The notes under the pieces: model-generated
The model's database searches: none
What the model saw: the letters and a program-made list of their open reading frames with translations, nothing else
What the model was told of the DNA's origin: nothing
Position numbers and translations under genes: made by a program
NCBI RefSeq assembly: GCF_947568905.1
Contig: NC_079172.1
Span: forward strand, 53,878,001-53,942,000
Length of the DNA: 64,000 nucleotides
Source of the DNA: Ostrea edulis
Lineage: Eukaryota
Direction of reading: 5' to 3'
In this document: piece after piece, positions 1-64,000 of the stretch
Layout of the letters: every line of letters starts with the position of its first letter
Numbering within the stretch: the first letter of the stretch is position 1

Positions 1-369
1 TTTATTAAATAGATAACTGACAATCAAAAAGGAATAACGTATATACAAGCACATATATAGAAAAATCCAATCCCTGAAGTAGCACCCAATATAAAAGTAC
101 AAAAGTAAAGCATCATCATCTCACAATATACCTCTCAATAGGAGTGACATATAAACATTCAAAAATGGGTGCTGCAGAAAGTAAAAATATCAATGGCACG
201 TTTCCATAGTAAAGGGACTAGACATATTTCATATTTTTCATAGTAAAGGACTTCGACATACATGTATCTGCATGCAACCTTACAATGCCACCGTCACAAG
301 GTAGGCTACAAAATTAAGCATTACATAATACGTTTCAAGAATAGGCTATCTTGTTAACGCCCCATAAAA

Positions 370-705
370 CAACCATTTGTGTTCTCTCAGAACTTTTCAA
401 TAGCATAGGAATTAGGAATTTATATTACTGACTAATAAAAACATTTATTTTGTACAAAAATAAGAGAAGCCTAATAAAACTACGTTAGATAACCGCTTTT
501 AGTGTAAAGAAATATAAAAGGAAGAATTATTGTCTTGCAAGACAACAATTTCTTAATCACCAAAATCACATACTCATGTGCCTGTTATGAAGTTAAAAAG
601 TGTTTGAAATAATTAACTGGTGTTATTACTGAAATATATAATATAGAGAAATTGTCATTGAATTCAATTTTTGATGACAAAATTACAGATACATGTAATG
701 CCCCT
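370..705 (-). mobile_element. Inverted, diverged copy of the 1680-2026 MITE
   Basis: Aligns in reverse complement (e.g. tactgactaataaaaacatttattttgtacaaaaa). Ends taatgcccct|ataa. The other end is eroded. Confidence 0.62.
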
Positions 706-1261
706 ATAAGAATAATAGCCATGAGTTCAGATAAAGATAACTCAATAAAAAAAAATTCCTTAAGTCAAAATTCTACCTTAAGTCAAAATTCTACCAAATA
801 TTTCACCTATCTGAGTTTCTTCTTCTTGACTGTATATTTGATAGCATGCATGCAAACTGTATCACATATGTCATAATGTCTACAGCGTCACCTCATTTGC
901 GGAAACATTGCTAAGTTTCCCAGAAATCCTGATCTTCACAAAGTCGTTAAAAAATTTACAGTGAATACAAATTCACAACATTTTCTGTTAACATTAGCGA
1001 TGGGTATGTCCGGGTAATGCAAAAAGGGGTTTAGAAAGTTCTATTAAGCCAGGATTTATTGGATGCCGTTCATTGAAAAAAGAGGTTTGAAATGTGGGTA
1101 GGGAAAAACGAATTTACAGTATGAATTTTATCTTATTTTCTCAAAATTCATAGTTACCGTCTTTATTGCTAAGACAACGTTGAAACAATGTTGAATGGAA
1201 AGTATAACATAACTTATTCCATTACTTGACTGCTTTTAGTCGAAATCATCTTGCAGAAGCC

Positions 1262-1440
1262 GATCATGATATAGGGTTCATGGCGGGTGTGACCGGTCAA
1301 CAGGGGTGCTTACTATTCTGAGGTACATGTACCTGGTTCCACCTCTGGCGTTTTCAGGGGTCCGTGTTTGTTCTGCTCTTAATTTTGTATTCTTTATTAG
1401 ATTTAAGAGATTGGTCATTGTTCATTATCTTCACTTTTTT
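1262..1440 (+). mobile_element. Penelope-like 3' tail fragment
   Basis: ggcgggtgtgaccggtcaacagggg...cacctctgg...ggggtccgtgttt...ttatcttcac, matching 14370-14543. Confidence 0.75.
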
Positions 1441-1598
1441 CATTTCCCCTTTCATTCTACAAAACCTTCTTTGACGGTACAGGAAATACTCCGTGCAAAA
1501 TCTAAACGAAAATTGATTCCGAGATCGTGGTATTTGGCTTATTCACGTCGTGTCTATCTAAAAACTCAAATATTTCATCTATACTGGTACTGTGTTTT

Positions 1599-2422
1599 AT
1601 GGTTGAGGTAAGGGAAGCTACTTTATACCACAATCATTTTGAATATGACCTGCTCTCCCTTCTTTTTTATGGATCTTAAAGGGGCATTACCTGTAAATTC
1701 GTCATCAAAAGTTGAATTCGGTGAAAATTGCTCTGTATTATATATTTCAGTAATAACACAATATTTAATTATTTTAAACACTCTTCAGCCTCAAAATAGG
1801 CACATGAATATGTGATTTTGGTGATTAGATAATTATTGTCTTGCAAGACAATGATTCTTCCTCATATATTTCTTTACGCTAAAAGAGGTTATATAACGTA
1901 GTTTTATTAGGCTTCTCTTGTTTTTGTACAAAATAAATGTTTTTATTAGTCAGTAATATATATTTCTATGCCATTGAGAGATTTTGAGAAAAAACGGTTG
2001 CTATCACTTTCAAAGCTAATGCCCCTTTACGTGTTTTCTTCCATTTCAGCATGGAGTCTTTCACTTCGACGACGACAGATTTGGTAATGTGACTGTGTAC
2101 AATAATATTTCCCGGCATCACATCGCTGATAAATCCAGAAATTCAGAATACTTGAACGTTGGACAAAAGTATATGGTGAACGGGCATAAAACGGACAGTC
2201 TCCAGAGTGGGCAGTCGCACAAAGTGCATTATGCTGATGATGTGGGAATTATTTCGAACAAAAACTCCCCTCCGAGTTCAATAAACGCGCTGGACAAAAC
2301 GACACAGAAAGAAATAAGTCGGAGAAGGCGTCGACGAATCTGTACAGTCATTCTTTTGTTATTACTGGCTTTAATTATCGGGTTTGGGATCGGACTACTA
2401 GTGTATTTCCTACTTCTAAACG
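1599..2422 (+). CDS. Gene A exons 1-2: cytoplasmic N-terminus and signal-anchor TM
   Basis: ATG GTT GAG|GTAAGG (phase 0) joins ttttcttccatttcag|CAT at 2050. Reads [11 protein letters not shown]...EISRRRRRR then [27 protein letters not shown], donor G|GTGAGT at 2422/2423. A polybasic run before the hydrophobic segment with no signal peptide indicates N-in type II topology (positive-inside rule). Confidence 0.8.
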
Positions 2423-5400
2423 GTGAGTAAATTTTCTCTAGTCATATCCACCTTCTAAAGTTCGTTATCATGGATTCATTGGTTCAATCGGTTGCTTCGG
2501 TTTTCCTCCGTAATTTTTTATATTCTCAGAAAATTTTCAGGGAGCATGTAGTCGCCGTCATGTCCGTCCGTCCGAGCCCATACCCCCTAAACCTTCCATC
2601 AGAAATTTATATAATTTATCACAAATGTTCCATGAGACAAGAACTTCTGAACAAAGGTCTTTTAATGTCATTTTGGAAAGGTTAAGGTCACTCAGAACAT
2701 ATAAAAGTTCCTTATTTCAACAAGTTTTTTTTATATTAAAGTTCCCATCTCCTAAACCTTTCATCAGAAATTTATCATAATTGATTACAAATATTCCTTG
2801 AGACAGGGACTTTTGGACCAAGGTCAAGTCGCACAGAACATATATACCTTAAAGTAAAAAGTTATCTATATCAACAAGTTTTTGAAAAGGAATTGATCAT
2901 ATATCACACAAATAAGTAATAAACATATGGCTTTCAGACAAAGGTCACTCAAGGTCATTTTGTAAGGTCAAGGTAATTCAGAACGTATAACTTATAGATG
3001 AAAAAATACTTCATATCAACAATATCCCAACAATTATTGATCGTTTGGACCAAGATCTCCTCAAGGTCAATTTTGGTAAGGTCAAGGTAACTAAAAATAT
3101 TTACCTTATACGGAAAATGTGCCTTATTTCAACAGTTTGTGAACAGGTATTGATCATATATCACACAAATAAATGATAGGGTAATGACTCTTAGACAAAG
3201 GTCACTCAAGGCCATTTTTAAAGGTCAATGTCACTCAACAATCAATATATACCTTATATTTGAAAAAGAAACCTTCGTTTCAACAATATCTCAACAGTTA
3301 TTGATCATTGTGCAAGTCATTCGTCATATGAAGTAGTTCATTGGTTTAAAATGCATTTCGGGGAGCATCCATCAATTAGTAGTTCATTGGTTTAAAATGC
3401 ATTTCGGGGAGCATCCATCAATTAGTAGTTCATTGGTTTAAAATGCATTTCGGGGAGCATCCATCAATTAGTAGTTCATTGGTTTAAAATGCATTTCGGG
3501 GAGCATCCATCAATTTTATTAATATTTTTGATCTATTCCAACGGGGTGGAGATATTGATTTCATTACAGCTGTTGGTTTCTCTTTCACGATTAGTGTAAG
3601 TTACAAATCATGTACGAACTATAACTCTGCTAGAATTATCTGAATGTTTCATATGATGTTGATCCTACTCGATAGGTTACTTAAACCAAAATAATGTCAT
3701 CAAAGTCACAAAAATGTAATATGGGCACCATATCTTGGAGTCTACTAGACTACCACCTATGCTTGCAATGGAGTCCAACTAAACTAATATCATATTACCC
3801 AAGGCTTATTTGACTATCATGGTCTTGTCAAAAGGGTCAAATTCATACCTTAATCAAGTGTTGAAATCTTAGTTGGGTAGTGACTTATATTTCCGTGTAA
3901 TTGCCTGGCGTGATTTCTATAAAGGTATCATATCATTGCCAAGGACCCAGAAGTAAGTCATTATCTTGAAATGGGATTATACGAATAGGGGTAAAGTCGA
4001 AGATCAATGAATGCCTCTGGGAATTAACTATGCTCTTCTTTCATACGCTACTTTAAAATCTTTCGCATGTCAATGCTCAAGACCTGTATCTTATATCACG
4101 TAATTTCAACAATTTTATGTTCACAGGGCAATGATTTGTAGAAATAGTCTTTGGCCTTTAACTTTGCTTGGCATACTTAGAATGACAATGCTTGTGCCCA
4201 TTCTGTGTCCCACGACCGAAATGATATAGCATGAAATGATAAAATTGCGCTAGGAGCAAGAACCGGAATAGCTTTCCATATATACATACATGTATATATC
4301 GTTTAAAGTCAGCATTTCGCACATTCTATGGTCGTTATAACGATATAGTTTGCCCCCCCCCCCCCCAATTGTCATTGGTTCAAATGCTGTCTGATGTATT
4401 TCATGTCAATTGTTAGACCGTTCTTTGCACACTGATTTTGAATACGGATTACTCCGTTCATCTGATCAAGATATATGGTGCACGGCGGGTGTGACCGGTC
4501 GACAGGTGATGCTTACTCCTCCTAGGCACCTGATCCCACCTCTGATATATCCAGAAGTTTGTGTTTCCCAAATCTTAATTTTGTATTCCTTAGGATTATC
4601 TCCCTCATGCATAGCTCTTATCCTTGGACGAATTTGGCTCCACTTTTTTGGCACGCTGTTTTTGGCTATATTTAGCTCTAAAACTTCATAGTTATTTCGG
4701 ATTTCAAACATTTCGGTTGAGCATTACTGAAGAGACATTATTTGTCGAACTGCGCATCTGGTGCATCAAAATTGGTACCGTATAAGTTTTACATTACAGG
4801 AGTTATGAGATTGATCACTGTTCGTTATCTTCGCCTTTTCATATATATATATATATATCTTTTTCTTTATAAAGCTAGTTGAATTTTTGCACTTTCATAA
4901 TGTAGAACTATGAATTGTTGTCATCAGAATTAAATATGTGTTACTACATATTTTGACACATCTCCTAGATTCTATAGAGGTGGGGTTTTTACTGAGCCTT
5001 AAAAACCCGCAATGTTAATACTCCGATACTACTTTACCTCAATCGTGACGTCACATCTGTTTACACAACTGGACGAGTGTGACCTCACATCTGCTTACAC
5101 AACTCGACGAGTGTGACCTCACATCTGCTTACATGTACACAACTCGACGAGTGTGACCTCACATCTATTTAAAAAACACAACGTCTGCTACCAAAAATGT
5201 AAAAGAATGAGCTATTGTTCCTGGAAATTGAAAATTATAAAATAGGAAGTTTGCTGACTGAATATCATGGAAAATGCTTGCCCTCGAACGTTGTTTCGAA
5301 GTGGACTTTGGAAGCACGGCCTGCTTTACCGCGCAATGATACGAGGCGGACATTTATCACGATATTCAGTCAATAACCTATAAATTATGAATTTTTTACG

Positions 5401-8400
5401 TTTTCTTTAACGAGTGTTGCAATAAAGCTAGACCAAATGTAAACATCGTTTGTTATCGAACGAATAAATATGTTTCATAAATGAAGTAGATTCACGAGTG
5501 ACAAAATTCGGACTTGATGATTTGCAATATATTGACATATCTGGTCAGGTTGGCTTTGACTATCTAATTGTTCAATCTAATCAAGTGTGCCTGACATTTC
5601 ACCCATTGGGCCAGTTTACGATACGAAATGTATCTATATATTAGTAGTATTTAATTTTGGTTTTTTTAAGTGAGCCTAGTGCTGGGACAATTTTAAGTCC
5701 AATCTGTGATTGTAAATGCAAAATGTGATATTATTTATAGAAAGTGTTATTTTATGTGATATTATGTCATGTCATTTGTTATTCTTTGTCTAACGTGCCT
5801 TTATCTGAATAAACATAATAATAATAATCTGAGCTTTGCAAAGTTGTAACTTTGTTCAAAAGTAAGCATATACATGACGGATATTGAGCAGCCCTGAATG
5901 CTTTTAAAGAACTTGATTAGAAAGGGAAATGGATAGAAGGCATGTGAAACATTGGTGAGAATCCATTGCTTGCTTTTTTTTTTCATACAATTTCAATACT
6001 TTGGGAATAATGAGGAATATTATCATATGTGCCTTTACAAAGAAGCTAAAAAAGTATGACGTCATAAGAAAAGATAGGTATATGACATGGACCCTATTGA
6101 TGATATGTGGGTTCCTTAAGCTAATTGTCATTATGTTCGTGCAATTCAGAGTTATTTTGAGGAAGAAAACTTTCATTTTTAAAAAAAATGAAATATTCTT
6201 GAAACACGTATAAACAATTGCTCCATGACTTTAATGGTCTTTACTAGTTGAAATTAGAAGTTGTTATAGATTGAAAAGTTGAAAATGTATCCATTTTTCT
6301 TGAAACACAATCTCTCTCGTTTTCAGAGGGAACTGGCGAAACCTTACAAGAAGCCCAGAAAGGTAAATAAGCAACTTTCATATTAGTGAATTAAAAGCAA
6401 TGGAATAAGTTACAAACGCTTTAGAATTTGGATTTTTTTTAATCATGTGTCTGTTTTACAGAATCTGTTATAGTGAAGCTTAAGCTACCAATTTTAAATG
6501 AAACATACACATCAGAAATGGGTGATATCACTTCCGGTGATTTTCGTCGAATATCAGAACCACTCTGTGAAGAGGTATTCTACTTCCTACTATTGGTTGC
6601 GATGACTTTACTCTTTATCATATAAATATTACACATCGCCTTTCATAAAAACATTTATTTTCTATTTTCGAACCTAATTTGTCTCTACTTTTTTATTAGA
6701 CATATGCTTATAACAATAATAATGATAATGACAAAAATATTGCTACTGCTAATAATGATTATCCGGTGTTTTCTTTCAGATGAAATTTTATTTTCAACAC
6801 GAAAAGGGCTTTGTCATGTGTAACGTCAATGAAATAAGGTAAATGACGAAATTAAGGTTGTTGAATTTAAGTAAGTGAAGCTTGCAGTACATATACTTAT
6901 AGTGTTCTACTAGTGGAAAACCATTTTTATAATTTCATCTTTCATTTTTCAGAAATGTTTCCAGATCAGTAGAATGTAAATGCAAATCAATCACACAGTA
7001 AGTAATGTTATCACATCAATCACACAGTAAGTAACACATCAATCACACAGTAAGTAACACATCAATCACACAGACATCAATCACACAGTAAGTAACACAT
7101 CAATCACACAGTAAGTAACACATCAATCACACAGTAAGTAACACATCAATCATACAGTAAGTTATGTTATCACATCAATCACACAGTAAGTAACGCATCA
7201 ATCACACAGTAAGTAACACATCAATCACACAGTAAGTAACACATCAATCACACAGTAAGTAACACATCAATCACACAGTAAGTAACACATCAATCACACA
7301 GTAAGTAACACATCAATCACACAGTAAGTAAAACATCAATCACACAGTAAGTAACACATCAAACAGTAAGTAACACATCAATCACACAGTAAGTAACACA
7401 TCAATCACACAGTAAGTAACATCAATCACACAGTAAATAACACATCAATCACACAGTAAGTAACACATCAATCACACAGTAAGTAAAACATCAATCAGTA
7501 AGTAACACATCAATCACACAGTAAGTAACACATCAATCACACAGTAAGTAACGCATCAATCACACAGTAAGTAACACATCAATCACACAGTAAGTAACAC
7601 ATCAATCACACAGACATCAATCACACAGTAAGTAACACATCAATCACACAGTAAGTAACACATCAATCACACAGTAAGTAAAACATCAATCACACAGTAA
7701 GTAACACATCAAACAGTAAGTAACACATCAATCACACAGTAAGTAACGATAACACATCAATCACACAGTAAGTAACACATCAATCACACAGTAAGTAACA
7801 TCAATCACACAGTAAGTAACATCAATCACACAGTAAGTAACACATCAATCACACAGTACGTAACACATCAATCACACAGTAAGTAACACATCAAACAGTA
7901 AGTAACACATCAATCACACAGTAAGTAACACATCAATCACACAGTAAGTAACACATCAATCACACAGTAAGTAACACATCAATCACACAGTAAGTAACAC
8001 ATCAATCATACAGTAAGTTATGTTATCACATCAATCACACAGTAAGTAACGCATCAATCACACAGTAAGTAACACATCAATCACACAGTAAGTAACACAT
8101 CAATCACACAGTAAGTAACACATCAATCATACAGTAAGTTATGTTATCACATCAATCACACAGTAAGTAACACATCAATCACACAGTAAGTAACATCAAT
8201 CACACAGTAAGTAACACATCAAACAGTAAGTAACACATCAATCACACAGTAAGTAACACATCAATCACACAGTAAGTAACACATCAATCATACAGTAAGT
8301 TATGTTATCACATCAATCACACAGTAAGTAACACATCAATCACACTGTATGTAACATCAATCACACAGTAAGTAACACATCAATCACACAGTAAGTAACA

Positions 8401-11400
8401 CATCAATCACACAGTAAGTAACACATCAATCACACTGTATGTAACATCAATCACACAGTAAGTAACACATCAATCACACAGTAAGTAACACATCAATCAC
8501 ACAGTAAGTAACACATCAATCACACTGTATGTAACATCAATCACACAGTAAGTAACACATCAATCACACAGTAAGTAATACATCAATCACACAGTAAGTA
8601 ACACATCAATCACACAGTAAGTAACACATCAATCACACAGTAAGTAACACATCAATCACACTGTATGTAACATCAATCACACAGTAAGTAACACATCAAT
8701 CACACAGTAAGTAATACATCAATCACACAGTAAGTAACACATCAATCACACAGTAAGTAACACATCAATCACACAGTAAGTAACACATCAATCACACAGT
8801 AAGTAACGTTCTCACATCAATCACACAGTAAGGTGTTCATATCACAGTCACAATATCTCTCAAAAATTACTCTATAGTTCAAGTATTCGTGGTCCTTTCA
8901 TTTAATCCAATCAAACACTGTCGGAGAAATCAATCAGATTTCAGTGATCTAAATAAGGCTAATTTGGTCTATATCGTAAGTAGAAATGATGTTATTGTCA
9001 AAATTTGATTCTCGTATCCAGCGACGCCGTTTCAAATTTAAGGTGTTTAGCATAGGTGATTCTTCCTTCGCCAGTCGCCCGGCATATAAAGTGAAAGTCG
9101 AGGTTTTTTTTCCGGATATGACTTTAAAACGGAGGTTCCGTGTCACTAGGCGTTGGCACAATAAAGAATGAAAGTAAGCGCCATGCATAGGTGAGAATGT
9201 GTGGCATCTTATCTAAAGCTGGTAACTATGGTGGCATATTTCTGCCTCCTATTTGCAAGTTATTTTTCTATAAATTATCTCAACATGCAAGATAATTTTG
9301 TTAACATGCAGCATAAATACATGTGTGTCAACCTGCAAGAAAAATATAATCAGATAAGAATTTGGAAAATTTTCAAAAATTATCAAAAATTGCCGACATG
9401 TGACTTCCATCATGCTAGATGCAACTTATTCATGTTGACATTCAACTTATTTATGTCAACATGCGAAATAAATATGTCGGCAGGCAACTTATTTATGTCG
9501 ACATGCAAGATAGATATCTGGACATGCATATTTATCTCATATGTCAACATAAATAAGTTGCATGTTGACATAAATAAGTTGTATGTCAACATAAATAGGT
9601 TGCATGCTAACATAAATAAGTTGCATGTCGACATAAATAAATTGCATGTCGACATGATTAAGCTGCATCTATCATGTTTGAAGTCACATTTGGGCGATAA
9701 TTGATAATTTTGGAGAATTTTACAAATTCTTATCTGATTACATTTTTCTTGCATGTCAGTATAGTTGTTGCATGTTGACATAATTATCCCGCATGTTGAC
9801 ATATTAATCTTGCATGTAGATGTAGCGTGCAACCCCAAAAATATATATATAAACAGTAAGAAGCGGATGGGCACCCTCAGTTAACTTTCTGAGGTACTAA
9901 TATTTTATTTCAATATATACATATAATGATTGGTAAAGGAAAAACTTGACTATTTGTCTTGAATTAAGTATGTACAGGATTTCTGATGCAGCTGGTTCTA
10001 TCTCTCTGAGCTCGGCTCATACAGCTCGGCTCTCGTCGCTCTTTCCGACTCTGGCTCTTCGTGGCTCCGGCTCTTACTGGTTCTTCGTGGCTCCGGCTCT
10101 TACAGCTCGGCTCTTTCTGGCTCTTCGTGACTCCGGCTCTTACAGCTCGGCTCTTTCTGGCTCTTCTCGACTCCGACTCTTACAGCTCGGCTCTTTCAGT
10201 GCGGTATTGCAATTATCTAATATTCATACAAAGCCAGGAAAGACTTGTGCAGTCACGTCTAAGGCGTTGTATAATGTTAAAAACAATTGCAATTTATAAA
10301 ATAAATTACCTTTCTAATTCCACGTCTTCACTCTCTGCCGTCACTGCATCAACTGCTTATCGCCCGAAATCTCCCGCTTATATACTACTTACAAAAACGC
10401 CATCTAGCGGGGAAACTATAACATTTAGAATACCCAAAGGCGGAGTAGGAATTTCCGAATTGTCACATAGACATAAATTATAGAAAAATAACTTGCATAC
10501 AGGGGGCAGAAATATGCCACCACAGGTAACGTCTCTACACGAGTGAAAAATAATTATCGAATGAGACGTAGAACAACAGACATGTATGGATTATTACATC
10601 AACAAAAAATGTACTGTGACGTCATGCTGTAGTGTCATGATTGTAATATTACATCATTTAGAGATTGTTACATTGTATATTGCATTATTCTCAGCGAAAC
10701 ACAGCTCGAATCAATCGTCAGTTCTCGTTAAACTCTGAGATAATGAAAAATGAATTCTACATTTTTGTCGGATGTTGGATGGCTCCCTCCCTCAATCTCT
10801 TTCTTCAATTCCTTGCAGTCAGTCTGGCCATTCCTCGCTGGAGGTGGTAGTCGATCTTACTTTCGTGGAGTCAATGAGAGGAGAAGATATTCTAAGGATA
10901 TTGGATACCAAAGCCAAAAAACTGTTCTTTGATGGATTCGAGGTTGTATTGATTAAGAATTTCATCGTGGATATTAAGGGAAGAGGTCAAAATGGTACGC
11001 CATTTGAATGAAAATATTCTGTGAATCATTTTTTCTTGAACAACTCCATTTAGTTTACTAATATTCATTTCTTCCTTAAAATTGATTAGATGCTTGTATA
11101 CCCTCACCTTGCCAAAACAGTGGACTTTGTCAGACGACAGACGATGGCGATATAGCCTGTGCATGCCCAACTGGATGGACCGGAAGTCGATGTGAATTTG
11201 GTTTGTTGAATTTAAAATTACTTACAAGTCACAAATTGCTAAACCTTTGTACAATGTACGTAATTTTTCGGATTCGTTCATATTAATTTCTGTGAATGGT
11301 TATTCTTGTTATCGATCACAGACGTCAATACCTGTATCCAGTTTCCTTGTGGAAACAACGGAGTCTGTCATGAAAAACTCGGAGAAGATTCGTGTATATG

Positions 11401-14400
11401 TAAAAGAGGCTGGAATGGGCGTCAGTGCGAAATTGGTAAATTAAAAGACCTTTGCAAATCCCTGATAGTTTTTAGATACTTTGAATTACTATTCATGTAA
11501 CTATCATTACTTTAATTGTCCATTTTTATCATTTTTATACCTGTATGTCTGTACTAAATAAAAAACAATAGCACCCTTTATAGAATAAAATGTATTACAT
11601 ATACAATAAATGACAGTAAAGGAAACACAAACTAGGACTCAAATATAAGTAAAAGTTACCTACATGTAAAATGTACAGACAATGTATAATGACAAATTGC
11701 CACATTGCAAAATTTGCACCTTTATTATGACTGGTGAAAAAGTAGGTCATATTTGGCATGTACAAATAGACCAAAACATTTATCTTTTTATTACATGCAT
11801 AAGGAAATATTGCTAGTAATTGTATCTCCTTTAAAATGACTTTGATATGTACAGTGGAAAAGAAACATGTGAATTTTGCAGACATAGACGAATGCATGGA
11901 AGTGCCGTGTAAAAATGGTGGAACTTGTGTCAATACGAATGGTTCCTTTTATTGTACCTGTCCACCGTCCTGGGAAGGATTGTATTGTGACGTAGGCAAG
12001 TAGAACACAAATATCCTAGAATGTTTATTTCAAAGGTATATATTATACCAGTAGTTTCTGTAGATTACATACTGCATTGTAATCCTTTTCTGTGAGTTAC
12101 ATCTTTATTACAACCTTGCATCTGAGAATCAATTTATGGTTTCAATGTAAGATTCAGTTTTGGATATCTTTTCAACTTTTCTTCATAATGCGGTTCATAT
12201 CGTGTTTGTACTGTTGAGAATATAATTTATGATAATCTTTACAGTTTTCTGTGTTTGCATCTGTGTGCTAGTAACATCTCATTCATAGGTTACTCATTCA
12301 CTCTTCATGATGAGGATGACTAACTCTGAAACTCTTTTCTCTAGAAATCAAAGAGCAATCTAACTAATATGATAAGTGTATATGTTTATAAAGTTTATTC
12401 TGATACAAAAAGTGAATGAATAATTTATGTTATATAGATAGGGGAAAAACCAATTTGTTCTCAAATGACAGTGTCTGTGTTTACAAACATTATATCGCAT
12501 TATTCAGATATAGATGACTGTGCGAAGACTCCCTGTCAGCACGGCGGTACTTGTATCAATGACATTGGTTTTTATAACTGCACGTGTCCTCCCAGCTGGA
12601 CAGGAAAAAACTGCCATGAAGGTGATTGTACAACAATTATCAAATTAACAGAATATAGGAGCTTTAGCAAGCATATTCCATCCTTATTTTTTAAAGTTTT
12701 CCTAACATGTATTATTCTTATGAAATTCAGCCAAGGTCCAAAGTTTGGCGACAGAACTTCATCTCTATTATGAATTCTGTCGAAGATTATGCCAGACGAT
12801 GGTCTAAATATGAAAAAGAAGAACTTGATACATTGTCAGAATGGGTTAAAAGCATAAGAGGAATATTAAAATCCCGCATTCGACATATGAAAACAAAAGT
12901 ACGAACCATCTATTCTTCTGTGTTTAGTAAACCAGAAGTGATAAGCGAAATAGATAGGTTACATGAGGAATGTGTTTTGGTTCCAGCTGACAAAGCTAGT
13001 AACAATATTGTCTTTGTAAGGCTCATTATTACAACTGTATTTTCAACGAATTTGGCATCAATTCCACTTTTGATCATCGTACTTATACTCCAACTGCCCT
13101 TTCAAAAGATGAAATTCTTCAAAACCATGCTTCAGTTTTAGACACATTTAATATCCAAGTCAATGGGTCGAATGAATATGAGTTACCGTACCTATACTGG
13201 ATTCCTAAACTACATAAAAACCCTTACAAAGATACATTGCTGGATCCAGTAAGTGCTCTACCAAGCCCCTATCTTTGCTCCTCATGAAAATATTAACAGC
13301 TGTGAAGGAGAAACTTCAAACTTACTGTGCGACTACATATGCAAGAAGTGGTGTTAATCAAATGTGGATTCTAAGAAATTCTAAAGAACTTTAAGTAAAC
13401 TTGAAATCGCAGAATTTTTCCCAAATTAATAACATTTAAACTGATGCCTTTTCAACACTATACACGACCATTCCTCACGATAAATTAAAGACTAGACTGT
13501 TTGATATCATAGACAGTTGCTTCTTCAACAAAAATGGAAAACGGAAATATTCATATCTAGTGATCAGTCATTCAAAAACTTACTTTGTTAAACACCACTC
13601 TGATTCCACGCACAAGTACTCTGAAGTTGAAATAAAAAATATGCTAGAGTTCCTTATTGACAATATCTTCGTGGTCTTTGGTGATCAGGTCTTCCAACAG
13701 TCTGTTGGAATTCCCATGGGCACGAATTATGCTCCTTTGTGTGCTGACCTGTTTCTATATTCATATGAAGCAGAATTTATTTAAAAACTTCTACGTGAGA
13801 AGAAAAAATCTCTCGCTGTGGCCTTCAATTCGACATTTCGATATATCGAGGACGTTTTGTCTATTAACAATAATAATTTTCATTCATATGTCGATTTGAT
13901 ATATCCCTGTAAGCTCGAAATAAAGGACACCACAGAGTCGTCCACTTCTGCTTTATACTTAGATATTTTATTGAAAGTAGACATTAACGGCAAACTGACA
14001 ACTCAACTGTATGACAAACGGGATGATTTCAGCTTCTCCATCGTCAACTTCCCATATTTATGTAGCAATATTCCATTATCACCTGCATATGGTGTTTATA
14101 TATCTCAACTGATTCGATATACAAGAACTTGTTCTGCGTATAGTCAGTTTTTAAATCGAGGTAAGCTACTGACAAACAAGTTGATGGTACAGGGGTTTCA
14201 ACAGTCTCGATTGGAGTAAGCATTTCGCAAATTCTATGGTCGTTATAACGATATAGTTCGTCAATACAACCTATCATTGGGTCAAATGCTGTCTAGATAA
14301 TATGCTGTTTCATACCGATTGTTAAGCCGTTCTTGGCACACTGATTTTGACTGCGGATAACTCCGTTTACCTGATCAGGATATAGGGCTCACGGCGGGTG

Positions 14401-15062
14401 TGACCGGTCGACAGGGGATGCTTACTCCTCCTAGGCACCTGATCCCACCTCAGGTGTGTCCAGGGGTCCGTGTTTGCCCAACTATCTATTTGTATTGCTT
14501 GTAGGAGTTATAAGATTGATCACTGTTCGTTATCTTCACCTTGCATGTGTAATACAATTATTGTTAAAAAGAATTCTGTTTTCTTGCTTAAGACATTGAT
14601 GAATGTAACCTGGTCCCATGTCATAACGGAGGGACCTGTCAGAACACACAAGGATCCTACCTGTGTTCCTGTGACTTGGGGTGGATTGGTAAACACTGCA
14701 ATACTGGTAAGAGTTCAATTTTATTGATCCCGATCTGTTCAAGAGAGAAGCATCAATCGTGATTTAGAGAATGATGAAGTACTTAGATTTGGAATACAAG
14801 GCTGTCATTCTTCATCAATACATGAATATATGTATATATATATATATAATTCAATAAAAAAAGCAGGAAAATATACAGTTCCAAAATATATTTAAATCAC
14901 TAGCGCTTTCTGGATTTTAACATCCATCCTCAGGTGAATACAAATTAATAAGATGCTAAAATCCAGAAAGCGCTAGTGATTTAAATATATTTTGGAACTG
15001 TATATTTTCTTGCTTTTTTATTGAATTATTTTGACTGTGTGGTATCAACTCTTTCTATTTGG

Positions 15063-15109
<47 letters not shown>

Positions 15110-15168
15110 AAATTGTTGTTTTAAAAAATCAGTGTCCGGTATAAGATATTAAAATAAACAGTAAACAA

Positions 15169-15211
<43 letters not shown>

Positions 15212-18200
15212 TTCATAAGATATGCCATTATTTATATATAAAAGACAAATGGGCGTGTAAATGTGTAAATAATGCCAAAAGCAAAGGTTGGTGTTTGAAA
15301 ACGCAATACTGTTTTCTCTAGATGTTGACGAGTGTATCAATTATCCATGTCAGCGGGGTGGAATTTGTCGCAATACCAACGGATCGTACAACTGCGCATG
15401 CCCAGACGGGTGGAATGGCCAAAACTGTGAATATGGTAAAATATATTTTATATTTATTTAGAATTTTTCACATTATGCTGACAAGATAGAGAGATGCGAG
15501 TGTATGTTCTGCGTATGATTAATTTTTTAATTGATGGTTTCAACAGTCTCGTTGGTCGTCATAATGATTTAATTTGCAAATACAAGCTATCACTGGGTTA
15601 AATGCTGTATAACGCGTTTCATATCAATAGTTGTGCTGTTATTTACTGATATTGACTACGGTTTATCCCATTTACCTGATCATGAGATAGGTGTGACCGG
15701 TCAACAGGGGGTGCTTACTCCTCCTAGGCACCTAATCCTACCTCCGGTATGGCTAGGGATCCGTGTTTACTTAATTTTGTATTTTATAGGATTTATGAAT
15801 TGAGCATTGTTCGTTATCTTCACTTGCTCAAAGAAAGATGGCTAAAACTTTATTTCTAATCGGCAAGTACTTATAACATGGAAACACGTGATATCACAGC
15901 GCAAAACACAAAGTGATCAGGAATGACACTCAAAATAGGCACCGATTTTGTATTTGATGAAATTTCTTTGTACAGTTGAATAACACATTATTAAATTAAA
16001 CAATACACAGGAAATGTCAATTTCAAAGATTTAATAATATCTACCTTCGCGTCAGTTCTATTGATTGGGATTTAATTCGCGATCTTTGTCTGTAATAGAC
16101 AGCCAGGGATTTAAATCATTACGAATAGATGAAAATGAGCAAATTCACTTCAACACAAATACATATGTACATGTATGTATCGTAATGTCAAATTTTCAAT
16201 GACATTATGATTTTATTCTATCATAATTTTGTATGGTCTACTTTTCGTTGTTTTTATGGTATTTCATGTAGACATACCCAAGAATTAAAACCATTCATGA
16301 ACACATGAAAATGAATTGATATTACTAAACGGCAGTGAAATCAGTCTAACTCGAATTTGATGAATATATGTTTTGTTTTGTTGATATTTGTTGTAGGCTT
16401 TAATTTTCGTTGTTTTCATGATATTGACCACAAACTGAAGTCCACCACAAACACAAGAAAGTAAACTAACATAAAAAAAAACGTCAACTTTTGATCTACG
16501 AAACCAATTCTTCAATTTTTCTGAAGTTATGAACATTTGATCCCAAGAAGATAAATGAATTTTACTGTCCTTTATGAATAGTCAAAATTGTTTTCTTTAA
16601 TTCGTAATTGGAATTGTAGATAAAAACGAATGCCAATCAAACCCTTGTCAAAATGGTGGATTTTGTGAAAATACAAATGGTTTTTATCGCTGCCGCTGTG
16701 GCGATGGATGGATGGGTCAAAACTGCCACATAGGTAAGTGAATCAATAAGACATCTATTTCTTCATTGGCTTACTTATTTACTTAAGTAATCAAATAAAT
16801 TTGATGTGCAGATGTTGACGAATGTCTACAATTCCCCTGCCAGCATGGCGGTCTATGTCGTAATCTAAATGGTACATATTTCTGTGATTGTCCATCGGGG
16901 TGGATAGGACCGCATTGTCAATTTGGTAAGTAGCACCATACTCATTGTATATAAAATCAATCATCAAAGTCAATAATGCAAATAGTCTTATTGTATTTGT
17001 TGGTCATGTAGAGTAAAATGGGAAATGGAACGATAATCGTAAATTGTAAATTAATTGATTATAAATTGATCATCATACACCATGGCATATTATATGATAT
17101 GTGTGGCATTACATCAGAGAAATTATAAAAAAAAAATCAATGACAAAATTGGAGTAATAAATAGTATTTTAATTTTAGATGTCAACGAGTGTTTACGGAC
17201 ACCATGTTCAAACAAAGCAGTGTGTATCAACGATATGGGCTCTTACCGTTGTGTTTGTCCCGACGGACTCACGGGACAAAACTGTGACTATGGTATGTTT
17301 TTTCAACGCGTACATGTAGGAGAAAGGTCTCATTTGGCCCTCATTTTTTGCTTTGATTTCAGAAGAGACTTCAAATCGTAAAACCTAGTAAACCTTGTTT
17401 CAAGAGGCTTTATTAGAAATATTTAAACCACGGGAATGTCAAAGATTTGGGCAAATTTGGGGTTTCAGAAGAAAATAGTTTACATTTTTCTAAATTTACA
17501 TATGCTTTTGAAGACATGTTTGCCTACGTAACATTTTGATACCAAAGTTGCAGCTGGTACTGTTGTACAGAGTTTGTACGTTTGATAGGTAAGCAAGTGT
17601 GTGCTCTATATTTTCTGAAGCAACATATGATTCTAATGAGTTAACTTTTCGCTAAAGATGGGGAAAATCGGAATTTTCATTAAGCTTGTACATTCCATTT
17701 GTACTTGGAATATATCATATAATAAAACTAATGATATTCATCTTCAGATAGGCATGATCTGATTCACTAAATAATGTTCTACAGCCTGTTCTCGAAATGA
17801 TTGCCTTATCTAAATTTCTTCTTTCACTTTACATAATATATTTATTAACACTTTCATTTTGAATTCTATAGCTTTTGGTTTTTCAGTCTATGATGCAAGA
17901 CCATAATTCAAATGTATGCTTGCCCCTGATCAAATCATTATCTGTTATCTGTTAGATATCAACGAATGTGTATCTTCTCCTTGTTATCACAACGGAACGT
18001 GTCTTAATACAGCTGGGTCTTATTCTTGCACGTGTTTGGACGGATTTTCTGGGAAACATTGTGAAAATGGTTAGTACATGTATTGAAATCATCTCAGACA
18101 TCGTGTAGCATTTTGCTCTAAAAATTCATACAAGTTTAACCGCCTTAATGGCAGGAAGCTTTAAGTTTCAGACGGCAGTATACACTATTGCATAAAAGAT

Positions 18201-21200
18201 GGTAACCTACTATTTCCTAATAGTAAAAACATCTCTTGTGCTTGATGATATTAATGGGATCCATGAGTGTAAAGAAGCAATAAAAAAAATCACTCGACAG
18301 ACCCTGTAATACATGTTGAAAATATTTGTCTTAAAGTTGTTAATCTAATCAGCGATATTTTAGCTTTGTACATTTTGATTATATCTAGAACTTTCCACGT
18401 GTTCCTCCATCACCTGCTATAATGGAGGTGTATGCCAGGAGTCCGCCGGAAAGGACACGTGCGAATGTACGCCAGGATGGACGGGTACCCAGTGCCAATA
18501 TGGTAATGGTGTCACAATCTTATATTAAGCCTAGTGAGATCTGATAATGTCAATTCAATCGAAATATCAATGACATTTAACATGATCTGAATATCAGTAA
18601 ATAGTAAACACCTTTCACATTTTCCATTGCTGTGTAGTTTATTACGGTTATCTGCATGCATTGTGTTAAAGATTTACATATGTATTCTGTGTTGAACTCT
18701 AGAAAGTCAGCAATTGTTGATATTTTACATTACCTTGTAGACGTGAATGAATGTCAGCAAAACCCGTGTAAGAACGGAGGCGTCTGTAATAACGTGATAG
18801 GGTCTTTTGTTTGCACTTGTCCAGTCGGCTTCGGGGGAACAGACTGCTCTCAAGGTTATAAAATATATACCTTTCTGTAACATTTAACCATTTTCATGAT
18901 TTTTTTCCCCCTGTGATATAAGTTATACGGAAGTGTAATTTTTGAAATCATATTTTTCTTAGCAATAGCAATGGTCGGTTTCTGAGAAAACAGTGTTGCG
19001 CCAAATGAAGTTATTTATTTCATCTAGTTTTTTCGTAGTATTATTAAGTATATTGTATTTTCTATTTGCAGATGTGAATGAATGTTTACAGAATCCTTGT
19101 TCCAATAGTGTGGCATGTCAGAATGTTCCTGGAAGTTATACATGTGTCTGTAATCCTGGATGGAAAGGCCAAGATTGTGATATTGGTAGGCTAATGTTAA
19201 TTCGTTACTATGGTGATGATAAATTAAGATATTTTCGAGTAGATTTAAGTTCCATCGGCTTTGTTGTCTTGAAGTATTAAGATATTGACTAATTTCTCTC
19301 TAGCCTTCATTCACGAATTCGCAAAAATAGATATGCTAGTATATAAAGTACAGATAAACGTTTTGGGTCCCTTAAGAGATTGACGCTTTTTATGAATTAG
19401 AAATTTGAAAATTTACAACCTTGAAATTCAGAATCAGCTCATGTATAATTAAACACTACACATTCTTAAACATACACTGTGACTTGAACTCATGAAGCTA
19501 CTCTGGTTTCACAGTTCATTTTCCCACTGAAACATCAATGAATATTGTGAACGAATTTCAGTTGAGAACACGAATCTTAGTCACAAAATCCATTGAAAAT
19601 ACAAACGATACCAAACGAATGCAATTTGTTTCATTAAATTTAACGAAATCCAGTGAAAGCCGTGTATTTATGACCTCATATATAGGGATCACAAACAGTT
19701 TCTGTTTGATTGATATACTGTACATAAAAGTAAGGTGTAATGACAATTGTGCTAAACTTTTATGAAGATCACACATTTTCATTCATTTAATTTCATACAG
19801 TAACTATGTGTACATCTGTAATGATGTGTTTTATGTGTAGCCATGATACCAAAAAGTTCGACATTTGAAGGATGAAAAAAGAGACATGTGTATCAATGTC
19901 TTGTACGACCTTCCATAGAACCCGAAAGTGTCTTTATTTCGTGTGTTATGTCTCTGTCGTGGAATACTTCCCGGTGGTGTGTCTTTATTTTGTGTGTTAT
20001 GTCTATTCTCTGTCGTGGAATACTTCCTGGTGGTGTGTCTTTATTTTGTGTGTTATGTCTATTCTTTGTCTTGGAATACTCCCTGGTGGTGTGTCTTTAT
20101 TTTGTGTGTTATGTCTATTCTTTGTCTTGGAATACTTCCTGGTGGTGTGCCTTTATTTTTTGTGTTATGTCTATTCTCTGTCGTGGAATACTTCCTGGTG
20201 GTGTGTCTTTATTTTGTGTGTTATGTCTATTCTTTGTCATGGAATACTCCCTGGTGGTGTGTCTTTATTTTGTGTGTTATGTCTATTCTTTGTCATGGAA
20301 TACTCCCTGGTGGTGTGTCTTTATTTTGTGTGTTATGTCTATTCTTTGTCGTGGGATACTTCCTGGTGGTGTGTCTTTATTTTGTGTGTTATGTCTATTC
20401 TTTGTCGTGGAATACTTCCTGGTGGTGTGTCTTTATTTTGTGTGTTATGTATATTCTTTGTTGTGGAATACTCCCTGGTGGTGTGTCTTTCCAGTCTCCT
20501 GAAGCTCTATCTAACCCTCAGTCTGAATTAACCCCAGCAGACACAAGACAGCAAGTTAAGGCCCTGGCCAGGAAAACTGGAATTCTCGTCATTCTATTTA
20601 CAAAGTAAAACGCTTTAAAATGATACGCGTTTGATATATTGAGTTCGAATGAACAACAGGTCAACGGATATCTACACAAACAATTGGGAATATGCTCTAA
20701 CAGGCCATTGATCCTCCTGTCCTCAGCAGAACCTGTTCTGAATCGAGAACACTACACAGAAAGGCTATGATATATTCAACAGCAGTACAGGAAGTGACAG
20801 AAGTCACACCAGTGTTGTTTGCAGACGAATTTCGATTTTATGTAAATTTGACTCTTTGACATACCAAACGAAAATCCTGTGTTGATCTTTGTGATTCTGA
20901 ACAAAATTGGTAAGATGGAGGATCTATGATGACTTGGAAAGGAGTTAATTTTGACTGCATGGGTTTACCCGAAAATCAGTTTAAATATTAAGACAAATCT
21001 ACTCGTACACATAAGGCTTCAGTTTTTAAAACGAAAACCTATAGAAAGAAACAATCGAGCGTATATGTGGTATGCTTTTCTCCGAAATTAACCTTATAGT
21101 TTCTAAATATTGTTTCCCTCTTATATGCAGAAGCAAGAGCAACCCCATACTCCACATCCCTAAAAACCTTGTGTTTCTTTGTTATAGCATATTATACAAT

Positions 21201-24200
21201 AAATGATCGAGCCGTAGAGCAAATTCTATAATCTCTTATATTATAAATTTCACAAAACATGTATTTGGAGAAACGTATGTATTGGTAGGACCATATCACA
21301 CATGACTCTTTCACTAATTAACAAAGCAATTATTGTAATGATTATATTGGCTTTCGTAAAACAAATCAGTTTGAGGGATTTTATCATTTCTGAATTTTGA
21401 CTAGATCTTAAACAATGTCAGTTGGAAGAAAAGTATGAATATTAGTCTACAAAAATGTAATTGTATGTGTTTTAGGGAGTGTTGTTTTTACATGTTTTAG
21501 GGATTGTTGTTTACCTGTTTCATGGATTGTTGTTTACATGTTTTAGGGAGCGTTGTTTACATGTTTTAGGGATTGTTGTTTACATGTTTTAGAGATTGTT
21601 GTTTACATGTTTTAGGGAGCGTTGTTTACATGTTTTAGGGATTGTTGTTTACATGTTTAGGGAGTGTTGTTTACATGTTTAGGGAGTGTTGTTTACATGT
21701 TTTAGGGAGCGTTGTTTACATGTTTTAGGGATTGTTGTTTACATGTTTAGGGAGTGTTGTTTACATGTTTTAGAGAGCGTTGTTTTACATGTTTTAGGGA
21801 GTGTTGTTTTACATGTTTTAGGGAGCGTTGTTTTACACGTTTTAGGGAGTGTTATTTAGATGTTTGAGGGATTGTTGTTTACATGTTTTAGGGAGCGTTG
21901 TTTACATGTTTTAGGGAGTGTTGTTTTACATGTTTTAGGGAGCGTTATTTACATGTTTTAGGGATTGTTGTTTACATGTTTTAGGGAGTGTTATTTACAT
22001 GTTTTAGGGAGTGTTATTTACATGTTTTAGGGATTGTTGTTTACATGTTTAGGGAGCGTTGTTTTACATGTTTTAGGGAGCGTTGTTTTACACGTTTTAG
22101 GGAGTGTTGTTTACATGTTTAGGGAGCGTTGTTTACATGTTTTAGGGAGTGTTGTTTTACACGTTTTAGGGAGTGTTATTTACATGTTTTAGGGAGTGTT
22201 GTTTAGATGTTTTAGGGAGCGTTGTTTACATGTTTTAGGGAGTGTTGTTTACATGTTTTAGGGAGTGTTGTTTTACATGCTTTAGGGAGTGTTGTTTACA
22301 TGTTTTAGAGAGCGTTGTTTTACATGTTTTAGGGAGTGTTGTTTACATGTTTTAGGGAGAGTTGTTTACATGTTTTAGGGATTGTTGTTTTACATGTTTT
22401 AGGGAGTGTTGTTTTATGAAGTTTTCTGTTATCTCTCATCAGATATTAATGAATGCTTACTGAATCCCTGTCAGAACTTAAGTCCGTGTACCAACAATTT
22501 GGGTTCTTACACGTGCGCATGTTCGCCTCACTGGACTGGACAAAACTGCAATATAGGTAATCAATAATCTATGATAAACTTTGATGGAGTCAGTTTCCTT
22601 TTTATGAAGACGATATGTTTTGGCACCTATTACACGAGATGCATGCTTTTCCTTACAGACGTCAATGAATGCCTTTATCTTCCGTGCCACCACGGTGCAC
22701 GATGTGACAATTTCCAGGGAGGATATGTCTGTTCCTGTAAGAATGGGTGGACGGGACAAAACTGTGACGCAGGTAAAGATAGAAACATTTCAACTTCGAG
22801 GCAGGCAATTTTATTCTTAATTGATCGAAATGTATTAAAGAGAGCGTCTGTTTCTTGTAGATATTAATGAATGTGCGGAGTCTCCCTGTACCAATGGGGC
22901 TCAGTGTGTGAATGTAGATGGCTCCTATGTGTGTGACTGTCCCACCGGATGGACAGGATCCCTGTGTAGTACAGGTGTATATTTATTCTATTTGAAAACG
23001 GCATTTTAATCGTCTCTTAATTATATTCCTATTTAATGCAGTATAAATTTCGCTTAATGGGAAGCAAAATCTAGATTACAGAAAAACCTTGACTTCGCTG
23101 TAAAGCACTGTTTGTAATGGTGGAGGGTTGACAAATACATACGTCAGGAAAACATGCTTCTTATCTTAACATCTTGTAATTTTGATGTCGTAAATAAACC
23201 ATAATATTGTATTATCAATATAGGCCTAGACATTTATGTAAAGTTCATGGTGAGGAACCGATAGAGGAATTTCGTTAAAAACGGGGAATTCAGAGAATAA
23301 TTAACCTTCTGAAAACTCTCCTCATTTACAGTTGTATTTCGTCGATACAGAAATGGCTATGTTTATGGATTGGATTTGAACGCGACTGTTTTCCACTAAA
23401 GTTTAAAAAATGTTTACTTTACCCTCAATCATGACATAATTATATAGTTTTCTTTTTCATGAAAGTTCAATAACACACTTTCAGTTACTTGAATTGTTTC
23501 TTTTGCTCAGATCTAAATGAATGTGATCAGAACCCATGCCAGCACGCCAGTGGGTGTAGCAATCTCCCTGGTAACTACAGCTGTCAGTGTCTACAAGGTT
23601 GGACGGGAACAAACTGTGAATTCGGTAGGTTAACTCTGATAACAAAAGCGCACCGTAGTTTCGTCGATTTTCGTTGAATACCAATATTCGTTGTTGTCAT
23701 GGTGTAACACTCTACGGAATCAAGTATTCTGTTAGTGCACAAAAGGAAGAATGTAGAACATATTATTTCTATAAAATTACGTATCAACAAAAGTGTTTTC
23801 TACAGATCTACATATGAAAAAATCATAGGATTAAATACTTTTCAAAAAATTGGATTTTTCTTCTTTTTTGTGCTGGTTAAGTTATAAGCGTCTAATTTAT
23901 TAGATTGGTGTGTTTTCATCTTGAAATTGTTTCTATTCTCTCATTTCTCTGAAGGAGAAGACAATTACATCTATTTCATTTACTTTATAATAGCGAGAGC
24001 ATCTCAGAAAACGTAAACATTTTGTGTTAATATAAGATTTATTGTATCTATTTATTAGGTTAGAAAACATGCATTGTATATTCTAAATATTGACCTTTAC
24101 ATTAGACATCGATGAATGTGCCACTTCCCCGTGCCAGAATAGCGGAGTTTGTGTGAACATAGACGGATCATATCGGTGTTCATGCGGAAATGGGTTCACA

Positions 24201-27200
24201 GGTCCACACTGTGAACAAGGTTAGCTCTTGTATTATCCCTTTCACTCTGTACAAAGACCACGCTACGACCTTAAACATTGCTAGATCGTCGAAAGTGTTC
24301 GCAGTGTCATGGTAAGTTCTTCGGGCGTGTTAAGAATGTAGTGGGGTCGCAATTGCGCGGGGTAGAACATGATAGAACTACGATTGATCTGATAATGCAC
24401 ACCATTGTGGTAGTAACATTGTTTCTGGGTCGTGGAGAGATTGAAGGGTATGTGTTGCTTCATAGCAAAATGTAGGGTAGATGATTTGATCTTAATAGTT
24501 TAAAGGACACATCTCGTGTTTTCAAAGTATACAGAATTATATGTATTTTGTCTTCCTTATGCTTATAGAAATAAATTGTAATAGTTCGTTCGCTGAAGTA
24601 TTGCGATAATTAGCCACAATACGGACTTAAATCTAAGCCCTGATTTCAAAAAGCCTAGTTAATTAGATAGGTAGTCACGTGGTACAGTGACGTCATATGC
24701 GACCTTCGTCGATCAACTTGTTGTAAAAGTATTGTTAGATATGTTTAAAAACTCGGGTTTTAGGGGGCCTAATTTATTTATCATGGATAACATTTATTTC
24801 GATGTTGACAAATTTCCTGAGTCTTATATCTTTTAGCCACCAGTGCATACAAATAACGACCCAAATGTAGCGAGGAAAGCGGGTATGAAATCCGCATTTT
24901 GCGAGTAAATGATGTTTACATGGGATCACTGTCTAAACACTATTTGGTAATATCATTTCTGTAAACAACTGTAATTAGAGTTGTTGCTTTTCTAAAATAA
25001 ACAGTGCAATTATTATTAAATTTATTTTTGGAGAAGTTAGATAGGCCTAAATTATGATACGATTACGTATCATTGGCAACTAGCTAGTACTACTGTCACG
25101 GGTGCATTTCGGAAAAAAATAATAAAAATGATCAAACTTATTGTGAAAATCACAATACTTTTAAATTTTTTATTCAAGAAATTTTATTAATCATTATTAT
25201 TTTTTATCTACACGTTGTTACTTAGGAAGTGGGAGCGCGGCATGCTGTTGTTGTAAACACGTACACGTGTTCCTTTAAAAAATGAAAGCATTATAATTCA
25301 ATTCAAAGTTGGGAAATATCATATTTTATTATTTATAATTGAAAGTTCAATTATCTTTTATATTTAAATTTCTTTTTTTAAACTACCAGTTGGTAGACAC
25401 GGCTAGCAAAGTTCTGCCTATATGTTGTTACAAGGTGAAGGTCAGTTGGTGCGAGTGTGTATTGAATTTGAGAGCAGAACGGAAAGCATATGCCGTAGGC
25501 CTATATGTAACAGTGCGTAGCTTCGATAGAACCATTTTCTCGCAGTTTATCTACGTCTTTGTCCAAGTGCTTGTTTGAAAAAGTACAGGGACCAATTCTA
25601 CTGGGTTTTTTAATGGCAAAATCGTTGTGCCGACAAAAAATATTCACGTCTTTTCACTCATACCTTCCTTCGAAAATTGAAGAAAACACAGTCCAAATCC
25701 TCTCTACTGACAGCAAGTACACCCTTAAACGGCACAAAACACCCTAATGCAGTGTTATTTACAAGCCGTTAATGTGATAATTGTTTGTTTGTCAATTAAA
25801 TCTAATCTGTTTATGAAATGGCTAACAACTGTTTTCAAATTGTCTCGCTCGAGGTCGCATATGACGTCACAGATAATGGCGCGTAAAATATCGAAGAAAA
25901 TATGCATATCGCAAGATTTGAATTTCATCGCTTTCAAACTCGAAAACTACGCAAACTGTTTCATTCAAAACACACGTAAAGTAGTTTTAGGCATGAAATG
26001 AATTAATTTTGCTGAAAAAAATAAAAAGTTTAAAAACATGCGATGTGTCCTTTAAGACAGGGTTGATTACCACTGCTTCTCACATGAGCTACAATCCTTT
26101 CACACTTGCACCGACGGTTACCCTCTGACGTAGATTCTACTATATCCATATTATGCACAATATGTACCTTCAGCGATATATTTATATAGATATAACCTTA
26201 TTAATTCAAAGGATAAAATTCTGTAGTTAAAATTATGTAAATTTATGAGTTATACTAAGGACATAGTCCAACCTCCAGGTTGATTAAGTAAACACTAATT
26301 GCGTATTTGATGATTTGTAGTGTATATATCTTACATGTTTTCTACACTGATGTTTAGTTTATGAGAATAAAGTCATTGTCACTGTCGCTAGGTCACTAGG
26401 GTCACTAGGATCGTATTACGCTCTCACTACTCGGCTTCTATGGTTATTCAACGTTGTCAACGCGACTATCAAAATTGTCGTCAATTCAGCTTTTCATTTG
26501 CCTTCCGAAAGCCAAACAGTTCAAAACTACTAACCAAAAAAAGTCTTAGGAATGCGGAAAAACTTTTGGAAGCAACGTCGTGATTGCCTTCAAAATGAAT
26601 TGTTTTGGCATTTTTCATGATTCCGTTATGATTATCGTTGGTAAACAAGGGTTTTCGGTTCACTCCCTTGGAAGGTTACGCCACCAAACTGTATTATAAT
26701 CTTATAGATTGTAGAATTTGAAGTTGTAGCGAAGTTTTCGTCCAGTGTGTAAGGGTTTATCTAATGATTCACTTAAGCATCTCATATAAAGTATGATTTC
26801 TTCATCGAAAGAGTGATGCACATTTTATTATAAGTTTTTCTCAGAATAACAAAAAGGGGGCTTCGTTTCCAAGTAACAGATTGGAGTCCAAAAAAGGATG
26901 GCATTTTGAAAAATAGATATTCTTGGCTTCTGTCCCCGAAAACAATATCAAGTTCTGACTAAGGGCCATTTTTAGCTATTCGTGGCTCTGGTTCTTTCGC
27001 AGTGATTTGGCGCATTATATACATTTATCCAATGAACGTGCCAAAAAGACTTAAATAGACGTTCTAATATTTTGAATAAAACATTAAAATCAAAAATGTT
27101 ATTTGTTAAATATTTTGATCCTTTTTTTCCCGGGAAAATACAAAACAATAATTGAAAGCTTCTCCCACTCTTTCGATGATGAAATCATATTTTCTGTGAG

Positions 27201-30200
27201 GAACTTTAACGAGTTATTAGCTAAGATTTAGATGTAGCGATCGACGTTAAAGGACAACATTCCATTTGAGAAAAATTCTGTTAGAGCGGGTTACATCTAT
27301 GGACACGCAGATTTTTTTTTAGATTTTTTTTTCCATGTTTTCATTTCTTTTTCTTTGGTTAGATTTGAATGAATGTCAGAATAAGCCTTGTAATAATGGA
27401 TTTTGCTGGAATACTAATGGAGGATATACCTGCTCTTGTTTCCAAGGATGGACCGGGATTCACTGTGATATTGGTATATCAATACATTACGTTTATATAC
27501 ATAGCTCAGTTTTTATCATTCTGTGTTTCTTTCTCCCGGCAAATAAAATCCCTCGCCCTGAATTTTATCCAGTACACGATCGTAAATTTAAATCATGTTT
27601 GAAATACCTACTGTAGATAGAAGTTAGTTACTTTTTTGCAGATGTGAATGAATGCCTGGCAACACCATGTATACACGGTACCTGCAGTAACACCTTAGGA
27701 TCGTATCAGTGTCGCTGTACTTCTGGGTGGAGCGGGGTTAACTGTGATATAGGTATAACATTACATCAGCCTTTATAGTGGTTCCTTCTGAATTAAAATA
27801 ATACTAGGGTGCACATCAATATGTAGTAACATGTATTGTTTGCAGAGTTAATATACTGCTTTAAATTTTGTAGATATCAACGAGTGCAATAACAATCCAT
27901 GCATCAATGGGTCCTGTACAAATACCCAGGGTTCCTATCAGTGTAATTGTCAGAACGGCTGGTCAGGAATCGATTGTGATTTAAGTATGTGAATTCCAGT
28001 AAATGTAATATCGTATAACTGGTAATCTCGGTGAATATCTTTCTCATAAATGTAGCTAATTCATGTTAAATGTATGTTTATTCTGTTTATCGGATGAAAA
28101 CGGAGGGTTCACGGGGTTGACACAGATCAACAGGGGATACTTACTCCTCCTAGGCACCTAATCCAACCTCTGGTGTGTCCTGGGGCCCGCGTTTGTCCTG
28201 CTCTCAATTTTGTATTCTTTATAGGAGTATGGAATTGATCCCTGTTCGTTAACTTCACTTTTTTAATGTAAAACTTATACGGTACCAATTTTGATGCACC
28301 AACTGCGCATTTCGACAAATAATGTCTCTTCAGTGATGCTCAACCGAAATGTTTGAAATCTGAAATAACAATGAAGTTTTAGAGCTATTATAGTCAAAAA
28401 CAGCGTGCCAAAAAAAGTGGAGTCAAATTCGTCTAAGGATAAGAACTATGCATGAGGGAGATAATCCTTAATTTTGAAATGAATTTCAAAATGTCATAAC
28501 AGCAATTAAATATACATCCGTATTTTCAAGCTAGTAACGAAGTACTTAGCTACTGGGCTGTAGAGACCCTCGGGGACTAACAGTCCACCAGCAGAGGCCT
28601 CGACCCAGGGGTCATAATGTAAAACTTATACGGTACCAATTTTGATGCACCAAATGTTAAGCTTTATTGTATTACAAATTTCATTCCTATAAGGGGAAAT
28701 TTTAGAGCCTTCATTCCTGGTGAAGTTTTTGACATCCATCCAAAAACCTGATAAAAATTGCTCGGCATGCGGTATATAAAAACAAAACAGCATATATGTT
28801 TTAAAAAGTGGCGTTTTGTCTTAAATGATTTGTTAGTGTACAGTTTATGTGTTCTCATCGTGTGGTCATTTGAAAGTAGAAAAATGTGTCTATACATCGA
28901 AAACTTTGCAGTGAATGGTGAATGTTGGACTATTACAATAAACCAATGGAAAGAGATCAACCCTGATAATAGTCATACATAATTTATCATAATGAAATAT
29001 GGAGCATATGTAGACAGGAATTGTTTCTTTTTATTTAAGATATAAATGAGTGTGTTTCCGGCCCTTGTCAACATGGCGGAGTCTGTCAAGATCTACCTGG
29101 ATCATTCATCTGCAGCTGCCCCGTTGGATGGACTGGACAGTACTGCGATCTTGGTATGTAAAGCATGGTTGCTTCATATTTTTAAATTACAAGCATGGCT
29201 TTGAATTTGATCACGAATTGTAACTCTTGTATGTTGCATTCAGTATCAATAAGCTAGTGACAAAAAATTGCAATTTTGGCGATGTCTAGTTCATTTACCA
29301 CCAAGACTACGTACGTTTGAAGTTAAACTCCTTGTATAATCAAAATGATTCATGTTTTCATTTAATCTAGAAAGATCTTTTCTAGATGGAGGTAAACAAA
29401 AATGTAGAAAATATACTACATGCAATATGACACAAATAGTTGTCTCTAAGGTTAACTCTATTATATCGAATCATTGAATTATTAGACATTTTCTATCGGT
29501 TTTCTTTCATTAAAAAGTGATTGTTAAAATGTTAAGATCGTGTAATAACAGGGATATAAAAGAACATTTTACAACTTTTTGAACTAATTTGGTGTCTCTT
29601 TACTGGAAATTTTTTACCAGGACTTCGATTCTGAAGGCTGAAGAAAAATCTAATATCCACCTTCAGTGAATTTGCATTATTTTAATACCCAATCTAGTAT
29701 GTTTAACTTTTGTTTTGAGTTTTTCAGAGAACGTCCTCTTTATTACAGAGACTATGCAGATGATAAGGAAATTATTGAATCGATAATGTTCTTTTTAATA
29801 GATATAGATGAGTGTCAATATGGCCCATGTCAGCATAACTCGGTCTGTAGCAATGCTCTAGGTGGATACCGATGTGACTGCACTCAAGGATGGACTGGTC
29901 AAAACTGTGAAAGTGGTAAGTTCAAATTCTGCGTTCAGTATATAATTGTTTTCTGTTGGCAAGAAATGGACATATTATTGGTCAGCATTGAATGAATTAG
30001 GATATTATATTTACCATTACCAAAGTGGGATGCTGGTATATATCTGAAATAATCTACAAATATTATAATTCGTCGTCAAATTCAACGGTGGAGTTTACAT
30101 TAGATATCTTTCATCTGCGAAAAATGCCACCTCATTTGTGGGTGAAAATCAAGTGTTATCATTAGAAATACCAACTCCATTATTATACTCATAGACATTT

Positions 30201-33200
30201 AGAGAAAATGACGGGATGAAAATTGTGTAAACCGCTTTTGTGACTTTGATTACAGATGTAAACGAGTGTGAGCAATTCGTTTGTCAAAATGGTGGATTAT
30301 GTGCCAATGTAAATGGATCATATTTGTGTCAGTGTCCGGATGGATGGACAGGACTACATTGTGAACAAGGTAAATATTCAAAGGACCATACATTTCAGAA
30401 ACTGGTAGATATAGGATAAGTGTGTGTTAAACATAGTGAAAGTGTTAACTCATCGGGTTTTCTCACAAGGCATAATTGTAGTTTCTGACAACAAGAATGT
30501 TTTGTTTCACTTGTCTTTGGTGTTGAATTTATGCACAGAATATTATAATCGATCAACATTTGCAATGTAAACAAAAGAATATGCTACTTTGACATATACT
30601 GATGATGCACGGTGCCTAACATACAGTAATCGCACTTGATACATAGATAAAGACGAATGTGCAGAAGGCAGATGTCAGCACAATGCACAGTGCTACAATA
30701 GTGATGGATCATATGTGTGCATTTGTCCAAAGGAATGGCAGGGCCGAAATTGTGAAATTGGTAAGATACAATTGTTTTAGGAAATTCCAGAAAAATATAT
30801 CTCGTTTTCTTGTGGGGAATTTAGGGCCAATCATTACAGTAAACAGATTTTTATTAAGTGGTACCATGATTTCGAGAATTGAAAAAAATATTCTTAACAA
30901 TTTATTTTCATTCGAGTTAGATCTTCGGGGACACGCGGAATCCATGAAAACTGAAACATCGCGAATGATTATGACCCCTCAATAGTTTTCTTTCTTTTTT
31001 ACCTTAGATGTAGATGAATGTTTGACATCACCATGCTTGAACGGTGGATCCTGTCAGAATCTTCCCGGTTCGTATGTCTGTCAATGCACACAGAACTGGG
31101 CGGGGCAAATTTGCCAACAAGGTAAAGGATTTGAACACTTTTCTGTACTATTCCACTGAATTATAAATTGTTTATACTCAATATGCGCATCATACATAAT
31201 AATTTAATTCCATTGATGTATGCACGTGCAGATATCGACGAATGTTTGGCTCCCCCTTGTCAAAATGGTGGATTTTGTCAAAATACACTTGGAAATTATT
31301 CATGTACCTGCAGAGGTGGATGGACTGGTATTCATTGTGAAAATGGTAGAATTTTTATTTGAACTACACAAAATTGAATTCCCAATGCCTTAAAATTTGA
31401 ATAATTTGACTCTTGATTATATTGATGTTTTCAGATATCAATGAATGTCTGCTGAATAATGTATGTGAAAATGGAGGCTTTTGCATCAATACAGCTGGCT
31501 ATTACCAGTGCCAGTGTCCCCCACAATGGACAGGAGATAATTGCGAAGTGGATGTCAACGAATGCTCAGACACGCCATGTTTACATGGATCTGCGTGTAC
31601 CAATAACAATGGATCTTATGCCTGTATTTGCCGTCCTGGATGGATTGGAACGCGTTGTGAATCGGATATAAATGAATGCAATACACCAAATCAATGCAGA
31701 AATGGAGGAAAATGTACAAATATTGAAGGATCTTTCAATTGCGCATGCCCTCTGGGCTGGACGGGGGAAACATGTCAACTTGATGTCGACGAATGTCCTT
31801 CTCGTCCCTGCATGCATGGTGGAATCTGCACGAATCTTCTTGGGTCTTATCAATGTCAATGCCAAACTGGATGGACGGGGGCTAACTGTGAGCAAGATGT
31901 AAACGAATGCTTGAGTCAGTCGTCTTGTTTTAATGGTGGACTTTGTACCAATACCCAGGGTTCCTTTTTCTGTACTTGTGGGATAGGATGGACTGGGAAT
32001 GACTGTAGTCAGAATATCAATGAATGTTTGCAGAATCCATGCCAGCACAACGCCACCTGTGTTGACCTACAGGGTTATTACAAGTGTCAGTGTGACAGTG
32101 GTTATGCTGGATATAACTGTGAACTGGATAAGAATGAGTGCGATAACAGCCCCTGCCTTCACCAGTCCACCTGTATTAATTTGATGGGTTCTTATTTATG
32201 TATCTGCCAAGCAGGTTGGACTGGAAATAACTGTCAATTAGGTAAATTAACTCTACATTTATCATTAAGGTTTCACTTTCATTATTACAACAGGGATTCG
32301 AAGAGTGTAAAACACGTATTACGAAGGATTTTGATACTCAGTACATAATTTTGTAGAATCTAATGGTTCTAAAAAGTTCAACAATTGCCCATCTCCCTGT
32401 GGGGTTGGACTTGATTTTACTCAGATATTTGTTACTGATGTGGCGGTTTCTCTTTAACAGACAAAGATGAATGCAGTAGCGATCCTTGTCAGAACGGCGG
32501 AACCTGTATCAACAGAAATGGATCTTACCAGTGCAGCTGTACCCCGGGTTGGACAGGAACAAATTGTACTACAGGTAACGAAGAAAAATAATATGCATCG
32601 ATAAAGAATCATTCTGTCTGATATTGGTCGACTTATTTGAATACGTAGTGTAATCTTCTACACATATTGTATAACCGTTGTGGATCAAGATTTTGTTTCA
32701 AAATACATGTATATTACGAAATTAAAATTTTCTTTTTATTATTGCTTTTTGAATCTCTATATGCGTTCAATGATTTAAACAACTCTAATGCTGGTGTATG
32801 AAATTTATATACATGTACTTTCCATAGAATATAAGGTATTGTAAGTATAATGATCTCCATAACATAAACATTTCAACATATAACATTATCTAGAAGACGA
32901 ATAAATCATAATTGCTATGTATACCAAGATCAGATTGACTTACATATGAAAAGTATATCCTTGCAGATGTTGACGAATGTCAGGCGAGGCCTTGTAAGAA
33001 TGGCGGAACCTGCTTAAACACCTATGGATCTTACGTGTGTACTTGTCCGTTGGGATGGACAGGTTTGAACTGTGAAAGTGGTAAAGTTCTAGTTCATATA
33101 CATACTAAATACATTGTGACATCATACTTATTTTCTCATACTTTACGGCCGTCAGTGAATCTGTTTTAGAATTTGTTATTTTCAAGAATAGTGGTAGTGA

Positions 33201-36200
33201 TTAAGTGGTCGTTTCGTAACCGGGAGGTCGTGAGTTCGAGCCCCGCTCGTGTCATTTAAGAGAACCACAGGTCTTTTGGATATGACCTTTTAAAACGGAG
33301 GTCTCGTATCGCTACAGGCGTTAGCACTTTCAAAAACGCCAAGCATACGTCTAAATTTGTGGTACTTCACCTACAACTATTGACGTCTCACTATGAGTTC
33401 AAAATTCTCGATGAGACGTAAAACAACCAACATTATTGTAAAGAGAAAACAGTTTTAAAATCAATAATTTACATCTTTATTTATGTGTCAATGAAAATAC
33501 TTCATTGCTGACGTTCATGACAAACATGACGTAAAAGCAAACATTTCCTGATGTTTATAGCTAACTCCGAAGTACATAAATGTATGATGATAAACACCAA
33601 GATATTGAATGAATAAACAGACTGCGCCAAATAATTTTATGACATTTTGAATTTGTCGGAATAAGAACACATGCAGCTCTTCGAGTATAAGACTTGCTCA
33701 GATGTAGTTATCTTATCTTGACAGAATTCCACGATTGTCTCTCGGATACTTGTCTAAATGGCGGAACGTGTTATGATCGACCTGGAACCTTCTTTTGTGC
33801 TTGTCCCCCAGGATTTGCAGGACAGATCTGTGAAAATGGTCAGAATATGAAGAATATTCAGATAATTTGTAATAAATAAACAGCCAACTATACTTCCTTC
33901 CAAGATTCTGAATGAAACATCACATGTAATTGCATATTTTCATAGATTGCTTATTAAAGGAAATGTTATGTCTTACTATCCATCTGTAAAAGCATGCTTT
34001 ATTATGGAAAACTGCATCATATTTGATGTAAGCCAATTCATATTGATCTTTTTTTACATTTTGAATTAGACATTAACGAGTGTTCAGACCCGCTATCATG
34101 TGTACATGGTACGTGCAGCAATGGTTATGGTTCCTTTGTTTGCCAGTGTTATCAGGGCTGGACAGGAGCAAATTGTGACATTGGTTAGTGTGAAAAGAAG
34201 AGGCATTACGTAGTTCAGATACAATAGATACACATATCCTTAGTTTCAAATACTCAAATACAAGTATTATTGAAATGATGTTACTTTGCCTAAATTGAAG
34301 TATGCAAAATATTAAATGATTCTCCATTTCAATGTTTACAGATGTAAATGAATGCTTGACAACACCTTGTAGAAATGGAGGAACTTGTTTAAACATGGCT
34401 GGATCTTACTCGTGTGCTTGCTCACAAGGATGGAAAGGTCGAAACTGTTCAGAAGGTAGATTATTACCACTGTGAATCATTTGTTTGTTATTTGGTTTGG
34501 AATTATAACTGGCATGCTAAGCTGGTAGTAACCCTCTCTTTTAAACAGACATAAACGAATGTGTCACCTCGCCATGTATCCACGGCTCGTGTAATAACCT
34601 ACCCGGAACATTCCAGTGTGTTTGTGATAACGGATGGACGGGACAATTTTGTGATCAAAGTATGAATACAATTGAACGAAGTTAAATCTGTAAAGCATTT
34701 ATACTTGACGCATTCAATAATGAATTCTAAGCAGGATACATTACTAGCGAAGTATTATGTGGTGTTTTTTTTACTAGATGTGGATGACTGTTTGAACAAC
34801 CCATGCCAGAATGGCGGAACATGTGTAGATAAGGCAGACTCGCACACTTGTTTGTGTGTGGCGGGATGGACAGGACAGAACTGTACTATAGGTTATAAGA
34901 TTACTAATATCGCTAACAGTCAGTGCGTATCGTTGGTGTCGTGTATACTTTTTGCCGGGATAAATTCAAATCTGTGCGAATTTAGATTTATTTATTACCC
35001 TAAAGTAGTAATAAATGGATCAGACCAATTTAATTAAAACGGGATCAAATCGTTTTTCCAGTGCGTCAGGGCAAAACTAATATGGGGCGAAAATTTAATC
35101 GCAATGCTCTCTGTAGTTGTCATTTTAATTACTTGCTTCAAAGGACAATAATTACCCTGTTACATGACATCTTATTAAAACTGTTGCACAAATCCAGCTT
35201 AAGAAAAACAGCCAAAACTCTTAGTATGATTCATCTATATTGTATATCCTATATATGATATTGATCACTGTTCGTGATCTTCACCTTTCATATTATTGTA
35301 TTGTAGATGTGAACGAATGTATTGCCTCTCCTTGTGTACATGGGTCCTGTAGTAACATTTTGGGTTCATTTTCCTGTAGTTGTCAATCCGGCTGGTCGGG
35401 AAGACTCTGTGATAAAGGTATTCTGATAACTGAAGATTTGAATGGTCTCATTTTGAATTGGTTGTGTAATCTTTCAGTCTCAACACTTTTCTGTCACATG
35501 ACCAGATATTCTTTGTATTGTCCAATGATTTCAGACATCAATGAATGTTTAACCTCTCCCTGTGTCCACGGCTCGTGTAATAACTTAGCTGGGTCCTTCC
35601 TCTGTAACTGTAATGCTGGATGGACAGGCGCTCTGTGTGACATCGGTATTTATTGATATTCAATATATTATTCAAATTATCTTCTATCACACCGTCAGTA
35701 TACACATTTCTGGAATTTTCTTTTTTTGTGTTATCTTATTGTTTCGTAACATGAAATATACCCAACGTTTCCAAAGACATGTATGTTAAACATTTCACAT
35801 TGCAAAGAGTTTATGTGGCAAACAATTTTGAGATCTATAAACATGTAAACATATGTTTCGAAATTTGCTTTTATTTTTCATAGATGTAAATGAGTGCACG
35901 AATTTTCCCTGTGTCCATGGTACATGTGGTAATTCTGCCGGGTCATTTGAATGTACATGTGATCTAGGCTGGTCGGGAACTGTTTGTGATCAAGGTAATG
36001 CTCATGATAACTGACCGGAAGTGGATAAAAGTTTAAATTCCATTTTCCTTATTGTTTTGGTATCTCACAATATCCTTATATGAACATTCTTTAAATATTT
36101 CTTGATGTTTGAACATTATCAATGATAAAACCTACAGCAAGAAAATATAAACATTAACCTAATACCATATTAAAATATTTCATGTGAGGGAGAGTATTTC

Positions 36201-39200
36201 ATGTGAGGGAGAGTATTTAATGCGGTTTCATACTGACATGACGTCATATAAGGATTATGAGGTTGCAACAACTATATGAGTAAATGTATCTGATTGAACA
36301 GCCGATCAGCCACACAAAGAAAGATTTATCAAACTTTCACAGATACAATAAAAAAGATGCTGTGCTTGCAATGTTCATTCTGATTAAAAGTAACTTGAGT
36401 AATAGCCCTACCTTAAGAATTGCAACAACTTCATTTATTAAGTCTCAAGTTGTATTATGTGCAGAATGCAAACTCTAGTTGGTTTTTAGGGGCAGTGAAC
36501 GTTTTCTTTCTTCATTGATGAATTAATACTCGTTTCCATTCCTAGATATAAATGAATGTTTAAGCACTCCCTGTGTACATGGTACCTGCACCAATAAGTT
36601 AGGATCTTTCCAGTGTTCCTGTGAACTAGGATGGACGGGAACTATGTGTGACCAAGGTATATGTACTGATCATTCAATCGTGCTAAACCAGACTTACATA
36701 GAGAAACCGATCCCTGAAAAGATGTATCGCTATATGTATCTTCTAAATATAAAATACAAATACAGTAAAAAAAAATTGTATTTCATTTTTATGAAGATTA
36801 TATACAATGTATATTCTATGCAGTATACAACTTCTGTTATTTAACTTTTGTCGGTGAAAATGAACAAGAACGCTAATTTTATTCATTCATCAATACTAAT
36901 ACATCTAATTTAGTGTTTCTCTTGTATAAATGTAAATGAATACTCTGTTGCCCTTTCTAGATATAAATGAATGTTTAAGCACTCCCTGTGTACATGGTAC
37001 CTGCACCAATAAGTTAGGATCTTTCCAGTGTTCCTGTGAATTAGGATGGACTGGGTCTCTGTGTGACCAAGGTATATATGAATATATATCAATTTTCATC
37101 ACTCAGCATAACAAAGATTTCCCCTGCATGATGAAATTTTTCTTTCTTTTTTTATTCTTGATTTAACTTATCAACCATCGGTTTCTTATTCTCAAAATCT
37201 ACAATTTAGACTGTCTATACAGTACTGTTGTTTAGCAAATGAGAAGAAAATGTTTTCCCATTATATTGTATTTCATATGTCTTTTTCGATGTTATAGATA
37301 TCAACGAGTGTTTACTACTTCCGTGTGTCCATGGGAAATGCAGCAACAATATTGGATCCTTTAAGTGTACGTGTGATACAGGATGGACTGGAAATCTGTG
37401 TGAAATAGGTGATTATGCAAATAGTATTACTTCAATTAACAAAATGTCTGCACTTTCATTGCTTCCAAAATTAAATGAACAAGAATGTCGTACATTCTTG
37501 GAATATATATCAAGAAGTGTCAGACATTTTCGTGTATGAGCGGTCTCTATTTGAACAACTAATTACAATGAGCGTTATGTAATCAATGAATTTAATAAGC
37601 ATGATCTGGAAACGTATAAAGCACAAAACATTTCGGTGATTGGCAGTGATTACTTTGCTTCCGCACAGAATATACTGGTTGTTGCTTGTAATAGTGCTCA
37701 CCACATTCTGAATATGACGTTCCTTACAGATATTGATCACTGCTCCCTGAGACCGTGTATCCATGGCGCGTGTACAGACACTGGCTCCACGTATAGCTGT
37801 ACTTGCGATCCAGGCTGGACCGGACAAAATTGTAGCCAAGGTGATCCCAAGATATACTAAACTTATTGTTAGGTCATCTGACTAAACTCAGGTGACGTAT
37901 TGCAATTGGTTCTCGTCCGTCGTCGTGCGTCGTCCGTCATGCGTTACCACTTGAACATTTTTAACTTCTTCTTGATAACCTCTATTCCAATTCTTTCAAA
38001 TTTGATATGAAGCATCTTTGGGACAAGGGGGATATAAATTGTAAATTTCAAGACTCCTGCACCATTGGGTCTAAGGTTGGGGCAAAAACTGCCCGAAGTT
38101 GACGAATTTTCAAAACTCTTCTTATCCACACATGTGTAAGAAAAACTAAATGCATAAAAATGTAGAGCAAGAAGTTCTCTGCCAAAATTGTAAAATTGAT
38201 GATCCCCGGGTGGGGGTTCTGATCCCAGGACGGGGCCAAACTTTGTATTTAGTGTTTTTGTGTAAAACACTTATATAACATCTTCTTTAGTGCTATTGAT
38301 ACAAAATTGAACCTAAATGGATTTTAGATAGAGCAGGTAGTCCTTTACCAAAATTGTAAATTTGATTATCCCAATGGTAATGATTTTGGTATCAGGGTGG
38401 GGCCAATATGGTCAGTTATGAAATGAATGAACAATAAAAATTTTTAACCTCTTGATAACTACCATTCCAACTCTTTTCAAATTTGGTATGAAGCATCTTT
38501 GGGACAAGGGGGACATAAATTGTAAATTTCAGGACCCCTGCACACCTGGGGGTGGCAAAAACTGCCCAAAATTGACAAATTTTCAAAAATCTTATTTTCT
38601 ACAACCGCACATGAGCAAGAAAAACTAAATGCATATTGATGTAGAGTAGGAAGGCCTCTACCAAAATTGTAAATTTCATGATCCCCGGGGTAGGGGTTCT
38701 GAACGCCAGCGTGGGGTCAAACTTAGTATATAGTGTTTATGTGTAAAACATTTAAATAACATCTTCTGATAGTGCTATTGATACTAAATTGAAACTAGAT
38801 GGAGTTGGTATTTAGGAGTAAGTGGTACTTTACCAAAATTGTAAATTCCATGATCCTTGAAGTTAAGGGTTTGGTTTCGGGGTGGTGTCAAAATTATGAT
38901 AACAATTTGAAGGACTTCTTTAAGTTTGCTGACATTGTATTAAAGGTGTAGATAACGAACAGTGGTCAATCTCGTAAATCCCATAAGCAATACAAAATAG
39001 GTAGTTGGGCAAACACGGACCCCTGGACACACCAGAGGTTGGATCAGGTGCCTGGGAGTATAAAATCTAAATGCATACTCAGGAATAGCAGAAAAGTATG
39101 TACAAAAGATGGCGAATTTCACAACCCAAGGTTTTTACTCTAGGATGGGTCCAAATTAGTCATATCTTTAATACAATTGACTGCTCAATATTTTGGATTT

Positions 39201-42200
39201 GTGATACTACTATCAATTAAATGATGCATTTGTATAACCCTTTTTAATTTTGCACCGGGGGAGGGCATATATGTTTTACAAACATCTCTTGTTTTCGTTT
39301 TTCAGACGTTTGATATAACTATTATAATAAGCGTTATGAATGCAAAACTGGAATAGAACAGGCGTTGTTGACAGAATCAAAACAATAAAAAACAAGGTTG
39401 GAAATTTAGTTAGTCCTCTCTTTAATTCTAAAACATGCGCTTCTTTCAGATATAAACGAATGTGTTACATTAGCTCCCTGTGCCAATGGAGGAACTTGTA
39501 CAAATGTTGACGGAACATTCATCTGTGCATGCCCATTGGGATGGACAGGAACAACTTGTAGGACTGGTAAGTAACAAAATCAATTGATTTCCTATTTCAG
39601 CAACATATCATTGAAAATTATGTATTTTATCCCATGTAACTGAAAACATATTTCTTTGGAAAAAGTATTCTCGTTTTTTTTCTGCATTAAAAATCAATTA
39701 GTGTATGAAATCAGTAGAAAATGAATGGTTGTCTGTGTTTGACAGATATTGATGAGTGTCTTGTGTCTCCTTGTCTTCATGGCAACTGCTCAAATGTGTT
39801 TGGGTCATATTCTTGTTTGTGTGAGGCAGGGTGGATTGGAGCCAACTGTAGTCAGGGTTTGTATCGAATATTTTAATTATCTGTTCCTATTCCTAATACC
39901 TAACTTAATTTTTTGGTATCTTTGCAAAGATATATATTGCTATCCCTAGCTTGGCACAAAAATGATGATATTCTTAATTTGTTTTAGTAAAGGGTGTATT
40001 AATTTGGTCGCGAGTTTTTCCATAAATGAACGTGCATTAATTCATTTTATCTAGATGTAGACGAATGTCTTCAGATCTCTTGTTTGAACAATGGTACCTG
40101 TGTGAACACACCGGGTTCCAATTACTGCCAATGCCCAGTTGGCTTGTCTGGTGACAGGTGCGACTTAGTAGGTACGTGGACTACTGACTAACTCGATGTT
40201 TCAAGCTGCAAGTCTAACGATGTTATATCATACTTATTCCATCAACTTTTAAATACAGATATCACGGATATTACGATGACCTTTGACATCGTTAACTTTC
40301 CTTGGGTGGATGATCTTGCGGACAACTCGTCAATAATTTTCCAAAGCTATGCTGGAAGATTCTGTCGAGACGTAAGTACATTTGGATGATACGACATTTA
40401 CAGTTAAATTTGTGAGTTCCTCATTACTTGCTTACTTTTTGAATATGATGTACCTTTATATTGACTTCAATGGATGTTGGTTACAGGTAGACATAATCTT
40501 TGCCTTTCGCGCAGCAGATTACCCCGGTTATCTGTACTGCAAAGTTGCATCCTTTGGGTAAGTCGAAAGACAAAGCATTGCATGAGGATTTCTAAGGAAC
40601 ATCAAACAAAATCAACTGCATTCACGTTTAAAATAGATTTGTGGTATTTCCTTTCATCAAATAATGCTTTAATGAATATCATGATCTCCATTTACAGACA
40701 AGACCCTCAGAACATATCGATAGTCCTCACATTTGGGGGACATGAATACACCCCAGGATTTGATAAACAATTGAGAGAAGCTATATTTGAGACAACTCGG
40801 GAATATCGATACCTGAGTTACATTGTTCATTTGATTGGTGATGTTCTCATTGTTTCCGGCAGAATAGAACATGGTGATTGTCCAGTTTATGATATTGTGA
40901 AACACAAGTAAACATTTTTTAATAAAAAGTTATATGGATGAAGAAAGGAAATTTATGCATGAAATTTAGGTGTACAGAATTTATCCATTTCAATTTAAAG
41001 AAAAATTATTCTGAAGAATGGAAATAAAATAATGGAATTGTACTTATCAACAATCGGAGACCTTCATATGCAAAAGCATTATATAAACACAACGATAATG
41101 CTTGCCTTAATCACGCATATTTTTGTTCGATGACAGATTCCTGGATCAGCAATATGACGATGTATATATATGACGATTTCCAATACCGACCTGAATACTC
41201 CGATATAAATTCCACAGAATTCAAATCGTTTGAAAGTTCTTTCTGCAATGATGTGAGTATTCCTATTGTTGTTGGGTGTTTTCTTTTTGGTAACGTTTGG
41301 CTACTGAAAAGCTGATATATTGTACGCGCTGGATATATTTACTGTTTATTGTGTTTAATACAAAGGTTCAGATAGTTGGGGAGTAATTATTGCTACAAAA
41401 ATATGGTTCTTTTTTTTATTTACTGATTTCAATTTTTCAGATTGACTCCTACTTTAAAAACGGCAATTTGACATCAAGATACTATCGATGCTTCTTTGAT
41501 CATATAGGGTAGGTTATTTTTTGCATAGATCTTAATACACTGTTTCAAAAATGGTTCAATGCATAACACTTTAAGTGTACAATATTAATCATAATATGGT
41601 TGAATTTGAAATATACTAGTTAAGTGTATACGTTAAGTATGATTAGCATATATAATGATAAAATGCTCGTCAATATTTCAAACAAATTTTATTAGCTTGT
41701 TGCTGAAGTTTGAAGATGGAGACAGAAAGATCTTTTCAAGTTTCAGTCTGTCCAATGACTGATTCTTGGCATATAATTTTCGGGAAATTAGAATATTCTG
41801 TAAATATATCTCGTATATTTGCAGAAATCTACTGTTCTTGTCTCAGATCTTGATTTTCTGAGTTTTGATTTGCCTCACACCCCATAGAACCACCGCACAT
41901 CCCCACAAACCAGTCTCGAAAACGTCCAAAGAATATCACACAATACGATAATACGTAAAATAGCTATTCGTTAGTAACATAGTTACATCGCATTTATGAC
42001 ATTTCTGTTGTTTAATCTATAATATCCCACTTTCTATCACTACAGGACTGTACAGCCACACACGCTTACATTTATCATGGTATTCAATGGTACAGAAACA
42101 GTTTCACGTGACGTAACCACTGAAGTGATTAGTGCTGGAGCTCAGCATTATAAAGTTGGAAATTTGGATTTGATGTTCATTGGTTCTCAATTTGTTTATT

Positions 42201-45200
42201 TCCATCGTGGGTACAATAACATCGCCATTAACATATCAGATTTTACAACCACCTTCGCTCCTCTGACGACAGAAAGTCCACGTGAGTTACATTTAAGATT
42301 TATTGCTTGATTGTATATTGTTTAACGTCCCTCTCAAGAATATTTCACTCATATGGAGACGTTACCACTGCCGGTGAAGGGCTGCAAAATTTAGGTCTAT
42401 ACTCGGCACTTACGGCCTTTGAGCAGGGAGGGATTTTTATCGTGTCACACCTGCTGCGACACGGGACCTCGGTTTTTGCGGTCTCATGCGAAGGACCGCC
42501 CCATTTAGTCGCCTCTTACGACAAACAAGGAGTACTGCGGACCTATTCTAACCCGGATCCCCACGGAGGGGTTACGTTTAAGATATTTTAGATGATAAAA
42601 TCACCAAATCATTAACATTGTTCAACGTTTTTATGGACAAATCTTGAGTACTGTTCTTTCCAATATGGCTTGATAATTATGTAATATGTAATACCACTTG
42701 CAGAAGGTTGAAATACATTACCTTGTAGATATCATACAGAATGAATTTGTTTATACGTGTATATTCTGCATTTTGTAGACATGTCATTTTCAATTTCTCC
42801 ATTTCTTTACAGTGAAAACGCTGATCAACATAACATTTGTACTGAAAAACTTAACCTACACGCAGCAGTTGACAAACACAGATTCCCAAGAGTTCAAGGC
42901 TCTGGCTTACCCTTTTTGTAGATATGTAAGTTTTACCACAAGCAGTTTGTGTAACAATTTGCTAAACCGATTATGTAAAAACAATAATGAGAACTTCCTA
43001 GCCATTTAGTCCTTATGATTGAAGCTTGTAATGTATAAGTTTTTATGTCAAGTTAAAAGATTTATGCATATCGCAAGATTTGAATTTCATCGCTTTCAAA
43101 CTCGAAAATTACGCAAACTGTTTCATTAAAAACACATGTGAAGCAGTTTTAGGCATGAAATGAATTAATTTTGCTGACAAAATTAAAAAGTTTAGAAACA
43201 TGCGATGTGTCCTTTAAGAAATATAATTCATTGAAAAAGCATAGGTTTTTTTTTTACTAACAAAGCAAATGGTAAATGTAATGTAGATATTAATGTATCA
43301 AACTTTCGTAGAATTAGAAATCAGGTTTTTCCTCCAGCACTTCATTTCATTGTTGTCATTATATTTCTATTCAGTTAACGGATCTTTACTCAACTCGGGA
43401 CCGATTCAAATATATCTACGAGTTATGTCAAGTGATGGCGTTCATGTGAGTAGAATCAGTATGATAACTTGTGATACATTTTATCTTCACAATTACGAGT
43501 ATTTCAGACATCATTCATCAATGTATTTTCTTTTTTTTCAGCCAAGAAAACGGAAAAGATAAAATCAATTTCATTCTGCAGTTTAAGGGGGCTCAAGATC
43601 CTACACTACAAGAGTTTATCTATGGAATCCTTATAGAGAACGCCCCACGGGCAATAGTTAATGGCGAAATATCTATAATCGTGGGTCCACTGGCAGTATT
43701 TGACGACTCCCTGGCTATCAACCAGGCTACCGTCACATACTCGCTGCCACCAGGTGTGTATACTAGTAAGCATGCGCAAAAAGCATACCATAAGATCGTC
43801 ATGAAATATTATGTCTGTGGTGTGAACTTGCAACATTAAAATGAATAACGGTTTCTTTGTCAAATTATTCCACTTTACAACTCTGTTTTAAAAGAAATAC
43901 CCAACTAGTTGTTAAACATGTCCCCTTATTATAGAGCGTAATATTTACATATATTACTAGGATAAAAAAAAAACCAAATTGGATCAAATCATAGCAACAA
44001 TAATATACGATTATTAAAATTCCGTATATTTTACAAAAATTGATGAATGATGATTAGTTCGTGTTCTAGTAAATAATCTGAGATAAGTATTCTAGTCAAG
44101 TTGAAGTTTACACACTCTTCCCATGCATGTGAAAATCGTCTGATTCAATCTAAACCTCCTTGTATTCGGTCGGGTACTAGGTTTGATTTCCTGACTTGCA
44201 TTGTACATATTTATTAGATCCACATCTCCGGTGAACCCCATGGTAACTAGAACAATCCGTTCGTTTGCTACAGAAATGATGTCACTTTTGGCTTGTGCAG
44301 CGAATGTTTTCCATAATATTGGTAGTCTTGCTAAGTGTCTATAGTTGCAAAACATAACACAAGTATTTGTCGGATATTGCATTTGACAATAGAGAATACA
44401 CTAAGGGGAGGTCCAGACAGTTAAGACAACACACGTGTCTGATATGTAAATCCCTGTGTGGTGAGCATTCGACCAACACTAGATGACGTCACAATAATGC
44501 TGTAAAAAGTGGTCTGTGTCATCGTGAAATGTGAATACATCAGACACGCTCAATTTAAATAATTCAATGCTGGCAATGACACATTTTTATTGATTTATTC
44601 TACATTGAAAAACATTTATAATTCATTATTGTGCGTTTAGCCTACATACTTAGGGGAGTTGTGTCCCTTCTATTAGTCACTCAAAGTAGGATACAAATAC
44701 ATGTACCTGATTAGCATCACAGTACATGTATGTGTATATCACAGTGTGTGTACAGACGTGCAAGAATGTGTTAGGGCTGTAAGTCTAGACTTTATAATAA
44801 ACTTGATCAAAATTACGAAATGCATCAGTGAAGCGAACAAGAAATGGCAGTGAAGTGTAAAATTGATTTTGATTTTGTGAACATCATATATGAAAGGAAT
44901 TGGACGGCAAGCTTGAAAATATTAAGATACTTCTGAAAATATCAGGTACCAAGTCAAAATGGATGTAAAGAACATTTTAAGCTGATATGTTCTAAAGCAG
45001 CGGACCTGTAAATAAACAAGGAAGTATTGTAGAAGTGTCACAAAATATAGCACCGAAACTGTCATATTGTATATCATTTTTCAAAGAGCTGTTGATTTAA
45101 CTGCGACAAATAGTGTTTGTATGCAAAACTTTTCTCAATGACAGACACAGCATAAAAAAAACATGCACATAAAATTGTATCTCGCCTAACTGATCATTGG

Positions 45201-46876
45201 CGTGTCCCATCTTTAAAAAGGGTTTTCATTTTACATATGGTTGCAGTAAATGGCTTCAATGTTGTAGAGCAACGCCTCCATCTTCAGTTCATTCACATTT
45301 ATTTCATTTAGTATATATAGCCTCAGGCAATCTATTCATTAGCCCTTTTTAGCTCACCTGAGCCGAAGGCTCAACTGAGCTTTTCTGATTAAAATTTGTC
45401 CGTTGTCTGTCGTCGTTGTAAACTTTTCAACCAAACTTGACACAAAGAATCCTTGGGTGAAGGGCTTTCACGTTTGTTCATTTCCCCTTCAAAAAATAAT
45501 AACAAAAATGCAAAAATAGGGTGGGATCATTTAAAAATCTTCTCAAGAACCACTGGGCCAGAGGAGCTGAAATTTACATGAAAGCTTCCTGATATAGTGC
45601 AGATTCAAGTTTGTTCAAAACTAGAAATTTACATGAAAGTTTCCTGACAGTGCAGATTCACGTTTCTTTAAACCATGGTCCCGTGGATAGGTTGGGGCCA
45701 TAATAGGAATTCAAAGTTTTACATAGCCCAGTAGCTAAGTACTTCGTTACTAGCTTGAAAATACGGATGTATATTTAATTGTTGTTATAAAATTTAGAAA
45801 TTCATTTCAAAATTAAGGATTATCTCCCTCATGCATAGCTCTTATCCTTGGATGAATTTGGCTCCACTTTTTTGGCACGCTGGTTTTGGCTATATTTAGC
45901 TCTAAAACTTCATAGTTATTTCGGATTTCAAACATTTCGGTTGAGCATCACTGAAGAGACATTATTTGTCGAAATGCGCATCTGGTGCATCAAAATTGGT
46001 ACCGTATAAGTTTTACATGGGAATAAATTGGGAAAATCTTTAAAACTCTTCTCAAGAATCACTGGGCCAGAAGTTTGTTCAAATCATGCCCTCCGGGGGT
46101 AGGATAGGGTCACAATAGGGGATCAAAGTTTTATATACAAATATATAGGGAGAAAATCTTTTAAAATCTTCTGATGAAGAATCACTGGACTAGGAAAGTA
46201 CAAATTTACATGAAAGCTTCCGGATATAGTGTAGATTCAAGTTTGTTAAAAGCAGGGCCCGCGGGGGTAGGATGGGGCCATATTATGGGATCAAAATTTT
46301 ACATACTAATAAATAGAGAAAATCTTTAAAAATCTTCTTCTCAAGAACAATTAAGCCAAAGAAGTTTACATTTACATGAAAACTTTTTGACATAGTGCAG
46401 ATTCAAGTTTGTAAAAACATGGTCCCCGGGGGTAGGTTGGGACCACAATCGGGACCAAAGTTTTACATGCAAATATAGATGGAAAATCTTTAGACATAGG
46501 CCAAGGTGACTCGGGTGAGTGATGTGGCCTATGGGCCTCTTGTTATTTTTTGATAACCCTTTCGGACGATAAAGTAATCACATCATCATGATGTGGATCA
46601 TTTCCATACTGCAGCACTCTGAGATGCGCTAACTTATTCCATTCACCTATTTGTTTAGATCTTACAACGCCCAATACTCTGTTGACGGCAGCGCCCCTAG
46701 TGACGGACCCCTGTAAAGATGCCCCAAACAACGCCAACCTACCTGTTCCTGGAAACTGCCATCAGTTCTATAAATGCTCTTTTGGGATTTCCTATCTCTT
46801 TGAGTGTCCGGGACAGACCGTCTTCTTTCCCAATAGAAACCAATGTGATAACAACGATGACACAATTAAATGTTAA
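1599..46876 (+). CDS. Gene A: giant type II membrane protein, TM - SEA - 50xEGF - 3xSEA - ChtBD2 (about 2,610 aa, about 60 coding exons)
   Basis: Hand-spliced phase-consistent model. Exons: 1599-1607 (MVE|gtaagg), 2050-2422, 6327-6362, 6462-6574, 6780-6838, [6953-6997 optional], 10819-10994, 44 EGF exons in 11322-40171, 40259-40371, 40487-40557, 40698-40873, 41137-41252, 41441-41508, 42046-42281, 42813-42925, 43375-43445, 43542-43753, 46659-46876 (TAA). Sum is 7839 nt without the optional exon, one open frame. All junctions are GT-AG except one GC-AG. There is an in-frame TAA upstream of the ATG at 1503. Confidence 0.85.
1680..2026 (+). mobile_element. TTAA-flanked MITE (Kolobok-like) filling most of intron 1
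   Basis: ttaa|aggggcatta ... taatgcccct|ttac: 10-bp TIR, 347 bp. Confidence 0.6.
2514..3515 (+). mobile_element. Helentron-associated-type non-autonomous element (HINE/DINE-like)
   Basis: gtccgtccgtcc microsatellite near the 5' end, internal degenerate aaggtcaaggtca satellite units, and a cggggagcatcc 3' motif repeated 4 times. Confidence 0.55.
3333..3514 (+). repeat. 46-bp perfect tandem repeat, 4 copies
   Basis: gtagttcattggtttaaaatgcatttcggggagcatccatcaatta at 3333, 3379, 3425, 3471. Confidence 0.95.
4593..4796 (+). mobile_element. 5'-truncated copy of the retrozyme-like element, nested in a Penelope-like 3' tail
   Basis: Aligns to the 28.3-28.5 kb copy. The host tail is interrupted at ttgtattcctta | caggagttatgagattgatc. 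Confidence 0.72.
4721..4764 (+). ncRNA. Hammerhead family 1, mutated copy
   Basis: Same motif, but GAAA reads GAAC (A15.1 to C at 4750) and helix I has an extra G.U. Confidence 0.65.
5045..5166 (+). repeat. About 31-bp tandem repeat, about 3.5 copies
   Basis: gtgacctcacatctgcttacacaactcgacgagt. Confidence 0.8.
6327..10994 (+). CDS. Gene A micro-exon plus first SEA-like domain
   Basis: 36-nt exon 6327-6362, then 113-nt ([38 protein letters not shown]), 59-nt ([19 protein letters not shown]) and 176-nt ([34 protein letters not shown]...) exons with phases 1-0, 0-2, 2-1. The pattern strand - Y/W-xx-(E/D)L-x-D-xx-S-xx-F - helix matches the SEA N-terminal signature. The end at 10994 is preferred over 10985 because it gives the same 176 nt as SEA2. 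Confidence 0.7.
6985..8832 (+). repeat. 23-bp minisatellite (catcaatcacacagtaagtaaca), about 80 copies
   Basis: The array begins inside the 3' end of the candidate exon 6953-6997. Variants include 29-bp units and gtatgt/gtacgt forms. Confidence 0.95.
9070..9195 (+). mobile_element. SINE central-domain fragment
   Basis: ggatatgactttaaaacggaggttccgtgtcactaggcgttggcacaataaagaa. Confidence 0.45.
9275..9820. repeat. Imperfect palindrome of about 550 bp built from 21-bp units (caacttatttatgtcaacatg)
   Basis: The left and right arms align in reverse complement. Centre at about 9520. Confidence 0.75.
10005..10198 (+). repeat. Degenerate GC-richer tandem repeat of about 39 bp (ctccggctcttacagctcggctctttctggctcttcgtg)
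   Basis: About 5 degenerate copies. Confidence 0.7.
11322..31345 (+). CDS. Gene A EGF repeats 1-26, one per phase-1 exon
   Basis: Exon starts: 11322, 11882, 12508, 14593, 15322, 16620, 16812, 17179, 17956, 18389, 18741, 19072, 22443, 22659, 22861, 23511, 24106 (114 nt); 27363, 27642, 27874 (111 nt); 29040, 29802, 30256, 30647, 31008, 31232 (114 nt). Most read D-(I/V)-(D/N)-E-C...C...C-x-N-xx-G-S-(Y/F)-x-C-x-C-xx-G-W-x-G-xx-C (Ca-binding EGF consensus). Confidence 0.93.
12720..14543 (+). mobile_element. Degenerate 5'-truncated Penelope-like retroelement RT (RT C-terminal, probably the N-terminal-endonuclease Naiad type)
   Basis: Motifs across broken frames: [65 protein letters not shown] (YIDD mutated), [35 protein letters not shown]. 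Frameshifts and TAA stops are present. No endonuclease follows the RT. A conserved non-coding tail ends at ttatcttcacctt. Confidence 0.78.
14846..15029. repeat. Near-perfect inverted repeat (78-79-bp arms, 3 differences, 27-bp spacer) between (TA)n tracts
   Basis: Arms at 14846-14924 and 14952-15029. Contains hammerhead family 2. Confidence 0.9.
14897..14937 (-). ncRNA. Minimal type I hammerhead ribozyme (family 2)
   Basis: Minus strand TCAC-CTGAGGA-TGGAT(GTTAAA)ATCCA-GAA-AGCGCT-A^GTGA: helix I 4 bp, helix II 5 bp (U-A closing pair rather than the usual G-C), palindromic helix III, CUA triplet. Confidence 0.68.
15531..15826 (+). mobile_element. Penelope-like 3' fragment, diverged
   Basis: Matches 14185-14543 with deletions. 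Confidence 0.72.
19925..20490 (+). repeat. 56-bp tandem repeat, about 10 copies
   Basis: gtgtctttattttgtgtgttatgtctattctttgtcgtggaatacttcctggtggt. Confidence 0.95.
20680..20965 (+). pseudogene. Decayed Tc1/mariner transposase fragment
   Basis: Broken frames give LGICSNRP...[19 protein letters not shown] (Tc1 VLFSDESRF motif) and [10 protein letters not shown] (GGSVMVWG motif). Confidence 0.5.
21465..22415 (+). repeat. About 23-bp minisatellite (ttgtttacatgttttagggagtg), about 40 copies
   Basis: Ends about 25 nt before the EGF exon at 22443. Confidence 0.95.
24504..26051. mobile_element. TTAA-flanked non-autonomous DNA transposon (Kolobok-like), 1548 bp
   Basis: ttaa|aggacacatc ... gatgtgtcct|ttaa, plus a perfect 19-bp subterminal inverted repeat gtgacgtcatatgcgacct at 24687 and 25852-25870. 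Confidence 0.72.
28085..28263 (+). mobile_element. Penelope-like 3' tail, abutting the retrozyme-like element tail-to-tail
   Basis: caggggatacttactcctcctaggcacctaatccaacctctgg...cttcactttt. Confidence 0.72.
28264..28652 (-). mobile_element. Hammerhead-bearing retrozyme-like element: 351-nt monomer plus 38-nt terminal direct repeat
   Basis: taatgtaaaacttatacggtaccaattttgatgcacca occurs at 28264 and 28615 (period 351). No ORF. Confidence 0.7.
28296..28339 (-). ncRNA. Hammerhead family 1, mutated copy
   Basis: Same motif on the minus strand. The cleavage triplet AUC is changed to AGU, which also breaks the helix III palindrome. Confidence 0.65.
31435..32241 (+). CDS. Gene A single 807-nt exon encoding seven EGF repeats (27-33)
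   Basis: tttcag|AT at 31435 to G|GTAAAT at 32241. 269 codons = 3x39 + 4x38 aa EGF units, no internal introns. Confidence 0.95.
32461..40171 (+). CDS. Gene A EGF repeats 34-50, one per phase-1 exon
   Basis: Exon starts: 32461, 32967, 33725, 34070, 34342 (114 nt); 34549 (111); 34778 (114); 35307, 35535, 35884, 36546, 36961, 37298, 37730 (111); 39450 (117); 39746 (111); 40055 (117). Each has six Cys and AG/GT ends. Confidence 0.93.
33190..33432 (+). mobile_element. tRNA-derived SINE
   Basis: A-box-like gtggtagtgattaagtgg, B-box gagttcgagccc, central ggatatgacc...aaaacggaggtc domain shared with 9110-9170 and 42305-42567, tail gagacgtaaaacaaccaa. Confidence 0.6.
37866..39293 (+). mobile_element. 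Helentron-associated-type element with internal satellite repeats
   Basis: ttaggtcatctga...tcaggtgac subterminal hairpin, gtccgtcgtcgtgcgtcgtcc microsatellite, repeated aaaattgtaaatttcatgatccccgggg units, 3' ggggagggcata...ctcttgtt. Confidence 0.62.
38945..39060 (-). mobile_element. Penelope-like 3' tail nested in a Helentron-type element
   Basis: Reverse complement of the tail (gataacgaacagtgg...gggcaaacacggacccctggacacaccagagg). Confidence 0.72.
40259..43753 (+). CDS. Gene A three tandem SEA-like domains, three exons each
   Basis: 113/71/176, 116/68/236 and 113/71/212 nt with phases 1-0, 0-2, 2-1. First exons read [77 protein letters not shown] and [38 protein letters not shown]. Confidence 0.78.
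42305..42567 (-). mobile_element. SINE-like element with a non-tRNA structured 5' head
   Basis: The minus strand shares the ccgaggtcccgtgtc...acgataaa core and gggacgttaaac tail with the 33.2-kb SINE. The head is ccgtggggatccgggttagaataggtcc...tgtcgtaagaggcgactaaatgggg. Confidence 0.6.
43064..43213. mobile_element. Isolated right end of the same TTAA element
   Basis: Matches 25901-26051, including gatgtgtcct|ttaa. Confidence 0.75.
45725..46018 (+). mobile_element. 5'-truncated copy of the retrozyme-like element, nested in a Helentron-type element
   Basis: Aligns to the 28.3-28.56 kb copy. aagttttacat is present on both sides of the insertion. Confidence 0.75.
45945..45988 (+). ncRNA. Minimal type I hammerhead ribozyme, intact core (family 1)
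   Basis: GCATCA-CTGAAGA-GACA(TTATT)TGTC-GAA-ATGCGCAT-C^TGGTGC: helix I 6 bp (one G.U), CUGANGA and GAAA cores, helix II 4 bp, self-complementary helix III, AUC triplet with cleavage after 45982. Confidence 0.8.
46659..46876 (+). CDS. Gene A last exon: peritrophin-A type chitin-binding domain (ChtBD2/CBM14)
   Basis: ttgtttag|AT phase 1. [19 protein letters not shown]-x14-C-x5-C-x9-C-x12-C-x8-C-stop, with aromatic residues (HQFYKC, VFFP) at the usual positions. Confidence 0.82.
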
Positions 46877-47170
46877 ATCGTTCTTTTGTTGTCTGAGAAA
46901 TCCATTTTCATGGACTCATTTGATATATTTATTCAATATCTCATGTTTATATCATCGTATCATAATTTTGTCATAATATGATATTCTATCATACTTTGTT
47001 ACCATTTTCGTATTTTAGTGCAGATTTACCGTGCTTTAGGTTAGTTTTGTTAATGATCTTTTACATTTCGAGCTATCCGTTCAGTTTTCGCAACGGCCTT
47101 TGTATCATTATTATGTAGAGACACAAGTCTTGACATTTTGACTGTTGAAATGTTTTACATATTGGACACA

Positions 47171-47176
47171 AATAAA
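47171..47176 (+). terminator. Candidate poly(A) signal of gene A
   Basis: AATAAA about 295 nt after the stop. The sequence is AT-rich, so this is weak on its own. Confidence 0.3.
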
Positions 47177-49564
47177 TCAAGATATATTTATCTCGTATTC
47201 ATGAAGTGTACGCTCCCAGCTTGTGATCTTAAATGTATGGTGATAAAAGGTTTTTTCTTTCAAGTTTTACATCTATTGTTTTAGATCCTAAATTGAATTA
47301 ATTTTGTTTGATTGAAGTTCCGAATGTTTCTTAAGTTTCCAGGTTTAAATAAGTAATAGTCTTCATCGTTACCCGCAAGTTTTTCATAATGGTGATCAAC
47401 ACCACAGGGCACGAATGACTGGAGGTTGTTAAACGCTATTGGAAGTAATGTTTCTGAACGCATCATAAATGTCTAGGTGACCTCTGATACCAGGCGCTCC
47501 GTCAAAACTATTTAATTAAGGCCTATTCCTGCAGTTGCTGAATTATATGTATGTACTCTTAGTTGTTTATTTGTCATCTCGGATCAGTGGTACTCTGACC
47601 TGTGTTGAAAAAAAAATTCATGACCATGCAATAAGACTTCGCAAATATTTTCCACTGGGTCTGAATTATATGTTTTGCTTTTATTCATTTTTAACTAATT
47701 CATATAAAGTTATGAGAAGGCAATTGAAAATTAACAACTCAATACAATTCTGTTCGAAAGAATACACTATTGTTTTAGGGGTAACTAGGCACTACGGATG
47801 TTATAGTAACCCATTTATTAAGGTCTCTTGAAAATAATATATGCATTTCAGATAGAGTAAAAAGATAACTCATCTTATATATAAGACTTCATTTTATATT
47901 TAATGTGACATTCTCCTCTCAGCTTAACATAAACAAAAGTTGCTACAATGTATTTGGTGTTCATATTATTTACCCCAAACACAAATGTTCCTTTTGCCCA
48001 GTGAGTGTTCTGTTGTCACTTATGTTAGTAGTTACGTTAGTAGTAACACGTCTTAAAAGTATCTAATGACTTTCAGGGCGACTATACATCCGAGGTCGTT
48101 ATATGTACACCATCACCCTTGTCAACTATTCTAAAAAAAGGCCCCGGGGTCATAAAGCTTAGACGAACCCACCTTTAATCTAATTTTCACTTTAATAAAC
48201 GGAACATATAGTGAATGATGAGACTTAGATCAAAAGTGAGCTCATTTAAACTTTACTGCGCCGTAGTCTTATTAAGGATAGTCGACACGGGTGTTTTAGA
48301 TGCTATAGCTGGTATGTTCTAAGATGAATACACATCTTTTACCTCATATGAAATATTATACTTTTTATCATATATAATTGATATGTTCACATAGAATGAG
48401 AGCGCAGTTGTTTGTGTAATTACTTGGATTTGCAGCTCAAACTATTCACCTCTAAATGTCAAAAGCTCCCAGTATCTTCTTTCCAGTGAAATATATTTTA
48501 TAGTAAAATATTTTGTGTTTATTATATATCATCAAGCAGGCGCGTAGTTGCCTATACGCAAGTCCGCAACTGCGTACACATCATTTGCGAGAGAGAGAAA
48601 GAGAGAGAGAGAGAGAAAAAAAAATCTTTGCTGTTTAAATATTTGCGCCTCAAAAATAAATATTCCCGGTTTTTAATTCAATCAGTATGATAATGTACAT
48701 TCAATCAAATCTAAAATCCTTTTTGAATTTCAAATCATTAACATCATATCGAATATAACTTAAATGCACAAAATATACACATGCACGTGTAGTAGACGAA
48801 TGAGGATATATTTTGTGATTTCATTGGTAAAACAGATGCTTTAAAAGGACTGGTTCACGATTTTTGAACAAAATATTTTTTATTTTTGAAGTGAAACATT
48901 AAAAATATAACTCATTTAATGTTGTCAGACAATATTTTGACCTACTGAATGCAAGAATAAAAGCAATATTTTAGCCTTAAATCTGTGTTATAAAAACAAA
49001 GACTCGAGTCTTTTTATGTAAACAAACAAACCAGTGAAATATAAATTTTGTAGTATAAAGCATCTTAATTTTGCATAATCACAAATTTTAACTTTTAGAT
49101 GACACATTTTACCTGGAGAATGTTTGAAATGTAATAGATATAATAAACTTAGATCGATATCCATTTCTTCTGAAATTTTCGTAAACAATAACATACCGCA
49201 ATCTTTGTTTACAAAACAAATAATGAATTCTCTAAAATGAGCTTCTGTGATAATGTATAACCTTAATTTTTATGTGAAATTATTTGAACACATTAGACAG
49301 TAGACTTTGGTCATTAAAAGTGAAAAACAAAATTTTGGGAAAAATCGTGAGTCAGTCCCTTTAAAGGGCATCACCCCCAATAGGATTTTGTACTGGACCC
49401 ACTGGGACCTCAGGGTGGTCCCGGACCCCTTGCCATACTTTGCGTACACTTCATTTTCTTTCTGGCTACGCGCCTGTGACAAGGTGTCTGAACATGAGAA
49501 AACAGCAGGGATAATGCATGAATAAAGACCCTGAAGAATAAAACCGACTCCATATTATAACATC

Positions 49565-49567
<3 letters not shown>

Positions 49568-49607
<40 letters not shown>
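49568..49607. repeat. (TA)n microsatellite (others at about 4843, 14830, 15065, 15172; (GA)n at about 48590)
   Basis: Read directly from the sequence. Confidence 0.95.
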
Positions 49608-49611
<4 letters not shown>

Positions 49612-49724
49612 CACAAACAAACAATTATAACACCCAACCTTACGTTTACCCCTAGGATCTAAACGATACATGTGATAATCAATTAATTAATATATAAAGC
49701 ACTAGATAATCACAACTAGGTACT

Positions 49725-49810
49725 GAAAATTCTTTCGCCCCAGCCCGGGCTCGAACCAGCGACGTACGGCACCCACCGCCTAGCAAGATTGTCAAACCAG
49801 TGCGTACGCA
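49725..49810 (-). mobile_element. tRNA-like head fragment (probable SINE or repeat remnant)
   Basis: Minus strand ggttcgagcccgggctggggcg (B-box/T-arm). No full cloverleaf. Confidence 0.35.
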
Positions 49811-50130
49811 CTGGTTTATTATTAGAGACATCAAAACAAAGTGTGTACCATTTATACTTCCGTGTTTTGTAAACCAGAAGTGATAAAAGAATTAGATAGA
49901 TTACGTGAGGAGTTATTCTCTTTAGAGAAGTCGAGAGCATAGCCTTCATCGACTTCTCTTCGCAAGCATTCATGTTTTAATTCTGGAAAACGTGTAAATG
50001 CCGGAGTCGGTGACGGTTTATATTTCGCTCGACGTTTCGACTCAGACGTGCCTGGATTTACGCAATAGACAACTTGTTTTCAAACATTTAACAGTAATGC
50101 ACAAAACTGTCTCAAGAAAATCAAAACTTA

Positions 50131-50295
50131 CTAGCTTTTAATCCATTTTCAACATGCCCCTGTCCCGGGTTTAAATCACAACTCTGATTACGTCAGCCTG
50201 CTTTTCTCTTAACTGGTCCCCTATTGGGACAGCTCCTAAGACCAGTAACGTAAATCCGGGACAGGGGGACATGTTGAAAATGGATTAAAAGCAAG
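50131..50295. mobile_element. TA-flanked 165-bp MITE with about 45-bp TIRs
   Basis: ta|ctagcttttaatccattttcaacatgcccctgtcccgg ... ccgggacagggggacatgttgaaaatggattaaaagcaag|ta. Confidence 0.7.
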
Positions 50296-50299
50296 TAAG

Positions 50300-50499
50300 N
50301 NNNNNNNNNNNNNNNNNNNNNNNNNNNNNNNNNNNNNNNNNNNNNNNNNNNNNNNNNNNNNNNNNNNNNNNNNNNNNNNNNNNNNNNNNNNNNNNNNNNN
50401 NNNNNNNNNNNNNNNNNNNNNNNNNNNNNNNNNNNNNNNNNNNNNNNNNNNNNNNNNNNNNNNNNNNNNNNNNNNNNNNNNNNNNNNNNNNNNNNNNNN
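50300..50499. other. Assembly gap (200 N)
   Basis: Run of N. The true distance between genes A and B is therefore uncertain. Confidence 1.
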
Positions 50500-50838
50500 A
50501 TGGTATTTATGTCTCTCAACTGATTCGATACGCAAGGTTCTAAGTATGATCAGTTTTTAAATCGAGACAGGCTACTGACAAACAAGTTGATGTTACAGGT
50601 GTTTCAACAGTCTCGTTTAAATTCAGAATTTCGCAAATTCTCTGGTCATTATAACGATCTAGTTTGCCAATACACCATGTCATTGAGTCAAATGCTGTCT
50701 GACGTATTTTGAAACCGATTGTTAGGCCGTTCTTTACACGCTGATTTTGACTACGGGTTACTGTTCACCTGAACAAGGTATACATGTAGGGCTTACGGCG
50801 GGTGTGACTGGTTGACAGGGGATGCTTACTCCTCCTAA
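50500..50838 (+). mobile_element. Penelope-like RT C-terminus plus tail, starting at the assembly gap
   Basis: YGIYVSQLIRYA...LLTNKLMLQ.FQQSRL...FRKF, followed by the tail. Confidence 0.75.
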
Positions 50839-53495
50839 ACATTAACCTTGCTCATAACTTTTAATTGGGTTTAATATATCTTTCATGTATCTTTTCGTCG
50901 TGACAAAACCTTTCTTTTGGAACCAATGTTTTTGACCTTGTAACTTTGATCTTGGAGTTTGACCTACTGTAAGAAAAATCAACCTAGACAATATGTCCTG
51001 AGTTGTTTAAGGTAAAGCTTACATATTTTGTATATATATTCCTTATGATCATTGACCTTTTCACCTTGTATCATAGTAAAGTTTTAACCTTTATTTTGGG
51101 TTTAAAATTTTCATGGGAATAGAGATTTGTATTTTAAATTTTAAAAGATACAACAGCTGAACAACGACAGTGACTTCTAGTTGGTCATTGTAACCAAATA
51201 CGGTACATGATTATCAATTTACTTACATGTACAAATGTTTATATTTCATGCTGCTTCTCAAACATTAGGCAACTGAAATATGACAGGAACAGTTTCGGTC
51301 AACTTTTTTACCGTAAGTAAATTTTTTTTTTAAATATGAGAGGACAGAAATGTGTATAGAAATATATAAAGATAGAGACACAATAGACAGACAGAGATTA
51401 CAAATCTGGAGAAGAAACGGAAATGAAATCTGATGTTTCCTTTCTTATGTGTAACAGCAATGTGAAATATTCTGTTAAAAGTGTCTTCTTATATAGCTGA
51501 CAGAAATAGATATATTAATTGAAGAAACACATTGGTGGATATTTAAAGTTCATATCACATTTGCATACTTAGACTGATAATGTAAAACACATGAAAATTA
51601 CTTTCACGAACCTCCACATCAAAGAAATGACAATTATAACTTCTGTAAGAATGCAAATGATTATGAATTGATAGTAAGTATACATTAGTAGACATGGTTT
51701 CCGATATTCTGATGTTTTATTTTAGATAAATAGATCTAGTACTTACGTTACTTGCATGGTTTTTTTCCAGGTTTTACTCATTTTCATTGCTAGAATACTA
51801 AATGATTTATTGAAATTTTTTGCATTAGCATAAGGACAATTACGTTGGGACTTTTAAAAATGTTGGATTAAACTCTTTCGAATTCTTGTTACTATCTTTA
51901 TAATAGCTATAATATATTCACGTACAATGTGTAATACCATTGCACACATCACAGATGCTATATGCTATTTTATAAGTATATTCCTCTCTGAAAGGTATGT
52001 GAAGTCACTTATTCAAAAGAGACACACCTTGATGAATTTTAATTCGGATAATGTGTGGTCTAAACAACACCATCTTTATGATATTTATATCAGTCATATT
52101 TTTACTTGGCCGTGACGACAATAGCATCATCATTATCTAGTTCCTTTAGAATTCATAGTTCGTAATAGTAGTTTCCTTATTTATATCCTATGGCCGCGCC
52201 AAATGCCGGAGAAATCAAGGGAGACATTTTCCCCACCTATGTGAATTCTCCAGGTCATACACTAATGTACATTCAAATCTATTCTACAGACGTTTTCCAG
52301 ATTCATTGACAGATGTTACATAGAAACGGAAAATATATACAAAAAAAAGACATCTGTACACTAAAGTTGTCATTAGAGAAGTACAATTCCCGGTAAGATA
52401 GTTCCTTTTATAAAAACAAAAAACAAAACCAACAATGAAAATCGGAATACACCAGAATTTTGCTGAAGGTACATACAATTTGAGAAGCAGTGGGAAATCA
52501 ATTATATTTATGTTGTTTCGAATTTTGTTTGATATAGCATGGTTTCATTTTGTGTCATGATAGAGAGACTTTGTGAAATTAGAAAAGTTATGCACTATAC
52601 AGAATTCGAAATCACTGAAAAAGTTAATACCGGCCATATTTGAGAGGACTTGTAGATGTGTCAACAGCTGATACAGGTGGGAAACATTTACCTTCCTAGA
52701 TTGTACTACACTACTGTAGATCTATTCAATTATTTTTTGATACATGTGACCTAGTTTCCAAGGATCTGGAAAAGTTCTAGTTTCAGGACGGTGTTTAGGA
52801 GAGTTCAGTAGAGAAGTGGTGTAAAAAGTTAGCCTATTTATACCTTCTAGAGAGAGAATTGTGATTATGAATAGTTTGTAAATTTATGAACTTTGATTAC
52901 TGTAAGTTATAACATGGTGTTTTATCATTGATATATTTTACCTGTAAATGATAAATCAAGGAATTGTATTATTGATTTTCGCTGGACACGAGACTTGTCC
53001 AGGATGAAGATCTATTGCATTTAGTTTATCATATTTACTGAATCAGCACTCTCCATAATTACATTGAATATTACATTACTGGGGACTTGACTTATTGGGC
53101 GATTTCGACAGCGCGATAAGCAGCCGTATTCTTCTGTGCGAATTCAGGTCGGTAGTGAACAAACAATAGACACTGCTTTGTGAACTTCGAATAGTGATTT
53201 TTTTTTCATTGATATATTTTACTGTATGTAATTGCAAATGGATTGTTAAATGTGAGAATTGTAACATTGATGTTTGCTAGATTTAGGGTTGTCCTGACCC
53301 ATAACAACCCCTGTTATTGACTTTTTCGAAGTAATTTCGATATGAATACATAACAAGTTACTGAATTTGGTAAATACATCTTAGTATGAATTTTTGTTGT
53401 TTTGTGATGCATGAACATGTGATTAAAACTTGTTTGACAATATAATGGGACAACGCGAAATAATTGAAACAGACACAGCACCTTCAGTCAACAAT

Positions 53496-53501
53496 TTTAT
53501 T
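53496..53501 (-). terminator. Candidate poly(A) signal of gene B
   Basis: AATAAA on the minus strand about 160 nt after the stop. Confidence 0.3.
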
Positions 53502-53661
53502 ATTCCCGGGGGAATAAGATTAACAACATGAACAAATGTGTATATAAATAATAAATGCATATACATTGTACCATTTTGGTCAAAACTTTACAAATATGAC
53601 AATAGGACAACGCAATGTGAGTAATGATAATAATTATAATATCCGTGTGTGCAATGATTCA

Positions 53662-55790
53662 TCACGTGACGGATTGATCCTTGCAAGAGTTACTGTCCGT
53701 AGGATACATACAACTGTTGACAGATGGCACCCAAATCAGTCCGGGTGAACACATTTGAATTTTTTCATGGCCGGATTCACACTGAATGTACAGCGAGCAG
53801 TTAAAAGGATGAGCAAAATACCCATTGCTTTTTTGTAAGCAAGGGAGAATATCCGGACATATTAAATCGTTCTTTGGGTATATACATGTTTGGGCATCCG
53901 GATCATACACAAGATTCATGGCACATGTCAGTTCCTGACCTCTGTTAAGACTTATGCACTGTATAAACTTCTTACAGTCGTCTGGGTGAGGATGGAGGGT
54001 ACCTGCTTTTGCTTGCAGACACGGTTCTCGTTCATATTCTACAAAGATAACAATTACCCATGAAACATCGAGAGAGTGATGAAAAAATATAATGATGAGC
54101 AAAAGATACAGCAAAAAATCGATAAAACGATGAAAAGAGATAATTATAAGCGAAAGATACAGCAAAACGTTTGAAAAAGTGATGAAAAGAGATAATCGTA
54201 AGCGAAAAATACAGCAAAACGTTGAAAAAATGATGAAAAGAGATAATTATAAGCGAACAATACAGCGAAACATCGAGAAAGTGATGACAAGAGATAATCA
54301 TGTATGAAAATACAGCAAAACATCGATAAAACGATGAAAAGAGATAATTATGCTTGAAAAATTCATCAAACATCGATAAAATGATAAAAAGAGATAATTA
54401 TAAGCGAAAGATACAGCGAAACATCGAGAAAGTGATGAAAAACAAAAATTATGAAATGAGATCATTATCAGTGAAAAATACAGCCAACACGGACCAGTGG
54501 ATATACCTGAGGTGGGATCAGGTGCCTAGGAGAAGTAAGCATCTAATTTCATAGAAAATCCATCGCAAAATCTTTTTTTCGCGGTTACTAGATTTTTCTA
54601 AAATACAGTTTCATTGATACGTAAACTCTATATTCTTCAATTAGGATGAAAACTTTAACATCGTTGATTACTTGATTTTGTGGCCTGGCATAATCACGAA
54701 AACAAACAAAAATCAAACAAAAAGTATTGAAACCACAGTACACCTTTTGTTTTTATCAATTAAGATGATTTTTATCTATGATAACTACTGTGTTCAAACT
54801 ACAAAAGGTTTATTGTCATAACTTAAATAATCAAGAAAGAATATTAGTTTATGTTTTTAAGCAATCTTCAGTTTAATGTGCTCATCTTTTGAATAAAAGC
54901 AGAATTCTATTCCAGAAACTTTTCGATGGTAGCTTGCCTCCGTCATCAGGTAAAGTGATCAACAGACCTTAGTCAGATTGCTTTAATTGTTCATTGCATT
55001 TTAAGATTTGTTGTTTATGATTTGTTGGGAACATCCTAATGTGATGATCAATATAGATCGTGATATTGATGTTTGAAGGTAATGGAGTGATGTCTTTTTA
55101 TGTCAAGATGAACATTGTTCTTAAAGCTGTTCAGAATTTTTTAAAGAAATTGCTTCTCATTGTGTAATGAATACATCTGTGGTGATGGTGACGTTTATAA
55201 CCGTATTTAAGACCTTAATTGATCAATGCCGCTTTTGGCATTTTACTGTACAATGCATTATTTGAAAATCAACGTTTTGCTCACGTCAAAGTAGATGTAT
55301 GTATTCCTTTATACGAAATTCTGTCCACAAATTCATTCTCTTTCTAAGCCTTAGAAATTCCTAATTCTATATTTTATCAAACATTCTAAAGTGTAGTTAA
55401 CAAACCTATGTAATATACAGCTTGAGATTCAGCTATATCATTTGATGGAGAAGGGAGACTTACTGGGTCTGCCCGGATACACGGACCTGGTTTGGTTGCT
55501 GGAGAACACACTCTCCGTGGTGGAGGAGGGAGTGGTCGTCGGCTTGGTGACGGGAATTTTCCTGGTCAAAGGTTCGTACCCCGTCGGCTTAGGGGGAGCT
55601 TCAGCAGGATCAGGGCACACCATCCCTGGTCTATCATGGACACAGTTATTTGAAGACACATCAAACACCAGTTCCCCCGTGCAAGTTTGTAGTATTGACT
55701 TTTTGTGTTCACATTGGAAATATTTATTACAGTCTGTTGGATGTCTGTAAAAGCTTCCATCTTGAAGTGAACAGGGATCCCATGCCAACA
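53662..55790 (-). CDS. Gene B three ChtBD2 domains in two exons
   Basis: 55790-55464: C-x13-C-x5-C-x9-C-x12-C-x8-C plus a Pro/Thr linker. 54038-53662: C-x14-C-x5-C-x10-C-x12-C-x8-C and C-x13-C-x5-C-x9-C-x12-C-x8-C, with HPxDC/HPxNC motifs. Confidence 0.9.
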
Positions 55791-58700
55791 CTATTAATGA
55801 AAAAGTACATATACCTCAATAACCCAAATATATCATCGACTAGTGTAAATAGATGATGAGCCATATCATAGTATTGTTTCAATGAGGCCATTTCTATTCG
55901 CAGCAGCGCCGTGCATCATACTGTTACCATGAAAGGTGGAGATAAATCCATACACAATACAAAATAGATAGTTGGGCAAACACGGACCCCTGGACACACA
56001 AGAGGTGGGATCAGGTGTCTAAGAGGAGTAAGCATCCCCTGTCGACCGGTCACACCCGCCGTGAGCCCTATATCGTGATCAGGTAAACCATACAATATCA
56101 TACTATCATTAAACAACCTTATGAACGTTTTCTTGACAATAACTTAATGAACAATACCTTTCCTAAAATGTTATAGCATGGTTTTTGAAACGCAGTGAAT
56201 TTGTTGATATCATGTTTGTAGCCCTTCCTGAGTCCAGGACACAAAAAGGGAGAGAGCAGAGAGTTCAGTTATTGGTATAGCCATGTTGTATGATATTTGG
56301 CAAATAGCACATGCGTACTATTTCATCGTCGTGTTCTATATTATCCATATTGACTCAATCAAACATTAACACATTTTTCGTACATAATATAAATATTTAG
56401 CACTATGACAATCAAAAACAATGTAAAAGTTCATGAAAGCGCAATACTGGACGTTAATGGTGTTTTAAAATGTAGATATAAATGCAATGTAAATCTGCAT
56501 TACATTTTAACCATATTGATCCATCATACAGACATGTACATATGTAGTTATACATTAGTGGTGAACGATAATTAGCTGCAAAGAACACCAATCTCATTTT
56601 CTTGTTAGATATTGTTGCTGGATAGTGCATGGTCCAATGGCTACTTACACATTTCCCTTGTAGCTTCCACAGACACCGTGCTTTTATTGACAGGTACTGT
56701 CGAGACTGATTTTGTTGTGGTAGGAGACGCGGTGCTGCTGGTAACTTCCAGTGTTGATGACGTTGTAGTGACGTCAGTCGTCGATGACGATTTAGTTGTG
56801 GTTGTGGTGGATTTTGTAGAGGAAAGCACTCTGGTGGTGGGTTTAACAGTAGTAGGTTTTGCTGTGGTGGGTTTTTCTTGAATTCTATTGAATCCAACAG
56901 GTGTTCTCTCTCGTTCAATCTTGATTTTCACTTTATCTAATTCGATTTCAAATCTATCGACCAGTGCGATGTGTGACGAGGTCTCATTCACTTTCGGAGC
57001 AGACGTCTCTATGACGGATATTATATCCCGCTTTGATGCGTCTTTTTCCACAAAAAATAATGTAAAATTTATGTGTTCATCCCTGAAACAGTCAAATAAA
57101 TCGTATAATATCTAGGTTTAATTTCTCACTTCATGTTGGTAGGATTCATTTTTATTCTCCATACAGATATATCCTCATAAATAATTTTGTTTAATAGATT
57201 TATTTTATAGAAATACTTTTGGGGTGTATATACCTCTTCTATGTATTGCATCACTTACTTGATGGACAGGACTTCACATCCACGGTAGGTCGACTCAAAC
57301 TGACTTTTCTTGTAAAACGTATCCATCTTTAACAACAGAATTAATAGAATTGTGATTATTACAAACAGGTATTGTACATTTATTCATTGTTTCATATTTG
57401 TTCATTTAATGTGAATGAAAAATGTACACATGTCCATGTATGAAAGACAATAGGTCCATTGTAGGAAGTACCTGGTCCGTCTTGGATGAAATGAATCAAT
57501 AATTAAGATATTGAGAATCGCCAGCACTTCGGAGATATTTTTAATTAGCTTTATTTCAAACATTCGGGCTTATCAAATCATATTAACATTTCCTGTATTT
57601 CACATTGTCATATATATAAATTATATTCTAAATCGAGGTCTTTATTAATTGAAGAACTCTGAAACGTACGTGATCATAAAGGTATGCTAATGCTTGAATT
57701 TCCTCATTATTATCAAATTATTGTTGTATAACGAACAGACATAATAATTCATTTAACAATTAAATGTGTATCATGTTCATTCATTGAAATACCTGCATAC
57801 GATAACACGTATTCTTTTAAAAACCACAGCCCTAAAGTATTTATCCAGTGGTCTCGGGCGAATTTGTCAGTATATGACAGGTTCGTTTAAATCCGGAATT
57901 TTGTTACTCTCTCTTGACAGTCGCATCACGAAGCCTGTGATGGGCCCGAGATCGGTGTGATGACACTGCGCCATAAATCAGCAGAGTCAATGACTTGATC
58001 AGGACCCGCCAGTTAAAACATTAACCGACCAACCAACAATTATATATATATAGTCGATTCTTCTAGGAAATATTTCCTTGTTTTCCATTTTTTGCATGTA
58101 AGTTTATCTGCTGTGAGGTTCCTAACGATAGGGGCCCCGCATGTATGTCTCCTGCACATGAAAGATCATTTCTGTCTAAATATCTGATGCAGTTAAATGC
58201 AACGATGCAATGCTAACAGAAATTCCTTCCACAACCATTTTCAGCCAAATGTTGCATTATGATAAGCAACGGTTGCAATGTAGTAGGCTGGATAACATTT
58301 TTGCAAGTACGAGACATCTGGACATAAAATGTCGACTAGTTGTCTTGTATATATGTTTTATTTATGAATCTCGCATAAAAAGCCTTTATCTTATCGGTGT
58401 TCATGCAGGAAGTTCGCTTTTTAGGGTGTATATACTGACAAATGCAATCTCTGTGACATATGGCAGATTGACATAGCCACGATATTTTCATTAGCATAGG
58501 AGGCAAATTTCTTACTAAGTGTCCTTAGTGCACACTACATTCTCTATTGTGAAAATTCATACATGCGTTATTCTAAACATAGACTTTTCACTTTTTCGAC
58601 ATAATATTAACAAGGAACATGTGGTGAGTAACATTTGTTCTTCAATTTATCATGTTAACTATTAATAAAAACAATAGTGATAAAATAATATAATGAAACA

Positions 58701-60778
58701 TTTATAAAAATGTTTTCTCTATTGTATAAGTTATTCTAAAGTTAGTGGATTTGTTTGTACTCGTTTATCGTTAGTTTAGCATGGCGTAACTGATTTCTAG
58801 ACACACTACATTTGGGTTTGACTAAGCAGACTACCAGTAGTCCGACAACGTCACCTATAGCCTTAAAGCACAGTGACAAGTGTCGCACAGATAAAATCAG
58901 CCTCACTTCCAACTATGTAATATCTCCTGTATATACATACCACCAACGTGACAAGCCACACCTTAGAGAGAAGCAGCAGTTGATGGTTTGAAATGTTTCA
59001 ATTTATTCTGCATTTGGTGTGGCCTTCGTGTTGTTGGTTTTATTAATGTGTAAATTCCAAAATAATGAATGCTCAGAAGAAGAAAATTACCTGTTGGCAA
59101 TATGCCATTGCTATGTTGTTAAAATCGTTGGACGAAAGGTTTTCGAGGTTCTCATCAAATTTGCTGCTTTTTATTTTCAACGCTAAATTGGCACGAAGCA
59201 TCTCTGCAAAAAAGAGCAATACTTTAATTAAAGGATGTGTAATGCTAACCGCTGTACACACGAATTCATTATTATTCGCGGGATTCCATGGATATACTGA
59301 CTACATTATGTCCTTTTATTCAAGCTCAAACCAAATACCACCTAGTGATAATACACTCTTTATTCAAACGTAAGTTCCCACAAAAACTGTGTTAACATCA
59401 ACGCCTTCTGGTGAAGTTTGTTACAAGTGAAACTCAATTTCATAAATGGGGTTTATTTCATCAAATTTGAATTACAAAAGACTCAATACATGAAATGTAT
59501 AGAAAAGTTGTTACATGGGAACTTTCTTATGTCACAGGATTGTAATTCACAATTAATTAACTATCCTGGTATTCATTGAAGCAATAGAGGACAATATCTT
59601 AACCAGAAATCTTGATTTCCACAAAAATAAATGATATCGAAATATTTCAGAATAGTGTGGATATTCAAAAACTATAAAGCATGTGTACTCACCAATTTCA
59701 TTTTCGTGTGTTTCTACAAGGAAAAGGTGGAAGAGTTGATAATTTAATCAACTATACAAGATATCGAACGTTATAGAAACCTTATAATTTGCTGAACAAC
59801 ATTTTTGGTTGATTGAATGGAAGGACGTATTCCATGATTTTCCGTAACTAAGATACAAGGTAACCAACACTTAAACTAGCACTACGAAAATCTTGAGCTA
59901 GGAACTACTAACAATTGAAGTATCACATTTAGGCAAAGTCACGTGAATCTATAACTAGTAAGAGAAAAACTGCATTTGATAATCAGAGAAAAGAAGCTCC
60001 AGATGTAGTTCTTACTTTTTAGTTCTACTGCAAAGTAAATGGCTGCTCCCAAACTAGCTGCAAGAATTAGCATCACACACATTCCAAAAATTGGACGACA
60101 TGTTTTTCGAACCTTTCGTCCAAATGGTTCTGGCGCAGGTTGAATGAAAGCGAATGGGTCTATTGTTTCTCTGGAACCATAAAGTTTCCTGTTGGCAAGA
60201 GACTGAATGTCTAGTCTAGAGGAAGCGGTACTTAGCTTCCTGGGATTGTTGTCGTAAGCACTTGCTTTGCTATGCACACTTGCTAAACTGTCTGTTGTAG
60301 ATCTAATGCGACTGTTACGAACTAAGCCTCTATCACAGTCTTTCTTTGTATTTGAAAAAGTTGAAGTTTGGCTAACTTTCCTATTGTCGTCACGTCGACT
60401 TGCCTCTGAGGTTCTACTAACACGACTTCTTTCACTTCGATCGTCTGACAAATTGTCTCGTCTCCGTTGCTGTCCAGCACTATGTCTTCCATCTTCTGAT
60501 GATAAATTTTCCCGCCGTCTATTCGGACTGTTCTGATTTGGTCGTCTGGCACGTCTTTTGGGGGTTTCTATTTCTGACACCTCACTCAGAGAGGTGGTGC
60601 TATACCCGGAAGTGTCTTCGATCTGTCGCCGCTGACGCCTCTTTTTCACTTTCTCCTCTTCCGATATTGAGCCATTTAAATCTGATTGGGAGGTATGAAC
60701 CCTGGGAATGATTTGACCTGATGAAAGTTTCCGTCCAGAAAGTTCCCCGGAATACGTTTGACTGTGATGGAGTTGTTT
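53662..60778 (-). CDS. Gene B: type II membrane protein, TM - SEA - Thr/Ser mucin stalk - 3xChtBD2 (at least 700 aa, start codon unresolved)
   Basis: Minus-strand exons 60778-60016, 59713-59693, 59203-59091, 57326-57259, 57082-56649, 55790-55464, 54038-53662 (TGA). Sum is 2103 nt, phase-consistent, all GT-AG. A possible first exon MTQYIHTK (61164-61140, phase 1) would need the acceptor at 60717 or 60681 instead of 60778. Confidence 0.82.
54055..54460 (+). repeat. About 51-bp degenerate tandem repeat, about 8 copies, in the last intron of gene B
   Basis: gatacagcaaaacatcgataaaacgatgaaaagagataattataagcgaaa. Confidence 0.85.
54484..54545 (-). mobile_element. Penelope-like tail fragment
   Basis: gaggtgggatcaggtgcctaggagaagtaagcatc. 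Confidence 0.62.
55930..56088 (-). mobile_element. Penelope-like 3' tail
   Basis: Reverse complement of 14375-14543. Confidence 0.75.
56649..59713 (-). CDS. Gene B micro-exon, SEA-like domain and mucin-like stalk
   Basis: 21-nt exon (K-THENEI), 113-nt exon (EMLRANLALKIKSSKFDENLENLSSNDFNNIAMAYCQQ), 68-nt exon (MDTFYKKSQFESTYRGCEVLSIK), 434-nt exon (DEHINFTLFFVEK...KPTTAKPTTVKPTTRVLSSTKSTTTTTKSSSTT...). Confidence 0.78.
60016..60778 (-). CDS. Gene B cytoplasmic Arg/Ser-rich region and TM
   Basis: Open frame of 254 codons rich in R/S/D/E, then GRKVRKTCR, then PIFGMCVMLILAASLGAAIYFAV, donor A|GTAAGA. Confidence 0.8.
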
Positions 60779-61499
60779 CTAGAAAGTAAGAATAAATCAT
60801 AATAAAAGTCAAACCGGTCTGAGAAAAATCACATTTCCAATTATACTTCCAAATACCAAAAGAAACATCAAGTAAGTGGCCATTCTTTATGTTGAGATAC
60901 ATCTTAAGCATAATGAAGTACACGAATATTAAATGTCCAGCATCTGACTGTACCATACGGTGTATTAAGTGTTTAGAAGTTGTCATATTGTAAGGTTTAT
61001 AATCTATGTTTCTAGAAATTACTAGATACACTACAAATACAGGTAATCTGTGCGATAAAACATATATATCGTGATCGAAGGAAGTGTGTCCGTTCACCAC
61101 ATTTAATCTATGTACAAAGAACAAATAAAGTTAGCTCACTCTTTGTATGAATGTATTGCGTCATCAGTCGATTACTCACTCCCACCCTAACAGGAAACAG
61201 TTTGCACAGTAATATCACCAACACACCAGTATGATAAAACCCCTGAAGTTCCTTGCTATGAATATGTTGGATAACAACTTTTTAAAAAAAAATTCTTAGT
61301 CTTTCTTCTATTAAACAGCATCCACTGATATGCATACATTTCAATTGATAATATATAAACTAATATTTGGTACTTTATGAGGAAGTTACAAGACTTCAGC
61401 AGCAAATCCCACACTGACAGTTACAGACTGTAGTGACATGCATCTGTAAATTATTGAAGTTCAAAATCTTCAACTTCCCAAAATCAGTTCAAGATCGCC

Positions 61500-61865
61500 A
61501 ACTGACTGAAAACAGTTCTATAAAGTTAAAATCTTCAACTGACTGAAAACAGTTCTATAAAGTTAACATCTTCAACTGACTGAAAACAATTCTATAAGGT
61601 TAACATCTTCAACTGACTGAAAACAGTTCTATAAAGTTAACATCTTCAACTGACTGAAAACAGTTCTATAAAGTTAACATCTTCAACTGACTGAAAATAA
61701 TTCTATAAGGTTAACATCTTCAACTGACTGATTAACATCTTCAACTGACTGATTAACATCTTCAACTGACTGATTAACATCTTCAACTGACTGAAAACAA
61801 TTCTATAAGGTTAACATCTTCAACTGACTGAAAACAATTCTATAAGGTTAACATCTTCAACTGAC
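61500..61865 (+). repeat. 37-bp tandem repeat with three internal 21-bp deletion variants
   Basis: aactgactgaaaacagttctataaagttaacatcttc. Confidence 0.92.
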
Positions 61866-63614
61866 AAGTTTTACAAGCTGAAGACTTTAAACTCACAGAA
61901 AACAGCTCTGTGGAATCAAACTTTTCAACTAATTGAAGACAACATTCGGTGCCATGGACCTGTAACATTTTTCTTCCACTCATTGAGAGAGTTTTCGGTG
62001 GCCACACCTGTAAACATCGATAACCTCGAGATCTTTATTTTATTGAACACAATCTTCATTGCTATGTACCTGTGAAGGCAGTAATCGTCACTTTCCTGTC
62101 AATATCTAAAATCAAATTCATTATCTTCATCTCAGTACCTTCATCTTTCTTCGTTCTCAGCTTCTAACTGTGTCCCTAATTTTAAGATATATCTTAATCC
62201 TATAACTCTCAGCGAAGCTGTAACTCTAAATGTATCGTAACTCTAAATGCATCCCATGTCCAACAACGCCCTTTATCCCAACTCTAATCCAAACCTCAAA
62301 ATAGTGATTGATGAATTCAAACAAACTTTGATGCAAGGCTGTGCACTGTTTACAATGTACAAGAAATAACCATTTATGGAGTTTTCACTTATTGTTTTTT
62401 TCAGTGAAGCAATCTTAGATTGATCACAGGTTCTCAAAACTGAATACTAGAATGTTTAGGAAACATTTGACCCCTTTTCAAAATATAAAATTTAACACAT
62501 TTTCGAGATGGACGTTTCATTTTCTACGTAATTTATTTAATGTCGAGAAAGAGCTGGAAATCGCAATTGGTGTAACATAACCAAAGTCCTTGCCCTTTTT
62601 TGTCCACGAATGAAGAAACGAGGAGGATTTTTACGACGACTAGCAAGATTAAATAGGGTGATCCATGTATCCACAGAAATGACTCGAGAGTCAGTCATAA
62701 GTCTGTACAACGCTCTGACATCCATTCTGTAAACTGATGATTTATTCATCCATAACAGAAGAACACAGAAGCGTGTGTCAAGACGCCTATCATAAAGCAT
62801 CACTCTCTGGAGAAATCGTCACAGGAACTCTTATAGGGAAACATGTTCAAAATGAACTGCATAATAAACAGTGCATTCAAAAATGTTGATAAACAGATTT
62901 CCATATGACCGATTTGTCTAATGAAGCGCGAGTTTCCAATAAGTGGACGAGACCTAATTCCATCGGATAGCGAGGTTAAGCCATTAAACTATAAACCACA
63001 AATCCCTCCTGTGTAATTGACATTTACCTGAGTGTCCTAATGATCTATTAACCAACTAAATACAACGATGATATATCTTAATTGCTATAAAAATTCATTA
63101 AATCTAAGTTAATTCTATGTATATACTATTTAATATATTTAGGGTGTGTTATTTTAGCGTTGTTTTAATTTAACGTGACTATAATGTTATTAATGATGAC
63201 CTTATGTATCTCTAGTTTCATTATCTTCCCAAAATATCATTAATGTAAAGGAAATTCACTAATGCAAGGGAGTTTCTCTTCCAACAAACATCTATCTTTG
63301 GGTATGAAGTCGAATGCAGATTACTTCGTGCAAACCATAATTATACAGTAAACTTGCACTTTTAGAAACACTAATTAAAACTAGATGTAATAATGTATTC
63401 CACTGGCATGATCTGCATAGTTTTCAGTGACATTTTTATTGATATATATCTAAATTTTGAGAACTGATTCGTGCAAGTTCTAAAGTTGAAACTTTTTTCG
63501 ATGTTTGCTTTAAAGATATTTGAAAAGACCATCATGATTTTCATCGATGAAAACAAATTTAATTAAAGATGACGATAAATTCACAATATGTGATCAGATT
63601 TATAACTTAGATAT

Positions 63615-64000
63615 TTTATGGAAAGTAGATATTAACGGCTAACAACTCAACATTATGACAAACGGGATGATTTCAGCTTCTCCGTCGTCAACTTTCGTTA
63701 TTAATGTAGCAAGGTGAAGATAACGAACAGTGATCAATCTCATAACTCCTACAAGCAATACAAAATAGAAAGTTGGGCAAACAAGCAACTGATTTGATAC
63801 GCAAGAGCTTGTTCTGCATATGGTCAGTTTTTAAATCGAGGCAGGCTACTGACAAACAAGTTGATGGTGCAGAAGTTTCAACAGTCTCGTTTAACGTCAA
63901 CATTTCGCAAATTCTATGGTCGTTGTAACGATCTAGTTTGCCAATACAACCTATCATTGGGTCAATTGTTTTATACCGATTGTTAGATTGTTCGTGGCAC
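63615..64000 (+). mobile_element. Penelope-like RT fragment with an inverted 3' tail inserted
   Basis: RT ([14 protein letters not shown]) 63615-63712, minus-strand tail 63713-63781, RT resumes 63782-64000. Confidence 0.72.

Follow-up and report, generated by a model that had tools for sequence, protein, structure and literature searches.

The locus raises the question of what is encoded by two genes that converge within a 64,000-nucleotide window of Ostrea edulis (the whole stretch of DNA analysed), whether the two are related, and on which side of the cell surface their products would act. A reading made from the sequence alone had described them as paralogous type II membrane proteins that anchor an epithelium to a chitin matrix at two distances. 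Gene A (+ strand, 1599-46876) forms a single open frame of about 2664 codons in 62 coding exons, with a short cytoplasmic tail, an N-in membrane helix, a 36-nt exon, a SEA domain, an EGF array, three further SEA domains and one CBM_14 (ChtBD2) domain. Gene B (- strand) has an open frame of about 738 codons in 8 coding exons and reads long tail, membrane helix, 21-nt exon, SEA, Thr/Ser stalk and three CBM_14. The frames of both models are stop-free, and the splice borders are AG/GT in all 69 modelled exons save one GC donor after 11995. The features of gene A are the following.

1599-1607, + strand: proposed first coding exon, ATG GTT GAG then a gtaagg donor, from reading of the sequence
2050-2422, + strand: cytoplasmic tail and membrane helix (RRRRRR then a hydrophobic stretch), ending in phase 1
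6327-6362, + strand: juxtamembrane exon, 36 nt, phase 1-1, keeping the frame
6462-6574, + strand: SEA1 exon 1, 113 nt, phase 1 to 0
6780-6838, + strand: SEA1 exon 2, 59 nt, phase 0 to 2
6953-6997, + strand: additional 45-nt exon of SEA1 (phase 2-2), coding for a CxC insertion in the strand 2-3 loop
10819-10994, + strand: final exon of SEA1, phase 2 to 1; a second possible donor follows 10984
11090-40171, + strand: EGF array, 45 phase 1-1 exons, 51 EGF modules, repeat of 37-39 residues (Pfam EGF, EGF_CA)
31435-32241, + strand: sole large exon of the array, 807 nt, coding for seven EGF modules (Pfam)
40259-40371, + strand: SEA2 exon 1, 113 nt
40487-40557, + strand: SEA2 exon 2, 71 nt
40698-40873, + strand: SEA2 exon 3; of two possible donors, that after 40873 is preferred to that after 40837
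41137-41252, + strand: SEA3 exon 1, 116 nt
41441-41508, + strand: SEA3 exon 2, 68 nt
42046-42281, + strand: SEA3 exon 3, spanned by related-species transcripts L002 and L003
42813-42925, + strand: SEA4 exon 1, 113 nt, present in L002 and L003
43375-43445, + strand: SEA4 exon 2, 71 nt, spliced in protein P0048 and contig L003
43542-43753, + strand: SEA4 exon 3, ending in phase 1 at the donor after 43753; the L002 and L003 alignments also end exactly at 43753
46659-46876, + strand: last exon, with linker, CBM_14 (ChtBD2) and stop codon
46877-47190, + strand: 3' untranslated region, AATAAA at 47171-47176; the L002 alignment reaches 47190

The start of gene A is a proposal: the exon at 1599-1607 joins 2050 in phase 0 and would place HFDDD 8 residues from Met, as in the B family. 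The exon at 2050-2422 aligns with A-like proteins of Pecten and Argopecten, and a hydropathy scan found one hydrophobic segment (residues 98-116) with basic residues on its N-terminal side. Only three open 36-nt AG..GT candidates lie between 2423 and 6461; that at 6327-6362 is the best flanked, and neither of the others combines a gtaa-type donor with a clean polypyrimidine acceptor. The split of each SEA domain into three exons with phases 1-0, 0-2 and 2-1, expected from the earlier reading, holds for gene B and for SEA2-SEA4 of gene A (first exons of 113, 116 and 113 nt), SEA1 having four; a 113-nt first exon is likewise found in SEA1, SEA2, SEA4 and gene B, with SEA3 as the exception. The additional 45-nt exon of SEA1 matches a CxC insertion in the membrane-proximal SEA of Pecten, Batillaria and Elysia. 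Against a profile of these three, SEA1 scored 90.8 bits with this exon and 69.6 without it, and the model lacking it was rejected. For SEA2 exon 3, the shorter donor (40837) is less likely, as a leave-out SEA profile gave 65.8 bits compared to 71.0 for 40873.

The EGF array contains 51 modules rather than the 50 first counted, and is followed by three further SEA domains as had been described. The criteria for calcium-binding EGF (Pfam PF07645), namely a profile match, a D/N-x-D/N-E/Q motif ahead of the first cysteine and the consensus for Asx hydroxylation, apply to most of the array, the N-terminal calcium-binding motif and the hydroxylation consensus each being found in 46 of the 51 modules. 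The 807-nt exon reached 171 bits with Pfam EGF and 165 bits with EGF_CA, over seven stretches. The last exon scored 40.4 bits with Pfam CBM_14 (cut-off 22.1).

Whether this last exon belongs to gene A was an explicit point of doubt. In the related-species transcripts L002 and L003 it is joined to SEA4 by splicing, and it is under purifying selection (dN/dS 0.06 against L002). The frame of L002 and L003 is broken ahead of the chitin-binding tip, with a stop in each. We rejected L002 and L003 as a paralogue within the source genome, since that genome contains only the window locus, 70-79% identical to them exon by exon. In O. edulis the 3' end of gene A is transcribed: two RNA-like runs, unlabelled and of thin coverage, contain the last two exons and lack the unique intron, and one RNA-like contig begins exactly at 42813, the first base of SEA4 exon 1. 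Two further RNA-like contigs break at 43751 and continue elsewhere; the 2-nt offset from 43753 corresponds to the AG common to the exon end and any intron end. For O. edulis itself the SEA4-to-ChtBD2 joint is inferred.

The features of gene B are given in the order of transcription.

60016-60778, - strand: second coding exon, cytoplasmic tail and membrane helix, phase 0 to 1, acceptor at 60778
59693-59713, - strand: 21-nt exon, phase 1-1, KTHENEI (KTHEDEI at the same place in the Argopecten orthologue)
59091-59203, - strand: SEA exon 1, 113 nt, phase 1 to 0
57259-57326, - strand: SEA exon 2, 68 nt, phase 0 to 2
56649-57082, - strand: SEA exon 3 and Thr/Ser/Pro-rich stalk, phase 2 to 1, within an end-to-end alignment with Argopecten P0012
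55464-55790, - strand: first CBM_14 and second Pro/Thr linker (Pfam CBM_14, 44.5 bits)
53662-54038, - strand: last exon, CBM_14 nos. 2 and 3 and stop codon (Pfam CBM_14, 81.8 bits, two stretches)

An AATAAA follows on the minus strand at 53501-53496. Position 60778 had been taken as the boundary of gene B; an acceptor does lie there, but it begins the second coding exon, and the ATG exon is found about 9.6 kb past the right end of the window (L006 9718-9605). In agreement with this, no in-frame ATG precedes the membrane helix within the exon starting at 60778, and the N-terminal motif is absent from 60779-64000, being located 9.6 kb beyond the window. The hydropathy scan found a single hydrophobic segment after RKVRK, in line with the N-in helix proposed for both genes; the tiny phase-1 exons (6327-6362 in A, 59713-59693 in B) and the Thr/Ser stalk of B were confirmed. 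Both proteins end in ChtBD2 as claimed, with three such domains in gene B, not one. Ahead of the helix, the cytoplasmic tail of B (about 266 residues) shows strong conservation among oyster, ark clam and scallop and contains conserved Ser/Thr-rich and DPF-type motifs. Pfam recognised no signalling domain in the tail of A or B.

The stop codons of A and B lie 6.8 kb apart in the window, and the spacer between them contains one interruption.

50300-50499, no strand: assembly gap in the intergenic spacer, repeats on both sides, no exon of A or B within 3 kb

The gap, adjoined by a 34-nt inverted repeat, starts 3.4 kb past the stop of gene A and lies 3.2 kb past that of gene B. Interruption of a gene was rejected, because no exon or frame crosses it; its estimated length affects only the A-B intergenic distance.

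We then consider what the domains are. Orthologues and our own profiles took the place of the window's spliced proteins in Pfam and structure prediction, with Pfam cut-offs of 26.4 bits for SEA (PF01390) and 22.1 bits for CBM_14 (PF01607). The SEA of two B orthologues passed (P0006:225-365 at 28.7 bits, P0026 at 27.8 bits), five other B-like proteins fell below the cut-off at 17-26 bits, and P0016, P0020 and P0022 had no match at E<=0.01. The A orthologues P0034 and P0045 reached 113 and 127 bits. Single window exons gave no Pfam SEA match (E up to 10), and a PDB sequence search with an orthologue's SEA found nothing. All five window SEA domains nevertheless scored 51-97 bits against a profile built without the window genes, and a profile of vertebrate MUC16-like sequences only gave 28.8 bits for B, 26.0 for A SEA4 and only about 7 for A SEA1-3. 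The B-family SEA was modelled with AlphaFold2 on the Tegillarca orthologue, about 65% identical to gene B, with 17 rows added (pLDDT 93.3, pTM 0.86), and is predicted to have the alpha/beta sandwich SEA fold: the top six Foldseek matches were all SEA, from MUC16 (8vm1, two chains of 7sa9, 8gkl, 1ivz) and TMPRSS6 (9nrc), and another SEA, 2e7v, ranked 19th (SEA matches at probability 1.00, TM 0.53-0.65). The self-cleavage motif G-S-[VI]-V-V, typical of many SEA domains and not required, is absent from all five, the site reading KDEH in B, GQDPQ in A SEA2, GTVQP in SEA3 and ENGKDK in SEA4; A SEA1 has a degenerate stretch there, after its CxC insertion.

The six-cysteine peritrophin-A profile is above the Pfam cut-off in all four CBM_14 modules, one in A and three in B. 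CBM_14 folds do not always bind chitin; chitin binding by those of A and B is predicted from this profile. For the topology, a single hydrophobic segment follows basic residues in A, B and every full-length relative, and none of them has an N-terminal signal. These predicted features, together with the disulfide-rich domains on the C-terminal side of the helix, point to type II single-pass membrane proteins.

Are A and B related to each other? They have in common the SEA-internal exon phases, the membrane-helix exon, the tiny phase-1 exon, the 113-nt SEA exon and the N-terminal HFD[DE][DN] motif. In a tree, their membrane-proximal SEA domains fall on the same side of a split with 98-100% support, apart from the distal SEA domains, and the SEA1 of a Pecten A-like protein groups as the sister of the B family (94% support). 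The idea that the two genes descend from one cassette is supported in part, with an ancient separation in place of a local duplication, since A SEA1 has closer kin among the type II SEA proteins of gastropods than in the SEA of B. This same distance, the score of only 14 bits for A SEA1 with a B-family-only profile, and the nature of SEA, EGF and CBM_14 as mobile phase 1-1 modules would also suit independent domain shuffling and a chance neighbourhood; we regard such an origin as very improbable given the common exon structure, the motif, the two supported groupings and the recurrence of the pair in other molluscs.

A convergent B-like/A-like pair is kept tail to tail in the scallop Argopecten (L001, 5.6 kb apart) and in the limpet Lottia (L004, 1.4 kb apart), and in Elysia the two lie close together (locus tags 003916 and 003919 on one contig, proximity only). 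Gene B can be aligned over its full length with Argopecten XP_069104363, and at least 11 molluscs, spread over bivalves and gastropods, have B-like proteins. The C-terminal cassette of gene A (SEA4-ChtBD2) is colinear with the Lottia A-like neighbour. Scallop A-like genes have 7 EGF exons, against 51 EGF modules in oyster gene A, and no ChtBD2, none being found in the 5.6-kb spacer behind the Argopecten gene either. Some lineages can thus do without the terminal ChtBD2 of A-like proteins, which scallops lack and ahead of which the frame is broken in the related species. A word search that excluded proteins of A's size found no annotated full-length orthologue of A or B from a close relative. 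The only non-mollusc animal matches were 'mucin-16-like' proteins of skate and catshark; the sole other non-mollusc match, P0040, carries bacterial-type domains.

The relatives of A and B are all uncharacterised, some mis-named 'chitinase 10' or 'mucin-16-like', which agrees in part with the earlier statement that no named family has this architecture. However, a Lottia gigantea A-like protein with SEA and peritrophin domains was listed in 2012 among the major acid-insoluble shell-matrix proteins (PMC3374290). This protein, Lotgi1|232880 (LOTGIDRAFT_232880), resembles gene A in its multiple SEA domains and in a single C-terminal peritrophin-A (CBM_14) that has a last exon to itself, and it lies tail to tail with the B-like gene LOTGIDRAFT_232881 (protein P0020), as in the window. 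It has no EGF match on record, unlike gene A with its 51 modules, and it is known only from a proteome list, its 5' end lying outside the locus examined. The 2198-residue Lottia neighbour was identified as Lotgi1|232880 by its adjacent gene number, its length and its domains.

The reading that we prefer, at a probability of roughly one half, is that A and B are type II chitin-binding surface glycoproteins, sister lineages of an old molluscan family, that hold or organise nascent chitin. Each would pass the membrane once, with SEA at the membrane and CBM_14 at the extreme C-terminus, farthest from the cell. Gene A would set a rod of about 130-150 nm (51 mostly calcium-binding EGF and three SEA) between membrane and tip, and gene B a short O-glycosylated Thr/Ser stalk with three CBM_14 and a reach of perhaps 40-50 nm, both figures being estimates from general per-domain lengths with an assumed rod geometry. 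The genes would have been tail-to-tail neighbours since before the bivalve-gastropod split, their products most likely acting apically on a chitin-secreting epithelium, most plausibly the shell-forming mantle, with the long conserved tail of B as a link to the cell interior. A chitin tether at two distances would be plausible.

The main rival is release of the ectodomain into the shell matrix, raised because the limpet A-like protein was found there: A and B would be membrane-bound precursors, brought to the apical membrane by a type II anchor with no further role and cut by a protease near or in the membrane-proximal SEA, whose ectodomain joins the chitin framework of the shell and whose lasting role is in the matrix. 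The Lottia protein must have left the cell, and release fits this better than permanent anchoring does. SEA domains adjoin the membrane in shed mucins and in type II proteases, and the lineage-conserved CxC insertion of A SEA1 falls exactly in the loop of classical SEA self-cleavage. The classical motif itself is missing in all five domains, an anchor needed for delivery only would hardly account for the conservation of the B tail, and no shell proteome match is known for B-like proteins; we hold this alternative possible, and less probable than tethering. CBM_14 with mucin stalks is also the classic design of gut peritrophins, and A and B could be chitin receptors or anchors unrelated to shell, attaching gut epithelium to a chitinous lining (gastric shield, peritrophic-type layer) or sensing fungal or parasite chitin and signalling through the conserved tails, a role that the motifs in the tail of B would suit. 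This appears unlikely, given that the only experimental datum for the family places an A-like protein in the shell matrix and that neither tail has a recognised signalling domain.

How mantle cells hold, orient and pass on the chitin scaffold for shell mineral is poorly understood, and the A/B pair offers a concrete, testable candidate for the mantle-chitin link, because one of its lineages has already been found in shell matrix. The preferred tether reading can be extended, speculatively and with low expectation, to a two-part cell-to-chitin attachment system predating the bivalve-gastropod split, in which B would be a short signalling-competent anchor and A a calcium-stiffened spacer of set length. 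A would then act as a molecular ruler from the mantle surface to the nascent chitin sheet, before the chitin enters the shell, and its length would follow from how many EGF exons the gene has: the limpet has none on record, scallops have 7 and the oyster has 51. The step from 7 to 51 between scallop and oyster orthologues is a natural experiment on spacer length. The pair also gives an uncharacterised bivalve and gastropod family a defined architecture and gene structure, with gene order and orientation conserved between the two classes.

Several known systems share parts of this design. Drosophila Dumpy is a giant membrane-anchored EGF-repeat fibre that fastens the epidermis to the chitinous cuticle; unlike A, it is anchored at its C-terminus and contains DPY modules and a ZP domain, with no SEA or CBM_14. 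The models offer no place for a ZP domain or DPY modules, as all 62 exons of gene A are assigned, and in orthologues Pfam showed only SEA, EGF and CBM_14. Peritrophins and insect intestinal mucins combine CBM_14 with mucin-like linkers as gene B does, and Pif/BMSP are chitin-binding shell-matrix proteins. All of these are secreted via a signal peptide and lack a type II anchor with SEA; Pif/BMSP moreover contain VWA domains, for which no exon or orthologue scanned gave a Pfam match. Type II transmembrane serine proteases (enteropeptidase, matriptase/TMPRSS6, HAT) share the N-in helix followed by a juxtamembrane SEA, and TMPRSS6 and 2e7v are among the fold matches to the B-family SEA. In A and B, by contrast, the stem consists of EGF modules or a mucin stalk and the tip of CBM_14, and a trypsin-like protease domain is absent, all exons being accounted for by tail, helix, SEA, EGF, stalk and CBM_14. 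MUC16 (CA125) differs in its type I, C-terminal anchor and PTS tandem repeats, with no EGF array and no chitin-binding domain. Its SEA domains gave the best structural matches for the B-family SEA (8vm1, 7sa9, 1ivz), and, as in the MUC16 type, every SEA of A and B has in the alignment a pair of conserved cysteines separated by about 20 residues.

Gene A was rebuilt manually and by script, and comprises 62 coding exons that form one open frame of about 2664 codons. All of its exon borders are AG/GT except a single GC donor after 11995; this site (gcaagt, 11995-11997), which follows an EGF exon, is the sole non-GT donor in the models of genes A and B. The principal features of gene A are the following:

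1599-1607, plus strand, ATG exon
2050-2422, plus strand, tail and membrane-helix exon, with RRRRRR ahead of the sole hydrophobic segment
6327-6362, plus strand, 36-nt exon, phase 1-1, the best-flanked among three open 36-nt candidates
6953-6997, plus strand, fourth exon of SEA1, 45 nt, phase 2-2, conserved in relatives
from 46659, plus strand, final exon with linker, one CBM_14 (Pfam 40.4 bits) and the stop codon at 46874-46876
ending near 47190, plus strand, 3' untranslated region with AATAAA at 47171; an orthologous transcript aligns that far

The EGF array contains 51 modules in 45 exons, all of phase 1-1, and this count replaces the 50 modules of the sequence-only reading. Its pitch is constant at 37-39 residues with six residues between neighbouring modules, and the calcium-binding motif and the Asx-hydroxylation consensus are each present in 46 of the 51. 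The EGF exons 36546-36656 and 36961-37071 are 95.5% identical, with flanks about 93% identical, and every other pair of EGF exons shows at most 71% identity; the likeness of these two exons and their flanks indicates a recent tandem exon duplication. As a result of long tandem repeats within an intron (19869-22400), each of the three plus-strand frames shows artefactual open stretches of 200-230 codons.

The SEA2, SEA3 and SEA4 domains of gene A are each encoded by three exons with phases 1-0, 0-2 and 2-1, the first exons being 113, 116 and 113 nt long, respectively. The three-exon split proposed initially for both genes holds for SEA2-4 and for the SEA domain of gene B, but not for SEA1, which has four exons owing to the extra 6953-6997. 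The 15 residues encoded by this 45-nt exon align with a CxC-bearing insertion in the same loop of the membrane-proximal SEA domain in two groups, the A-like proteins of scallops and the type II SEA proteins of gastropods. Including the exon raised the score of gene A against a profile of those domains from 69.6 to 90.8 bits. Judged on these alignments, the exon is conserved coding sequence. A 1.85-kb minisatellite follows it, exon and repeat together occupying 6953-8832, with donor-like units caatcacacagtaag that provide about 80 extra donor copies.

The model of gene B, on the minus strand, extends beyond the right end of the window:

L006 (DNA beyond the right end) 9605-9718, 9.6-9.7 kb beyond the window, minus strand, first coding exon (MDKTPSWVKHFDEN...), spliced from a phase-0 gtaagt donor
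60778-60016, minus strand, tail and membrane-helix exon
59713-59693, minus strand, 21-nt exon encoding KTHENEI
59203-59091, minus strand, SEA exon 1, 113 nt
57326-57259, minus strand, SEA exon 2
57082-56649, minus strand, SEA exon 3, continuing into the Thr/Ser-rich stalk
55790-55464, minus strand, CBM_14 and Pro/Thr linker
54038-53662, minus strand, final exon with two CBM_14 and the stop codon (53664-53662), followed by AATAAA at 53501-53496

The 60778 exon contains no in-frame ATG ahead of the membrane helix. The N-termini of the B family share the pattern M-x-x-P-S-W-V-K-x-F-[DE], which was not found in 60779-64000 of the window and is present 9.6-9.7 kb past its right end, leaving an intron of about 12.8 kb before the exon starting at 60778. 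With its start motif on this outside exon, gene B encodes 738 residues in eight coding exons. Position 60778, formerly taken as the right end of the gene, is indeed an exon border, but only the start of the second coding exon. The protein and Argopecten XP_069104363 align end to end at 44% identity (residues 1-694 versus 44-709), and the tiny exon falls within this alignment, where the scallop reads KTHEDEI. The tail (60016-60778) bears the motifs SGYSTTSLSE(L/V)SE and, just ahead of the membrane helix, DPF(A/Y)FIQP(V/A)PE; both are kept in oyster, ark clam, scallop and mussel (relatives P0006-P0012), and neither matched a Pfam family.

We then examined the identity of the SEA-like domains. 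The individual SEA exons of both genes gave no SEA match in Pfam. A word search with the membrane-helix exon of gene B led to a spliced B-like protein of Tegillarca (P0006), whose domain scored 28.7 bits on PF01390 (cut-off 26.4), and the SEA domains of the scallop A-like proteins reached 113-127 bits. Searched against 1.84 billion cluster representatives, the P0006 domain found only 33 matches, comprising B-like proteins, multi-SEA mollusc proteins and the 'mucin-16-like' proteins of skate and catshark, which carry 9-23 strong SEA repeats. On a profile from which the window's genes were left out, all five window domains scored 51-97 bits; on a profile of the vertebrate repeats only, gene B scored 28.8 bits, SEA4 of gene A 26.0 and SEA1-3 only about 7. 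The AlphaFold model of a B-family domain (pLDDT 93.3) had as best structural matches the SEA domains of MUC16, TMPRSS6 and the protease SEA 2e7v. The domains in both genes possess a conserved pair of cysteines spaced by about 20 residues, and the classical G-S-V-V-V self-cleavage motif occurs in none of the five. The relatives' Pfam scores, the window-free profile and the predicted fold thus bear out the initial assignment, and the domains are SEA domains of the MUC16 type.

The terminal chitin-binding exon of gene A scores well over the Pfam CBM_14 cut-off of 22.1 bits, and its junction with SEA4, a point on which the sequence-only reading depended, is supported by direct transcript evidence from a related species. 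Phase 1 is shared by the donor that follows 43753 and the acceptor ahead of 46659. In two RNA-like runs of this organism, SEA4 exon 3 and the ChtBD2 exon are covered at similar low depth, and the unique intron between them has a depth of zero compared to about 30x in a DNA run. Two contigs of these runs break at 43751 and extend 70-76 nt further; the 2-nt offset corresponds to the AG common to the exon end and any intron end, which places splicing at 43753. What these contigs show is donor use, not the splice partner. The related-species transcript contigs L002 and L003, about 77% identical to the window locus, read from SEA3 exon 3 through the three exons of SEA4, whose end falls at precisely 43753, and on into the ChtBD2 exon (from about 46659) and the 3' untranslated region. 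L002 (1791-2966) and the whole of L003 are frame-broken, with 4 nt gained where SEA3 meets SEA4 and 1 nt lost before ChtBD2, and each has a different stop codon of its own; dN/dS of these transcripts against the window is about 0.05, and for the ChtBD2 frame it is 0.06 at a dS of about 1.3. Broken frames with low dN/dS suggest a recent disabling of the 3' part of gene A in that lineage. No closer copy of L002 was found in the oyster's own genome. The SEA-...-SEA-CBM_14 ending recurs in Gigantopelta, Haliotis, Nucella, a Dreissena protein and the Lottia neighbour; CBM_14 is absent from the scallop A-like genes and from the adjoining spacer. In an old gene model of Magallana gigas (protein K1QRC5, P0049), 34 residues from the homologue of SEA4 exon 3 stand inside an unrelated context, and the model is probably a mis-joined annotation.

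In both genes the membrane-helix exon ends in phase 1 and is followed by a very small phase 1-1 exon and a 113-nt SEA exon, with identical internal phases, and gene A shares HFD[DE][DN] about 10 residues from the Met with the B family. In the SEA tree, membrane-proximal domains split from distal domains and vertebrate repeats (98-100% support). The B family formed one clade (100%) with Pecten A-like SEA1 as sister (94%), and SEA1 of gene A joined the first SEA of the gastropod type II SEA proteins (95%). SEA3 and SEA4 of gene A paired with Pecten SEA5 and SEA6 (99% and 98%), which identifies the scallop gene as the orthologue of gene A, with 7 EGF modules versus 51. The SEA domain of gene B is only 23% identical to SEA1 of gene A, which scored 14 bits on a B-only profile. 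From gene structure, tree, common motif and low identity, the two genes are related as old sister lineages and not as a recent local copy; the common descent proposed at the outset is retained.

The convergent pair was also found in other molluscs, as the synteny comparison showed. The Argopecten B-like (XP_069104363) and A-like (XP_069104362) genes are convergent and 5.6 kb apart; Lottia B-like LOTGIDRAFT_232881 is convergent with a SEA and CBM_14 gene of 2198 residues, 1.4 kb away, on which the C-terminal cassette of gene A is colinear. The Elysia B-like and SEA-protein genes lie on one contig, three locus tags apart. By adjacent numbering, length and domains, the Lottia neighbour would be Lotgi1|232880, listed in 2012 as a major protein of the shell matrix with SEA and peritrophin domains (PMC3374290).

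Both genes encode surface proteins of type II that carry chitin-binding modules at the C-terminus, on spacers very unlike in length. The proteins would bind chitin and act where an epithelium, probably that of the mantle, secretes it; by estimates from general per-domain figures, the calcium-EGF array of gene A may form a rod of about 130-150 nm, and the stalk of gene B may span a few tens of nm. Instead of permanent tethers they might be precursors shed into the matrix, and the present data do not separate the two. The Lottia shell-matrix finding speaks for release in the A lineage, and the long conserved tail of gene B for a lasting membrane role of that protein. Beyond the Lottia study, no paper in the literature searched joins SEA domain, shell matrix and chitin, and the relatives found are all uncharacterised, 'hypothetical' or mis-named, as 'probable chitinase 10' (Patella), 'mucin-16-like' (Haliotis) or with Delta/fibropellin-type names (a mussel-type entry). 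The building blocks and the presence of one family member in shell matrix are already known; as far as can be told, three things are undescribed, namely an architecture of type II anchor, SEA, spacer and CBM_14, a tail-to-tail pairing so deeply conserved, and the EGF expansion to 51 modules.

The window is AT-rich eukaryotic DNA from an 895-Mb assembly. A run of N (50300-50499) sits between the 3' ends, 3.4 kb past the stop of gene A and 3.2 kb past that of gene B; no exon or reading frame of either gene crosses it, and its size bears only on the length of the intergenic spacer (6.8 kb stop to stop). A 34-nt inverted repeat abuts the gap on the left, and its right flank resembles a dispersed repeat seen again at 63.7-64.0 kb. 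A genome search with 63400-64000 gave 49 matches at about 75-90% identity, and copies of this repeat lie in the window at 63400-64000, 50540-50683 and 4250-4375, one of them abutting the right side of the gap.

Follow-up and report, generated by a model that had tools for sequence, protein, structure and literature searches.

Drosophila Dumpy is a giant membrane-anchored protein with hundreds of EGF modules that attaches the epidermis to the chitinous cuticle; its EGFs are accompanied by DPY modules, a ZP domain and an anchor at the C-terminus, and SEA and CBM_14 domains are absent. Teneurins are type II membrane proteins with eight tandem EGFs, which are followed by an NHL domain, a YD-repeat shell and a toxin-like C-terminus. 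EGFs combined with a SEA domain near the anchor are found in the membrane mucins MUC3/12/13/17 and MUC16, in TM-agrin and in enteropeptidase, the latter two being type II; the membrane mucins are type I and carry long PTS domains. A preliminary description of the locus analyzed here had stated that large EGF arrays are normally found in type I or secreted proteins, a rule that has to admit the teneurins as an exception.

The window, i.e. the whole stretch of 64,000 nucleotides of Ostrea edulis DNA that was analyzed, has a G+C content of 32-38%, corresponding to AT-rich animal DNA. Based on exon-by-exon phase analysis, 59 exons on its plus strand (2050-46876) form a single open frame of about 2,634-2,635 codons, with a sole stop at the end (Table 1). 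Phases and stops were recorded by script for each exon, while domains that are split across exons were judged via database homologues. All splice phases are compatible from the TM exon to the CBM_14 exon, and a non-GT donor was found in only one of the 58 introns (a GC-AG intron with GCAAGT at 11996, after the third EGF exon). The single phase-consistent frame running from the TM through the EGFs to ChtBD2 and stop, as proposed earlier, was thereby confirmed. The domains follow the order cytoplasmic tail, RRRRRR, TM, SEA, 51 EGFs, three further SEA domains, Thr/Pro linker, CBM_14 and stop. The single chitin-binding tip of the earlier proposal stands, and the predicted protein has at least 2,634 residues (approximately 2,640), compared with the 2,600 amino acids given earlier. 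We read this locus, with a probability of roughly 0.7, as one mollusc gene for a membrane glycoprotein that crosses the membrane once with its N-terminus inside (type II) and carries a stalk of 51 EGFs and a CBM_14 tip, a putative tether or spacer. That TM, SEA, EGF array, three SEA domains and CBM_14 belong to one gene is in itself highly probable.

Table 1. Predicted features of the EGF gene, with positions as counted in the window.
Feature	Position	Strand	Observations
Candidate first mini-exon (preliminary description)	1599-1607	+	ATG GTT GAG, then donor GTAAGG; three codons
Tail and anchor exon	2050-2422	+	About 97 hydrophilic cytoplasmic residues, RRRRRR, 27-residue signal-anchor TM; donor phase 1
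SEA1 exon a	6462-6574	+	Weak Pfam SEA match (E 0.07); residues 136-174 of Pecten P0021 align; phase 1->0
SEA1 exon b (59 nt)	6780-6838	+	Size, phase (0->2) and motif as in the b exons of SEA2-4
SEA1 exon c	10819-10994	+	Residues 215-263 of Pecten P0021 align; phase 2->1, joins EGF1
EGF array	11090-40171	+	51 modules, 45 phase 1-1 exons, 1,930 codons
SEA2	40259-40873	+	Exons 40259-40371, 40487-40557, 40698-40873
SEA3	41137-42281	+	Exons 41137-41252, 41441-41508, 42046-42281; exon c present in relatives' transcripts
SEA4	42813-43753	+	Exons 42813-42925, 43375-43445, 43542-43753
Last coding exon	46659-46876	+	Thr/Pro linker, six-cysteine CBM_14 (ChtBD2), TAA stop
3' UTR	46877-47190	+	AATAAA at 47171; poly(A) site at about 47190, inferred from the L002 contig

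The tail and anchor exon shows 72-88% identity in relatives, with conservation spanning the exon from acceptor to donor, and its TM aligns with the TMs of Pecten, Mizuhopecten, Lottia and a paralogue in the same genome. A hydrophilic tail, a basic cluster, a single TM and the lack of a signal peptide characterize the protein family described below and are all present in the window. The positive-inside charge pattern, together with the N-termini of the homologues, indicates a type II topology. At the other end, the stop codon follows directly after Cys6 of CBM_14, in line with the earlier claim that there is no C-terminal TM. In the relatives, conservation sets in exactly at the 2049/2050 acceptor and does not include the methionine within the TM exon, suggesting that the true start codon lies upstream. 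Applying simple rules, 1599 is the sole ATG-to-donor candidate of phase 0 within 1-2049 and remains a candidate start; no conservation of the corresponding mini-exon was found. Homologues of the family begin with a methionine 64-100 residues ahead of the TM. A word search with the TM exon returned only unspliced genomic ORFs of relatives.

Further upstream, a non-coding block of approximately 160 nt (846-1007) is shared with the metagenome contig L001, where it lies at the same distance from the TM exon. It may represent a promoter or a 5' UTR exon; as a first coding exon it was discarded, having no conserved ATG or donor.

The SEA domains are encoded by a recurring trio of exons (a, b and c, with phases 1->0, 0->2 and 2->1), which is present in four copies, one before the EGF array and three after it. 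Scored singly, the SEA a-exons reach 12.8-19 bits and thus stay below the Pfam PF01390 cut-off of 26.4; the spliced orthologue P0010 (94% identical) scores 37.7 bits against the same cut-off, and the colinear homologues P0021 and P0034 score 113 and 216 bits, respectively. Using tblastn with P0021, SEA1a, 1c, 2c, 3a, 3c and 4c were matched in order. The Lottia protein P0034 matches SEA4a and SEA4c with 44-45% identity and E values down to 1.4e-11 (44% and E 1.4e-11 for its residues 2047-2109 against SEA4), and, across the family, the distal SEA domains are 30-45% identical to SEA2-4 of the window. At the end of SEA3c, a donor shifted by +4 (42285), which is used in the contigs L002 and L003 of relatives, would lead to a stop in the window, so that GTGAGT at 42282 is the productive donor here.

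Several introns contain repeats. Between SEA1b and SEA1c, a 23-nt minisatellite with about 78 copies extends over 7012-8807, and its unit contains the splice-donor-like sequence ACAGTAAGT. The 3.3-kb gap between EGF13 and EGF14 harbors two tandem arrays (19928-20490 with 56-nt units and 21468-22414 with 23-nt units), which generate long spurious Cys-rich ORFs. The same repeat ORF is found in two different introns (4615-4782 and 45839-46006).

Searching with a strict six-cysteine EGF pattern gave 51 matches, all on the plus strand between 11095 and 40161, i.e. one more than the 50 counted in the preliminary description. The minus strand of the window had none, and a looser pattern added none on either strand. 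Seven of these modules are encoded by one exon of 807 nt (31435-32241), and the remaining 44 each have an exon of their own, 111, 114 or 117 nt in length. All EGF exons have a length divisible by three and an AG acceptor, and all but the one with the GC donor mentioned above are followed by GT. The codon split at the exon junctions encodes Asp in 40/44 cases, which means that the calcium-binding consensus D-x-D/N-E-C is completed only by splicing these exons in series. Overall, the N-terminal consensus D/N-x-D/N-E/Q-C is present in 47/51 modules and the beta-hydroxylation consensus C3-x-D/N-x4-F/Y-x-C4 in 46/51; some modules also carry O-fucose, O-glucose or EOGT-type motifs, and the linkers between modules are two residues long, as in Notch. 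The 7-EGF exon scored 169 bits with Pfam EGF (PF00008) and 168 bits with EGF_CA (PF07645), and all single EGF exons that were sampled exceeded 21.5 bits. Most of the modules are thus predicted to be of the calcium-binding EGF type.

Two neighboring EGF exons (36546-36656 and 36961-37071) share 95.5% DNA identity, which corresponds to a very recent tandem exon duplication. This pair illustrates how the array grows: duplication of symmetric EGF exons, one by one, can extend one protein from 0 to 67 modules.

The last coding exon matches CBM_14 (Pfam PF01607) with E 8.8e-10 and 39 bits (cut-off 22.1) over profile positions 1-53 of 53. Its cysteine spacings of 14, 5, 9, 12 and 8 residues are canonical, aromatic residues are present between C2 and C3 and after C4, and the nearest chains with a solved structure are CBM_14 proteins. 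The tip is therefore predicted to be a canonical chitin-binding module. In comparison with relatives, dN/dS of this exon amounts to 0.05-0.065, with dN of 0.08-0.09 (0.025 for SEA4c) and saturated dS. By this measure the CBM_14 frame is under purifying selection, and the low dN compared with the saturated dS suggests that it was translated through most of that history. The protein prediction P0009 seemed to read the CBM_14 exon in another frame, which was discarded as an artefact of the gene caller, as the TGA of the contig had been read as Trp.

With respect to transcription, six sequencing runs contained the 807-nt exon, none of which is recorded as RNA. The four best of these six were mapped to 41400-47250 and showed even intron coverage, identifying them as genomic DNA; split joints in these four runs stem from intronic repeats only. 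Three intervals (42184-42575, 42968-43359 and 45320-46690) stood out in each of the four DNA runs by their extremely high k-mer depth, which points to high-copy transposable elements.

A search of representative proteins with SEA4c, on the other hand, revealed contigs assembled from public runs of a related genus, of which L002 and L003 belong to one species and L014 to a sister species (91% identical). All three join SEA3c, SEA4a, SEA4b, SEA4c and CBM_14 at exactly the junctions of the window, including 43753|46659. In L002 and L014, an intron and its acceptor are retained upstream of SEA3c, and L002 becomes a poly(A) run about 20 nt past the AATAAA. Based on this intact acceptor and the terminal poly(A) run, we favor an interpretation of L002 and L014 as partly spliced polyadenylated RNA over a processed pseudogene or retrocopy; in either case, their junctions record real splicing.

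These data bear on the question whether the continuous frame is a modelling artefact, with the CBM_14 exon being part of another gene downstream or the TM exon part of another gene upstream. The long introns (4.0 kb after the TM exon and 2.9 kb before the CBM_14 exon) and the multi-CBM_14 gene located nearby on the minus strand (53.6-55.8 kb) would fit such a split. However, the CBM_14 exon has a frame without Met that begins at a phase-1 acceptor fitting the SEA4c donor, and the transcripts of relatives join it to SEA4c. Moreover, TM and SEA occur together in single models of three genera, two homologues cover the complete span from TM to CBM_14 in one model, and the two CBM_14 regions are only 24-27% identical. 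We thus consider separate genes very improbable. In addition to the intact frame, the transcripts of relatives, the purifying selection, the paralogue and the single-protein homologues all agree with the type II one-gene plan put forward previously.

The neighbor itself lies tail-to-tail on the minus strand (53665-55776). One exon-like ORF at 53665-54246 encodes two domains of the CBM_14 type (Pfam E 2.3e-22), another CBM_14-like match is located at 55612-55776, and a coding 51-nt tandem repeat extends over 54063-54441. The product resembles a secreted protein of the peritrophin type. Between the two genes, the window contains an N run at 50300-50499.

The contigs of the related genus are also damaged. 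In L002 and L003, the SEA3c/SEA4a junction has gained 4 nt and the linker has lost 1 nt, and each of the two contigs has a different nonsense codon. In L014, both junctions are in frame as in the window, but SEA4c has +1 nt and two nonsense codons are present. The 3' part of the orthologue thus seems to be decaying in this genus. Could the oyster gene likewise be decaying or unexpressed? These frameshifts and nonsense codons, together with the finding that 0/6 runs with the 807-nt exon are recorded as RNA, would be compatible with such a fate. In the window, however, 59 exons are free of stops and broken splice sites. Furthermore, genomic contigs of the runs X1 and X3 span 46516-47209, and with it the last exon, without an indel, and the sole variant within the CBM_14 domain (46744; X1 and X4) is synonymous. 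Decay of the oyster gene is consequently an extremely improbable explanation. The decay in relatives does not touch the intact exons of the window, although it demonstrates that the tip can be lost.

As judged from its domain order and sequence matches, the gene is an unusually large member of an existing, uncharacterised mollusc family, whose plan consists of a type II anchor, a juxtamembrane SEA, a variable number of EGFs, SEA and usually a C-terminal CBM_14. The type II SEA/EGF/CBM_14 architecture is accordingly not unique, since homologues in the databases already display the same predicted plan. The number of EGFs varies widely, from 0 in limpet and abalone and 7-17 in scallop proteins to 51 and 67 in the pair of paralogues found in the oyster genome. 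In Mizuhopecten yessoensis, LOC110458370 (P0037; 1,862 aa) comprises TM, SEA, about 15-17 EGFs, SEAs, a Thr/Pro linker and CBM_14 (27.4 bits). Pecten maximus LOC117342008 (P0021) and its orthologues in Argopecten and Ylistrum (approximately 1,145 aa) place the TM at about 97-125, followed by SEA, seven EGFs and three SEAs; these pectinid proteins end after SEA4 without CBM_14, which suggests that the tip is dispensable in some lineages. Only pectinids were retrieved when the SEA block of P0021 served as query in a word search. Lottia gigantea LOTGIDRAFT_232880 (P0034) has an N-terminal anchor, eight SEA stretches and a terminal CBM_14 but no EGF. Likewise, proteins of Haliotis and Gigantopelta (P0024, P0031 and P0028, annotated as 'mucin-16-like' or uncharacterized) contain many SEAs and a terminal CBM_14 without EGFs. 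A Thr/Pro linker followed by CBM_14 as final domain is common to the window and to P0024, P0028, P0031, P0034 and P0037. One match of the representative search, the TPR/NACHT protein P0018, was spurious.

The paralogue (G000:C9:41367001-41447000, loci L006-L013) is located on the same chromosome at a distance of 12.5 Mb. It encodes a similar TM exon, SEAs, 67 EGFs, more SEAs and, about 10 kb past the last SEA, a phase-compatible CBM_14 exon with a stop. Among its EGF exon groups, 62/63 are of phase 1-1.

It can be asked whether the main products of the gene are shorter than the full frame, through EGF exon skipping or alternative 3' ends, with many isoforms lacking the full 51-EGF stalk or the CBM_14 tip. 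All EGF exons are symmetric (45/45), so that skipping some of them could yield shorter isoforms. Beyond its donor, the SEA4c frame continues for 28 codons until it reaches a stop (43834-43836; P0008), and an end at this point would resemble the pectinid models, which stop right after SEA4. Against this, the CBM_14 frame is strongly conserved, the models of the paralogue, Mizuhopecten and Lottia retain the terminal CBM_14, and the contigs of the relatives use the SEA4c-to-CBM_14 junction. We therefore regard predominantly shorter products as unlikely, though the idea deserves attention.

How might the full-length, membrane-anchored protein act? In calcium-rich fluid, the calcium-bound array would form a semi-rigid stalk on the order of 100-150 nm, which would hold the chitin-binding tip far from the apical membrane. 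At a length of 2.5-3 nm per EGF module, as known from fibrillin and Notch, the stalk would measure about 130-150 nm; the rod of 125-150 nm in the preliminary description, with a tip projecting past the glycocalyx, is likewise conjecture. Via the tip, an epithelium that secretes chitin would be tethered to, or spaced from, its chitin scaffold. The shell-forming mantle is the most plausible such epithelium, and the protein may end embedded in the insoluble matrix, like its limpet relative. Such a role as tether or spacer between epithelium and chitin matrix is put forward tentatively, with slightly less than an even chance of being correct. The limpet protein LOTGIDRAFT_232880 corresponds to the entry Lotgi1|232880, which was described as a major acid-insoluble shell-matrix protein that contains a peritrophin domain (aa 2140-2200) in addition to several SEA domains (PMC3374290). 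Based on these limpet shell data, the mantle can be considered the candidate tissue.

The same data lend themselves to another interpretation, in which the oyster protein is mainly a shed or secreted component of the shell matrix, the anchor serves for delivery only and the ectodomain is built into the chitin-protein framework. Here, the limpet member with the same N-terminal anchor is the main precedent, and tandem EGF proteins were reported to be strongly adherent to GlcNAc polymers (PMC11697411). However, the self-cleavage motif G/SVVV is absent from all exons of the window, with only loose look-alikes in three homologues, and no extracellular furin-type site was found in the window protein. 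The motif marks a subset of SEA domains capable of autoproteolysis and does not define the domain. Further, the tail is 72-88% conserved despite saturated synonymous sites, which argues for an intracellular function. We consider a mainly shed or secreted protein a serious possibility that is nevertheless doubtful. With neither a G/SVVV motif nor a furin-type site in the window protein, the membrane-anchored limpet relative may reach the shell matrix via a sheddase or by incorporation of the whole molecule.

The conserved cytoplasmic tail could also belong to a chitin-sensing immune or signalling receptor, which would recognize fungal or parasite chitin and signal via this tail; a SEA domain near the membrane is likewise known from force-sensitive receptors. 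Nevertheless, Pfam revealed no recognisable signalling domain in the tail, and the relative in the limpet belongs to the structural proteins of the shell, making a receptor improbable.

Returning to the tether or spacer, a more specific version would see the 51-EGF protein and its 67-EGF paralogue as calcium-stiffened spacers or rulers. They would link the apical membrane of the shell-forming epithelium physically to newly formed chitin, define how wide the mineralising space is and signal load to the cell via the conserved tail and the force-sensitive SEAs. This is speculative and rather unlikely; if true, the number of EGFs would be an evolvable length dial (0, 7, 17, 51, 67). The mechanical and spatial coupling of the mantle epithelium to the chitin scaffold in the growing shell is poorly understood, and the family offers a concrete, testable candidate for it, joining a membrane anchor to a chitin hook by a long stalk whose length is adjustable, with one member abundant in limpet shell. 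The gene also illustrates that the chitin-binding tip was retained in certain lineages and lost elsewhere. Annotators should be aware that genes of this type will probably be split, or receive Notch-like, fibropellin-like or mucin-16-like names.

Compared with the known systems, the oyster array shares the calcium-binding EGF sequence type with Notch, fibropellin and fibrillin, but the gene lacks LNR, NOD, heterodimerisation, ankyrin, TB and avidin-like parts, and its orientation is opposite to that of Notch, with the TM N-terminal to the EGFs. Orientation and EGFs are shared with the teneurins, and Pfam EGF_TEN matches the 7-EGF exon, whereas the non-EGF exons of the oyster ectodomain encode only SEA and CBM_14. 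In contrast to membrane mucins, TM-agrin and enteropeptidase, the gene has no protease, LamG or mucin domain and no G/SVVV. As the defining parts of each are absent, the oyster gene, on its predicted domains, is not a Notch, fibropellin, teneurin or mucin. Pif, BMSP, peritrophins and the squid chitin-binding beak protein have the six-cysteine peritrophin-A domain in common with the oyster tip; these proteins are secreted and usually contain several CBM_14, whereas the oyster gene has one, placed on a membrane-anchored stalk. Without any claim of homology, the closest functional analogy is provided by Dumpy, and if the reading as spacer or ruler were true, the oyster protein would be the molluscan equivalent of Dumpy, with the chitin hook as part of the molecule.
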